Made by a program: the position numbers and the translations under genes. Below are positions 1-64,000 of a DNA stretch of 64,000 bases, one piece after another. Source of the DNA: Lytechinus pictus (Eukaryota). Location of the stretch: contig NC_087245.1 of NCBI RefSeq assembly GCF_037042905.1, positions 29,452,001 to 29,516,000 on the forward strand, read 5' to 3'. Position 1 is the first letter of the stretch; each line of letters begins with the position of its first letter. Below the pieces are notes generated by a model. The model worked only from the letters and a program-made list of their open reading frames with translations. It was not told where the DNA came from and did no database searches.

Positions 1-3000
1 AATGGCGCTCGCCAAGAAAAGGCGAACGGTTCTTGAAATCACGTGACTTTTAGAGCATGCAAGCGGGTTCACCCGACACTTTTCTATAGGCGCCATCTAG
101 TTTGGATGCCTTCCTTTTAAAATACACGTAATTTTGTACTTTTCTCTCGTATAGGTATTTCATGCATCAAAATTTGAGGCAAAGAAGTTCATTTTCGCCA
201 TCATGTCCATATGTTTAAGGAAGAAATAAAGAAAGTTTGAATACGACATTCGTGAATATAACCCATGTGTTGTTAACATTTCTTCAACTCCCCCCCCCTC
301 CCTCACACCCAAACAAAAAAGTGATGATGATGATGATGATAATAATGATTCTTATAATGGGATAATTAATTAATTGATTTAACTAAATCAAATCAAATGA
401 TACATATCAATAATTTAATTGATGAATTAATCAATTAACATCTAATGAAATCTTTAAAGAGGTAAAAGTCATCTTATTCATTGCATAGAACCTATCATAC
501 ACTTAAATCTATGTTTGTCCATTATTTTAGTTAGGGACAAATTCAAGCACTGATTAGTTGTTTCGACCGATTCTTCTTATAAGTTTACGTTTTACTGACT
601 CAAGAGATGTTCTAGACCATAGTTTAATGTGAGGATATTCTTGATTGATTGGCATTGGCATTGGCAGTTTGTCTGTCTCCCATTATCGAAGAGAAGGGGA
701 ATTTAAATGAATTGTGCCTTAAGACGGGCACATTAATGCGTAGTGGCAAACGATGAGGAAAGGTGGCACGGCAGTATGAGAGGGGCACGTATGGCTCTGT
801 AACACAATCTGGTAAACACATCCAGGGGATATACTGGAAGAGGCTGGTAAAGAGATAGTGAGGAGAGAGAGGGGAAATGGATATAGTAAATTAGAATGGG
901 GAGAGATAGTAAGCTGTAAGATGAACGAACGAGGTGTTTAATTGGGATGTATGGTTCTTACACTCCAACGAAGAAGATGGAGAAAGAGAAGAAGAAATGA
1001 GGAGGAGGATATGGGTGGGGGAAGTACTGCCATGAGTCCAAAAAAAAATTAATTTATATCAGCCAAAGTGTTTGACTCGGCTATTTGGGATTACAATAAT
1101 TGTAATAATGTAATGAACCTAAAAACCGTAAGCAAGGACTAGGTAAATGTGACGTCTGTATTTCTCAAAATAAGCAGAACATTGTACTAAGTACAAAACA
1201 TATGAGAACTGCTCATAACGCTGTGGAAATTTATGTGTACATTCATTTGGCATGACCGTGGTGTTGTTTTTACATGTAGTCATAAGACTCAGAAAACACA
1301 TGGAAGCAGGAGGGAATTACGTGGGAAAGTTCGATCTCATTCTGTTGATATAATCAGGAATGAAGTAGATCATATGCAAGCAACAATGCAAAGGAAAATA
1401 TATTGCAAGGTACAGAAGGAAGAAAAAGGCGGAAGAAAAAAAATGTAAACGAAAATACGGATGAGCCTGGGAGATCGATACAGCGAGGCCTGTGATAATT
1501 ATGTAACAAGAGGAATCGAATCTCGAAAAAGGCGCGAGATCGATACTCTTGATAGCACCGCGTGTCAGCTTATGCACCATACCATCCTTGTTCGCAACTG
1601 AAACGTAAGAAGTAAGGTCATGAACATCCTCCTCAGTCCCTAGGCTCTCTCCCTCTCCCTCATTATCTAACTCTTCTTTCTCTCTCGTCATCCCCGAAAA
1701 ATGACCCATTGCACATTCAGGGCTGCAATTAAGATGTAGCCCGAAGACACACAATTTAATAGTTCTGATCGTGTAAGCGTTCAATAAATGCGTCGAGATA
1801 TCGAGTTCTGTTACATGTGATTGGGGGTTGTCAAATACGAAGTTCGTGAAGAAGGGTATTTCAAGACAATCAGACTAAAAAGGTTATTGCACGCATCTAA
1901 CACGAAGTTACTGAACAATATGACTAAAATGTGGTAGTACACACGTATTTTCCTCTGAAATGTGATTGTGCGGTGGATCACCGGTACTTTATAAAAAGCA
2001 ACGAACCGAAAACGACAGTATTCAATCTTTTAAAAATATTATCAACATTTTGCAGAAACACAGCTTAATCCGTAGTGGTTCCATGGCTTAATGTATAGTA
2101 TCCTATAATTATGCATGATTTGCTTTCCAGATGTAAATAATTATTGTACCGTTGTGGCCAAGACGTAGAACAATTGCTTTAAATTGCTTAAAATTCCTTT
2201 TTCTATAACATCTGTGTGAAAATTATTTTGTTGGTTGGAATTTTCATTACTGTCTTTTCACAGTTTTTGCCAATCCAAGATTGTATTCGTATTAAATATA
2301 ATCATGTTAATTCATGTCACTCTCTTTATTCGATCAGATTCCGACTGAATTCTATGACATTTTAGGCAAGTGGGTATACCCTTCTTCCAAGAATAGCATA
2401 AATTTATCTAGATAAAGAAAAACAAATGAAAGCTGTGTATCAGTGATCATTATAGACGAAGACGATAAATATCGGGGGAGATGAAAGAATACTTTGCAAT
2501 TTGACAATTGAACGATTAGTTTATTAGTTTCATAAAGCATAGGCGAATGTTGGTAATTTTTCGTAGAAGATCTTCTATTATGTATAACCCGCCCCCCTTC
2601 TTCCTCTCTCTGTGGCGTCTTAGCTCATCAACCAGTCCTACACGAATAAACTAAATGACAGTGGATACTGTGCAGATCATCTAGTGTCATGTTACTAGAA
2701 CAACTAAGTGCGAAGACTTTATACCAACACTCACACCGGATCAGATTTCAAGACTGTGCGCCTCGGAGATTCAGAGTCAGGCGTATCTTATGCTGATGTG
2801 AACTTACTGTTATGACACGCACCCTAGACACAGCTTCAGAGTTCAATGAACGTCCCGGAGCCCGTTACATAAAGACAAGTCGTAAGGCGTGTGGAGGGCT
2901 TTGCATTTTGACGCTTTAAAAAAAAAAACCCAATCACAATTCCCTATAAAAATAGCATTTCATTGGTTGAAATCAAATTGCATTTGATTTTAGGAGTTTG

Positions 3001-3041
3001 TAACTTTTTATGCATCAGTCCCCTGCTCTATCACACATCTG

Positions 3042-3197
3042 GGGCCCGTTGCACAAAGTTTAGCAATCAATCGCTAAATGAAACGGCCTATCAAGATCAG
3101 TATTGCATGCGCATTTTACTCGGTAGACTGACGAGGAACCAACCAGAATTGTTCTTTCAAATTAGCGACCAATCGCTAGCCTTTGTATTACGTGACC
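3042..3197. mobile_element. Degraded PIF/Harbinger-like MITE
   Basis: Starts ctg|gggcccgttgcacaaag and ends ctttgtattacgtgacc|atg (imperfect inverted termini). Same terminal style as the clean copy at 12963-13115. Confidence 0.55.
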
Positions 3198-4148
3198 ATG
3201 GGTCGCCGAGAAAGAGGAGGGATCCGCAAAGCTGAGCAAAAGAACTTTCATTATCATGATTACGGAAATTTGCCAACCTTGACTCGAATACATTTAAGAA
3301 TATGATTTTCTTTAAAAGACCCTCCAACAGAAAATGACCATCAAGCCACAAATTGAACTTCCTTCGTGTTATAAATATGAATGTAACGGTAAATGGTGGT
3401 GATTTTTTTTGTTTGTTAAGAAAGCATGAATGCTTGAAAGCATGCAAGCATCCAGATGACCGACGGCTTAATGTCCTCTACGAGGGAACTGTCTATGACT
3501 TGAGGCAGAAAACCCTTTTAAAAAACATCGAGAACCTGAAAAATCAAACTGGTAAGCAATTGAGAAGAGAAAATGAGTTTCAATGAGTAAAAACTATCAA
3601 TCATATATAGATTTGTTTCCTTACAACGGTAATCTTGATGCAGACATCTGTATTGTTCACTTTGGGTGGATTATTGGAATAGGCCGTGACTTGGCACACG
3701 ATTCGCTTGACTGAGTTTGTCCGTCTTTTAATTGAAAAGTTTGGCATCGCCTTTTATGGGCCATTATTTTAAAGCGGTTTCCCTTCATAAATCGGCCTAT
3801 TTTTTGAGATTCCCCATCAACAGTGAAGGCTGGCTCACCATTTCTTAGTCCCGCAAAGTATCATAAAATGGTTACAGAAGAGCTGCTTGTATAGAAAAAA
3901 TGTATAAAATTTGAGAAAACAATAAAATATACATTAAAGCATTGTGCATTTTGTTCGGATTTAAACGTTCCAGATGAGGCTCTTATCATTGAAACTTTCA
4001 CTTTGGTTAATGGAGATTTTGTATCGCTCTTAATTGCGCACATGCACCCTCGAACCATCTTGAGTACATGGGCCTAATCTCGACTAACACTCATCAAAAT
4101 TATGTAGACAAAGTAAAATATGCTAATTCATCCTAGTCTTCCTGAGAC

Positions 4149-4172
4149 CATGAAGCTATTAATAGCTCCATG
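4149..4172. mobile_element. 24-bp P-like micro-palindrome (possible excision footprint)
   Basis: catgaagctatt|aatagctccatg (one mismatch), flanked by ctgagac / gtaagac (5/7 match). Shares the CATGGAGCTA terminus with 28162-28181. Confidence 0.5.
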
Positions 4173-4673
4173 GTAAGACCAAACGGGCTGCCTTTATTGT
4201 TGATTAGTTTATAATTACAAGAAAACACATTGTGTAAGATTCTAGTTGTAAAGCAACCCAGAAACGACATCCCAAAATCCTTTCAAAATGACTTGCTGCA
4301 TGAAGTTTCGAAAACCGGTCATGTGATTAAAATTAGTCACGGTCTACTCCCGATAATCCTGTCTCCATGGGCTGTCGGTTCAATGGTCCATGTGAGAATT
4401 CAAATCATAATACGTAAACTAATATATCCGTGTCTTACACGCGCACGCGCGCACACACACACACGCTCACTCGCACGCACTTGAGTAAACGGTGAACATA
4501 CATGTACGTACTCACAAGCACACATCGCATTCGGTGTGCATGCCACTGCAACTGTGCGTTTGAAGTTATGTTTGAAACTTTGCATCAATTATATAGATAA
4601 GAACAGCAGAACACGATACATACGTGCTTCATATGAGCTGGTGTAAAGCAATCCATCATTTGGCAGTGTGGAG

Positions 4674-4892
4674 CAGGGGGCAGCGCCAGGGTAATTAGGC
4701 GCGGGGGAGGGGGGCAAAATGGCATATTTTTCAATTAAATTACATGGTTAATTTACAGTTACAGAACATATACTCTCTCTTCGTAATGCGCTTCTTTTTT
4801 TAACCTCTCATCCTTTTTCTTCCTATTTTCCTTCTTTTTCTCTTTTTCACTACTTGGAAAAGCATAGCCCCCCCCCCCCATCGCCGCTCCTG
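4674..4892. mobile_element. Degraded hAT-like MITE
   Basis: Termini cagggggcagcg ... cgccgctcctg, with poly-G/poly-C subterminal runs. Flanks gtgtggag / gtgaggag. Confidence 0.4.
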
Positions 4893-5129
4893 TGAGGAGC
4901 ATAAATAGGGAACCATAATTTAGAATACTTTCACCCAGATGACATAAACAAATCATGAACAATAATGCGATTCATCCCTGCACCTGACTCAAAGTATGAT
5001 CCATTTAAATTTGCTTGAATAGTAAAGGGATTGAATAAGTGATGTAGCGAGGGCAATATCTAGGACTGAATAACACCTTGTGCTACCCAGAGTATTACAT
5101 ATCTATTCATTTATTTGAGCTCTCTTGCT

Positions 5130-6130
5130 GAACTTGAATATATTCACCTGGGAGTTTCCCGTTGACCTACTCTTAGTCAAAAGTTCATATCCAAGTTTTA
5201 CAAATGATGTTACAGTGAACATCTAACGCAGAAAGCAAGATACGATTTTTGTTCAGTTTTCCCCTTTTTAATGCTGTGGTGGATTTTCTCAACCTTTCTC
5301 CTGTTATTAATCTTATCTTATAAGGCCAAATATCCATATTCGGTTGCACATGGGAAATCTCGTTAACCTATTGTCAGTAAAATGTTGGTAATTTTTTTAC
5401 AAAAACATTACAGTTAGTTTATATCTAATGAAGAAAGCATGATATATTGATTTCAGTTGTTGTGGGTTTTTTTCGTAACCTTTCTCATTATATTTTATTT
5501 TATTAGTCTGAATGTTCATATTCCGTTACACTAAGGCGTATCCCGTTAACTTATTGATGGTAAAATTTCCACGTTTTAAACGTAATGCTTTTACAAAGAA
5601 AGATTACAGTGAGTTTATATCTAATGAAGAAAACAAGATACAATTCTTTCCGTTTCCCTTATTAATGCTGTGATTTTTCTCAACCTTTCTCCTGATATTT
5701 TATTCTATTGGTCTGAATATCCATATTCCGTTGACCTATTGATGGTAGGATTTCCATGCTCTTCACGTATAGCTTTTATAAAGAAGCATTACAGTGAGTT
5801 TATATCTAATGACGAAAGCAAGATGCATTATTTTCCTTTCTTAATGCTGTCTTGAGTTTTCTAAACCTTTCTCCTCATATGCAGTTTATTTTATTGGTCT
5901 AAATATCCATAGTTGGTTGCACCTGGAAGCAACCCGTTGACATTTCTATGGTAAAATTTCCATCGAAAGCTTATTCAAAGAAACATTACAGTTAGTTTAC
6001 ATCTAATGAAGAAAGCGTGATACATTTCTTACAGTTATCAATTCTTAATGCTGAGGGGAGGGAGGTCTTAACCTTACTCCCGATTATTATTCATTTTTTG
6101 GTGTGAAATATCCATATTTATTCCATTGTT
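5130..6130. repeat. Diverged tandem array, ~5 units of ~195 bp
   Basis: Motif acagt(g/t)agtttatatctaatgaagaaagca recurs near 5212, 5409, 5606, 5791 and 5988, with shared aacctttctc and tatccatatt blocks. Confidence 0.8.
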
Positions 6131-6154
6131 AGGTCTACACCATTTGCATGTTAA

Positions 6155-6703
6155 AGGGGAATCCCGCGCTGGCAATACAATAAGTGTGTGGAAGGAGGAA
6201 AATGATAAGGCAAGCAGACTGGAAATAGTTTGAAAGAAATCAGACAAGGAATTTAAAAGATCTGGATGTTTACAAAATGGCATAACTAAGACTAAGTAAT
6301 TTTCAAATTGGCAAGTTGGTTAGTATACTTTGCAGGTGACAATTGCAACTATACCCATTTGGTCGTGTAATTTGTGGTGTTCTTTTATATCAGGGTAATC
6401 ATAAAAATATTAAGTATAAAACACGTTCTTAAAATTTAATTTCCTCATTAAAAAAAATGATATCTGATACAAATTGTGGCAAATTTTTTCTTTAGTAATT
6501 TGGTGAACTGAGGCAAATCAAACAGTTACACCTACCCTACAATGCATTGACATTTGTGACCATTTGAAACCTGCATAGGAAAAGTGATAATTGCATTTTA
6601 CAACTCTTAAACATTTGTCGCGTTTTAATCGTTTCTCTAGTTTTGCTCAAACTTACTAATATCTGTTTCATTTTATTAAAGTTCCACCTCGGTTGATTTC
6701 CCT
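6155..6703. mobile_element. Non-autonomous TTAA-targeting DNA transposon (Kolobok-like)
   Basis: ttaa|aggggaatcc ... gatttccct|ttaa. AGG/CCT ends with a TTAA TSD. Confidence 0.6.
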
Positions 6704-7201
6704 TTAAGCTCTACCTATTAACGCTTCTTTCGCACAAAACCCGTGGTCTTTATGCATATTTCTCACCCCCCCCCCCTCCTTTAGGGGATGAAGGGGATCC
6801 CAAAATACTGAGCATAATTGTTAAGTTTACTTATACGAATTCCATACTGTTTTCTCTTTGTCGCTGAAGGACATGGGGGAAATTACCATTTAAGGGATAA
6901 ACATGCAATAAATACCTTGTTTTGTTCCAAGGATCATCTTTATATATATTTTATTTTCTCTGCTTGTAAGGATGTTACTTTATGATATCAGGTTCCCTCT
7001 ATTACATTCATCATGTTTTGGGTTGTCCCCCCCCCCCCGTCACTACATCGCACCAAGCGTCAAATTGGTTGATCGATGGGATTAGGAAATGAGAACAATA
7101 TACACCTCCTAGGTCCTTTGCTACGTTTTTCTTTTCAATCAAAAAGAAAAAAAAAACATTTTAAAATGTGGTTATCCTGAAACTGTGAGAATTGGACTTA
7201 A

Positions 7202-7760
7202 AGGGGTACCCAATGTTGAATATAATATGATTTGGCGAGATAAAATCAAATCACACCAACAAAACTCTGGAAAATTTATCAAAATCAGACAAGGTTATTA
7301 TATTTTCAAGTTTTGCACTATTTTTTTTGGGGGGGATCTTTGTATGTCTTATGATTATGCAATGACTAAGCTGATGGTGTCATATCCCCACTTATCCCTT
7401 TTTTTAGTTTATTGTATGAAACTATATTCATTCAAATTTTATCCACCGAGAATGAACAAGTGGATTTATAACTAATGTAATGTGTACGATAATTATTGCT
7501 CTAAACTAACTTGTTACACGCATGTATGAAAATATAGAATAATAATGATTTCGCGTAATAAAATAAAAAAAACGTACGTGGGGACATGACATCATCACTA
7601 GTCCACCTGTATACTAGTAATATAAGAGCGTGTATATAACTTTTCTAACAAAATATTGATAAATTTTAGAATTCAATACTTCATCATTTATTACCAGACT
7701 TTGATGTAATTATTATCGTTTCGTGGATTGGATCAAGGAGGTTTATCTCCGTTTCAATTC
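7202..7760. mobile_element. Kolobok-like non-autonomous element, right end degraded
   Basis: Begins ttaa|aggggtaccc. Shares internal motifs (gctgatg..gtcacat, tgacatcatca) with 8713-9255. Confidence 0.55.
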
Positions 7761-8712
7761 AACGAAGTTAATTGCCTCAGTTTGGGTAAGTGACAATTGC
7801 CCGAGATCTGTTGTTTCTAGATGACCAATACAGTATAGGCAATAGGTACTAGAATGTTTGATGAACAACAAATTAAATAATGCTATACACATAATATTGG
7901 GCCTTTGATAGAATTTACTCATTATAACTGTCAGATGCTTTACTCATCTTACACGTATGAATAAATTAGTCACATCTTCGCTTGTTTTGCCTCTTGGCGA
8001 CGTGAGTGCATCGCTTCTCTATCTCAATCTTCTATTCCAAAATTCGTTAACCTATCACTCTCAAGATTGAAATTGAAATAACATCGGTAAAAAACCTCAA
8101 TTAAGTATCCATGGTTACAAGCACAATATTAGCCTCAAGATATCTCATACATCTTAAGTCCGGCACACACTCGATGATTCGTTGTGATCCGAATTTCAAA
8201 GAAATTGTAATAACATTTGAAATGAACATTCCAACCAATAAACTCTTAGCAATCGGAGTTGAGAATAGTGGTAGGACCAATGAAATCGAAAGTCAGTATA
8301 GTTAGAGCCTCTTTGTAGGAAAAAAAAACAAATCCAATTCCAAATCGTAATGGAGTCAGCAGAGTCTCGAGAACACCTGTAATTTTACCAGATTGCGTAA
8401 TCTTACAGGAAATTGGTATTTGGTGTATGGAATCTTACAAATTTCCTTAAATAAAACACCCTTTACCCCTTTTTAAACAGACCTGTTCTGTTAAATTGCA
8501 GGAAAAAATCCTGTTTTATGAATTTACAGAATGATTATGTTATTGCTATTTGCAAAATCTTTTTTTTTCTGTAAAATCAGGGTTTTTTAACAGTGTAGTT
8601 TACATCAGGCATGTGATCATGTGTTTGAAAATCACAAGCCACCGTTTACCAAACAACAGCTAACCCAGTAAGATCCCTTCATAAGTTCATGTCCATGTTA
8701 ACAATCTATTAA

Positions 8713-9255
8713 AGGGGTACTCTGGGCTGAAATTAATTGTATCTACATAAATAAATAAAATTCAAAGAGCAAAACGCTGAAAATTTCTTCAGAATCTGAT
8801 AACTAATAGCGGAGTTATTGAACTTTAAAGTTTAGCAACATACTATGAAAAAAGTTATATGCACGTCGTCATGAATATTCATTAGGTGGGCTGATGATGT
8901 CACATACTCACTTTCTTTTTTCTTATGTTATTATATGAAATCATAATTGCTTCATTTTTCCATGCGTGTGGGACTGATTGTCAATCAATTGTTTTAATTC
9001 TTAGAAGAAACAAATTTGAATAAACCTTATTTCATATAACAAAATACTAATGACGATAAAAATACTAAGTGAGGATATGACATCATCAGTTTGCTCATTA
9101 AATATTCATGAACTGTTTCCCCGGGATAATGCAAATATTCAGAATGCCATAACTTTGTTATTACTTGTCTGACTTTGATCTAAATTTCAGTGTTTCGTTT
9201 GTCAGATTTGTATTTATCTGTACAAATCACATCATCTCCAGACTGGAGCATTCCT
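8713..9255. mobile_element. Kolobok-like non-autonomous element
   Basis: ttaa|aggggtactctgggctg ... cagactggagcattcct|ttaa, with internal inverted blocks (atgaatattcattag / ctcattaaatattcatg). Confidence 0.7.
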
Positions 9256-9479
9256 TTAAGATCAACATGGCAAAGTCCTAATCTTTAAAAAAAAATTATC
9301 GTTTGTGTCCATATCTCTTGGCATTGCATGGTAACGGTTCAATTGAAGCACCTTCGGTCCACGCTCCTGATAATTATGTACAGTACTCAAAGGAATAGAT
9401 AGTATCAGGCATGCAACCTTTTTTCCTTATCTGGTTTAAGTGGTTTAAGTCAGGTGCCTAAAACCACTTGACACGTCAC

Positions 9480-9840
9480 CTCCACTTTTTCTAGATGCTA
9501 CCGATTTTATGCTAATGCAATAAGGCATTTTAGCAATCGCTTTGCAGACACTTACTATAACATAAATAATCTTTTTTCAAAAGTCCTTCACAACTGCAGC
9601 CTTTGTCGAAAGTCGGTGAATCAAAACTGCAGTGTCGTCCTGGACTCTGGACAAACCGCATATTTGCGATTTTTCGTCCAGTCCGAATCTTAAGACGTTA
9701 TGCTGTCTAGGTCCACCAACTTTCGACAAGGACCTCTAATCTGTTCATTGTTGATTTGACGGGTATTTTCAATAGATTCTGAGCGATCCAGAAAGCGTCT
9801 GCGAAGTGGATGCTAAAATACGCTTTTGATCTACACTAAA
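9480..9840. mobile_element. Degraded copy of the ~300-bp hairpin MITE family (also at 27.9-38.4 kb)
   Basis: Core ctttgtcgaaagtcggtgaatcaaaactgcagtgtcgtcctggactctggacaaac ... caactttcgacaaggacctc. Confidence 0.6.
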
Positions 9841-11574
9841 CATTGGAGTGTTTCATCAAATATCTAGTCAGTAATCTGTTTTTCTCACACAAAGTTGCTC
9901 TCAGTAAATCAGGAGTGAGGTTTTCAGTAGCTTAAAGTCTCACTGACAAGACGTGGAATAAATTATTTCATTTCATTCATTATTTCATTTATTGAACCCA
10001 ATGGAAGAACAGAGCTCTTCTCCTTCACAGCTCTGATGGGTCATCAATTTATTTCATTTTCTTAATGTTTTATAACTAATCATTATGTTATACTGTGCTT
10101 TTATGAATTTGGAAATAATATAACAAACAAACGAAAAGTATCATTCATTTAGGTTTTTTTTTTAATGTACATACAAGTCAATAACAAGCTGTAGAGTGAA
10201 CGATTTTAATAAAAATAATAATAATAGTACAGTTCTTAATACGCATAACACTTACAGGTCTCTATGCGTGAAGAAAGCGGGAAATGTGGTTAGAATTGTA
10301 AATTTAGAAATTGACATCAAATAATCATACATAACACTAAAGAATATTAAACATGGATTAATTTTTATTTTATAGTATATAATGCTCTTAAGTGGTATAA
10401 GTCAAGTGCTTTAAACAGCTTCACCACGTCACTTCGACATTGTCTATATACTACTGATTTTATTCTGTGTGGTCCCTTTGTTGCTTCAAAAAATGCACAA
10501 CATCCATGACGCATTTGGCTTTAGCAATAGAAAGTCTTTGATACATAACAAAAACAAGCGGATGTTAGGATAAACTGGCCATAAATATGAAAACGTAATA
10601 CCGCGTCATGCTGTACGAAATAGTATAACATGAACACTAAATTTAAATAGAAAAAAAAGCAAAGCTATTTACGATGAAATAGAAGATAATATCTCATTTT
10701 CATCCACAAAGACACCCACATACACTCAAATACCCTGACGCTTTATGAAAGGCTAACCTCTTTGGAGAACACCCTGTAGAAAAGGAGCACACATTGGTGA
10801 AACCCCTGTATCTATTTCTCTTTACTGTGCTCGCGGGGCCGATGACATTAGCGCGAAATGAGAGAAATTTCGAAGTCAATCGTCACGACGTGGGATGAGC
10901 AAACACAACAGGTGATAAAGAGGCACGCAAGTTGGCGTTTAAAGAGGAAGATCATTTATATGTACGTCATAGAGGAGATGAGTCGGACTCGCAATGAAAC
11001 CTCTAACAAAAAGGTAGGTTCACTGTTACGAATGTTCAAGCCAGATTGTAATTCGCTTCGCAATAAATTGCACGGTTGCCAGCAAAAAGTGATCAATTCA
11101 ATCAATTCAAACAAGAGTCTTAAGGGAAATATTCAGTTAATAAGAGACATAAGACAAGAGGATAGCAACTTATTATGAGAACTACGAAATTTTGTTAGGA
11201 TGTTCAGGAAGAATTTAAGGGTATTTAATAAAACAATCTTGTGTTTCTAATGTTAAAACAGAGTAACTTTAACACTGCACATTGACAAATAAGACAATCA
11301 TTATAACCTCTGCTATGCAAGTATAATCGCTTTATCTACTGTGATAGACAAAAATGAGAGAATTAATTTGAATTACCGTGAAATAAATGATTTATTTAAA
11401 TATCATTTCACTTTGACAGAATAAAAGGTCAAACAATTCTACGTGAAGGTGCAAAGGTACATATTTATCCAAAGAATGCTAAAATGCACCTTATGAAATT
11501 GTTAAGGTACTTTGAAGGGTGCAATAGAGTTGGAATTTTTAAAAACTGCGAATCAGCCCCTTCCTTAAAGAGTA

Positions 11575-11980
11575 TTGGGGCGATTCTATACGTGTCGTAC
11601 GGGACATTTTGTCAACAATTTCTAGTCTCTTAGCTGATTGCTTGAGCAATGAAAAATTATTGTTGATCAATAATAAAATTATAGTGGGTAGTCATGTGAA
11701 AAACTGATTACCAACAAAAAATATTTGATTATGGCTGGATTACGGACGAAAATGTTGTGTGTCGTACGGGACTCAGAAATGTCCCGTACGACACGCAACA
11801 TTTTCACCTCTAATTCACCCATGGACAGCATATTTTTGTTGGTTGTCAATTTTTCATATGTCTACCCAGTAGTACTCTATTATTACCACAAAACAAATTG
11901 AAGTTCTTTGTTTGTTTGGACAATAGATTGAAAAATGCTGCGAAAATAGGTGATTTTTCTAGCATGGAATCGCCAATTGT
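11575..11980. mobile_element. Unclassified foldback MITE
   Basis: Termini attggggcgattc / gaatcgccaat. Central hairpin aaaatgttgtgtgtcgtacgggac-tcagaaat-gtcccgtacgacacgcaacatttt. Symmetry extends outward. Confidence 0.65.
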
Positions 11981-12962
11981 TAATCTAGACATTGCAGGAT
12001 GCGAAATGTTTCTCTTTGCATAACGTATGGTAATAATGGGTTTTCTGTTTAAAACATTCATCATGTTTATACAAATTTTACGTTACTGTTAAATTTTCTT
12101 TTTCTTCTTATGAATAATTTCAACTAATCAAAGACATGTTCAGAAAACATACTAAACTTTAAACTTTCGATTGATTCAAGGTCTTAAGATATGTGCAGAA
12201 TAAATCATGATTTCCGTCTTCATGTTCGTGTGGAATACTGGACCAACACGCGCCTTTAAAAGATTTTTAGCGACGAGAGGGAAAATGGATGACCGTAAGA
12301 GCCACCGCGTAAAGGCTTTTAAAATGAAATAGAAGACTACAAATCCCCGCTGAATACAGACTAAGCACCAATTACGCCCCATTGTTTTCTAGTAATCTCT
12401 ACTCTTTTTCATCATAATGCACTCCCTATCAATTTCAATTTTTCTCCACCTCCCGCCTACGTATCAAGATGAGTGGCTAAACAGTAGGGAGACTTATCCC
12501 CGGGGCCAAAATAAATAAAATCGAAATAAGAAGACAGACAGCCAGACTGACATAAGATGAGATGAAAGAAACCCTGTAGAGAACATTACAAGGTCATAGG
12601 TATTACGCAAAAGGTACATGAGGAATGCGCGGAAGGTTAAAAGACTTGCCATGGTGAGGGCGCTGCGTTTTTGTTGCCTAATTTTAAGGAAGTCGAGCAT
12701 TCCTCACAAATATGTTTTATACACTGACATGCAACGAAATACAGTATGAGAAAAATAATAAAATCCAAGGTTTTTTTTATGATTTGTTGTTTCCTTTCCA
12801 CAATGCTACTACCTTCATGGTCACCATGGTTAGGTTCATAATTAAGTTTTTTCTGTGATGTTGTTTTATTTATTCTAATCCGAATGCAAACCATTTAAAA
12901 TGTTTAAGGAACCATGTTGTCTGTATATTTACACACTCAAACACCCCCCACACACACACCAG

Positions 12963-13115
12963 GGGCCCGTTGCATAAAACTTTTTACCTGAGAAAACTCA
13001 GGTTGTTTTTACCGGAGTTTTTGCCCTGTGTTAAAGTCAATGGCAGAAATCAGACTAACCTTAGTTTTCAATTTTTACCAGTTTTCTCAGGTAAAAGGTT
13101 TTATGCAACAGGCCC
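12963..13115. mobile_element. PIF/Harbinger-like MITE
   Basis: cag|gggcccgttgcataaaac ... gttttatgcaacaggccc|cag. 3-bp TSD CAG. Confidence 0.85.
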
Positions 13116-13889
13116 CAGTATTTACATTCAACGGTTTTTCATTTGGATGGACTGGTGAAATCACTGAATCAGACTTTATCTTTGAAAATCGATAGAATAA
13201 ACGAAAATGTAAGACTAAATCGCGGACTATAACATGCTCAAAGAATCTCAATTAGACAAATTTTTAGATGATTACAGTTGGATTCTTCCAAATTGTACAT
13301 GTATTCTCAACCTAATTAATCATATCAAATTAAATGCAAGTTCTTAGAATTGTCCATAAAATAATGATATAATCCTTGGTGAGATATATTTATTTGAATG
13401 TGAATTCAAGGCAATTCAGGTCAAATCCTAAACGAGCGTAATCTTCCTGGTACATTTCACGACCGAAAACCCCAATCGAAATATTCAATATTTCGGAACA
13501 ATGCACTTCATAATACCATGGGTTGGGGAAAATATTCTGATCACGAATTACAAGGTATTTTCCTTTCAAAGACCGATATCATTTTGTCTGCCGCTGGGTG
13601 AAGATCAAGGCTTCATTATATTTTACCCAATCAAGAGGATTTAGTAGTAAGAAATTGGGTTCCATACATGCAAGATATGAAGGTAGTATCCGGATCGACC
13701 AGTAAAATTGATGCATGGAAGGGAATTGGGAAACTCTTGTATGTGTATACAAAGGATGGAGAATGGCGATGCATGTTTGTTTATGGAAAATGAGACATCA
13801 AGCAAAAAGTAACCAATAGCTTTATAAATATTTTCCCCCAAAAGAAAATAAATTCTATTTTCATATGAGGGAATATGAATTTGGATAAA

Positions 13890-14451
13890 TGAGTACAACA
13901 GGCTAATAATAATGTTTGAATAGACAGAATAAAATTAATCCAGGAAATGCTAAAATGTCATCAAAATCTTTTGAAAAATAATGAGGCTATTGTATTCAAA
14001 AATAGAAAGAATCTTTGAAAACAGCTATATATGCATGCCATCATTAGATGCAAGAGATGGGCTGATTATTTATCATGTCCTCATTTATTTTATACTCCTA
14101 TGGCTTTTATGTCATATTTTCTTATGTAAGCGTTAAAGCATGTCTCTCATGTAACCAAATACTTTTTCAGCAATGATAATCTTTCACAATTTATTGATAA
14201 GTCGATCCTATCTTGACATTCTTAGAAGAAAAACATCATGAAATAAAATACAAGAGAAAAGGGGGAAATATGATATTATTAGTTATTATATGCGTAGTAA
14301 TGTGAATGAATATGCATAGAACTATTTCAACTAAATGATGCAAATGTCATAAATCTGTTATTTTTTCCCACTTTTGTTGAATTTGTCAGAGTTCTGTTTG
14401 TCTCATTTTACTTAATCTCGTTAATACAATTTTTCAGCATGGAATACCCCT
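13890..14451. mobile_element. Kolobok-like non-autonomous element, left end degraded
   Basis: Ends tggaatacccct|ttaa. Body resembles 8713-9255. Confidence 0.5.
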
Positions 14452-15151
14452 TTAATAAATGTTAACAAGAAAATATTAAGCAAAGCAAAGCTTTTCTTCA
14501 AGAACACTCGAAATGCCTTCTATACTAGATGTAATGAATGGGAAATTACACTTTAAACATGTTAAAAGATCCGTATCTTCACCTCTTTGACCTTGTCTCT
14601 TCGGGATTCTCACCGTTGTCAAGTTTCCTTAAAAGCATATGTTTTTAAAGGTTTGGTGAGTGACATTGGAGCTCTTTCACTCTATTTTCTTTCATGGTAG
14701 ACAAGATGGAGATAAAATTGAAAAGGGTGGAGAAACTGAAAGGTTTTTGGACATTTTATCTTTTAATTACGCAGTATTATTAGAGATACGCATTGTGTCT
14801 TGTCCTCGCTAAGGGGGAGAAAAAAAACATTCAACATGTTCAAGCAATGATTGAAGGTTCCTCACGTTCATGAAAAACAATTCAAAGGTATGCGGTTTCT
14901 TTTTTGTGTGTAAAAAAACCCGGAAGAAACAGAAAATAGAAACCGGCAGCGCATCTTACCAATCGTAATAAATCATAATTATCAGTAAGTGACAATAAAA
15001 TAAACTTCTTAAATCGCAATCGAGTACCCGAGATTACAGAGGTGAAAGTGACTTAATCAAATGCATAGTTTGCTCCAGAAGGAGCTATAATGCACCCCTT
15101 ACCACTCAAAGAAGAGTGTGGGAGTTTTTACTACTGTGGTTTTCTTTAAAC

Positions 15152-15305
15152 CAGGTAGGTGTTACATAAAGCTGTTCGTAAGTTAAACAGGTTAAAAACA
15201 ATTATTGTAAAGAACGACTGGCAATCCTTTCTGACGCGTTGAATAATCACCAATGAACATGTATTGATGAATATTATTTACCACAAGAAAGGATCACCAG
15301 TCACT
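15152..15305. mobile_element. Truncated Harbinger-like MITE
   Basis: cataaagctgttcgtaagttaa, aagaacgactgg and aagaaaggatcaccagtc are shared with 29451-29630. Confidence 0.55.
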
Positions 15306-16289
15306 GTGATCTGAACCCATTCGGAATTCTCTTTTTTTCCAGAAAGGATGATGGAGTCACACAAGGAGACAAGTCCTCGTATACCGCAAGTCACAAAGAA
15401 TGGATAAGTGGAATTCTAGCTAGGGCAGATATCTGTTTTCCCCTCTGCAAATAGAAGCATTTTCGGTCAAAACAGCGAAAGGATGAGGTCTCAAAAAGAC
15501 TCTCGGTGTGGGCTGGAGGAGTGAAATGTGCTTCACGTCTTATACCTACACTTTCTATTGATATCTATCTATGACGGTTACTGCTCCTTATATATACTAC
15601 CCATCCTTCTCTTCTTACCTCTTTCTTTTTTTCCTTCATCAATTCTTCTTTCTTTTTCAAACCTATGCGTCATCTTTATCAAACGCCACCCCCTATCTCA
15701 ATCTATTTTTTTGTTTTTCTATCTATCTATCTTTCATTCTTCCTCCCTCTGTCTCACCCCACCCTTGTCTGTCTTTTCACCTTCATCACATTTTTTTTTC
15801 TTCGTAGAAACTCATGAGTGTAATCCATAGCATGCGTGTTATCTAAACCTTCGTCTTTCTTATCATGTGATCATAGATCCTTTCATTTTGGGAATTTCCC
15901 TTCCCATTGCATGATTATTCTATATTGCGGTATCGTGTAATTATGTTATTGAATTATAAACTGAAATAAATTTATATCAGTCATTGAGTTAAAGATAACA
16001 CATGTCTCTTCCTTCATTCATAAATTCTGAATGGACGAACGTTGAATCTTAAGTGTGGGGTAAGATAGGACTTAAGTAGGGAAAGTTGTGAGTTTAGTGA
16101 TAGGTATCTATGAGCCTGGCTTTATAGTAGTCCCCTCCATACCCAATCTGTTATGTAATCTGCCTATTGTACATTACTACTGTTTGATCAACTTCAATGC
16201 TTTATGTAATGTTTTATAATGCATACTATGTTACTTGAATTATATTAGTTTGTTGGATATGGAAATATATGAAATGAAATGAAATACAG

Positions 16290-16502
16290 TGATAGTGTGG
16301 GTGGGTGTGATAGTGAGGGCGTGTGTATTGTTCAAGGATGGGTGTGTGCGTGTGTGCGTACACGGCTGTGAGGGTGTGAGTTTGTGAGGGTGTGTGGGTG
16401 TGAGAGTGACGGTGTAAGCAGCTGTGTCTGTGGGGAGTGAGTGTATGTGTAAATGTTGGTGGGCGTGTGGGTGGGACGTGTGTGTGTGTGTGTTGTGTGT
16501 CT
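16290..16502. repeat. GT-rich low-complexity tract
   Basis: Imperfect (GT)n/(GTGG)n. Confidence 0.8.
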
Positions 16503-16735
16503 GAACAACTGTCTACCTTTACCATGTTTACCAATCCGAAATGTTCATGATGTTCATGTTAAGGCCACCGCACATCTTACGAATGGTCTGCGACCCGGTT
16601 TTGATGCTAATATTGAGACATGGAATATGTTTCTGTGTAATGTCCTAGATAATTTTCATTACGTGGTATATGCACCTTAAACATTTTCTGTCATTGATTT
16701 CTGAATCATGTAGCTCTCCTCCCCATCTCTTTCTA

Positions 16736-18137
16736 CAGTGCGTCCCAAAAAAAACTATACACTTTTGAAATGGCTGCCAAATAAAAAATATATCACTTTG
16801 GGGGAAAATACTTATATATACTTATACATAATATATAAAGTCAACTTTCAAATGACACCAACAAGTTGGAAATTTATTCACGCTTGAGTGAACATTGCCC
16901 ACTTAAACCATGGTATTAAAATGACTCTGGGCAGGAATTAGCCTTCCCATTTCTATCGGTTTTTTTTTGGAACTTGCTAAGTTGAGGGTTTTGTGATGAA
17001 TTAATTATCAATTGTGATCAGTTTGTTGTTTGAGAAAATTTCATGAGTTATTAAATTAAAATTCATGAAAAGAGTGGTCATGAATTGCAATTTTAGTGCA
17101 GCATTTTGACTTTATCATGTGGATCTCAGGAATGTTTTTTAGACCTCAGCAGTGTGTTCGTAAGAGTCAGAGTAATGCGATGGTACATGTTACAAGCAAG
17201 AGGGCGAGATATGGTAAGACTTGGTTAAAACGGAATTCCTCTTCTTTGTGTCCTTTTACAAATTACAAGTCACATGGACCCCCCCCCTCCTCCACCTCCA
17301 TTTCCCCGGCTCTCTCTCTCTCTCTCTCTGTCTGTCTCACTTCCTGGATTGTAGCCTATTCAAAACTTGGCAAGTGATCGGTGGCTGATGGTCAGTTTTT
17401 TTTTATTGAATGACTTCCAACAAATTGACTGATTATGATGATTCGTGAAATAATTTATTCAATACACGAAATGTTTGATTGATCACATTGCACATTGAAT
17501 GAGTTGATTTATTGATAAATTGTTTATTAAATGATTGATAGGTAAAAGTTGATGCTCCAATTCAGAATTTATCATTACATCAACATTCTGCTCTGGACTT
17601 CATGCGTACATGTAATGGCAATCAGTCTCTCAACGGTATGGGGGTGGGAGAGAGGGAGGGGGCTACATGTTCTCTTGACCCTTATTCCATCAACCGACTT
17701 CTCCAACTTAACATGCTTAAGTCCTATCTCACCCCCTATTCTCCCGACTGCCATGAACACATTGCTGAGATCCACATGATAAAGTTAAAATGCTGCCCAA
17801 AAAAAGTGTATTTTGTGTTCACTCCTGCATTAAAGTTCAATTTAGTGCTGGTCACGATTGATCATTAATTTATCACAACACCCTTAACTTTGCAAGTTCC
17901 AAAGGAGCCTGTCAAAAACTGACGGAAATTGGAAGGCTAATTCCGGCCCAGCCCAATTTTCATACCCTTTGTTTCAGTGGGCAGTGCTCGCTCAAGCATG
18001 AATATTTTTCCAACTTTTTTGTGTCAGTTGAAAGTTGACCTTATTGGCTTCCATATATGTAGGTGTTTTCCCCCAAAGTGATATATTTTTTATTTGGCAG
18101 CCATTTCAAAAGTGTATAGTTTTTCTGGGACGCACTG
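16736..18137. mobile_element. Tc1/mariner-like non-autonomous element with long TIRs
   Basis: ta|cagtgcgtcccaaaaaaaactatacacttttgaaatggctgccaaataaaaaatatatcactttggggg ... gggacgcactg|ta. TA TSD. Inverted similarity runs ~200 bp. No transposase ORF. Confidence 0.9.
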
Positions 18138-19068
18138 TATGTTCCATCTTCTTTTTCTTACTCCCAATTTCATTACCATTCCTTTGTGCATAGTCCCCTC
18201 AAGCTTTCATTTTAATCTGAAACTTAATACTTTTGCTCGGGGTATACATTATTGGTTTAAGTCATTGAAATCGCGTACTCAAGAGCATTGTCGTCCTCGT
18301 TTTTGTAAATTTATTTAAGCCTGTATGTAGCCTTCTCCTCCCATTCTACTTCCGACACGACAACTTCAAGGAAACATTTTCAGTTTTGAAATGATGTTCA
18401 TTTTCCTTGCAGCGTGCGAAAATGGGATTCTTGCACAACCAGAGGTCAAAAGTATTCTGGAAGTTTATCTAACGAAAACAAATATGGAATAGGATTCAAT
18501 GTGATATCCTAAAACCACACAAAAATCGTCTTATTTAAAGGAGCCAAAGGCAAATCCTGACCTATCGCCATTTATGATTAAGACAATTTATTAATTTTAT
18601 TACTGAGTTCCATGTTTTTTCTTGAGTTCAGGTGACATTTGGAGGTATTCACGATATACTCTGCAACTTGGATGAAATGTGGGGTCATCGCGTAAACAGA
18701 TTACTCCGTTCTTTTTTATTTCTTTTCTTTAAAGATATTCTTGTTTGAAGTGACCATGGTGATATTGTTAGCCTTGGTAATGCTCGGGAAGAGGCTTTAA
18801 TTATGGAAGTCTCGTTTGATGATTTTGAAGCTAAGGTTTCCCAATATAGTCTTTCTTCTGGTTGTATGGCAACGCCCGGGTAGCAACAAGGTCTTGATTT
18901 CGAATATTAGGTAAAGTCTAATATGCTTTCGTCAATTATCAAGAGATTCCCAGTTTCAGGTTATTGTTGAGATACTGTTAGTCCGCCTACAGTTCCCTGC
19001 TCCTCCGACGACGATGGTACAGCTATCCCCATTAAAGGAGTTATTTTTTATAATTATCGTGGGAGTAA

Positions 19069-19235
19069 TACCTCAGTCACATTTGCTCTACGGTGAACGT
19101 ACGGCGAGTCGAGAACATCCGTTTTAACATTTTGTGTATACCAGCTACATAATGTGGGTGGTTTGAATATAAATGAATAAAACGGCCGTTTTCGACTCGC
19201 CGTACGGCCGCCGTTGAGCAAATATGACTGAGGTA
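19069..19235. mobile_element. PIF/Harbinger-like MITE
   Basis: taa|tacctcagtcacatttgctc ... gagcaaatatgactgaggta|taa. TSD TAA. Related copy at 58233-58410. Confidence 0.85.
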
Positions 19236-19504
19236 TAAGGAAGTGTAAATTAAAACGTTTTACAAATGATTTCATGATCCAACGTCATGATAGGACACAT
19301 GGTGGATGAGTGGCGTTCAACATAATGATTCTTTTTCATCATTATCTACCAAATAGTTACAGCGGACGACCCAAAGAAAGCTTCCAGTTTCAATATATAA
19401 ACAATTATTTGTTTGATTTCGATATTTCCCACATTAATATTTTCAGATCTCGTTTTTCGGACTTTTTATACAAGATGTATGCTTTATTTCATTAAAAAAA
19501 ATTA

Positions 19505-20640
19505 TTTAGTTCAGTTCAGTTCAGTTCAACTTCATTCAATTCCAATATTAAAAACATTTACAACACATTCGATAAAAACATGTAATTCAAGATAAAATAA
19601 AGTAATTCAATAGTATGTACATGCATATTGTTATAGAAAAAGTATTGAAATTAGGTATAGCTATAAAAAAAAAAACATAAAGGTCTTGTCAAGACAGCTC
19701 CCTTAATACAATAAGATTTGATCAATTCATAAAAGCGGAGAACAAATTCAGTAAATATTCAGTAAATAAAAATGAATTGCGTCTTGCACCAAGACAAACC
19801 CAGAACAAACATACATGTAAAGGGTAGGAGAGAATGAAAAGCAGAGGGGGGTTGAGAGTAGAAAGAAGACAAAAATCATTTAAAATTCAACGAGAGTCAC
19901 GTTTGATCAAATATAGCTTTACATTGTGCTTAAATCTGTTATAAAATGAAATTGAGATTATACATGTAGGGAGTGAATTCCAGATTGTAGGAGCATGATG
20001 CCTACATGAATAAAAAGCAAATTCTTTATTCACATTCCATCTGAGGTATTGATTCCTGTTTCTAGTATTATAAGTATGAATTCAACTGTTCTTTACCAAC
20101 ATATCCGATATGTATTTAGGAAGTTCAGTGTTTACATATTTAAATATGAGAATTGCACACATATAGTCAATTAACTGGTATACATCTAATATATTGAGTT
20201 GTTTAAATAGTGGGCTAGAATGGGCTTGATAATGAGAAAGTGTAATTATTCTGACAACCCTCTTTTGCAGGAGGTATAAACATTTGAGTTTGGTTGGATG
20301 AGTATTTGCCCAAACAATACTACAGTAACTTTGATACGGTAAAATGTAGTATTGTATAACATTAGCAAAACGGATTGAGGCAAGATGGCGAAGTTTGCCG
20401 ATGACACCAACATTTCTAGATATAGTTTTGTTCATTTGAGAGATATGAGTTTTCCGAGATAAATTTTCGTCAATAGTAATACCCAGGAATTTGGTTGAGG
20501 TAACAAGTTTGACATAGTTTCCTGACATTTCCAACTTAAATGAATCGAGGATATCAGCTGATAAACGTCGATATTGGGAATAAAAGTATATGAAGTAAGA
20601 CTTATCAGCATTAATTATTAATCATTTACGCAGAACAGGT
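19505..20640 (-). mobile_element. 5'-truncated CR1-group LINE (Crack/Daphne/L2-like): ORF2 C-terminal remnant, 3' UTR and tail
   Basis: ORF 20082-20534 contains KFLGITIDENL, YCSIVW, LQKRVVRIIT and HSSPLFKQLNIL, typical of the post-RT region. Frameshifted. Pentanucleotide (TTCAG)n tail at ~19507-19530. Confidence 0.85.
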
Positions 20641-21204
20641 AATCAAATTGAGTGATTTGGTATTAAATGGTTCCCATGTGTATCGTGGGCGGCGATTCCA
20701 CCTACGCCTCATTGATTTGATCATAATCATTAATGATAATGAGCACACGGTTAATGGAGGTTCAAGTGATTAGAGTAATTTCACCCTTTCATTTTGATTA
20801 TTCATAGGAAAAAACATTATTCAATTAATATGGTGTATGGTCTACTGGGTCGAAGTACACGTAAAATAAAGTGTTTTAAAATGGTTTCTTTTCTGTGATA
20901 ACGGTTTTTGTCTGGGATGTAAAATTACTCACTTCCAAATTAATTTCCATAGTTCATACTCATGATTTGTTACTTGCAGAATACATAAAATGCCCGGAAG
21001 CTAATGGAAGATGTTCCGACAGCGTCCTTGCTTTGTGTAGGAAATGTGGTAAACCTCACTTCTAAGTTACAATGTGAATTACACTTTATGTGTAAGTGAA
21101 CCTAGTGGTCATCCCTTGTCGAATGCGGTCAAAATGATATGAAGATATTGTATTGCGAATTGGACCAGCGGTCGACTATTCATGTCTATGTTTGTGTGCA
21201 TCAG

Positions 21205-21349
21205 GGTGGTGCTTCATCAACATTTTCGTCCGACAAGTTGTCAGATTTGGCAACTTGATTGATTTAGATTGACTGAGAAGCATTGTAACTATGGTAACTG
21301 TCGGATGAAATCGGACTTCGTCCGGCAAACTCTTTCACGAAGCGCTCCC
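21205..21349. mobile_element. Harbinger-like MITE
   Basis: cag|ggtggtgcttcatcaacattttcgtccgacaagttgtcagat ... cacgaagcgctccc|ctg. Same family as 33688-33836. Confidence 0.6.
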
Positions 21350-22094
21350 CTGAAATGATACTAAGGGGTGTCCAAAACTCTTAGACCTGTGACATAGTCG
21401 TGAAACCTGCCTCTGAATCGCAAACCATCGTTTTTTAACCAAATTAGTATGTATCTAAGGACTATTTTTGATATTTGATATGTTTACCAAGCTATCAATT
21501 CTAAAGGTTTTTTTCTTCTTTTATTAATTATTTTATGGATCACGTTCTCTCTCTCTCTCTCTCTCTCTTCCCCTCTCTCTCTCTCTCCCTCTCGTAACGC
21601 GAGACATGAGAACGATGAGAAAGGAGATGCGAACTGCTATGTTTTGCGTTAATTTACATGAAAAAAAAGTTGCCTTATTTTCGAGGTTTTGTCTTACTGC
21701 TGCGACGGAAGGGAAATGGTGTTGCATTTCTTGTAGGGACTTTATAAACACCATCGACATACCCTTTTAAATTATTCGATATGCTATCTTCCATCGGAAA
21801 TGAAAACGTACAAGAAAAAAAGTAGTTCATCGGCGAAATTATTTAGAAATAACCTATATCACGATTAAGAAATAGTTTCAAAGGAGAGTTCAAGAATTCC
21901 TTTTGATATGTAAGTGGATGCGATATAGGGCTTTTAATAAGGGAGCCAATTTGTTAAATTTAGCTTGTAAGACAGCTAAGAATATAAGTGAATTCCTATC
22001 CCTGATTTTTGCTCTCCACATAATTCTATGAAGACATTTATCCTATTGGATTTGCCTCAGTATACATCAGTATAGTCACGTGGATGAGTAAGAA

Positions 22095-22275
22095 TGATAC
22101 TGATGATAATCATAAAGTTGAAATGATAATCATAATGATAATAATAATAACAACAATAAAAGTAACAATAATAACAAAAACAATGATGATAATGATAATA
22201 ATAACAATAATTATAATAATAATAATAATAATAGTAGTAGTATAAGAACAACAACATCAACAAGAATAATGATAG
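22095..22275. repeat. (AAT)n-type microsatellite
   Basis: Imperfect AAT/AAC/GAT triplets. Confidence 0.9.
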
Positions 22276-23479
22276 GTTTACAGATTCTAAATGCTAATAC
22301 ACTTTACTTAATTGGCAGTCAGAGCACTACTGGGAGTCGAAGCCTTTCATTTCAGCCCGTTTATGAACTACATTCACGCTTTGAATGATTAAAAGACATG
22401 ACAGCAACAAGTAATTACCACTTTCATATTACTAATTCAACATAGAATGAACGCACGTAAAACATATTAAACTGTTGGGTGCAGTGTAATCAACAGATGA
22501 ACAGCAAATAACTGTAATCGTAATACTGCTGTGAGGAACTTAAGGGGCAGACTTTTTATTCGAAATGTACGGTTATTAGGCAGTGACGATATCCAAATAT
22601 ATTCGAGGACAACTTATTATAGTTTTAATGTCGCTACATAATAATAACAATAATATGTGCCATTTCTATAGCGCAGCTATACTGTAATTGCATATACTCT
22701 ACTGCGCTTGATACTTGATATCATATTATTACTCCGGCTGTAGCAAGGTAAATAGTATGAAAAGAGAGGTGAAGGTCGTTTAACTCTTTGTTCCATCTGT
22801 CTCCCATCTATCTCCCATCCACCCCCCCCCCCCCATCAAAATACCCCGGTTGCCGCCCCTATTAAAAGGAAACGGGTAAAACATAGTATTCTAAATCTCT
22901 TTGCACGATAAAGATAATGATGATGATAAGTGCCTTGCATTTAAAAATCAAGAAAAGCAATACAATACATTTTTAAAACAGAAAATGAGCGATATTCATA
23001 GGAAGGGCTGCGTCAAGGTATACTGCAGACGTCTTCTTCTATTTTTTTTTTCAACCTAGGAGTTCGTCACAAATTTAGCAGAATGTTTGCCGCCATATAA
23101 TGAGGAGTAATGGTCTCATTTACACTTGAAATGTGATATCCTGCAGTCGATTGGATGCATCGTCTCGATGACTCCCTATAAACGTTACAATCTTGTCCAA
23201 TTTCCTCCCCTCGTTACCTCATCCGGGGGAACCAAATCAAAGTTATGGAATTGAACACCCGAATCAGCATAATTACTGTATTTAAAATGAGGCAGGGGCA
23301 TGGCAGAGTGGATCTAGGCACGGGGTGTAGGTGTATGATAGTGTGGCTGTTTATAAACCAATTGTGAGGGTTTATTTCATCGCATTTCAACCCCCCCCCC
23401 CCCACTCCCCCAACACAAGTCGTTAATTCTTGTTTATTGCTTTATTCAAGTTATCGTTAAAATTATAATTGTTCTTCGA

Positions 23480-23815
23480 TATTCTGCTTCTGTTTACCAT
23501 TGTTCCTTTTCTGTCCTTATTTTCCCTTTCTCTCTCTCTCCTCACTTCTCTTTCTTCTTTTATTCTATTTCTTCTTATTATTATTATTCTTCTTCTACTA
23601 CTACTACTTCTCCGTCTTCTTCTTTTTCTCCTTCGGCTTTTCTTCTTTTTCTTCTACTTCTCCGTCTTCTTCTACTTCTCATTCGGCTTTTTCTTCTTTT
23701 TATACTACTTCTCTGTCTTCTTCTTCTTTTCCTTCGGCCTTTTCTGCTTCTCCTCATTATTTCTCTGTCTACTTCTACGTCATCTTTTCCTTCTTCACAT
23801 TCATCCTGTTATTCT
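23480..23815. repeat. TC-rich (TTC)n low-complexity tract
   Basis: Degenerate ttc/tac triplets. Explains the overlapping Leu/Phe/Ser ORFs. Confidence 0.85.
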
Positions 23816-23995
23816 CCATCTGCAAATGTTATGCGCTTATGATAAATGTATATACTTATTCCAGAAAAATACATGTCAAAAGCAGTTCAAAGGCAGAGAT
23901 CAAAATATGTTTGTATAGTATCTAAACCATATATACCACTTCCAATAAACCCATATTCTACTATTAACCAGTGAGTGTCAAATATTTTCGATTAA

Positions 23996-25247
23996 CAGAG
24001 CTGCCAACATTGGGATGATAGAATCCAGTAGATTTCGCGGAGGTATGATTTTGTGAGGGAGCGGCGGAACGTTGTCCCACGGATGGGAGTTTTGGGTAGC
24101 AAAACACATTAAGAAACATCATTTGATAGTAATTGACAGCTGTCTAAACCATCAAAAAAAATTCCGATAGATGAAATGCACATTAGAGAGAATTCATGAA
24201 TTGTCATTGACTAAATATACACTTCAGGCAATACAGTAGATTTGTTATATAATTCATAAAAGAATGCATTCAACATGAAAATACCTTTAATTGGCCAGAG
24301 GGGGAAGGGGCTGCAGTAGTGCTAGTGGTAAACATGGTAAATGAGCTTTATATGTGGACTGTTTAAAGTCTCTGAGGGATTCCTGTGAAAACTGTCACAC
24401 AGTCCCATTCTGCTTGAAAAGTATCTTTATACTTCGACAAGTATTTTGTCGTCTTGGTCTTGGATGACTTCATCTCCCTGATCTCCATGGTCACTGGCGA
24501 TGCGATTGTAGTGTGGATAAATCGGGACGGGGCGTGCTTAACGCTTCGCACAGCTCAGCCAGCCACTGAGCCAGCGCCAGGCTAGCTCACTCACGAAAGA
24601 GAAAATGTTCGAATCCGATCAACCCAAGTGAAAGTAGGCGAAAAAATCTCCACTTTGCTTCTAATTTTTCAGGATTGTCAATAAAATTATTCCTGAAACT
24701 GAAAGTCGAGGTGTAAAAGTAATCCCCTTGTTAATCCCATCGTTGATCCACAGTTTCAGCTCGAATAAGGCGCAAGCAAGCTTACGAAAAATGCCTCGCA
24801 GTGCTCGTGAACTTTCCTTCTCGGAGCTTCCTGGCGCAGCGCGGCCGGCTGGAGCACCGCGCGCCGGGGCGCATCGGGGGCCATGTGCATAGAGTACCGC
24901 TGAAGAGTTTTCATCACACATTGCAGAACCCGGAAATAAAATGGCTTGTTAGACTACTTCACCAGTCGTTCAGTAAAATTATCTTCATTTACATGGGAAA
25001 TCAATGTACGATTATACAAAAACTGGTAGAAGTTACTGGGTAAAATGAAAATGTGATAAGGAGGTTCCACGTGGGTGTTAGGGAATTGAACATGCTAGAG
25101 TCGTTAAACAGTCGTTTGTATGAATTTTACAATTTAACAGCTAAAAATCCTGATTATCCGGGAGATTTTGGCATGGGGTCGGGAGAACGGGAGATTGGAT
25201 CGCAATCCAGTATTCTCCCGCAGGATCCGGGAGACTTGGAAGCTCTG
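23996..25247 (-). mobile_element. Internally deleted hAT-like element with 6-bp TSD
   Basis: gattaa|cagagctgccaac ... cttggaagctctg|gattaa. Subterminal cgggaga repeats at 25159-25234. Internal GC-rich block and a short ORF KYLSKYKDTFQAEWDCV resembling a hAT transposase N-terminus. Confidence 0.7.
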
Positions 25248-25334
25248 GATTAAGGGTATTAAAGGTGTTTTTACATGTATAATTTACCTTGTTTGTGAAT
25301 GAATTTTCATAGTTATTTGTCTGCTCCTGATACT

Positions 25335-25619
25335 GGAGCGTTGTGGCCAAGTGGATTAGTCTCCGGACTTTGAAACAGAGGGTCGTGGGTTCGAATCCCA
25401 GCCATGGCGTAATTTCCTTCAGCAAGAAACTGATCCACAATGTGCTGCACTCAACCCAGGTGAGGTAAATGGGTACCGGTAGGAAGTAATTCCTCAAGAA
25501 GCTGTGTGCGCTGTGAACGCCTAGCTTAGCCGGGTAATATAGGAGCGCCTTGAGCACCCAACAAGGTGGATATGATTGTGCGAAATATATAAATACCCTA
25601 TATTATTATTATTATTATT
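25335..25619 (+). mobile_element. Full-length tRNA-derived SINE (Deu-domain-like body, L2-like tail)
   Basis: A box tggccaagtgg, B box gggttcgaatccc, body ccttcagcaag...gcactcaacccaggtg...aaatgggtacc, 3' agcgccttgagcac and an (ATT)n tail. Confidence 0.9.
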
Positions 25620-26539
25620 TAATCCTCACATCATCATTGGCATGGTCGTTGTCTGATACGAACATCCGTTATTCGTTTTTCGCGTGCACGCAAGAGGGAT
25701 TACTTTGGAAGTTGGAGAAGTGTATCGCGTGACGAAACAATAGTAATCGCACGACCACAAAGAAAACATCCAAATCTGATTTCTGTCTTTCCAGGGCCGA
25801 AAGTGGATGGTGGAGGCTCAAAAGATTTGTAAAAGAATATTCACATTCTTGATGAATTGGGCTATGGGTAAATTCAATTCCCTGACCCATTCGAATCCAT
25901 ATCTTGACGTCAATGACTGGTTTCAAACAGATATTTGGAGTGAAAACTAAATGTATACACCTATTTTAAAAAGTATTTCCAATATAAGGTTAGAGAAAAA
26001 TTGGACAACATTGTTAATATCTCAAAAATGTTATTAACAAGATTTTCAAAAAATCTGGCAATACATGAACTGTGACGTCATCCTAGTAGAACGTGTAGAA
26101 TGGTTTCTCATGGTGATATGAATTACCTATCTTTTAACCAAAAAACAATTCCAATTACTGCTATTCAATAAGACTCAAGTGAGGGAGAGCACTGATCAAT
26201 TAACGCAACTGAATTGATTCATTAAAAGTCATTTACTATTATTTTTTTTTACAATTAGTACTTCTTCATAGTGGTGCGGGGTCCAAAATACAGAGGCCTA
26301 GATGTCGAGAACACATACTTGCAAGGAAGAAAATCAATGGAGCTATGTATGGGGGCGTTTTCGCCTTCCCTTTTCAAATACAGAGCCGCCAATCTGAATA
26401 GTGTAAAATTCATTTTTATTTCTATTTTTCCAATGTTCAAGCCTAAAATCCTGTTTTTCTTTAAAATTTTGAAAAACATACCAAAAATCATCACTCTAAC
26501 AAGTTTCAATAATCATATTTCAAAGGGGAAAATCCTATA

Positions 26540-27518
26540 CAATGCGTATAAAAAAAAAGGTTTACACTTAGAAATAATCCTTTAAAGTACTATATTTGTA
26601 ATATCCTCAAGCTTTTTCCACATTTATACATTGGTAGAGGTCTCTTTAATCGAATGACGATATAACTGTTGAAAAATCTTTCCGTTTGAGTGAGCACCAC
26701 TCACTTTTGAAAAGTTTGTCGAAAATGATTTGCGCAGAAATCGGAAATAGTTCGATAAAAGTAAACGTTAGTTATAAAGATCACACAAAGTATAGCTAAG
26801 AAGAATGTTTAGGAGGTATCTTTTACCTTTTAACCCAATTCCTTGCCCAAAACACTTCATCGAACGCCAATGGACCCCCCCCCCCTCCCCATCCCCACAC
26901 ACCGAGGCCATCGCGATGATATCTGATTTACACAGAGTAGTGATCCACATGAAATAGCTTGATTTTCATTCTGTTAATCATTGTCATGCTTAGGAAAAGT
27001 GAGAAGAAACGAGTATCAAAATGAAATGTAAACTCACTTTAAATGATAAAAACTTAGTAAAAAGATGCTGGAAATGTCTCAAACTTTTGTTTACATTCAG
27101 TTATTACCTCAGATCCAGTTGGCACAAAAAGGGGTTGTGGTTGTGCTTACCTCGGGTTAAAATGTTAATTATGGGTCCAAATTTCTTGCAGAATTTTCAA
27201 ATATATCTGTTTTATTATAATTGCATGAAAATGAAAAAGAAAATGTGATGTATAAACCACATAGTCAGTTTGTTTTCGCGTTTTTCATTGACACAGCGTG
27301 AAAGATGGGCATTTCTGCGCAAACCGATTTCTGCAAGCTTTACCAAAATGTACAGCGCACACTCAAGTGTAACACTCTGTCAAAAAAATTTACTTTCATT
27401 TGATAGATGAGACCCAAACTCAATAATATATATTTTAAAAAAACTATCCCCAAGTTGTATTTTATTTTTCAATTCCCAGAACTTTTTCAAAGTGTAATTT
27501 TTTTATTGATACGCACTG
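26540..27518. mobile_element. Tc1/mariner-like non-autonomous element (~980 bp)
   Basis: ta|caatgcgtata ... gatacgcactg|ta. Reverse-orientation relative of 51163-52147 (e.g. gagcaccactcacttttgaaaag, tgcgcagaa). Confidence 0.85.
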
Positions 27519-27598
27519 TAGTGTCCCTTTCCCCTTAAAAAAATATAAGAAATCAGCTAAAATCCTACTATTTGGCAGCTCTGCGAGTAGGATTGAAG

Positions 27599-27618
27599 CA
27601 TGGAGCTATAGCTCCATA
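27599..27618. mobile_element. 20-bp P-like micro-palindrome with 7-bp TSD (duplicated copy)
   Basis: attgaag|catggagctatagctccata|attgaag. Confidence 0.7.
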
Positions 27619-28161
27619 ATTGAAGGGTGTGGTGTACACGTTGGGTGGATATTACATACGCCTACCGAAATTGATTTAAATGCCAAGGTGTTGTTGTTTG
27701 TGGTCGTTTCATCAAATTTGTCTTCTTTATAATCCTCCAAGCATTTCAGGATGTTTGTATGTTTTCCTTCCATTTCCTTCCACGTTTCCTTAAGACTACA
27801 CGATTAAACAAAGACACAACTTTTCCGTTGAAAGACAATAATAATCCTAACCCCTTCCTTTAGTTTTGATGTTTTCGGACAGGATGGTGGTATTTGTTTT
27901 ATCATTTGTGGGCGGATCGATTTCGGGTGTGTCAATGACGAGTTTTCGTTCCATGACGCGCAACGGATTCAAGAACATAGACAATGTATAGTCAAAATGC
28001 CATTCATGGCAATGAACAACGATGTGGTCTTTGTCGAAAATGGGTCAATCAAAACGGCAGTCTCGTCCTGGACTCTGCCTGTAGTGTCCCTTTCCCCTTA
28101 AAAAATTATAAGAAATTAGCTAAAATCCTACTTATTGGCAGCTCTGCAAGTAGGATTGAAG

Positions 28162-28181
28162 CATGGAGCTATAGCTCCATG
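28162..28181. mobile_element. 20-bp perfect P-like micro-palindrome with 7-bp TSD
   Basis: attgaag|catggagcta-tagctccatg|attgaag. Confidence 0.8.
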
Positions 28182-28992
28182 ATTGAAGGGTGTGGTGTAC
28201 ACGTTGGGTGGATATTACATACGCCTACTGAAATTGATTTAAATGCCAAGGTGTTGTTGTTTGTGGTCGTTTCATCAAATTTGTCTTCTTTATAATCATC
28301 CAAGCATTTCAGGATGTTTGTATGTTTTCCTTCCATTTCCTTCCACGTTTCCTTAAGACTACACAATTAAACAAAGACACAACTTTTCCGTTGAAAGACA
28401 ATAATGATCCTAACCCATCCTTTAGTTTTGATGTTTGTGGACAGGATGTTGGTATTTGTTCTATCATTTGTGGGCGGATCGATTTCGGGTGTGTCAATGA
28501 CGGGTTTTCGTTCCATGACGCGCAACGGATTCAAGAACATAGACAATGTATAGTCAAAATGCCATTCATGGCAATGAACAACGATGTGGTCTTTGTCGAA
28601 AATGAGTCAATCAAAACGGCAGTCTCGTCCTGGACTCTGCATATGGGCAAACAGCATATTTCCAATTTTTCATCAGCTCCGAAACTTACGACGAAACTGA
28701 TGTTCCGGTTCACCAATTTTCGGTAAAGACAAGCCAGCTGTTCATTGTCTCAATACGTGTTGCTGTTTGTGGTCGTTTAATCAAATTTGTCTTCTTTATA
28801 ATCCTTCAAGCATTTCAGGATGTTTTGTATGTTTTCCTTCCATTTCCTTCCATGTTTCCTTAAATATTAAACAAAGACACAACTTTTCCGTTGAAAGACA
28901 ATAATTACCCAACCCCATCCTTTAGTTTTGATGTTTGTGGACAGGATGGTAGTATTTGTTCTATCATATGTGGGCGAATCGACTCGTGTCAA

Positions 28993-29300
28993 TGACGAGT
29001 TTTCGTTCCATGACGCACAACGGATTCAAGAACATAGACAATGTATTGTCAAAATGCCATTCATGGCAATGAACAACGATGTGGTCTTTGTCGAAAATGG
29101 GTCAATCAAAACGGCAGTCTCGTCCTGGACTCTGCATATGGGCAAACAGCATATTTCCAATTTTTCATCAGCTCCGAAACTTACGACGAAACTGATGTTC
29201 CGGTTCACCAATTTTCGGTAAAGACAAGCCAGCTGTTCATTGTCTCAATACGTTTATTGTATTCTTGAATCTGCCGTGCTTCGCAGAGCGAAAACTCACT
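28993..29300. mobile_element. ~300-bp hairpin MITE, complete copy (partial copies at ~27938-28078 and ~28498-28757)
   Basis: Termini cgagttttcgttc / gagcgaaaactca. Inner inverted blocks gattcaagaa / ttcttgaatc and gtctttgtcgaaaatgg / ccaattttcggtaaagac. Confidence 0.75.
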
Positions 29301-29304
29301 AGTA

Positions 29305-29420
29305 ATGTTGCAGTCACAACGGATTAACCGACTCCAGTCCGACCAAATATTTTACGGTATTTCCAATGACATACCATCGGTCGGTTTGGAGTCGGTTTCA
29401 TTTAGTGCGACAACAGCACA
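29305..29420. mobile_element. Small hairpin MITE
   Basis: aaccgactccagtccgacc ... ggtcggtttggagtcggtt. Confidence 0.5.
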
Positions 29421-29450
29421 GACCGGTCACCTAGTCTTGATCAATACCAG

Positions 29451-29630
29451 GGGCCGTTTCATAAAGCTATTCGTAAGTTAAGAGCGACTTTAAGAACGAC
29501 TGGTGATCCTTTATTGTGGTAAATGGTATACACCAACATGTTCATTGGCGATGGTTTAGAGCGTAAGAAAGGTTCATCAGTCGTTCTTAAAGTCGCCCTT
29601 AACTTAAAAACAGCTTTAAGTAACAACCCC
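29451..29630. mobile_element. PIF/Harbinger-like MITE
   Basis: cag|gggccgtttcataaagct...gcgactttaagaacgactg ... cagtcgttcttaaagtcgc...aacccc|cag. TSD CAG. Confidence 0.8.
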
Positions 29631-30256
29631 CAGATCAGATTTAATCATTTTGATTCCAGTCAGTGTAAGTCGCAGTCAGACCTTCGTAGATAAAATCTCT
29701 CGTTGTGAGCAAGCATCTGTATATGATTTTTTTTAAGATTTCTTTTTTAAACAAACTCGATTCAGGATTCTAGTTCAGTCCCACTTTGATGAAAAAACAT
29801 GAAAACTTTGGGATATAATTATATTATAAGCGCGAGTACATGCCGCGAGCCGCGTGTAAATTCATGCATAACTTTTGAACAGCGTACTAGTAATTAAATA
29901 TCATGCAGGTTATTTTTTTAAGGGGGTGTAGGTTTCTCAAGTTATGTAAAGATTAATTTTCCTTCCGATATTTTCGACATATGGGATATGATTTCAAATT
30001 TGTCAGTCTCTCTCAGACTCCCTGTTATGTCGCCATAAAAGACTGTATTCCTAAAATTGAGAGTGTCTAAATGTATCTACCTATTCATTTGAAGGTTGTT
30101 TAATTAGTCTTAATTTGGAGCTGAAATAAAAGTCAATTTTGAACGGGATTGTTACCACTACCATCCGATTGCATATTTCATTCACAATGAACACATAAAA
30201 TAATAATTGGCCTAACAATACTTTTGCCTTTTCAAATACAGCAATTAATACATCAG

Positions 30257-30610
30257 GGCCCCGTCTTACAAAGAGTTACGATTGATCCAATCAACCACAA
30301 CTATGGAAAACCAGCAACGTCACCATCTAACATACATGTTTATTTAGAATATTTTCTAGATATAATTATAATGTATATTCATTTAAAACCAGCAACGTCA
30401 GCATCTAACATACATGTTTATTTAGAATATTTTCTAGATATAATTATAATGTATATTCATTTATTAATGATTTTCTTGAAAATTCAGTGTGCTTGTCTTT
30501 CTTTATAAAAGACATTGTACAAATTTGCTGAAGAAAAAATTATGACATTGATGGATTTCCATGTACTTGAGGTTGATCGGATCAATTGTAACTCTTTGTA
30601 AGACGAGGCC
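30257..30610. mobile_element. PIF/Harbinger-like MITE with an internal 78-bp tandem duplication
   Basis: cag|ggccccgtcttacaaagagttac ... gtaactctttgtaagacgaggcc|cag. The block aaaaccagcaacgtca...gtatattcattt occurs twice (~30307-30462). Confidence 0.9.
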
Positions 30611-32019
30611 CAGAACAACTTCTCTACCCGGTTTGTAGATACGGCATTACGCCAGTGAATGGATTATGGCTTCTCAGCACATAATGTTTGTTCTGCTCCA
30701 CCCCCGGGAGACCAGCAAGAGTTTCCAAACTCGATTGCTAAGCAACATGGACTTTCGCATCCTCCCGGTTACCCACCGACCACGTGGGCCATGTTGATTG
30801 ACGATTGTCAAAGAGAGCTGAAGTCACTACAGTGAGATTCGAATACACGACCATGTGACTACAATACATGTAGAGAGTCAGAACCACTAAACCACAGGCA
30901 CTTGGTCCGCGTACATGCGTCTCGAAGCTTGTAAACGGACCTAGCGCCTGTGTCGAGACTACACAGTAAGGCGCCATGTATACACACACACACACACACC
31001 CGCACACCATCACACACAAACACACACACACACAAATCTCAGCAAAGTGAACAACAACTGAAGATTCTACTTTAGTCTATCCATAAAGTTGTCACCCTGC
31101 CCGCCACTAGCATCCATCTTTCCCAAAGTCAATATCTTCTTTTTGAAGAAAGGATCGAATCTTGGCAGAGTGCTACAACAACATTATTTCGCGTTCCGTG
31201 TAAACTCAGGTCTCGGATTCAACTGGGTAAACTGCTCACCTTTTCCGGTTTCGATATCGAAAAACCAAACAGATGTATCCTCGAGAGATGGATTCCTCGA
31301 AAGATGGATTTTTTAATAGGGAGGTAGGTTCATGTCGCGGTGTTACCTATCCCTCAATATGTGCCGCTTGACATTGTTTAAGGCCGAGAATTCTGAGTGT
31401 CTTTATTCTATTTTCACACGAAAAGGGAAACATATCTTGGTCGTCTCTGTTGCTAATGATGGATTTGTTTTATCAAATTGTGCATCGGAAGTGAACGCTC
31501 TATGCGATGCAGTAGATGGCTAAAGATCGTCTATCTTGTGAAAGTGAAAGCTTTGGCACACATAACGGAGTACATATAACAGAAACCGTTAAGGACCAGT
31601 GATTCTATTTTACAAGAAGTTGTTTATAAAGTTACACAATAATTTACATTCAAATCAGTGGCTGATTCAGGTGAGGGCACCCCCCCCCCCCTCCTTTGAG
31701 AGCCATACAAATATTTGCTAGGGAAATATTATGTCGAGTATACTCAAGTGAGGACCTTTTTTTCCTTGTCAAAATTTTCCTGATATAAATCACCATTAAT
31801 TGGGAGTGAAGATTTTTTTCTGTACAAAATGCCCCCACCCTCCCCCATTCGGAAAATCCTGGATTCCTGGAATATGAAACTCCAATATGAAACCCAACAT
31901 TTCCTTCAGATCTTTCTTATGTTGTAAAAAAAAGATATCTTTCAATCAATTTTGTAAAATTCCATAAATTCACACTGATATAATGTTGACAAAAATCAAC
32001 TGAAATCAAGGTAATTATT

Positions 32020-32207
32020 AGAAACCCAGATGGCGCTCTATACTCCAAAAGTTTGTTAAGTCGTGGCCCTTTGATTTAGGTATACGACTTTAAAATTCCT
32101 TGGACTTCGCCATATCTAATCATATCCTTCATTCATCCGCCCGGGGTGGACTCGAACCTACGTCCTTTGGTTCGACAGGCAGACGCTTTACTGACTGAGC
32201 AAGCAGG
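32020..32207 (-). mobile_element. tRNA-derived SINE-like sequence
   Basis: Minus strand reads ttgctcagtcagtaaagcg (A-box-like) ... ggttcgagtccaccccgggcg (B box). Cloverleaf is imperfect. Confidence 0.6.
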
Positions 32208-33687
32208 TAAAATCTACCTTAATATCAATTGATTCACATAATACTGCTCGAGTTATAAGCATCATCATCAGGTTTAGGGGGTTTAGGCAGGCTCGATACA
32301 CATCAACATGGTTATGAATAATATAGTGGCGATGTCATTAACTTTTTGATAACATTCATATATTCGGTTTGTTGTTCTTTTTCTCCCTTTACATGCATGC
32401 CGGAAGAGGTGCGACCGGGGTAAACCTTCTTTCTTCAAAAGAACAAAACGAACAGAGTTAATTTTATTGATTACATCAATAAAGCAGGCAACTCTCCTTT
32501 TTGTGTGGCGTGTTTTTTATTCAACAGTTCGCTACGCCATGCCCATTTACCGTTCGGAATATCCAATTCAGTTTCAATTTGCATTGAAGTGGGGTTTGTA
32601 TACGAGCTGACAATCAGAATTAATTTGGCCGACTTTCAAATGCATGTTTTAATGATGCGGATGATGGTATAACGTCCCAAATTAACACTACAATAAAGGC
32701 ACACAATGTATGCTTTGTGATTTTATGAGACCAGAGACTGTGATTGGCCACGGACTTGGGAAGAGGGCTTGTTGCATGATAAACCAGTCTCGACCCATAC
32801 AGACAACTTTCCTGAGGTCCAGATAATCTGCTTTTAGTCCTCTCATATTGGCACTAATGTCCATTTTACTAATAATTGATGGCATTTGTCTATGGTATGC
32901 AAATTTAGATAATTAAACGCCTTTCCCATAAATTTCTGAACCCTTCAGAAGACTTAGTCACTTAGGCTGATGAGGATATTGAGCCCATTATGTGAAGAAC
33001 CGATAAAGAAAGTAAATTTTGAAAAATAACTAAATAGGAATTCCATAATCTACTACACTGAATTTTTTTTTCAATAGATTTTGTTTCTATTTCAAATCAT
33101 ATACCATGTGTGATAGCTGTAGCATTTGGGATAAAGAGAAAGGGTCTCCTTAAAAAGGAATCACTCTACCATGTAGGGTTTTACACAAACACATCGCACT
33201 CCTAAAGTTGAGTTAGCTAGCGACTAGCTATGAGCTCATTTAATAAACGACTGTAAGCTAGCCTGCAGTAGGTACATGCTCGCTAAAAGATCACTGAGTA
33301 TTTCTCTGCATGAATTCTCCAAGCTTATTAAGTTATCCATTAGCTAGTCAATAGTTAGGAGTTGGTTATCCTACACTAGATTGCTTGAAATCTATGTGAG
33401 GGTTATGGTGTGGTAATCGTTCTCTAAGGACTCGTTATTTAAATAAATCCTGCATCAGTTGTGAGCATCATACTTTTAGTACTTTATTGGAGTAAATTAT
33501 GTGTAATTATCATCATTATTATCATAATTATGTCATGAATATACTCATCATCCTCATGATCATCACTCTCGGTATTCAAGGCCGGCCTCGGGGACATATT
33601 TTGTTGGGCTTGGTCTTGGCTTCGGACCGAGACACATGTATGCAAAGACGCCTCTTGATTGAAGATTCTGGTAACGTATCGATTCCG

Positions 33688-33836
33688 GGGGACCATTTCA
33701 TCAACATTTTTGTCCGACAAGTTGTCAGATTCCTTGTACCTGGTCGGCTAAGAGGTACTGTTACCACGGTATAGCTATCGGATAAAACAGGATTTGTCGG
33801 AAAAAACGTCTGACAAATCCTTCATGAAACGCTCAC
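33688..33836. mobile_element. Harbinger-like MITE
   Basis: ttcatcaacatttttgtccgacaagttgtcagat ... ttcatgaaacgctcac|ctg. Relative of 21205-21349. Confidence 0.6.
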
Positions 33837-33938
33837 CTGATACTTATGTAATTGTTATCATTAGTTCCACTATTACTATCACCACCGCCATCACTATCAA
33901 CATCATCTTCGTCATCGTTGTCGTCGTCATTATCTGAA

Positions 33939-34210
33939 GCGAATTTTCGCTCTCCAACGTACGAAGTGTTCAAGAGCAAGTCAAATGTATTGGAAACGCC
34001 CGCCAAATGACAAAGAATTTGTGGGTGGTCTTTGCCGAAAATGGTGAACCAACCGGAACAGCATTTTCATCTAAAATATCCGAGCTGACGAGAAATTGCA
34101 TTGTGTTGTTTGTCCAGAGTCAAAGACTTCATGGTTTTGTTTATGAAGGGCAATTGACAATGCATTACTCTGTTATTTAACTCTCCGTACGTCTCGGAGC
34201 AAAAGCTCGC
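33939..34210. mobile_element. Hairpin MITE family copy, reverse orientation
   Basis: Termini gcgaattttcgctc / gagcaaaagctcgc. Core gagctgacgagaaattgc...tttgtccagagtc is the reverse complement of the family core. Confidence 0.6.
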
Positions 34211-34544
34211 TAATATCACCTTCATCATTCAACTTATCTTCATTCAAATGTAATCTTTACTCACGTCATTACATAAATTTTAATTTTGAGCTTGCAAATT
34301 GGACTTACAACGCCGCCAAAAAAACACTTGTTTATATTATTAACCTCTCTCTTTGAAACCACTTTCATTTTGAGAAGTGAGTATGTTCGAAAGCGGTATA
34401 CAATAAAATAAGAAGAGCAGAATTAGATGTTGATGTAGACTTTACACAAAATAAAAAATACAGAGTCTGAACCGTCTGACTTAAACTATAAAATACAATT
34501 TCTTCTTTCTTTTCGAAGAACACCCTCAATTCCTAACATGCCAG

Positions 34545-34800
34545 CAGAACATAGAAAATGTATTGTCAAATGCCTTTCATGGCAACGAACAACCAAGAAC
34601 AGCGGTTCTGTCCTGGAATCTGGACAAACGACATAATTTGCAATTTTTCGTCAGCTCCGAAACTCTGGACGGAACCGCTGTTTCGGTTCACTAGTTTTCG
34701 ACAAAGACCTCCCAGCTGTCTATTGTGATTTGACTTATATTTTCAATGCATTTACTTTGTTCATGAATTCGTTTTGAGTTGCGATGCAAAAACTAAAAAT
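34545..34800. mobile_element. Hairpin MITE family copy
   Basis: agaacatagaaaatgtattgtcaaatgcc ... cagctccgaaac ... ttttcgacaaagacctcccagctg. Confidence 0.7.
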
Positions 34801-37559
34801 TTCTATATTCATGACAGCATCGATGCATACAATCGTTTTACAAAGATGATGTATACCCCTAATTATTTCTATGACACTTTCAATGGTTTGCACGTTTTAC
34901 TTCTCTGCTATTTATTCAAATTAGATGATTTCGTCCTCGACTATCCTTTTCAGTCATATATTCACTCCTGCAAGAACCCAAAGAGAGTATAAGCATAATA
35001 ACCGAGTTTTCGAAGAAAGTACATGTAGGCCAATATTGAGAAAGGCAAACTTGCTTTTGCATTTTGAGAGCATTTAATGGACACAAAAGAAGATATTATC
35101 ATGAAGTAAGATATAGAAACGCGGTTATGTTATCAGCATTACTCAAATGTTAAACATATGAATCCTTTAGATGATTAATACGACCTACCTTGAAATGATT
35201 GAGTGTCTCTATACTCAAGTTTCCTCCAGTCTATGAGTAATTCAAAACTTGCTTTCGGACTGCGGACTGTCCTACTTGTCTCAAAACTGCAACAGGTCGA
35301 TAAAGACAGTCCAAGAAGAAAGCTGCAAAACTCTACCACGCGAGTCACAAAGTTCAACAGTGCAAGCCAATGGACGAACGAATCTCAAGCTGTGAAAGAG
35401 GAGGAAGAGGACGTAAATGAAGAAGGTTTTTAGTGATCAACCCCGTATCACCCTGCTAAAAGCTTGTGGAGAGTTTTAACAGTTGATGGATGACATACAG
35501 ATTCTGAATGGAACGATGCTATGCAGTTCCCCACTTGACCAAGTTTTTCACCCTTACTGGATTGGCGCACGGCTCGCTAGGGTAGCGTGACAACTGAACG
35601 ATTGCGGGCGGACGTTATGATGATGCTCGCGAGGTTCGCTTATCTTATCTATTCTTCCATTTAGCACCGACAAGCTCTCAAAGATTTGTTTTTGGGTGTG
35701 TTCATTTGGTTTCTATCGCGTCCAATAATTTTTATGCGAGTTTTTCGCCTCAGAGCATGGATGTACGCTAATGTTGAACTCCCAGCCTTGTTACGCCTAA
35801 GTGTGGTAAAGCTGAGCTTTAGTGACAGCTGTGTGATTGTAAATTAGAATTGAAACCTTGATTTACATTCGCCGGTATTTACCACAATGTCAAAGCTACT
35901 TTAGAAGTAAGATCTGCATGAAACGGCTCTCTGGTCTACTTTACCAAAACGTCCCGATAACCTAAAGTTGGTTACATTTGACATTTCATAGTTCAGCCGT
36001 TTGAAAAGTGTAATTTTATAAAGAGCTTCGCTAATACTCATGATCGTATACAGATCAATTCAGATATCGATACATAATGCTCTATGCGACAGTGTGTGAG
36101 TGTAAACATGCCTTGCCACAATAGATGATAATGTAAGCTCTTATACTATTTTCATATATTTGTGAGAGTAGACTTGATACACCTCGTATGCCAAATTAAG
36201 ACTATGTTCACATCTTGGTTAGATCCTGCCCCGTATTCTAAACTCGGGTTTAATGTAATCTCTGGTCTACAGTTGCGGCTAAACTATGAATTGCCAGTTG
36301 TTAAGTAAATCTCTAACAAAACCGGCTCGAATTATCAACTCATTTACTAACACCTCAATTATACATGAGTATATACCTTGGAATAATTACTAAAATGCAA
36401 CTCTTGAAAAATAAAACATACACATAAGAAATATACAATGTAGAACAATTTTATCTATTTTGGCTTCCCATAACTTTAGAAGAGAGTTAGACTATGGCTT
36501 AGTGTACAAGGTACAATATCCACTTAGTTATCAAGGCTACTCTTTAACAAAATAAAATGAAGAAAAAACACTAAATGAGATCAGGGACATTATTATGTAG
36601 GTATAGACTTGATGAAACATTACCGCCTATATCCAGAACATCGAGGCATGTTTTTCTTTCTTATGGTTTGAGCAACGACTGTTTTCATAAAACATTTTGG
36701 ATGTATGCAGTAAGGTTTTCACGATCTTACGACCTTTTTGTAGATAGGCTTCGAGAAAGATGTGGACATCTGGCGGTCTCCAAAATGTAATCCACAGAGA
36801 TCTATTGATCTCCAAAAACAGGTGAAATTTGTTTAAGGCATCCTTCTTCTTTATCCTTTTCCTGTTTACGGAGTCACGATTTTTTTTTATTGGAACGAGG
36901 TTAAAGGAGTGTGATTAAGGTGGAGTCTACCCATAAACTTAACAATATTTTCTTGATTCAAAATAATGTTCGACCTGTCAAAAAAAAAATACGCGCATTT
37001 TATGTATCAGACTATTTCTAATGAAATCATGCGGATTGCACATTCATTATCATGTCATCTTCTTCTGCTCCTTAATATTTTCACTTTCTACTCCCAAGCA
37101 ACCAAGGACTCCAGCCATCCCCCGTCTACCCCCTCCCTCTCTTCCTTCATCTCTCTCTCTCTCTATCTATCTATCTACCTCTCTGTCTCACTGAGATTTT
37201 CGTTTTGTTTTCCCGTCATGTTCACAAACGCAAAACTGTTCTCTTTATGTATTGTTTTATGAGCATCGAGGGATGATCAAGCATCCCCTTTATTCCTGTA
37301 TACAATCATAAGGAATTATATAACTGGCATGATTGCGAAAACAACCATGGAGACCTGTAATAACACCATAATACAATATCGCATGGCACATTAATGGTAG
37401 CGGATATCTGCATTAGATGGGCTTTAGAATCAATATCCTTACGCAGACAATTCCATCGATCCATTAAAGAACGAAATATGATACTACAATAAAACCATAT
37501 GCAATGACAAACTAAAAAGAAATGTATCCTCTTGTCAAGGTCGGGGATGTCCATAAATA

Positions 37560-37856
37560 ACGAGTTTTCATTCCACGGCGCACGACAGATTCAAGAACAT
37601 AGAAAATGTATCGTCAAATTTCATATATGACAGTAAACAACTAAGAAGTCTTTGTCGGAAATTGGTGAATCAAAACAGCAATTTCGTTCTGGACTTTGGA
37701 CAAACGACATATTTGTAATTTTTCCGCTCCGAAACTTAGGATGAAACTGCTATTCCGATTCACCTATTTTCGACAAAGACCTCCCAGCTGTTTTTGTCAT
37801 TTGACGAGCATTTTCGATAGGTTTACTGTGTTCTCGAATCCGTCGTGCGTCGAGGA
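37560..37856. mobile_element. Hairpin MITE family copy
   Basis: gcgcacgacagattcaagaacatag / ctgtgttctcgaatccgtcgtgcg and gtctttgtcggaaattggtgaatc / gattcacctattttcgacaaagac are inverted pairs. Confidence 0.75.
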
Positions 37857-38164
37857 TTCATTTTATTGATTTCGTTAATGACTGGTAATTAAAATACTCC
37901 ACATTCTTCAAAGAAATAATAAAAGCATGGCGCTTATTCAACTCTGTTAATGACACTTACTATTTTCATCACTTACATATCAAATTACACAACTTCTTCA
38001 AAAATTCTTTGCCACAAGCATTTTTGGTTTATACATACAAACACTTGGGTAATGTATAATTTTATGGATTCTATGGGAACTCATTTTGAAATCGTTACCA
38101 CAACTAGCACTTCAGGACCTTTCGCATTTACTACGGAGACACTCTCTACAACGCAATAATTCCT

Positions 38165-38400
38165 TTAAAAATGCGAGTCAAATCACAATTGAGAGCTGAG
38201 AGACTTTTGTCGGAAGTTGGTTGACCGGGACAGCTTCGGAATGTCTTGACTCTGGACAACGACATAATTGCAATTATTCGTCCAGTGCAAATCTTCGGAT
38301 GATCCGCAGCCCCAGTCCAGCAACTTTCGACAAAAGCCTCTCAGCTCTCCATTGTGATTTTAATTGCATTTTCAAAGGAATGGATGTGTTGTATAGAAAG
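38165..38400. mobile_element. Relative of the hairpin MITE family
   Basis: aaaatgc...aaatcacaattgagagctgagagacttttgtcggaagttg / caactttcgacaaaagcctctcagctctccattgtgattt...gcatttt. Confidence 0.65.
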
Positions 38401-39931
38401 TGTCTCGGTAGTAATTTCGAAAGCTCCCTATCATCTCTAAGCACGTTCCATGAATCCAAATAAGCCGACTACCGATAGATGGAGGTTATCTGAAAAGTAT
38501 ATCTCCATGATTTATGTTGCCAATTTGATCATACTCCTCTTCATAGGATCATATTCTAATGAAAATTTGAAAAACAGATCCTGTCTTCATTTAGGGTGTG
38601 GGTTCGGTTTCAAAAAAAAATATTATGATTAGCAAATGCTATATGATTGTGCTCTCGATCAATCATTCATGGCAATTGACATTTGCCATTATGGACAAGT
38701 TTCTTCGTGAAACAGAGCCACGGCTCTGTCATAAAATGGTTAAAAGGGAACCTGAATTCCCAATGATGAAATTGATTATAATATCTAGGGAAGGAAAAGT
38801 GTAATTAGGTTTGGACTTTGATGCATACATGCCGAACACTAAGAAGAATTATCCAGACATAATCTGTTTCATCTCTGGATTAGCGCTAGCACACTGGTGA
38901 CAGTGACTTGTGTTGAATGGAGGGTCAACGTCAGCTGTCCTGAAAATCGAGGCTTCCTTTGATAAAATTGGTCCAAAGACTTGATCCAGATGCATTGATC
39001 ATAGGTGGCGGAAAACCCATGAGGTGTCCATTTTGAGAAAAAAGTTGACAAGAAAAGACGTCATTATCGCCGAGAAAATAAAGAAACGCACAAAAAAACG
39101 TCTCAACGGATCTAGATGACAGATGTGCGGTGTCTTCATTCTTTTGTGTAGTAAATAAATGTTTGCATCTTCCAGAGGTGGTTGCCCGCCACGCACCCCG
39201 CCCCCCCCCCCCCCCCCCTATCCCCCGATGCAGCAAATTACTATTATAAGCCCTCATAAAAAAAGCATTGTATCGTTGAACGCAGACCTAATATGTGGAT
39301 TTAATGTAACATGTTCGAAATGAGAGTGTCTGTACAAATTGAAGGTGAAAACAGACAGCCTTGATTACATTTAAAGCAGTAAAGAGTTCAACACCTTAAT
39401 TGCATATTTCATCGATATACATAACAAATGGTTAGATGTACAATTGTAATACAGGCTCTTGCTATTTATCAATGTCATGTGGTTAATTGATGAAATACAG
39501 AAGAAAAAAAATACTGCTTTATTATTAGTATTCCACAATGGGAAATTTAGTCAGCGCCAGACAGGCTCATCACGATTATTAACACTGTCTAAATATGTAG
39601 AAAATGTGTGAAGTGTTAGGAGAGGTATGATGACCTCAAATGACGATTGATTGTTATGGCTTGCCATAACTCATATGTTTTTTCCTGGTTCTTTGTCCGT
39701 ATTTTCTATATAGTACTAAATAAAATTCATTCTCAAATTTAAAATTGATTAAATTTGAGCTAGGTAATACTGAAATCCACTACAGATGATGCAGGTCTCA
39801 TTGGGCTTATATCAGATATAATCCATAATGCGATACAATCTACTCTGCAGCCTGCTCAAGGCGCAATGAAACAAAGAGCAGAGGAAGAACACAAACAACA
39901 AAGGAGTGGATGACAAATAGGAAACAGTTTT

Positions 39932-41168
39932 TTTCGTTCAGACGAAGGCTGTTTTGGTCGGAGTAAGATCGGAGGAAAGGGCGGAGTAGAGCCCGTGTGG
40001 ACAGGGTTACTCCGACCAACTCGTTCAGACGTACGGGTTCGTAGTCGGAGTAGAATTCTATTGAGCATGGATTGATATTTATCTTACCAAGACCACGCAT
40101 GCAGGGGGACGGAGTAACTTTCGGAAATTGTTTCAGGCTCTCGCCAGCTATTAAATCCTTGGTATTCTGTTCTCCCCAATACGCCCCGCATTTCTTTCCA
40201 TGACCAATTTTCATCTAGATTTTCTTAGAGTATTACACAACCGAGCTTTCTACTTTGAACTGCACCTCACTCATGTACTACGCAAAATGTCAACATGGCA
40301 CTTTGGTCCCCGAATTTTTTTACGAGAGGTCGTAAGGAGATACTCCGAGTTCTGTCCGCACGGGCAATTTACTCCGACCGGCTAGTCGTGATAGCGAGAT
40401 ACTCCTGGAAAGAACCAGGAGTATCTTGGTCGGAGGAAGGTCGCGGAGTAACTCTGTCCCCCGGGGGGGCCACTTCCATTCACGAGTGGATACCATGCGC
40501 GACCATGGGATCTCGAAAAGCACCCTAAACACGTAATTTCCATATTCTGAAAATGCACCCCTTAACAAGTATTGGCGTGTGAAACCCTACCCTTAACAAG
40601 TATTGGAAACAAAACGATACTCTTGGCAAATATTCCCTGAAATGAACCCCTAAACAAGTACAGGAATGTTTTATTGTTACGGGTCCTTCGGTCGTCGGCT
40701 TTACCTTATTTGGTTTAGTACAACCCCACCTTCTACACCTCGCTCAAATCGGACTCTAAACACGAAGTGTTGGGGCAAAAATGGACATCCTTTATAAAAC
40801 ATTTTAATTTTGTTTTATCATTCCCGCAAATTCGACCCTAAACACGTAATTTTCCTAGCGAAATAGACACCCTTTTTTCATTATTTTTGTGTTTTTGATA
40901 CCCTTTTCACGTTACGTACGTAACGTGCCCTATCGTGAAAAGGACATCCTTTTTACGTGTTTTTTTGGTCGCGCATGGTATCCACTCGTCAATGTAAGTG
41001 GCCCCCCCGGGCTCTGTCCTGACGGGCAGTAGTACTCCGACCCTTCCTCCGACCTTACTCCCACCGAAACGGCCTACTCGGAGTCGTGATAAGAGAAATA
41101 TCTTTGGAATTTTTATCCATGCTTCATAGAATTTTATTCCGCCTAAGAACCCAAGTCTGAACGAGGCT
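39932..41168. mobile_element. Harbinger-like non-autonomous element rich in ACTCCG/CGGAGT motifs, carrying a nested insertion
   Basis: tcgttcagac at the left end and gtctgaacgaggct at the right end. Inverted blocks ttggtcggagtaagatcggaggaaagggcggagta / tactccgacccttcctccgaccttactcc. Confidence 0.6.
40460..41011. mobile_element. 552-bp non-autonomous DNA transposon with CCCGGGGGGG termini and an 8-bp TSD
   Basis: ctctgtcc|cccgggggggccactt...gagtggataccatgcgcgacca ... tggtcgcgcatggtatccactc...aagtggcccccccggg|ctctgtcc. Confidence 0.9.
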
Positions 41169-41750
41169 ATTGATTAGGCGCTTCTTCAGGTAACGCTTGA
41201 ATGTGCCGAGAGTATATACACTCTCGAAAAAAACCAGAGGCAGATCATTTCAGAGAACGGGACCAGGGTGTGCAGAAACTCAAACCCCTGTTTATTTGAA
41301 GATTTGAGAATAACACGAGTTGGATGAACGTAATAATTGAACAAGAAGCAGAACCACTAACCACGTGAAGACAGAAAACAATAGTTAAATGAGATTATCA
41401 GATATCAATAATGTCAATTTACTCTGATCGAAAAGAAATCTTTAAAAAGTCGCAGCTAAAAGATATATTGTGTCATTAAATCTACGTGATACTTAAAACC
41501 TTCGGTTTAGAGAGTATGAATGAATTTGTAAAATAATATCCAATATTTTTCATTAATAGTGAAGTACAGTACATGGATAGTCAATGGAAAAACGAAAGAT
41601 TCCTATATAAGTGCGGCAAGACAGCATTTTGCTGGTAAACGCCAAGCTGGTATATAAACAATTACCTAGGAAACATTTTACGTCTAGGGTAATCAGTCAT
41701 AATGGCTGACCTTATAGACGACAGATATTACTCTCGGGCCTATCTATCAA

Positions 41751-44700
41751 ATATGCTTTTCACACTGCACTTTTTGTCCTAAATTGGTGGGGCTAAGGGG
41801 GGGGTCTTATAGCCCCACCAATTTCCCGGGGTTAAGCTTAGCCCACTTCGTTTTAACACTACGTTTTAGCAAAGTGGGCTAGCACGGTAAATAGTACGGT
41901 ACTATCTGGCCCTGCAAAAAAGCAGAGTTAGCCGGCTTATTGTGGTGCTAGCACTACAATTGCGGTGCTAAGAGATGCAGTGTGAAACGAAACAGGGCTA
42001 AGCAAAAGCGGGGCTAAGCATTAGCCAATCACAGAAGTCGAAATTGCACGTTAATCGCGCTCTGTATGGTAAAATCATTAGACGGGTCAATATACGACCA
42101 AAAATAGCCTTACCCGGAACAAATTGCAACAAATGATTTTTCAACGGTATTTTGTACTATTTGACCTCAGGAATAACATACTAAAAATCTACCAAAATCC
42201 GCATCCGGGAAAGTGGTTATTTTCAAGATGGCGTCCAAAATGGCCGCCATTCACTGAAAATGGATACAACTGACACATTATCCACCCTAGAATACTATTT
42301 CGGTTCATATTCCATGGTCTGGGGTACAAACATTGATTTAGGCTAGGATGCATTATGAGCCCTCCAGTGTACCAGGCAAATCCAAGATGGCGCCCAAAAT
42401 GGCTGCCGTAGGCTGAAAATCCACAATTAATCTAAATTAGTTTTTTATTTAATGGTTTTAAAGGTGAAATAGTACATTGAAACAAGTTACAAGGACAGCC
42501 AGTGGTCGAGTGTGTCCAAAAATCCAAGAAGGCTTCCAAAAAATGAGTTTAAAATGGCTGTTGATAATTAAAATGGACATAGTTCATTTTATATCCGCCT
42601 GGGACATAATGATTTTGGTGTCTAGACCATGATTTCAATGGTCAAATAAGACATTGGGATAAGTTACAAGGACAGTCAGTGGAGTAGTATGTTCAAAAAT
42701 CCAAGATGGCTTCCAAAAATGGAGTCGAAAATTGCTGTTGCTACTTAAAAAAACCCGACATAGTTTGCTCAATGTCCAGAAATATGATTTTTGTGTCTAT
42801 ACCATGGTTAAATGGGTCAAATAATACATTGGGGCAAGTTACAAGGAAAGTCAGTGGTCTGGTATGTGCAAAAATCCTAGATGGATTCTAAAAATTGATT
42901 CTGAAACGGCTGCTAATACTTAAAGCGGACAAAGCTCATTTCATTTTGGCCTGGATATGTGATTTTGATGTATAAACCACTGGTTTCAAGGGTCAAATAA
43001 TATATTAGGATAAGTTACAAGGACAGTCAATGCTATGGTATGTCCAAAAATCGAAGATGGCGTCCAAAAAATGGTATTAGAAATATGCTGCTGATACTTA
43101 AAGCGGATCAAGCTCCTTTCATATCGGCCTGGAAATGTGATTTTGGTGTCTAAACCACTAGTTTCAAGGATCAATTAATACGTTAGGGCAAGTTACAAGG
43201 AAAGTCAGTGGCCTGGTCGGTCAAAAAATCTAAGTTGGCTTCCAAAAATTGATTCTAAATTGACTGCTGCTACTTGAAGCGGACATAGCTTATTTCATAT
43301 CGGCATGGGAGATGCAATTTTGGTATCTAAACCACTGGTTTAAGGGCCAAAATAATACATTAAGACAGGTTTTAAGGCCAGTCAGTGGTCTGGTATGACA
43401 AAAAATCCAATATGGCTTCCAAAACTTGATTCTTAAATGGCTGTTGATACTTTAAAGTGGCATAGCTCATTTTCAATCCGCTGTGAGATATGATTTCGGT
43501 GTCTAAACTATGGTTTCAAGGGTCAAATTATATAAATGGACAAGACAATGGCAGTCAGTGGTCTAGTATGTCAAAAATTACAAGATGGCTTCCAAAAATG
43601 GAGTAAAAATATGTCTGATGTTACTTATAAAAGGACATAGTTTGTTTAATATCTGTCTGGGGAATATGAGTTTGGTGTTAAAAGCATTGTTTAGAAGGGT
43701 CAAGTAATACACTAGGGTAAGTTACAAGACCAGTCAGTTGTCTGTTTAAAAAAAAAAATCCAAGATTACTTCAAAAAAATGGGGTGTAAATTGACTGTTG
43801 CTCTTTAAAAGTATGCATAGTTTATTATAAATACACCTTGGAGGTATGATTTTGCTGTCTATACTAGAGTTTACAGGGTCAAGCAATACCTTGGGTTAAG
43901 TTGAAAGGACAGTCAGGTGTCAGGTATGTCCAAAAATCAAAGATGGATTTAAAAATAGGGGTCTTAAATGACTGCTGTTACTTAAAAGTGGATGTAGAAC
44001 ATTATAAATACACCATGGGGATATTATTTTGGTGTCTACACTAGGGTTTCAAGGGCCAAACAATACTTTGGGACTGGTTACCATGATATGCAGCTATCCA
44101 TTTTGCCTTAAAATCCAAGTTGGCTTAAAAAATGGGTTCTAAAGTGACTACTGTTACATAAAATATCTACCTGTTAGAAATAATCTTGGTGCCTACACTT
44201 AAATGCATGGGGACAAGTTATCATACTGTTTAATGAGTTGGTAACAGCACCCATTTTGATGAAATTTTAGAATCCATCATGGATTATTTGACAAAATGGA
44301 GTACTAACCATCCTGTTTACTTGTCTGAATGTATCATTTGACCCTTCATACCACAATTTGGACACCAACATTATTTCTTGCAGATGAATATTGTAGAACT
44401 CTGACCACTATTGAATGATATGAGTCGTTTTAGATTCCTTTAAAAACCCTCTTGTGTTTTAGGCGAACTGGACAACTGCATATCAATGTAACCAGTCCAA
44501 ACGTATTATTTTAACCATGAAACCATAGTGTGGACACCGAAATCATATCTCCTAGGTGGATTTTAAATGAACTATGTCCATTTTAAAAGTAACAGCAGTC
44601 ATTTAGACTCCGATTTTTGGAAGCCATCTTGTATTTTCGACATACTGGACCACTGACTGTCCTTGTAACTAATTTTCTGCCTTTTGAAACCATGATATAG

Positions 44701-45782
44701 GCAACAAAATCATATGCCCTTGACGAATAAAACATGAACTATGTCCATTTTTAAATACCATCGCGGCTAATTGATACTATTTTTTAAGCCACCGTGGACT
44801 TTTGGACATACTTGACCACCAATCGTTCTTGTAACTTATCCCAATTTATTATTTGACCCATTCAACCATGGTATAGGCACAAAAAATCATATTCCCGAAT
44901 ATTGAACAAACTTTGTTGGTTTTTTTTCAAGTAGCAACAGCATTTTTTACTCCATTTTTGGAAGCCATCTTGGATTTTTGAACATACTGGACCACTGATT
45001 GTCCTTGTAACTTGTCCCAATGTATTATTTGACAATTGAAACCATGGTCTAGACACCAAAATCATATCTCTCAGGTTGATGTGATATGAGCTATGTCCAT
45101 TTTAAGGATTAACAGCCATTTTAAACTCAATTTTTGGAAGCCATCTTGAATTTTTGGACACACCAGACCACTGGCTGTCCTTGTAACTTGTCCCGACGTA
45201 CTACTTCATCATTAAAACAATCGGATGGAAACCAAATTAAAGCCACTTAAGTAAGTAATAGATGAATTGTGGAGTTTTTAGACTACGGCATCCATTTTGG
45301 GCGCCATCTTGGATTTTCCTGGTACCCTGGAGTGCTAATATTCACTCTAACTTGTATAAATAAATTCTTTTACCCATTGGACCATGGAATATGAACCCAA
45401 ATATGATTCTAGGGTGGATAATGAGTGAGTTATATCAATTTTTAGTGAATGGCGGCCATCTTGGATGACATCTTAAAAATAACCACTTTCCCGGATGCGG
45501 ATTTTGGTAGATTTTTAGTATGTTATTCCTGAGGTCAAATAGTACAAAATACCGTTGAAAAATCATTTGTTGCAATTTGTTCCGGGTCAAACCATATATT
45601 GACCCGTCTACATCAATATTTATGAGCTGTGTGATTGCCCGGGGTTAAGGCATTAACCCCGGCTAAGCAATAGTACGGGGTTAAGAAAGACAGTGTGAAT
45701 CGAAAAAAGATAGTATGGGGTTAAGGATAGTCCGGGGTTAAGGATAGTACGGGGTTAAGGAAATGCAATGTGAAAAGCATAT
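41751..45782. mobile_element. Harbinger-like MITE (~500 bp) split by the foldback insertion
   Basis: Termini atatgcttttcacactgca / tgcaatgtgaaaagcatat. ggggttaag/gggctaag motifs on both sides of the insertion. TSD not evident. Confidence 0.7.
42079..45610. mobile_element. 3.5-kb non-autonomous foldback element, Academ-like termini
   Basis: cat|tagacgggtcaatata ... tatattgacccgtcta|cat (TAG/CTA ends, 3-bp TSD). ~110 bp of subterminal arm is identical. Interior is inverted arrays of ~176-bp units. Confidence 0.85.
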
Positions 45783-45789
45783 ATGTGGA

Positions 45790-45869
45790 GACAATGGCAG
45801 AGTGGGGATTCGAACTCACAACCTTGCGATTATGAGTCCAATGCTCTAATCACTGGACCACACAACCCG
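45790..45869 (-). mobile_element. tRNA-derived SINE head fragment
   Basis: Minus strand: tggtccagtgattagagc ... gagttcgaatccccactctgccattgtc. Confidence 0.7.
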
Positions 45870-46834
45870 TGTCATCGTTTATCAGAATCAAGCAGAACCA
45901 TAGTCTCGATATTTGGAGATAAATAAAAAAATAAAGTTTTGTTCGTGATCAATGAATGTCACAAAATAAATCATAAACATCACACTTTTCAATCATAAAA
46001 ATACACAACAAGAGCCTTAATGTAAAGCAAATCTAAGCAAAGATACTTAACGAAAGAAACAATTGCATAAATAACATGTTTAAAAATAAAACTACGTCTA
46101 AGGTTACGTTTATTTCGTCATTCGCAGGTACAAAAAGAACATGCATTATGCTTGTTAAAACAATGTTCCTATCGCATTATATCGAACTGCTGCGCAATTA
46201 TAAGCCAAATTATGAACGATTTTCTTGTGCCATGTTGTAAATGTCCGATGCATCAAAACATGCACAGTACGATTATCGCATTGTAATTGCTTTAAATCGG
46301 ACACCACGGTATCGTGTATCCGAAAACAATCTGCAATCGTGGTCTTGGAAGATTTCGCAAAATGAAATAAGCTTCCAAATTATTGTTCATCCTATAGAGA
46401 ATAGTTTGCTTCATAAGTTCCCATCATTCCCATTGCGAACAAGTTTTATCGGTATTCAATATCTGAGACATTAGGGAACATTGTGAGCATAAAATTACAA
46501 GAAATCAAATTATGGACATGAACAGAAGGATAGCCTCATATTTCGAATGAAAGCCTGACCCCAAAGAGAGAGAGAAAAAAGAAAGAGACCCGTTACACAT
46601 CGTTTACAAAGACGTATGTCAGAATTTGAGAATTTTAGAATGGCCTTTTAAAATTATGAAATACATGACGACTTTGTGGTAACAAAGTTATCTTTGATGA
46701 AAGTCTACCACTTGGGAAATCGGAAAAAAGGTCGTTAGAAATGATCGAGTTTAAACATAAAAGAATGATATCGTTCTCAAATATTGACTCAGATTCTTTA
46801 CGTTTCGAAAATTCTGCATCACAATCATGTTCCT

Positions 46835-48140
46835 TAAAGACACACCCGCAATTGGCTAATTAAACCAATGTTCGTCTAAAAAAGTATTGTGCACTGTGGA
46901 CAAGCAAATGCTTGTGGTGGAGCAGGCTGAGAGATATAGCTTGCTCTGCCTTTTTTGACACTGGCGTTTCTGTCTTTCGGGCCCACACATCCCAAATCGT
47001 TACCCGACATAGCAGCCCTAACCACGCCAGGCTGAACGATCATGTATTGTTTCTTCCAAGGTGTCCGGGTAGATGCCACAGTATTGCAGGGAAACTAAGA
47101 GTCTACTTGATGAAGCGGTTCTTCTGAAATCCTTGAGAAAGCCTCCTTTCTTTCTGCTCACCGTAGAGCAGTCTATTATTTAGGCAAAGGCTTGTCTAGC
47201 TGGTATTCTGTAGACATGTCCTGTCAATCTGAGCCGGGAGCACGTTAGTGTTACATGAATTGCTCTCCATTCTGGCTCTTTGCAGAACTTCTCGCACTTT
47301 GTGGAACCCAGCACATCAAAATAATGCAACAGAGACAATATCACGAAATAAACTCAACATCATGTGCGCAAAATCTCTGTAGTTACAGTTTGTTGTCGAA
47401 TTCTTCTTCAGTTTTGATATAATTTTTTTCAGACATTTTGGTGCCTTCTTTCCCTGTGAGCACCTGGGTGGCTAAATCCTGATGCTGTGCTTTGAGATCA
47501 CTGGCATTTGCCAAGCCCATTTTCCCTGAGACACCTTTGCATAATGCACAGATGCATGGTCGATGCGGCCGACCTTTACATTGAAATCACCCAAGATGAC
47601 AAACTTATCTGTTTAGCGTAAATGGTTGCTTGCATGTCCTCGCCGGAAGAACCTTCTTGTACATCATCGTTTATAGTGGGTGAAGGCCTGAAGAGGTGAT
47701 GATCAAAGTGGCTAACCACTAACTTGGTTGTGAAAATTGAACGGCCATTAGGCGATCGTTGATACCTTTGGTGAGTAGCAGGTCTGTTGATTCGACGGTT
47801 ATATTGATGAATTCTTGCTTCGCATCTTGTCGGCGTCGGATCCAAGGTGGTGAGTATATAGCCTGCATGTACCTCCGAAAATTGACCTTCATCTGCAAAG
47901 AAGGATTTGCTAAGGACGGAAATTTGTACCTTGTAACTTACAAACTATCTAGCAACGTGTCCTCCTCTCGGGTCAATCTGTGCCGGTACGGTCTCGGTAA
48001 ATGTGAACATTTCATGCATGCGCCTAAGATGACGGGTGTCATCTCAACAGATTTTCTTTGATTCTCTTTTCTTCTGTAGAAAGGGATCGTCTCCAAACCG
48101 TCGTGTGTTGCCTGATTTTTTTTCGAGTCCTTTCCCAATT
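46835..48140 (-). pseudogene. Degenerate RTE-clade LINE: APE endonuclease remnant fused to the ORF C-terminus, RT core missing
   Basis: Piecewise minus-strand translation gives YKVQISVLSKSFFADEGQFSEVHAGY, KGINDRLM, FVILGDFNVKVG (~47569-47606) and GKKAPK, then EVLQRARMES, LRLTGHVYRIP and terminal CPQCTILF*TNIGLISQLRV. Many stops and frameshifts. Confidence 0.85.
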
Positions 48141-48519
48141 CTAGATGGGATCTACCCTATTATTAAAGGGGTGTGGTCGCTGTTGCATATAGACAGCTAC
48201 TAGGAGGCTCATGCGAGCATTAATATAGAAATTAAAAAGAAAATTAGAACCCCATACCTGCACCCTTACCTCGCGATGGGGATCTGTTTGATGTACCCCC
48301 ACAACAACATCATTGATGTTTGGACCATTCCAGGGTGCAGGCGCCATGAAACCTGAATACTGGGAGGGGGTGACAAAATGTAGCAAGAAAGGGATTCCTC
48401 GAAAAGAGAAAGAATGTAAAAGATTGGAGAAAGGATGAAAAGATAGAAGCTAGGGAGGTAGAGGGAGCTTATCTCCTCACTCTGGTGTAGAACCAGCCCA
48501 TCACCATTATTATATATAA

Positions 48520-48647
48520 ATATATATATATAGTGTAAAGAAATGGATGAAGAGAACAATGGTAGGCGTAGCTTAAATCAAGGTTCCCCGGAGCTATCTA
48601 CCCTTTGGAAAAATTGGTGATGCCAAAAAAATGTCTCTGCCGGGAAT

Positions 48648-48650
<3 letters not shown>
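48520..48650 (-). mobile_element. SINE-like fragment (partial B box, body, (TA)n end)
   Basis: Minus strand starts cgattcccggcag (3' half of a B box). Body tttttccaaagggtag...ggggaaccttga...gctacgcctaccattgttctcttcat recurs on the plus strand at 52262-52350. Confidence 0.55.

Positions 48651-48705
<55 letters not shown>
48651..48705. repeat. (TA)n microsatellite
   Basis: Perfect TA run. Confidence 0.95.
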
Positions 48706-48708
<3 letters not shown>

Positions 48709-48740
48709 CAAAAAGAAATAAAAACTCCGTAATGAAAAGT

Positions 48741-48780
48741 ATTTTACGAATTTTCGCCCATAGGGCTTTATCAAGTAATT
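48741..48780 (-). ncRNA. Putative minimal type I hammerhead ribozyme (U3-A8 variant)
   Basis: Minus strand aa-ttac-TTGATAA-a-gccc-tat-gggc-GAA-aatt-c-gtaa: stem I ttac/gtaa, stem II gccc/gggc, palindromic AATT stem III and a UUC cleavage triplet. Confidence 0.6.
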
Positions 48781-48846
48781 TATTGATTAAGATCAACTTT
48801 GAAAATGCGTCATGAACAACAACAGTAAAGCACGCACTCTCTCAAG

Positions 48847-49940
48847 GAGCCTGTTCAGACCGGCAGAGATAGCGCGATCTAGCGCGCGCTAGATCGCGCT
48901 ATCTCTGCGGTGTGGAAGGTACAACGTCGTTTCGGTCCGCCCAACAGCGAGCCACGGCGAGCCAAAACGGCGTGCCACTGGAGCACCTCTTGGGGGTGGT
49001 CCACGAGAGATAGCGCGGTCTAGCGCGCGCTAGATCGCGCTATCTCTGCCGGTGTGAACCCGAGCTACGATAGCACGCCGGAAGTCATCTACACGCGGGG
49101 AATTTTATACTCATTCTATTTTGGTGCGATCTGAATCTGAATCGGTACAACTCAACACTCCTAATTTTATGGAGTAAAACGCGTCGGAACATCGTGAAAA
49201 TAGAAATATAGTAAGTAATGCGTCATGGCAACAAGACCTCTCAAAAAAGGGGGTGCTACGATAGACCGCGCTATCTCACTGCGGTGTGAATCCGGCGAAT
49301 GCCAATGGGCGGACCGTGGATCGCGCTACGATAGCGCGATCCACGGTCCGCCCACGGTCCCCCCTTGCGGTGTGAACAGCCTCGATCGAGCGCCCTTGAG
49401 GCTGTTCACACCGCAAGGGGGGACCGTGGGCGGACCGTGGATCGCGCTATCGTAGCGCGATCCACGGTCCGCCCATTGGCATTCGCCGGATTCACACCGC
49501 AGTGAGATAGCGCGGTCTATCGTAGCACCCCCTTTTTTGAGAGGTCCTGTTGCCATGACGCGTGACGTCATGAGGTCAGAGCGGTCAAAGATTTCGCGCG
49601 CTATTACGAACCCGTACTAGTTAGTTGAGAGCTCGATATCGCTGTGCCTATTACAGTATGCTAGCCGGCCTACGTTTATTTCATGGCGTTGTAGAACGAT
49701 GACTTCCGGCGTGCTATCGTAGCTCGGGTTCACACCGGCAGAGATAGCGCGATCTAGCGCGCGCTAGACCGCGCTATCTCTCGTGGACCACCCCCAAGAG
49801 GTGCTCCAGTGGCACGCCGTTTTGGCTCGCCGTGGCTCGCTGTTGGGCGGACCGAAACGACGTTGTACCTTCCACACCGCAGAGATAGCGCGATCTAGCG
49901 CGCGCTAGATCGCGCTATCTCTGCCGGTCTGAACAGGCTC
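48847..49940. mobile_element. 1094-bp nested-palindrome element, Harbinger-like
   Basis: aag|gagcctgttcagaccggcag ... ctgccggtctgaacaggctc|aag (3-bp TSD). Outer arms 48847-49089 / 49698-49940, inner arms 49220-49383 / 49398-49561. Repeated ttcacaccg and gatagcgcg motifs. Confidence 0.9.
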
Positions 49941-49984
49941 AAGATGTAGGCGCACCCGACAGAGGGGCGCTCTTACGTAACAAG

Positions 49985-50460
49985 GAAAGAGAGGAGGGAA
50001 GGAGGCGAGGAAATAAAGGAAAAGGGATCAGAGAATAAACGAAAGAAAAAGAAAAACGGGAAAGCAGAAACAAGAGAGAAAGAGAAGCATTTGGAAAAAA
50101 GCAAACATAAGAGGAACAGAGAGTAGAATAAACAGAAAATTGATAAAATAGAGAAAGAGGAGAGGGGGAGAGAGGGAGATAGAGAAGAGAGAGAGAGAGA
50201 TAGAAGAGAGAGAGGTGGGAGACACAGAGAAGGGGTGAAATAGAAATAGAAATAGAAAAACAAAAATAATAAAAGAAAAGAGAGACAAATATAGGGGCGG
50301 AGTGGGAGAAAGAAAATAGAAGAAAAGGTAAGAATATACCAGCTAAGGAAGAGAAAGAGAGAGAGAGACCGAATGAGAAAAAGGGAAAGGGAGAGAGCGA
50401 GAGGAAGATTATTAGAAAGAAAAGATGACAACAACACACCAGAAAACAAAGAAGCAAGGA
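49985..50460. repeat. GA-rich low-complexity tract
   Basis: Purine-rich on the plus strand. Lies just downstream of the Penelope ORF on the minus strand. Confidence 0.85.
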
Positions 50461-50463
50461 AAA

Positions 50464-51150
50464 TTGACAGGCGGTGGATCATACGTTCTTCCCAGATTTT
50501 CCTCTCCTCATCTGCATGTAGCACCAGAACATCTCACGATGCCACATATTTTGAAGTTGCTGATGGAGTGTCCTGGAAGATTGAAATGATGAGCAACTGG
50601 AAGTCCTGTGGTGTGACGTCGGAGTGATCGTAGATGTTCGTTGGTGCGATCGGCCATCCTCCGTTTAGTCTCACCATGGACCTACTACTCTGTCAGAGTA
50701 GTAGGTCCATGGTCTCACCGACATATAGCATGTCACATGCGGTGCACACTATGACATATCAAGTTGGTGGTAGTTCATGTTAAATGATCCCGAACAATCC
50801 AGGTAGACTTAGGTCCCTTGATACTGGTATCTTGCTTATTCTTGCAGTATGAAGTTGCATGTATTACATCTGCTCCTGCCGCATCTCACGGTCCCGTGAT
50901 TCTCCTCAGTAGTTGTAGATGTTAATTTGGAATGTACCAGCAGATTGCGGAGGCTCTTGTCTTTCTTATACGCGACCACTGGAGGATTCTTGAATATCTC
51001 CCGGTTATTCTCATCCTCCTTGAGAATGCCCGTGTTATTCATGATGGTTGAGACGATCCTCTCGGTAGACGGATGGTACGTTAGGACCAATGGTACCCGG
51101 TCCATGTTCTCTTGCTGACGTGGTTGCAAAGTGGCCGTGCGACTTAGACT
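50464..51150 (-). pseudogene. Penelope-like ORF remnant: RT-thumb linker, Cys-rich region and GIY-YIG endonuclease
   Basis: RVPLVLTYHP, PPVVAYKKDKSLRNLLVHSKL and CGRSRCNTC. After frameshifts, VIVCTACDMLYVGET. Removing the 37-bp insertion and one TSD copy gives KRRMADRTNEHLRS...PVAHHFNLPGHS...RKIWEERMIHRL. Confidence 0.9.
50675..50711. mobile_element. 37-bp perfect P-like micro-palindrome with 7-bp TSD
   Basis: gtctcac|catggacctactactctg-t-cagagtagtaggtccatg|gtctcac. Its removal restores the YVGETKRR frame. Confidence 0.9.
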
Positions 51151-51162
51151 GGAAGCTATATA

Positions 51163-52147
51163 CAGTGCGTATCAAAAAAAAAGTTTACATTTTGAAAAAG
51201 CCCTAGGAATTAAAAAATATGCAACATGTGGGTAATTTTTTCACATGTTATCTTGGGTTTGGGTCTCATCTATCTAATGCAAGTTAAAGTTTTGACAGAA
51301 TGTTACACTTGAGTGAGTACTGTCCATTTTTGTAAAGCTCGCAGAAATCTGTTTGCGCAGAAATGCTTGTTTTCACGCTGTGTAAAGGGGAAAGGGCGAA
51401 ATCAAACTTACCCTGCGAAACATTTCTCATCCATTTCCCTTGCACTTTTAGTCAATTGAAATTAAACGAATACATTCAAGCATTTTGTAACAATTTTGCC
51501 ACCCAAATTGAAATTTCAACACTTAGTAAGCACAACCTTTACCCTTTTTGTGCCAGCTGGATCTGAGGACTTAACTGAATCTGAACAAAAGTTTATATCA
51601 GACATCTCCAGCATTTTTCACTAAGTTTGTATCATTTAAAGTGGGTTTACATTTCATTTTTCATTTAATACTTGTTTCTCCACACTTTTCCCCAAGCTTG
51701 ACAATGATTAACAAAATGAAAATGAAGCCTAAGCCATTTTATGTAAGTCACATCTCAGTGTAAAGCAAACATCGTCACGATAGCCTCGGTGTGTGGGGGA
51801 GTGGGATGAGGCGCAATGCACTCTTCGAAGTTTTTTGGCCAAGGGAACAAGTTTAAAAAGGTAAAAGATATCTTCAAATCAATTTTACTAGCTAAATTCC
51901 TCGTGTTCTTCATGATTAAGGTCTACTTTTATTCGCATAACTATTTCAGAGTTCTGCGCAAATCATTTTTCACTAACTTTTCAAAAGTAAGTGGTGCTCA
52001 TTCAGGCGGAAATATTTTTCGACAGTTATATCGTCATTTGCTTAAGTGGATCTGTACCAATGTTAAATTGTGGAAAAATCTTCAGGATATTACAAATATA
52101 TAATTTTACAGGATTTTTTCTAAATGTAAACATTTTTTTGATACGCA
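51163..52147. mobile_element. Tc1/mariner-like non-autonomous element (~985 bp)
   Basis: ta|cagtgcgtatcaaaaaaaaagtttacattt ... aaatgtaaacatttttttgatacgca, followed by (TA)n. The final ctg is missing. Same family as 26540-27518. Confidence 0.85.
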
Positions 52148-52228
52148 TATATATATATATGATATTTATATTTATATACTGTGAGAAATTATACATGTAC
52201 AACAGCTTTGGCAACTCTTTTTATCTAA

Positions 52229-52350
52229 ATATGTTGTGAAAGAAATTAATGAAGAGAACACTTTTTCCAAAGGGTAGGTAGGTCTGGGGAACCTTGACTT
52301 AGGCTACGCCTACCATTGTTCTCTTCATTAATTTCTTTCACAGCATATAT
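52229..52350 (+). mobile_element. SINE-like 3' fragment preceded by an inverted copy of its own 3' tip
   Basis: atatgttgtgaaagaaattaatgaagagaaca (52229-52260) is inverted relative to tgttctcttcattaatttctttcacagcatat (52317-52348). Confidence 0.6.
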
Positions 52351-52879
52351 ATTTATATATATTACTAGAAGAAAAGGGGTGTCCATTATGAACCTCTCAC
52401 CACTACACTTTCAAGAGAGAGTAAACAAGAGTGTTAGGTACTGCCATGGAGAATCACACACGGTGAACGGTGATGACTTAGAAAACATTAGTTTGTCCGC
52501 GCTAAATGAAGAAATGCATTAACAACAAAAGCGACCAAATATTATCCCTCATTTCCATGAAATGGTTGAAACGAGGGGCACTAATTATTTCATTTTTATT
52601 TGGACACGGACGTCGCTTGGTGTCGGAGGAAACAGCAGGCATACGAATTGGGTACGACTGGTAATTGTTGGTGTTTCTCGCCAATTTGAAATAGACTCAT
52701 TATCATTTGTTTCGGAGAAACATGGTTAGGAGATCTCTTTTTTCTCTCTCTCTCCTGGAAAATATCCTACTGTACCGATAAATAAAGTGTAGCCAATTAA
52801 AATTAATCACAGAGACACTGGTAATCTCCTTTTTTGTGGGTGCTTCGTTTGCAATAATTCGAGAAAGCTTTTTATTTCA

Positions 52880-52883
<4 letters not shown>

Positions 52884-52937
<54 letters not shown>
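52884..52937. repeat. (CT)n microsatellite
   Basis: Perfect CT run. Confidence 0.95.
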
Positions 52938-52941
<4 letters not shown>

Positions 52942-54123
52942 CGGACATGCTGGATAAAAATTATTATCAAACGTCATTATAATACCTGTGTATGACCCTG
53001 TTCCATCTTTGGAAATTCACATCAAGAAACGAACACAGAATATTATTTTTTTAACCCACAAACGGTGATTTTACAAAATATCGAATAAAAATTTTATCAG
53101 GACTTTGAGAAAACACATTTTTTTATTTTTACAATATTACAATATTTCTGTCTGTAAACGATAAGACCATTACGAACTACTATCATTGATTTTTTTTAAA
53201 TCACCGTCAAAAACGAAACAAGGACATATTCCAAATGCCATAATGAAATAATATACATCATCAAAAGACGGAAGGAAACGCTCATGCGACATTAAATTGG
53301 CGACAAAGTTTCAGTCATTTGACACGACAATTACAAAGGGCGGCAACGGAATTGTATTCCAATTGATTCTTAAACGATTGATTTTTGGAGGGTGATTGAA
53401 GCTCGTTCGTGACAGTTGACGGTCATTGAGAGGCAAAGGACGAATGAAATATATCAATATCTCTAGTTTTTGTTTTGAGCATGCACATCTTGCTTCCATT
53501 ATTATTTAATATTAGTATTAGGTGTTCTATTTACGTTGAAGTTGAGCTTTTTTTTCTTCTCTAATCTTTTTTTTTGGCATTCTGTGTTCACCGATAAAGC
53601 CTTGGAATATGGCGAAGAGATTGTTCGCTATACCGTATCCATTATTGATTAAATTTGAATGGGACATTCTCTGTGTTCGTCCTTTGTTTTTATGAAGGGG
53701 AAACTGAGATGGGATCGATACCAATATCTAAATGATTAATGTCATTCGGGAGGTACATATTTGCATTTTAAGATCAATACAAGCCGCAATAGAAGCGTTG
53801 CTGTTCCAGAAGTTTAAACAATGGAAATTTCATAGAAAGTGATTTAAACATTATGAAATGCAATCATAGTCAAAATGAGGAAAAAATACACAATGCAAAT
53901 TGATTATTATACTGCTTTCATTCATTTTCTGAAAATCTTTCGAAAGTCATCGGTACATTTTAAATTTTATTATCAATTTCAATACGTGCATAGTTCAGAA
54001 TTCATAGATCATAATTTAGATTTAGATTTTTATCCTAATTTTAAAGATGTAAATTGCATTTTTTTTTCTCATGACTTAACGTGCATTTCACTGCTTAGAG
54101 TCTAGAAGTAGAGTTTATAAAAG

Positions 54124-55659
54124 CAGCGGCGTAACAGGGGTCGGTGGCCAGGGGGGGCAAGAGCCAAAAATTTCCCGGTCATATCATGGTATGAACAGGT
54201 GCAATGGTGTAATGAGGCGACTATTTTGAGAAGGCCAGATATTGCGTATCAGGCAGAATTTATCTTTAAAAAAAAGTTGCGAGCGAGCGAAGCGAGCGAG
54301 CAAAAATTTTTGACCTTTTTAATACAAAAATCCAATTTTGTGATAGATTTTGACATGATATCCAGAGAATAATATATTTCACTCTTCTCTCTTTAGATTC
54401 CTTTTTTTGTGGTCTGTACGCCACTGTGAACAGGATTCTGTGCGGCAGTAGCGTGAAGAGTAAAAAAAAAAAACGGAAGGGCGCATTATAACACATGTGC
54501 TAAAAAGCTGCTTTATATAAGTCCCGAGCAAGCGAAGCGAGCGAGAAAAAATCACCTTTTCCTGAGAATCTAACTTTGAGCTATTTTTTATTCAGTAAAT
54601 AAAATCATATCCTACACTTTTCCTTTGCTTTTCTTTCCTCCTTTTTTTGTTGTTCTTGTTTGTAGAACTTTTTGAAGCCATGGCCCAACCAAGGAGATAT
54701 CACAGAGTGATATCTCCTTGGCCCAACCCTTCCATACGCTGTGCTGTGCGGTTGGGGTCCGGGGCGGAGCCCCCGGAACTTCTTGATATCAAAGCCATTT
54801 AAACCTCGCAGATTGCCGCTATTTTAATCAAATCGCGGGCATATACAGAATATAGCTTAATTTTACACAACAAATTTTATTCAACCCAGTTGCGTAATGA
54901 ACCAAATATTTTGAGGGAGCAAAACATTGCAATGTGGGAAAAATTTGTAAAAAGTCGCCAGCGTGCAAAGCGAGCTGGAAAAAATGCCTATTGAAATTAA
55001 ATTCTAATTATGTGATATATTTTTCCATTATATTCAGCAAATAACACCTTTTATTGTTTCCATTCATTTCATTATACGTTGTCTCATATAATTTATTTTC
55101 TTTCCTCTTGGGTGTGGAGCCAAGACCCCCCCCCCCCCGCCTGTCTGCCAGTGATTGAACGGGGGGCGTTATAGAGCCATTTGAAGGTTATAAATGAAGA
55201 GCCCCTACTGCGTGGGGTCTGGGGCAAAGCCCCGGTAGCTTATTTGCATAAAATTTAGCCCCGCATTTAGCAAGCTTAAAGCACAATGTTGTATGCAGTC
55301 CATTAGCTTTTGACTAATTACATTCTACCTTCGTTTCCCGCAATTGTTTGCCATTTTGTCATCTTTTGATTTATTTCCCACTGTGCTATTGCATTACATA
55401 GGCCTATTTTGGAATGATTTGCTCTTTCTCAGATGTTCTTCTTTCGTACATTTTCCCGCTTTCCTTCCTTTTCCATTTAAAAAAAAGTTTTTTCTTCGTT
55501 TTCTTTTCCCTTTCCTTTTCCTCCTTTCCTTTTCCCCTTTCCTTCCCCTTTCTTTCTCCCTCTTTTTTTTTCTTTTTCCCGTTTTTCTTTTATTTTCCCG
55601 GTGAAATCCGCCAGGGGGGGCAACTTGCCCCCCCTGCCCCCCCGCCTGTTACGCCACTG
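54124..55659. mobile_element. hAT-like non-autonomous element, 1536 bp
   Basis: tataaaag|cagcggcgtaacagg ... cctgttacgccactg|tataaaag. 8-bp TSD. Internal gcgagcgaagcgagc motifs. No transposase ORF. Confidence 0.9.
54690..54720. mobile_element. 31-bp P-like micro-palindrome with 7-bp TSD
   Basis: gcccaac|caaggagatatcac-aga-gtgatatctccttg|gcccaac. Confidence 0.85.
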
Positions 55660-56629
55660 TATAAAAGTAAAGTTAGGCCGGGGGAAAAATTTTGATGTTA
55701 TAAAGCTAAAATGACTCGATTTAATAGTCAGCAAACATTCAAAATGAATTAAGGGGAAGAAACAAGTCACCCATTTCAAAAAGTCGATAAATAAAGACAC
55801 ACGGTGTAACATAGGACAGATTGATTAATCTTGTCAATATTGAAGAAGAAGAGGAAAAAGAAGAAAATAAGTTTCTTCACTTTGAAATTGCTAACCCATC
55901 AAAGTCGGTGTAAAGCGGCATTTTCTCGAGGCGCCATATCCTTCACTCTCCCTTGCAAATCCAATCGAACGCGACAAACGCAGCGAAAGAATAAAAACGG
56001 GTCGAAAACACAAAATTAAGTTTGCAAACATTAAGGAGATTGGAATAAGAAAATATCTGTTTACCCACCAAATCAAATTCGGTGAAATGAAAATTGTCTT
56101 CCAGTCGTACATGTTCCTCCGATTTGGTGATGATAATACGGAGAGGACATGCTCTGTCTGACACCTCAAAACATGCCCCTTAAAAAAACAAAAGGGCGGG
56201 AAAAATATAAGGTGAGAATCTATAATTGTCATCTGTTTTGCTTGTCTAATGATGCGTCCATGCAAGTACTGTGAAATATTCGGTAAAAGCAAGAACTCCT
56301 TTAAGTGAAGGCATCTCCAAACACCATCGCGGAGTTTGGCACAATCGTTGCCGTGTCTATCTTTTTTCTTTTCTTTTTACTTTCTCACTGAAGCGCATAA
56401 ATCTTTACTTGGGGCTAAAAATCGTCTCGGCTTTTTTCAAATAAAATGATTGTGAACTTCTCGCGAGATGTTCGCGAGATGGTTTGTCTCCATCCCTCCA
56501 GCATTCCTATTATCATGGAAATTGACTGTTTGTTTAGGTATCAGTAAAATAAATGGTAAAATGCTTTAAATTATTACTGTTCAGTAAACATATAATGTCC
56601 GTATTCATTTCATGTATAAATAGACTTAC

Positions 56630-56760
56630 TATTTTTTATTATCATTATTATTATTATTACCATTATTATTACTATTATTATTATCATCATTATTATTATT
56701 ATTATTAATATTATTATTGTTATATTGTCATTATTATTATTACTGTTAATATTGTTTATT
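56630..56760. repeat. (ATT)n microsatellite
   Basis: Imperfect ATT triplets. Confidence 0.9.
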
Positions 56761-58232
56761 CTTTTGTTACTTTCCTTATTTTTTTCGTCACTGTATTTTA
56801 GCGATTGAAATGATCAGAATGATGTGGTTCCTCAAAGCTGATTAATTCATGATATTAGTCAAAAATACACTTACTTTTTCATAGAGCCTGTTTTCTGTTC
56901 ATTTTGTTACACTTATTTTTAGTGTAGTATAAAATTAATATGGTAAATATTTGAATATGATGGCGCTCTTCAGTTTACTCAGATTATTCGCGCCAACACG
57001 AACACCAGTCCCTTTCGTGCTTATCTTGGAATTCAATATCATTTCGTTATTTTTGGTTAATCATTGAATTCTGTTTCTATTTTTATAATGTTAGAAATTG
57101 ATAAGGAAATGTAAATGTTTCATCGACCCAATAGTCATGATCAGTTGAATATAGGGAATATAGGCCTATATAAGTAATAATACCCCATCATCTCCTTAGA
57201 GAAACCTAGTTAGTAAATGGCAAAAAAAAAAAAATTAAAACATCAATTTACATCACTTTAGTTTTAGTCCACAGGCCTACAGGGCGCATCTTAATTTACT
57301 CCTACTTGAGCTCGAGCGCTCAGTGCATTCAAGAAATGACTATTGATGGTGACATTATTTTATACAACAATACCAAATAAAATAAATTAATTTTGCTAGC
57401 TAAGATACGACCTTGAAATACAAGGGGCGTTTATGCACATCGATTTTTTTCTCCTACATCTTTTGATATTCTTCACAGTTTCATCGCTCAGTAGCCAGCA
57501 GATTCTATTAGGCCAGAGCAAAATATTCTTCGAAATCCTAATTACTGTGTCAAGCAATCACTGGCATTCATGGTACTGGTAATAAATCAAATTAAGGGCA
57601 GTACGTAGAAAGAAGATCTTCGTTGAAATATATCGTCTTGAAATATGACTTTTAGTTATTAACGCTTGATGGGGAAATATTAATAGATGGATGGAAATAT
57701 TAGCACGTGCAAGGTTGCTGTGTTGGCGTTCACACCGTACGACTTTGCTAATAGGATTAGGAGATCCGCGTTTTCACCCAAATCATGGTCACACAGCTGT
57801 ATCACCTAGCATCCCACACTCTCCCCCCCCCCCCCCCTCTCTCTCTCTCTCTCTGTCAAACACACTTTCATTCATACAAACCCTCACTCACCTACTCCTT
57901 ATTCAAGGTTGGATCAGCACCCCCCCCCCCCCCTGAACCAATTATAGCGCAGCGCAGCCCATCCCTCCCTCAAAATATAATTGTTTTATTTTAATAAATG
58001 CACCTTGTTAGTAAGTAAAGCCAGAGACTACCTCCCCCCCCCCCCCCCCACACTCTCCGGCTCTGGTTTTCAAGTACTGAACAAAAAGGGGAAGAGGAGA
58101 AAGGGAATAAAAATTGAAAGAGAAATGAAAAAAAAAAAAAATTGTTTTTTAAAAGTGAGAGATGGGTCGTATAACCCAATGACCATGATGACCCGGTCCG
58201 GATATTTGGTCTTGGCGATTGCACATGCATTA

Positions 58233-58410
58233 TGGTGCAGTCACATTTCCCCTACGGCGGCCGTACGGTGAGTCGAAAACAGCCGTTTTAAAAAATTTTG
58301 CACCAGCTATAAATAAAATAGGTGGTTGGAATAAAAAGGAATAAAGCAGTTGTTTTCGACTCGTCGTACGGCCGCCGCGGCGCGCCGTATTGGGGAAAAT
58401 GACTGCAGCA
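58233..58410. mobile_element. PIF/Harbinger-like MITE
   Basis: tta|tggtgcagtcacatttcccc ... ggggaaaatgactgcagca|tta. TSD TTA. Same family as 19069-19235. Confidence 0.85.
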
Positions 58411-59964
58411 TTATTGTGCATAATGGTTTATCGCCGACTACTTTCAATTAAGTATTTTTATCAGTATCTTATCGTCATCTTCATGATCTTTCCAATCGAA
58501 GTAATATTTACTCACTTGACTGTGTTTTGTTGATATTCTTGCCGTTGATTTTTGCAACGGTTCAAATTAGATCGAAGATGCAGAGGCCCTGCAGCAGTAC
58601 ATGATCCCTGACATAGCATTCCCTTTAAATTTCGCAAAATTGCAAGGCGTTGTCAGTTTCTCTCAGTTTCTCTCCAATGAAGAAGCAACTCAAATTGCTA
58701 CCCGATCCGTTATAGGGGCTACGACCTACAAAATCAGCGTGATTGTTCCGTGCCCGTACTGATATCAGTGGTACGTAGGGAGTGGAGAAAGTGCATGCCA
58801 TGTCGGAACACGAAAATGTAATAAATACCTTGAAGAACCACTGTCTCGCTTACCTGCGGAAGTGAGATAAAACAGCCCAACAGAGACCAGACAGAAAACA
58901 ACCAATATCCTAATTGTGTATAAACCTAGTGTAAACTTTTCCCTTCAGTGCTTTGACCCGAAGGAATAATAGAGGGTCCGGTTCCTAACCAAATCAAGAG
59001 TTCAATGCAGTCTATTGTTCCTTGACCCTTTTTAAGGATAATCTACCTTTTTCACAATAGATGCCGATCTCCCTTTTCATGGAACGTCATGGAAGTACCA
59101 CCGAAAACCGAAAACGGACATGACAGAAGAAGGGGGGGGGGTAACCACAGATAAAGGGGTAACCCACCTTGCGCAGGACTTTGGCCACTCTACCAACCAT
59201 AACAGTTACGTACAGTACCTGTTATGAAGCGAGAGGCGGAGGGAGGGTGGGGGAGAGAAACCAACTAGAAATTTGCAAACACTGATATCATTGATAGAAA
59301 TGTCTCCCTCGCATGTATGTATTCTTTTACATCTTACCCTTTTTCGCAACTTTCGTGGTACAGTATGTGTATATATATAGCGACATTTTCGCAATTATGA
59401 TCATGATAATAATGACACCTTTAAGACCTATTAACATGGGGCATGATCGGGGGCATACCGAGGTTTACCGAGGTTAAAATATTAATGATAGTCATGAATT
59501 TATGGACTTAATTTAAAAGCGGAGATGTTTATTATAAGGCCATCTGAGTTAATGAAAACAATAACTTGATCGATGTTGTATGATGCGGCTAACAATAAGT
59601 TGCTACAATCATGACAATCTCGATGGATGTTCGAATTCCTTGACTGTTTCTTTCCTGGAGAACCAGGCAACCCTCTTGATAAAAGACTGTAACATCTAAC
59701 AGTTGCCCAAATTATTTGTTGCTATGTCTTACAAGCCTCTGGTAAGCATTCAGCCTTTGAATAAAAGGAAGGCAGTATTATAATTTTGAGTAATTATGTA
59801 TGTTAGTTCATGTTTGATTATTATTGGAAGCGAGCGGTAGCATCAACTCTGATTCGAACCTATAGATCCGTTCACGAAACGGTATGGTATATGCTCCAAC
59901 GGACAGTGTTGCCTGAATAATTTGTCGGATGTTTTATCCTTTAATATCCGACAGTGACCAGATA

Positions 59965-60218
59965 CACTGCAAAAACTCCGGTGTTGATTTAACACCAGCC
60001 CCGGAATCTATATGTCCACACCAGAGAAGTATTTAAACAACACCAGTTTGGAATCAAACCGATGCTGCTTTAATACTAATTGGTGTTGTATAAACACCTA
60101 TTTATATCTGGTGCATGTTAGACCAAAACAAAACTAATGTTGTTTAACACTTCTCTGGTGTGGACATAATTATATAGATTCCGGGCTGGTGTTAAATCAA
60201 CACCAGAGTTTTGCAGTG
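59965..60218. mobile_element. CACTG-terminated hairpin MITE (CACTA/EnSpm-like), nested in an older MITE
   Basis: ta|cactgcaaaaactccggtgttgatttaacaccagccc ... gggctggtgttaaatcaacaccagagttttgcagtg|ta. The flanks (tatccgacagtgacca / cagccaatca) resemble the 21205/33688 family. Confidence 0.85.
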
Positions 60219-63200
60219 TATGTGCTTCGCAGCCAATCACATTCAAGGAAAGACGTTAGATCAGACAATTTTATTTGCCGACGACAATAATGAAACATCA
60301 GGGTATCGTTCATTCATTTTTCATCACCCCCCCCCCCCCCCCCGAATGAAAGATGCGATCATCCTGCTATCAGCACTATAATTCTTATAATTCTGCTCGT
60401 TAACAAACTCCATTCGGGAGATAATGTCATCATTTCAAATGAAATTAATTACATGACCAAGTCACAATATCATACTTCATTTCCCCTGTATATACATCAA
60501 CATAAATCAATCAAAAGGTCGGCGATCTATTCATCTGTTTCCAAAGGTTAATCATCGAAGCCCTGTTGATGTAATGGTATTATTCAGATTAGCGTCTGTT
60601 CTGACTGTCATTTTATACCATTAGTCTTCACATCACAACTGGAGCAGAGGTGCTGGTGGGAGAACTCGTCAAATTAAAACAAATTTCCTAAGAGACCAAG
60701 TTTTTATTCCAGCACATTGTATTATTGAAGCTTAATGCCGTGCAAAATGACTTATGTGGTATACTGATCAGTTGCATACTTGCATGTCATTATTGTCATT
60801 GACAAGTTACATTAATGTTTCATTTCTATGAATGCCTTTATTTATTTCGGAGAGTTAAGGGACCAGGGGAACTCAGTGGCGCTGGCGCTTGGGGTCAGTG
60901 GCGTTAACGGCAAACTTTATATAAAGCTGCAAGCGAGCGAATCGAGCGAGCACAATATTTGAGACCTTTTCTAAACAAAAAATCTAATTTTGTGAGAGAT
61001 TTTTTCATGATATTTAAAAATATAACATTTGTGTGTACTCTCCACTTACTTTACATCATAAATCTCGATCAAGAATACTTGAAGTGATATTAAAAAGGGT
61101 GGTAAAATAACCGGCCACACTCTATGCACTTGGTTTGCTGAGAGGAGTATTTTTTGTTTCATTGTAATGTATAACATAAACATGAACAAGTTACTCTATT
61201 CAGTCCTCGATTTTTTTTCTTTTAAGTTTCTCCACCCATTTATTTCTACAAATTTCTGAAAGGGCACTGTAAAAATTAATTCTGTTGTACATTTTATGCA
61301 TGTTAGTTAAGCCCATCACTCTAACAACTGTTGTTTAAAGTTTAATCAAGTTGCTTAAAAAGTGTAAACCATTGCTAAAAAGGTTTAAACAACTTGTTGT
61401 TAGAGTGACAGACTTATGTGGAATGTTTTCATTCATTAAACATAGGGATGTTTAGGAAAAAATGAGCGGGTCATCATGGTGTATGTACGGCAATCAATGT
61501 TATCATCATGATCATGATCGTCATGTCCTCCCTCCTTATCATCATTATCATACATTGTCATAATAATTATGATTCATCATAAAATAATAATGATGCTCGA
61601 CGGTAGATTAGGGTGGGGACGATAACACAGGCCATCCCCTACCTGAAATATTGAGAGGATATATCCCCCCACCCCCGTGATCGACACCCATGGCAAAAAG
61701 TCCAAGAAGTTAAATTGACATAAATTAGAAGATTTGTCCAGTCGAATTGTCATTTGGGCTTTTCCGACAGTCTGCTCACATTGTTATAAATTGGCACAAA
61801 ATGTTGGTAAAAAATATTGGCAAAAATCAATCACCCTTTTTCACTGAATTTACTTGAACACCTCCAACACCGGCTTAGCTGTCCGTTATACATCAAAATC
61901 TGAGAGAAGTATAATAATCAATTTTTACTAAAAAAATATTTTAAAAACAAATTCGTGCTTTGTATAACAACAAAAAATCGAACCCCTCAATTTATTGGCT
62001 TCGATTTTGACACCTTGATTCGAAACTCATTTCGACAGGTAGCAACACGTCCCATAAGACTGACGTAGTTTTTTTTTTCTCTCTTTATTTTTTTCGCTCC
62101 CCATCTTATATAACGTTAGGATTTTTTAAAGAGTATTCAATGACTCGAACCAGAGGTGGATAAAATAAGCAGTTTGGATCCAAAGAGATTATACTCTTTT
62201 TTTATCTTTTTTTTTTATCCGACCACCGCTAAAATTTTGCTTTAGCGCCATCTATAGTTTCTTCTTGTACATTCGTCCATACCTGTTTACATAGCAACCC
62301 AGCTGCCAAGCTCGACCCCGATGTTAGCAACTAGCAACGCGTGTAAATGACTGTGTTCAATCTAGCTCGATATAGGATTTCCCTGATCAAAATACAATGC
62401 TATCCGTCTCACGTACGTGCATAGCGCCAACTTAATGTGTTCCGCCATCTTGCTTGTTGGTTGCCGATAAAATGCGCATTTTCAGATTTTTTAACGCTCA
62501 GTTATTACCCATGACTGAAACATTGACCAATCAAAAACTAAGATTCTATAAGAAATATGAATATTCATATACGAGAGTATAAACATAGATAATTCAATTT
62601 TATGTGAAATTTAAACCCAATACTTCAAAATATGGTTAGTTTTATGTCTCTAAAATGACCCTTAAAACCAGAATTTTATTACTAAAAAATAAAGGTTTTC
62701 CCAAGTTGCCATGGTAACGCGGTCTGAGATATAAAAGCTTAGCAAACACTTCATTTCAGTGATCGAGGATGTATTTGTTTACGGTATACGTCTACATAAA
62801 TTATAACATTTTTTTCCAGACCATGGATGAACTTTCAAAAAGAGACATTTTAGGCAATTTTTTACGATTTCCGGCAATTTTCTGACACAGGCACCTTGAA
62901 GAGGTAATTTTTACAGAATTAGAAGAAGACATCATGGATTTTCCTAATTATCACGACGGATATGCAACTTACTTGTAAACAAATCAAACAAAGTCTATGA
63001 TACATTTTCGATAATGCAAAAAGAGACATTCAAGTCTCTGATTGAGAGCCGCAGATTGAACATTCGCACGGCGCAATGGTAGCGTTTTCGCCGAATTCGT
63101 CGGGGCGAAAACTCCAAGCGAGCCGTACCACTCACCAGTCCCGAACGCTGCGCTGTATGTTTGATGATTTATCTGGTGCCATTTCGTGCTTATAAATTAG

Positions 63201-64000
63201 TTTTTTCTACAATGCCACTATCTCATTAAAATTGTTTGTCATGATAACATTGGAAATATTATCGTTTAATGGCCCAAAGGATCGACTGTAATAAAATATA
63301 CTTTGAAATATTGTCAGAGAGTGATTAGTTAGGTGATGTTTATGGTCAGAATTTAGTCATGGCTTCGGTCGAACTTACGCGAACGCGGTCACTTGCTCAC
63401 GGGGCGAGTCGGCCTGGCCCTTTGGTGGAAGGCCGTTAGGCAACGTGCAGTGCAGCTAGAGCAGAGTTGGGGAGTTATAGGTATAAAAACACTTTGAAAT
63501 AAGTAATCTGCAAATATTTTTGTCTTATCCCTTTGGATTACTTAGATAAGAAATTCAAATTCTCAAAGTTTAAATCAAATTTTAGACAGTGACATCAAAG
63601 AGTGTATGGGGGGGGGGGGGGGGTGGGTCTTGCATGCCCCCAATTCACGAACAAGAAAAAAAAAGGATAAGGTAAGAGAATCTTGCGAAATTGTTCAATT
63701 GGATTTTTGTAACCAAAAGTCAAAATTATGCTTATGTCGCTTGCTTGCAACTATATATTTTATAAATTTTGCCTGATACGCCATATCGTAGTACCCTCAA
63801 TTATTTTCACTTGTTACGCCACTGACATGACTGATATAACATCTACTAGTTTATGATAACATTATTTGGTTGCGGGATCAAAGCATCAGCTATATAGCTA
63901 AACATTTATACTTTATGCCTGTTCAACTTCCAATACAGGTTTAGGCCTGTATTTATGAGATGTTAAGATCTATGGGTGCCTTTATTATTTTCATTTTCAA

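Follow-up and report, generated by a model that had tools for sequence, protein, structure and literature searches.

Five short palindromes lie between direct repeats in the window (the whole 64,000-nucleotide stretch of Lytechinus pictus DNA analysed here), and the question is what process left them there. A preliminary description read them as scars of P-type transposon excision from four independent events. In the window sequence, all five are present at the coordinates it gave, with arms as described; no strand is assigned to any of them. Site A1 (4142-4179 with its repeats) is a 24-bp palindromic remnant at 4149-4172 between degenerate 7-bp repeats, probably an older or damaged scar of terminal family A. 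Site A2 (27592-27625) is a 20-bp remnant at 27599-27618 with a change in its last base; the 7-bp repeats around it are perfect. It was copied by a local duplication, and the other copy, A2' (28155-28188), represents the same event as a perfect 20-bp palindrome at 28162-28181, again with perfect 7-bp repeats. The duplication (27516-28378, + strand, family D13) consists of two 300-bp copies, 27516-27815 and 28079-28378, that are 97% alike, and the two palindromes within it are spaced 563 bp apart. Site B (50668-50718) is a 37-bp palindrome at 50675-50711 (18+1+18) and site C (54683-54727) a 31-bp palindrome at 54690-54720 (14+3+14); both have perfect 7-bp repeats, and the insertions are of 44 and 38 bp, respectively.

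The entire window can be scanned for inserts of 20-60 bp with 10-nt arms (at most one mismatch) and a perfect 7-bp direct repeat. The scan returns four matches only, namely A2, A2', B and C, against a mean of 0.02 (maximum 1) in 100 local dinucleotide shuffles, and CAWRG-type ends occur in none of the shuffle matches. As A2 and A2' were copied by the duplication, the four perfect-repeat palindromes represent three events. The fourth event of the preliminary description, at 4149-4172, is weaker: its repeat agrees at 5 of 7 positions, one arm has a mismatch, and it fails both the strict and the relaxed scans, so that it is retained only because its end is common to 28162 and to another locus (L010). 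The relaxed scan for older scars gave nothing in the window beyond the known sites, and single arms of families A, B and C had no convincing match elsewhere in it. A 34-bp palindrome at 40395-40428 has similar ends and no flanking repeat, and was left out of the count.

The boundary between repeat and insert can be drawn in more than one way at 54690 (7+31, 9+29 or, with one mismatch, 11+27, each giving 38 bp), and it is ambiguous at 50675 as well; CA ends are obtained at every site only under the 7-bp reading. On one arm or both, each of the five palindromes starts with CATG or CAAG. They do not mirror their flanks, and their ends recur across unrelated sites.

Sites B and C are insertions of the palindrome plus one repeat. 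Site B interrupts a GIY-YIG frame, and an intact homologue (P0001) spans the same place without a gap or extra residues. The host, found by tblastn with P0001 (identity 83% and 71%), is a decayed RT/GIY-YIG retroelement fragment (50426-51168, - strand) that we take to be Penelope-like, and the insertion lies inside the GIY-YIG motif. P0001 itself matches Pfam GIY-YIG with an E-value of 0.0009, which is below the curated cut-off; the separate halves of the site-B frame have no Pfam match. At site C, contigs in three of four runs (X2, X6 and X10) join 54680 to 54719, skipping exactly the 38 bp that make up the palindrome and one repeat. The net insert is thus the palindrome plus 7 bp at both sites. 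The host of site C (54065-55480, no strand assigned) is a high-copy repeat region, recognized by a summed contig depth in the thousands versus 6-139 in the bins to the left, and the empty contigs may come from paralogous repeat copies or from a related species. Runs X1-X10 cover a fraction of just 0.11-0.23 of the words in 49950-55500, and at many of the places that they share with the window their sequence is different; hence these runs are not taken as the same individual, nor surely as the same species. For the proposed comparison of empty, full and scar alleles, the contigs give the empty form at site C in three of the four runs and neither a full-element nor a scar form among the contig rows listed.

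Relatives of the family A end can be sought in metagenome contigs, using the shared 10-nt end as the query, with the first 10 nt fixed, inserts of up to 50 bp and several assemblies pooled. At least 120 matches were obtained, mostly in animal DNA. Two of 120 were dropped at contig edges, 26 for having no duplication, and 16 were merged as repeat flanks. Among the matches listed, 92 of the 118 that could be scored have a 7-, 8- or 9-bp duplication with at most two mismatches (65 are perfect), and there are 73 distinct sites with at most one mismatch in the duplication. The prokaryotic control has a duplication in 0 of 43 matches, although it is less independent than this number implies, as a single conserved site accounts for more than half of the rows. 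Relatives that begin with the same 10-12 nt have 8- or 9-bp duplications, versus 7 bp in the window. This cross-animal evidence concerns the family A end only, with mostly 8- or 9-bp duplications. Duplication lengths of 7, 8 and 9 bp are not exclusive to the P superfamily.

It is extremely improbable that the palindromes are products of chance or of faulty assembly. Three metagenome matches (L037, L066 and L102) are of a kind that would suggest artefact, in that they lie at the centers of whole-contig or flank-long inversions and are probably misassembled; however, they have no duplication and are not among the counted sites. The excess of window matches over the shuffles, the empty versions of sites B and C, the copying of one site by a diverged duplication and the prokaryotic control all argue against this explanation, which is refuted for A2, B and C and not fully for 4149.

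Instead, a cut-and-paste DNA transposon, most likely from the P superfamily, probably inserted at each of these places and was then excised in the germ line, leaving the palindrome as its footprint. At the window sites and in the relatives, both copies of the duplication are kept with element ends between them, and the junctions include microhomology, blunt or filler joins, variable lengths and a one-sided product. Insertion at a target resembling GTNNNAC would duplicate 7 bp, as seen for B and C and supposed for A. The transposase would then cut one strand at the edge of the element and the opposite strand some 17-20 nt into the terminal repeat, leaving both donor ends with a single-stranded tail of the element end. 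Judging from the junction anatomy, these identical tails may be trimmed and then united by pairing of short self-complementary words, by blunt joining or through added filler, and the palindrome between the intact duplications would be no longer than two tails. The remnants are presumably inert, having no room for subterminal transposase sites.

Excision of the Drosophila P element, with a 17-nt tail and an 8-bp duplication, is known from the P{wa} junctions (PMC2895639). In the accessible text of the sources, these D. melanogaster junctions likewise keep both copies of the target site, separated by what is left of the two terminal repeats (PMC2895639, PMC7776569), and they include joins at short microhomologies, blunt joins, AT-rich filler, a few recurrent modal products and a CATG start (PMC2895639, Table 1). 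They are laboratory products of one element, however, whereas the window scars are natural, inherited and derived from at least three ends. The duplications also differ, being 7 bp here (8 and 9 bp in the relatives); arms reach 19 nt among the matches listed, and the parent transposase is a presumed one.

The window records the activity of at least three terminal families. In family A, 4149 and 28162 share a 14-nt end and differ in length (24 versus 20 bp). The first 14 nt of 4149 also match L010 in its left arm, and the 7-bp duplication of L010 is perfect; the end predicted from the two window sites recurs there at a third length, 26 bp. A single 14-nt end could give the 20-bp form by joining at a 2-nt word and the 24-bp form by joining at a 4-nt word. 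Families B and C have one site each, and they agree at 13 of 18 arm positions if C is taken as an asymmetric 14+18 join.

Another possibility is that these are true micro-MITEs of 20-37 bp, themselves mobilized, so that every copy would have generated a separate duplication. For such elements the preliminary description expected one fixed length in many identical copies. Such a pattern is partly present in the related family: an identical 26-mer occurs at 27 of the 60 distinct 8-bp sites among the matches listed, and three sites (L005, L058 and L108) carry a variant that differs from it by one letter, with ends and duplications intact. The frequency of the 26-mer is explained by microhomology. 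Where the end contains a 6-nt self-complementary word, the join predicted from that word gives 26 bp, which is found at 27 of 38 sites compared with 2 of 17 for two ends lacking the word (p 7e-5, post hoc); the modal length is the predicted one, and ends lacking the word do not show it. The one-letter variant is also found at 23 bp (L109), and its presence at a second length points to a variant parent.

Homogeneous length and sequence within a family, as in MITEs, are not what we find. Among the matches listed, the 8-bp class has 29 sequences of 20-44 bp at its 60 sites, each of the 11 sites in the 9-bp class has a different sequence, and family A has three lengths at three sites. Asymmetric and filler-bearing forms are present, along with a one-sided form (L090) in which perfect 8-bp repeats flank 16 nt from a single arm. 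Nine long inserts have middles that are 78-100% AT. The Anopheles P-MITEs (PMC1562414) and BuT5 (PMC3698922) are comparable in being non-coding, with P-type ends and 8- or 9-bp duplications, but as described in the accessible text they are about 200 to 2450 bp long, with subterminal sequence, and homogeneous per family, unlike the heterogeneous remnants of 20-44 bp here. In addition, Drosophila P depends on transposase sites that lie further inside the element than its 31-bp repeat (PMC7776569). We consider micro-MITEs quite unlikely, and the excision scars remain the preferred reading.

Arm length bears on how such scars form. Arms common to sites of different length extend up to 19 nt in the 8-bp class and 17 nt in the 9-bp class (inserts of up to 50 bp, matches listed). 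A 21-nt prefix common to two inserts, of 36 and 38 bp, exceeds these lengths and is read as putative filler copied from the arm. The suggestion that arms are capped near 18 nt probably does not hold as a limit of 17-18 nt: to explain 50675, either the arm was 19 nt or longer or 3 nt of filler was added, and 19 nt is retained in relatives. Collapsed foldback elements, in which long palindromic transposons lose their centers by hairpin processing or replication slippage with no excision, have very little probability. The window does contain elements with long perfect arms, at 48847-49940 and 42112-45587; however, collapse gives no reason for stopping at arms of 17-19 nt, and no intermediate-length element with these ends is present in the window up to 20 kb, although four events are a small sample.

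The choice of superfamily for the excised elements depends on their ends, targets and chemistry. At the window sites, the terminal inverted repeats start with CA as in the P superfamily, where the terminal consensus is CANRG; CA...TG ends also fit hAT elements. Drosophila P (PMC2895639) and zebrafish Pdre2 (PMC10983969) start with CAT, as given in the accessible text. The window targets match GTNNNAC at 4, 4, 3 and 2 of 4 positions, and the 8-bp relatives match a GT...AC target at a mean of 2.07 of 4 versus 1.0 expected (n=60, among the matches listed). 1360/Hoppel and Galileo, which belong to the P superfamily and make 7-bp duplications, prefer GTTNAAC or GTANTAC in the accessible descriptions (PMC3276498, PMC4168063), and the window sites resemble them in the 7-bp duplication and the palindromic GT...AC target preference. 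The target motif of hobo (hAT), GTNCGNAC, is similar to the 8-bp target motif of the relatives, so the GT...AC preference does not separate P from hAT. Pdre2/THAP9 is a P-like system outside insects with a short terminal repeat starting with CA and an 8-bp duplication; it differs in terminal sequence, and excision by zfTHAP9 in cell assays tended to give flanking deletions (accessible text of PMC10983969).

The scars could instead come from elements of another superfamily of DNA transposons, whose cuts likewise fall deep within the element ends. No transposase links the ends to P, the targets also fit hAT, and the same 10-12 nt start is associated with 7-, 8- and 9-bp duplications, but all three lengths are documented within the P superfamily (PMC3698922). 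In the sources as far as accessible, hAT excision leaves hairpin-derived flank sequence and not element ends (PMC3499496), the MULE Muta1 excises without a trace in most cases, with up to 13 bp of its repeat left behind on occasion (PMC5225508), and a long stagger is presented as a peculiarity of P (PMC7776569). The footprints here contain element ends and are not the flank-derived kind expected of hAT. A different superfamily is thus unlikely, and we continue with P-type excision.

In the window, the search for CA[N]RG...CY[N]TG elements with duplications extended to 20 kb, and neither a longer element with these ends nor a P transposase was found there; the 276 kb of fetched loci likewise gave no P parent or transposase. 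Pfam searches of 208/208 selected window ORFs gave no transposase and two weak DUF hits, and the 77 ORFs searched of 268 in the fetched loci had no match to THAP or P-type RNase H domains. In viral contigs, the B arm, the B ends and the 19-nt related end had 0 matches each, the A ends had one, without a duplication, and the C ends five, none with a duplication. The 19-nt related end has three single matches in prokaryotic genomes, taken as chance. Two candidates were rejected: a 6561-bp pair at 10352-16912, with ends matching at 9/10 and an AT-rich repeat (8 bp, one mismatch), was judged a chance pairing, and L034 has an 18-nt look-alike of the related end inside a longer repeat, without a partner end. 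Using the arms to seek full-length P/THAP elements thus produced no parent, and we infer the P membership. Of the proposal that three or more P/THAP9-like families were excised by cut and paste, the scar reading is well supported by the insertions at B and C and by the junction anatomy of the relatives, while the P/THAP9 label is the conditional part.

Excision of DNA transposons usually leaves little readable trace. P-type scars keep the target duplication and the element ends, so that they can name the family, mark a former insertion, and record the depth of the cut and the germ-line repair. The excision mechanism is already known, and the finding extends it rather than describing a new system. 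A search of largely open-access literature returned neither natural P-type scars in invertebrate genomes nor these terminal sequences. Four events in 64 kb suggest, by extrapolation from one window, that scars are common. More tentatively, a long staggered donor cut may be a general, family-specific trait (about 17-20 nt) of widespread marine-invertebrate transposons that share one terminal word and have 7-, 8- or 9-bp duplications; inherited scars would then let the stagger and the rules of germ-line end-joining be read from genomes alone. The 17-nt stagger, measured so far for one insect enzyme, could be compared across families without biochemistry, and the scars would give a natural readout of microhomology use. 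If the parents were not P elements, a second superfamily would have long-stagger chemistry. Repeat annotators would label such scars micro-MITEs or overlook them, and the scars can disrupt reading frames, as at 50675.

The five short palindromes reported in a preliminary description of this repeat-rich, animal-type DNA (AT-rich, with 34-49% GC per 2 kb) are all present. They very likely behave like the scars of P-element excision, i.e. terminal-repeat remnants of a long-stagger cut left between target-site duplications, whichever transposon family made them. Three sites share a terminal word and form family A (4149-4172, 27599-27618 and 28162-28181); the others are site B (50675-50711, 18+1+18) and site C (54690-54720, 14+3+14). 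Exactly four sites in the window (27599, 28162, 50675 and 54690) pass a strict scan that asks for an insert of 20-60 bp, arms of 10 nt and a perfect 7-bp repeat on the flanks, versus 0.02 per window expected from 100 local dinucleotide shuffles, and no match from those shuffles has a CAWRG-type end. Because a duplication copied one from the other, 27599 and 28162 represent a single event. The 4149 site, with 5 of 7 flank letters matching and one mismatch in an arm, passes neither the strict nor the relaxed scan, and is retained because its end is common with family A. At sites B and C the terminal C and G lengthen the repeat, so the point where repeat gives way to insert is not fixed; only under the 7-bp reading of the flanking repeat do all sites have CA ends.

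The palindromes at sites B and C are insertions. The host of site B is a decayed minus-strand fragment of an RT/GIY-YIG retroelement. The reading frame differs on either side of the site, and removing 44 bp (the palindrome plus one repeat) places both halves of the GIY-YIG motif in one frame. An intact 394-aa homologue, P0001, is 96% identical over the downstream half and spans the site B position without extra residues; its own match to Pfam GIY-YIG is weak (E 0.0009, below the cut-off). At site C, contigs from three of the four sequencing runs examined (X2, X6 and X10) omit exactly 38 bp, the 31-bp palindrome plus one 7-bp repeat, and none of the contigs listed contains a full element there. 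Site C is part of a high-copy repeat, and the runs contain about a fifth or less of the words of the surrounding stretch, so these contigs, which may be paralogues or come from related species, show the empty state, not allele status. Empty forms were seen for sites B and C, not for the family A sites.

The lengths of the palindromes can be related to how two cut ends would be joined. If 4149 and 28162 derive from one end, 4149 would show its 14-nt sequence, and symmetric joining at the self-complementary words within it is predicted to yield 14, 18, 20 or 24 bp; the lengths at 28162 and 4149, 20 and 24 bp, are both among these four. Sites B and C agree at 13 of 18 positions using the right arm of C, or 10 using the left, and this comparison suggests that C is an asymmetric join between related ends. 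Two 17-nt tails would make site B only with 3 nt of filler; the alternative is an arm of 19 nt or more.

The pattern used to collect relatives was the 10 nt at each end of family A, separated by up to 30 nt; the series rests on the family A end and does not represent B and C. At least 118 metagenome loci match, and a viral scan adds one. The relatives are mostly non-coding (median ORF cover 0 in 80 loci versus 0.95 in 43 prokaryotic loci), and 5 of their 77 scanned ORFs match eukaryotic families, including MH1 and TRAF/MATH; for these reasons the loci are read as putative animal DNA. Among the 120 matches listed, 2 are at contig edges, 26 lack a duplication and 92 have one (7, 8 or 9 bp, up to 2 mismatches), perfect in 65 of the 92. 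In prokaryotic genomes the same pattern gives 43 matches, over half of them one conserved site, and none has fewer than 3 duplication mismatches. That site (L123-L165) is a 28-bp palindrome that has the family A end and no duplication, conserved in many Latescibacterota and Gemmatimonadota genomes; it is unrelated and may be a hairpin of a conserved locus. Merging repeated flanks and allowing at most one duplication mismatch gives 73 distinct sites among the matches listed: 60 with 8 bp, 11 with 9 bp and 2 with 7 bp. One of the 7-bp sites, L010, has the 14 nt of family A at its start, and its 26 bp is a third length besides 20 and 24. A 45-bp palindrome at L047:154-198 differs in its CA end and is flanked by a perfect 7-bp duplication of GT...A type; it represents another family of the same kind.

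The alternative raised earlier was that the palindromes are very small MITEs, with one length per family. A single 26-mer does occupy 27 of the 60 8-bp sites among the matches listed, which counts against the scar reading, yet those 60 sites hold 29 sequences and the 11 9-bp sites hold 11. The end that gives the 26-mer has a 6-nt self-complementary word, and a join there is predicted to yield just this sequence: the modal sequence is found at 27 of 38 sites for the end with this word versus 2 of 17 for two ends without it (Fisher p 7e-5 in a post hoc test that pools assemblies, with 18 sites unassigned or mixed). A one-letter variant is found at both 23 and 26 bp, as expected of a variant parent. 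Known P-MITEs measure hundreds of bp (PMC1562414); the relatives' inserts span 20 to 44 bp.

The anatomy of these inserts fits that of scars. Sites of unequal length have prefixes of up to 19 nt (8-bp class) or 17 nt (9-bp class) in common, followed by the opposite arm or AT-rich filler; the exception, a 21-nt prefix common to inserts of 36 and 38 bp, is taken for probable filler copied from the arm. Nine long inserts have middles of 78-100% AT, in L064 two arms are separated by ~190 bp of foreign filler, and L090 has 16 nt from one arm only, flanked by perfect 8-bp repeats. Pairs of scars less than 60 bp apart, each with its own duplication, occur in L049 (197-228 and 250-275), L104 and L090, which suggests repeated local insertion and excision. 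A longer repeat in L034 includes 18 nt (1540-1557) that match the 8-bp-class end exactly and have no partner end; they may be a captured end or scar, or chance.

This excision mechanism is already known from laboratory flies. Drosophila P transposase cleaves 17 nt inside 31-bp repeats (PMC7776569), and at the donor joints both 8-bp copies of the target remain, together with 17 nt or less of each end; the ends are joined through microhomology, bluntly or via AT-rich filler, and some classes were seen 14 times (PMC2895639). Duplications are 8 bp for P, 7 bp for 1360 and Galileo, and 8 or 9 bp for BuT5 and its P element (PMC3698922). Members with 7 bp prefer GTTNAAC or GTANTAC (PMC3276498, PMC4168063); the window targets match GTNNNAC at 4, 4, 3 and 2 of 4 positions, and 8-bp relatives match a GT...AC target at a mean of 2.07 versus 1.0 expected, a motif similar to that of hobo. 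As for other superfamilies, hAT footprints arise from flank hairpins (PMC3499496) and Muta1 excision is mostly precise (PMC5225508). THAP9-like genes that include a P transposase domain have been described in a sea cucumber and in other echinoderms, for the latter at class level (PMC13228809). Zebrafish THAP9 in cells tends toward flanking deletions (PMC10983969), so not every P-like enzyme need leave tidy scars.

Searches of the window, of 276 kb of the relatives' loci and of viral and prokaryotic collections found no longer element that has these ends, and none of 208 window ORFs scanned is a recognisable transposase. Thus, the scar part of the original proposal is well supported, by the insertions and the anatomy, while for its P-superfamily part we infer a P-superfamily transposase as the probable maker. 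In the literature searched, mainly open-access main texts, we found no published account of natural, inherited scars from several families in which one terminal word goes with duplications of 7, 8 and 9 bp and tails reach 19 nt. The two empty sites, the prokaryotic control and the cross-animal series are new here.

Other repeats in the window include a 1094-bp element (48847-49940) with 243-nt arms, 100% complementary, and nested short palindromes, which looks young; AAG on both flanks is a possible 3-bp duplication. A 3476-bp foldback-type element (42112-45587) has outer arms of 208 nt (94%) and a 176-177-bp unit repeated in inverted arrays. A TA-flanked element of ~1 kb with short inverted ends (51161-52155) adjoins the RT/GIY-YIG fragment, with related stretches near 26515-26750 and 27350-27520. 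Two related hairpin elements of 95-97 bp (19104-19200 and 58269-58363) have CGTACG-containing flanks, and a minus-strand frame at 19890-20621, with no Pfam match, resembles the C-terminal portion of a LINE reverse transcriptase. The word TACATGTA occurs in 10 copies versus ~2 expected (hand estimate from base composition). Finally, a 34-bp palindrome (14+6+14) at 40395-40428 has a CAAG-type right end and no flanking direct repeat; it is possibly a scar with one flank lost, or unrelated.
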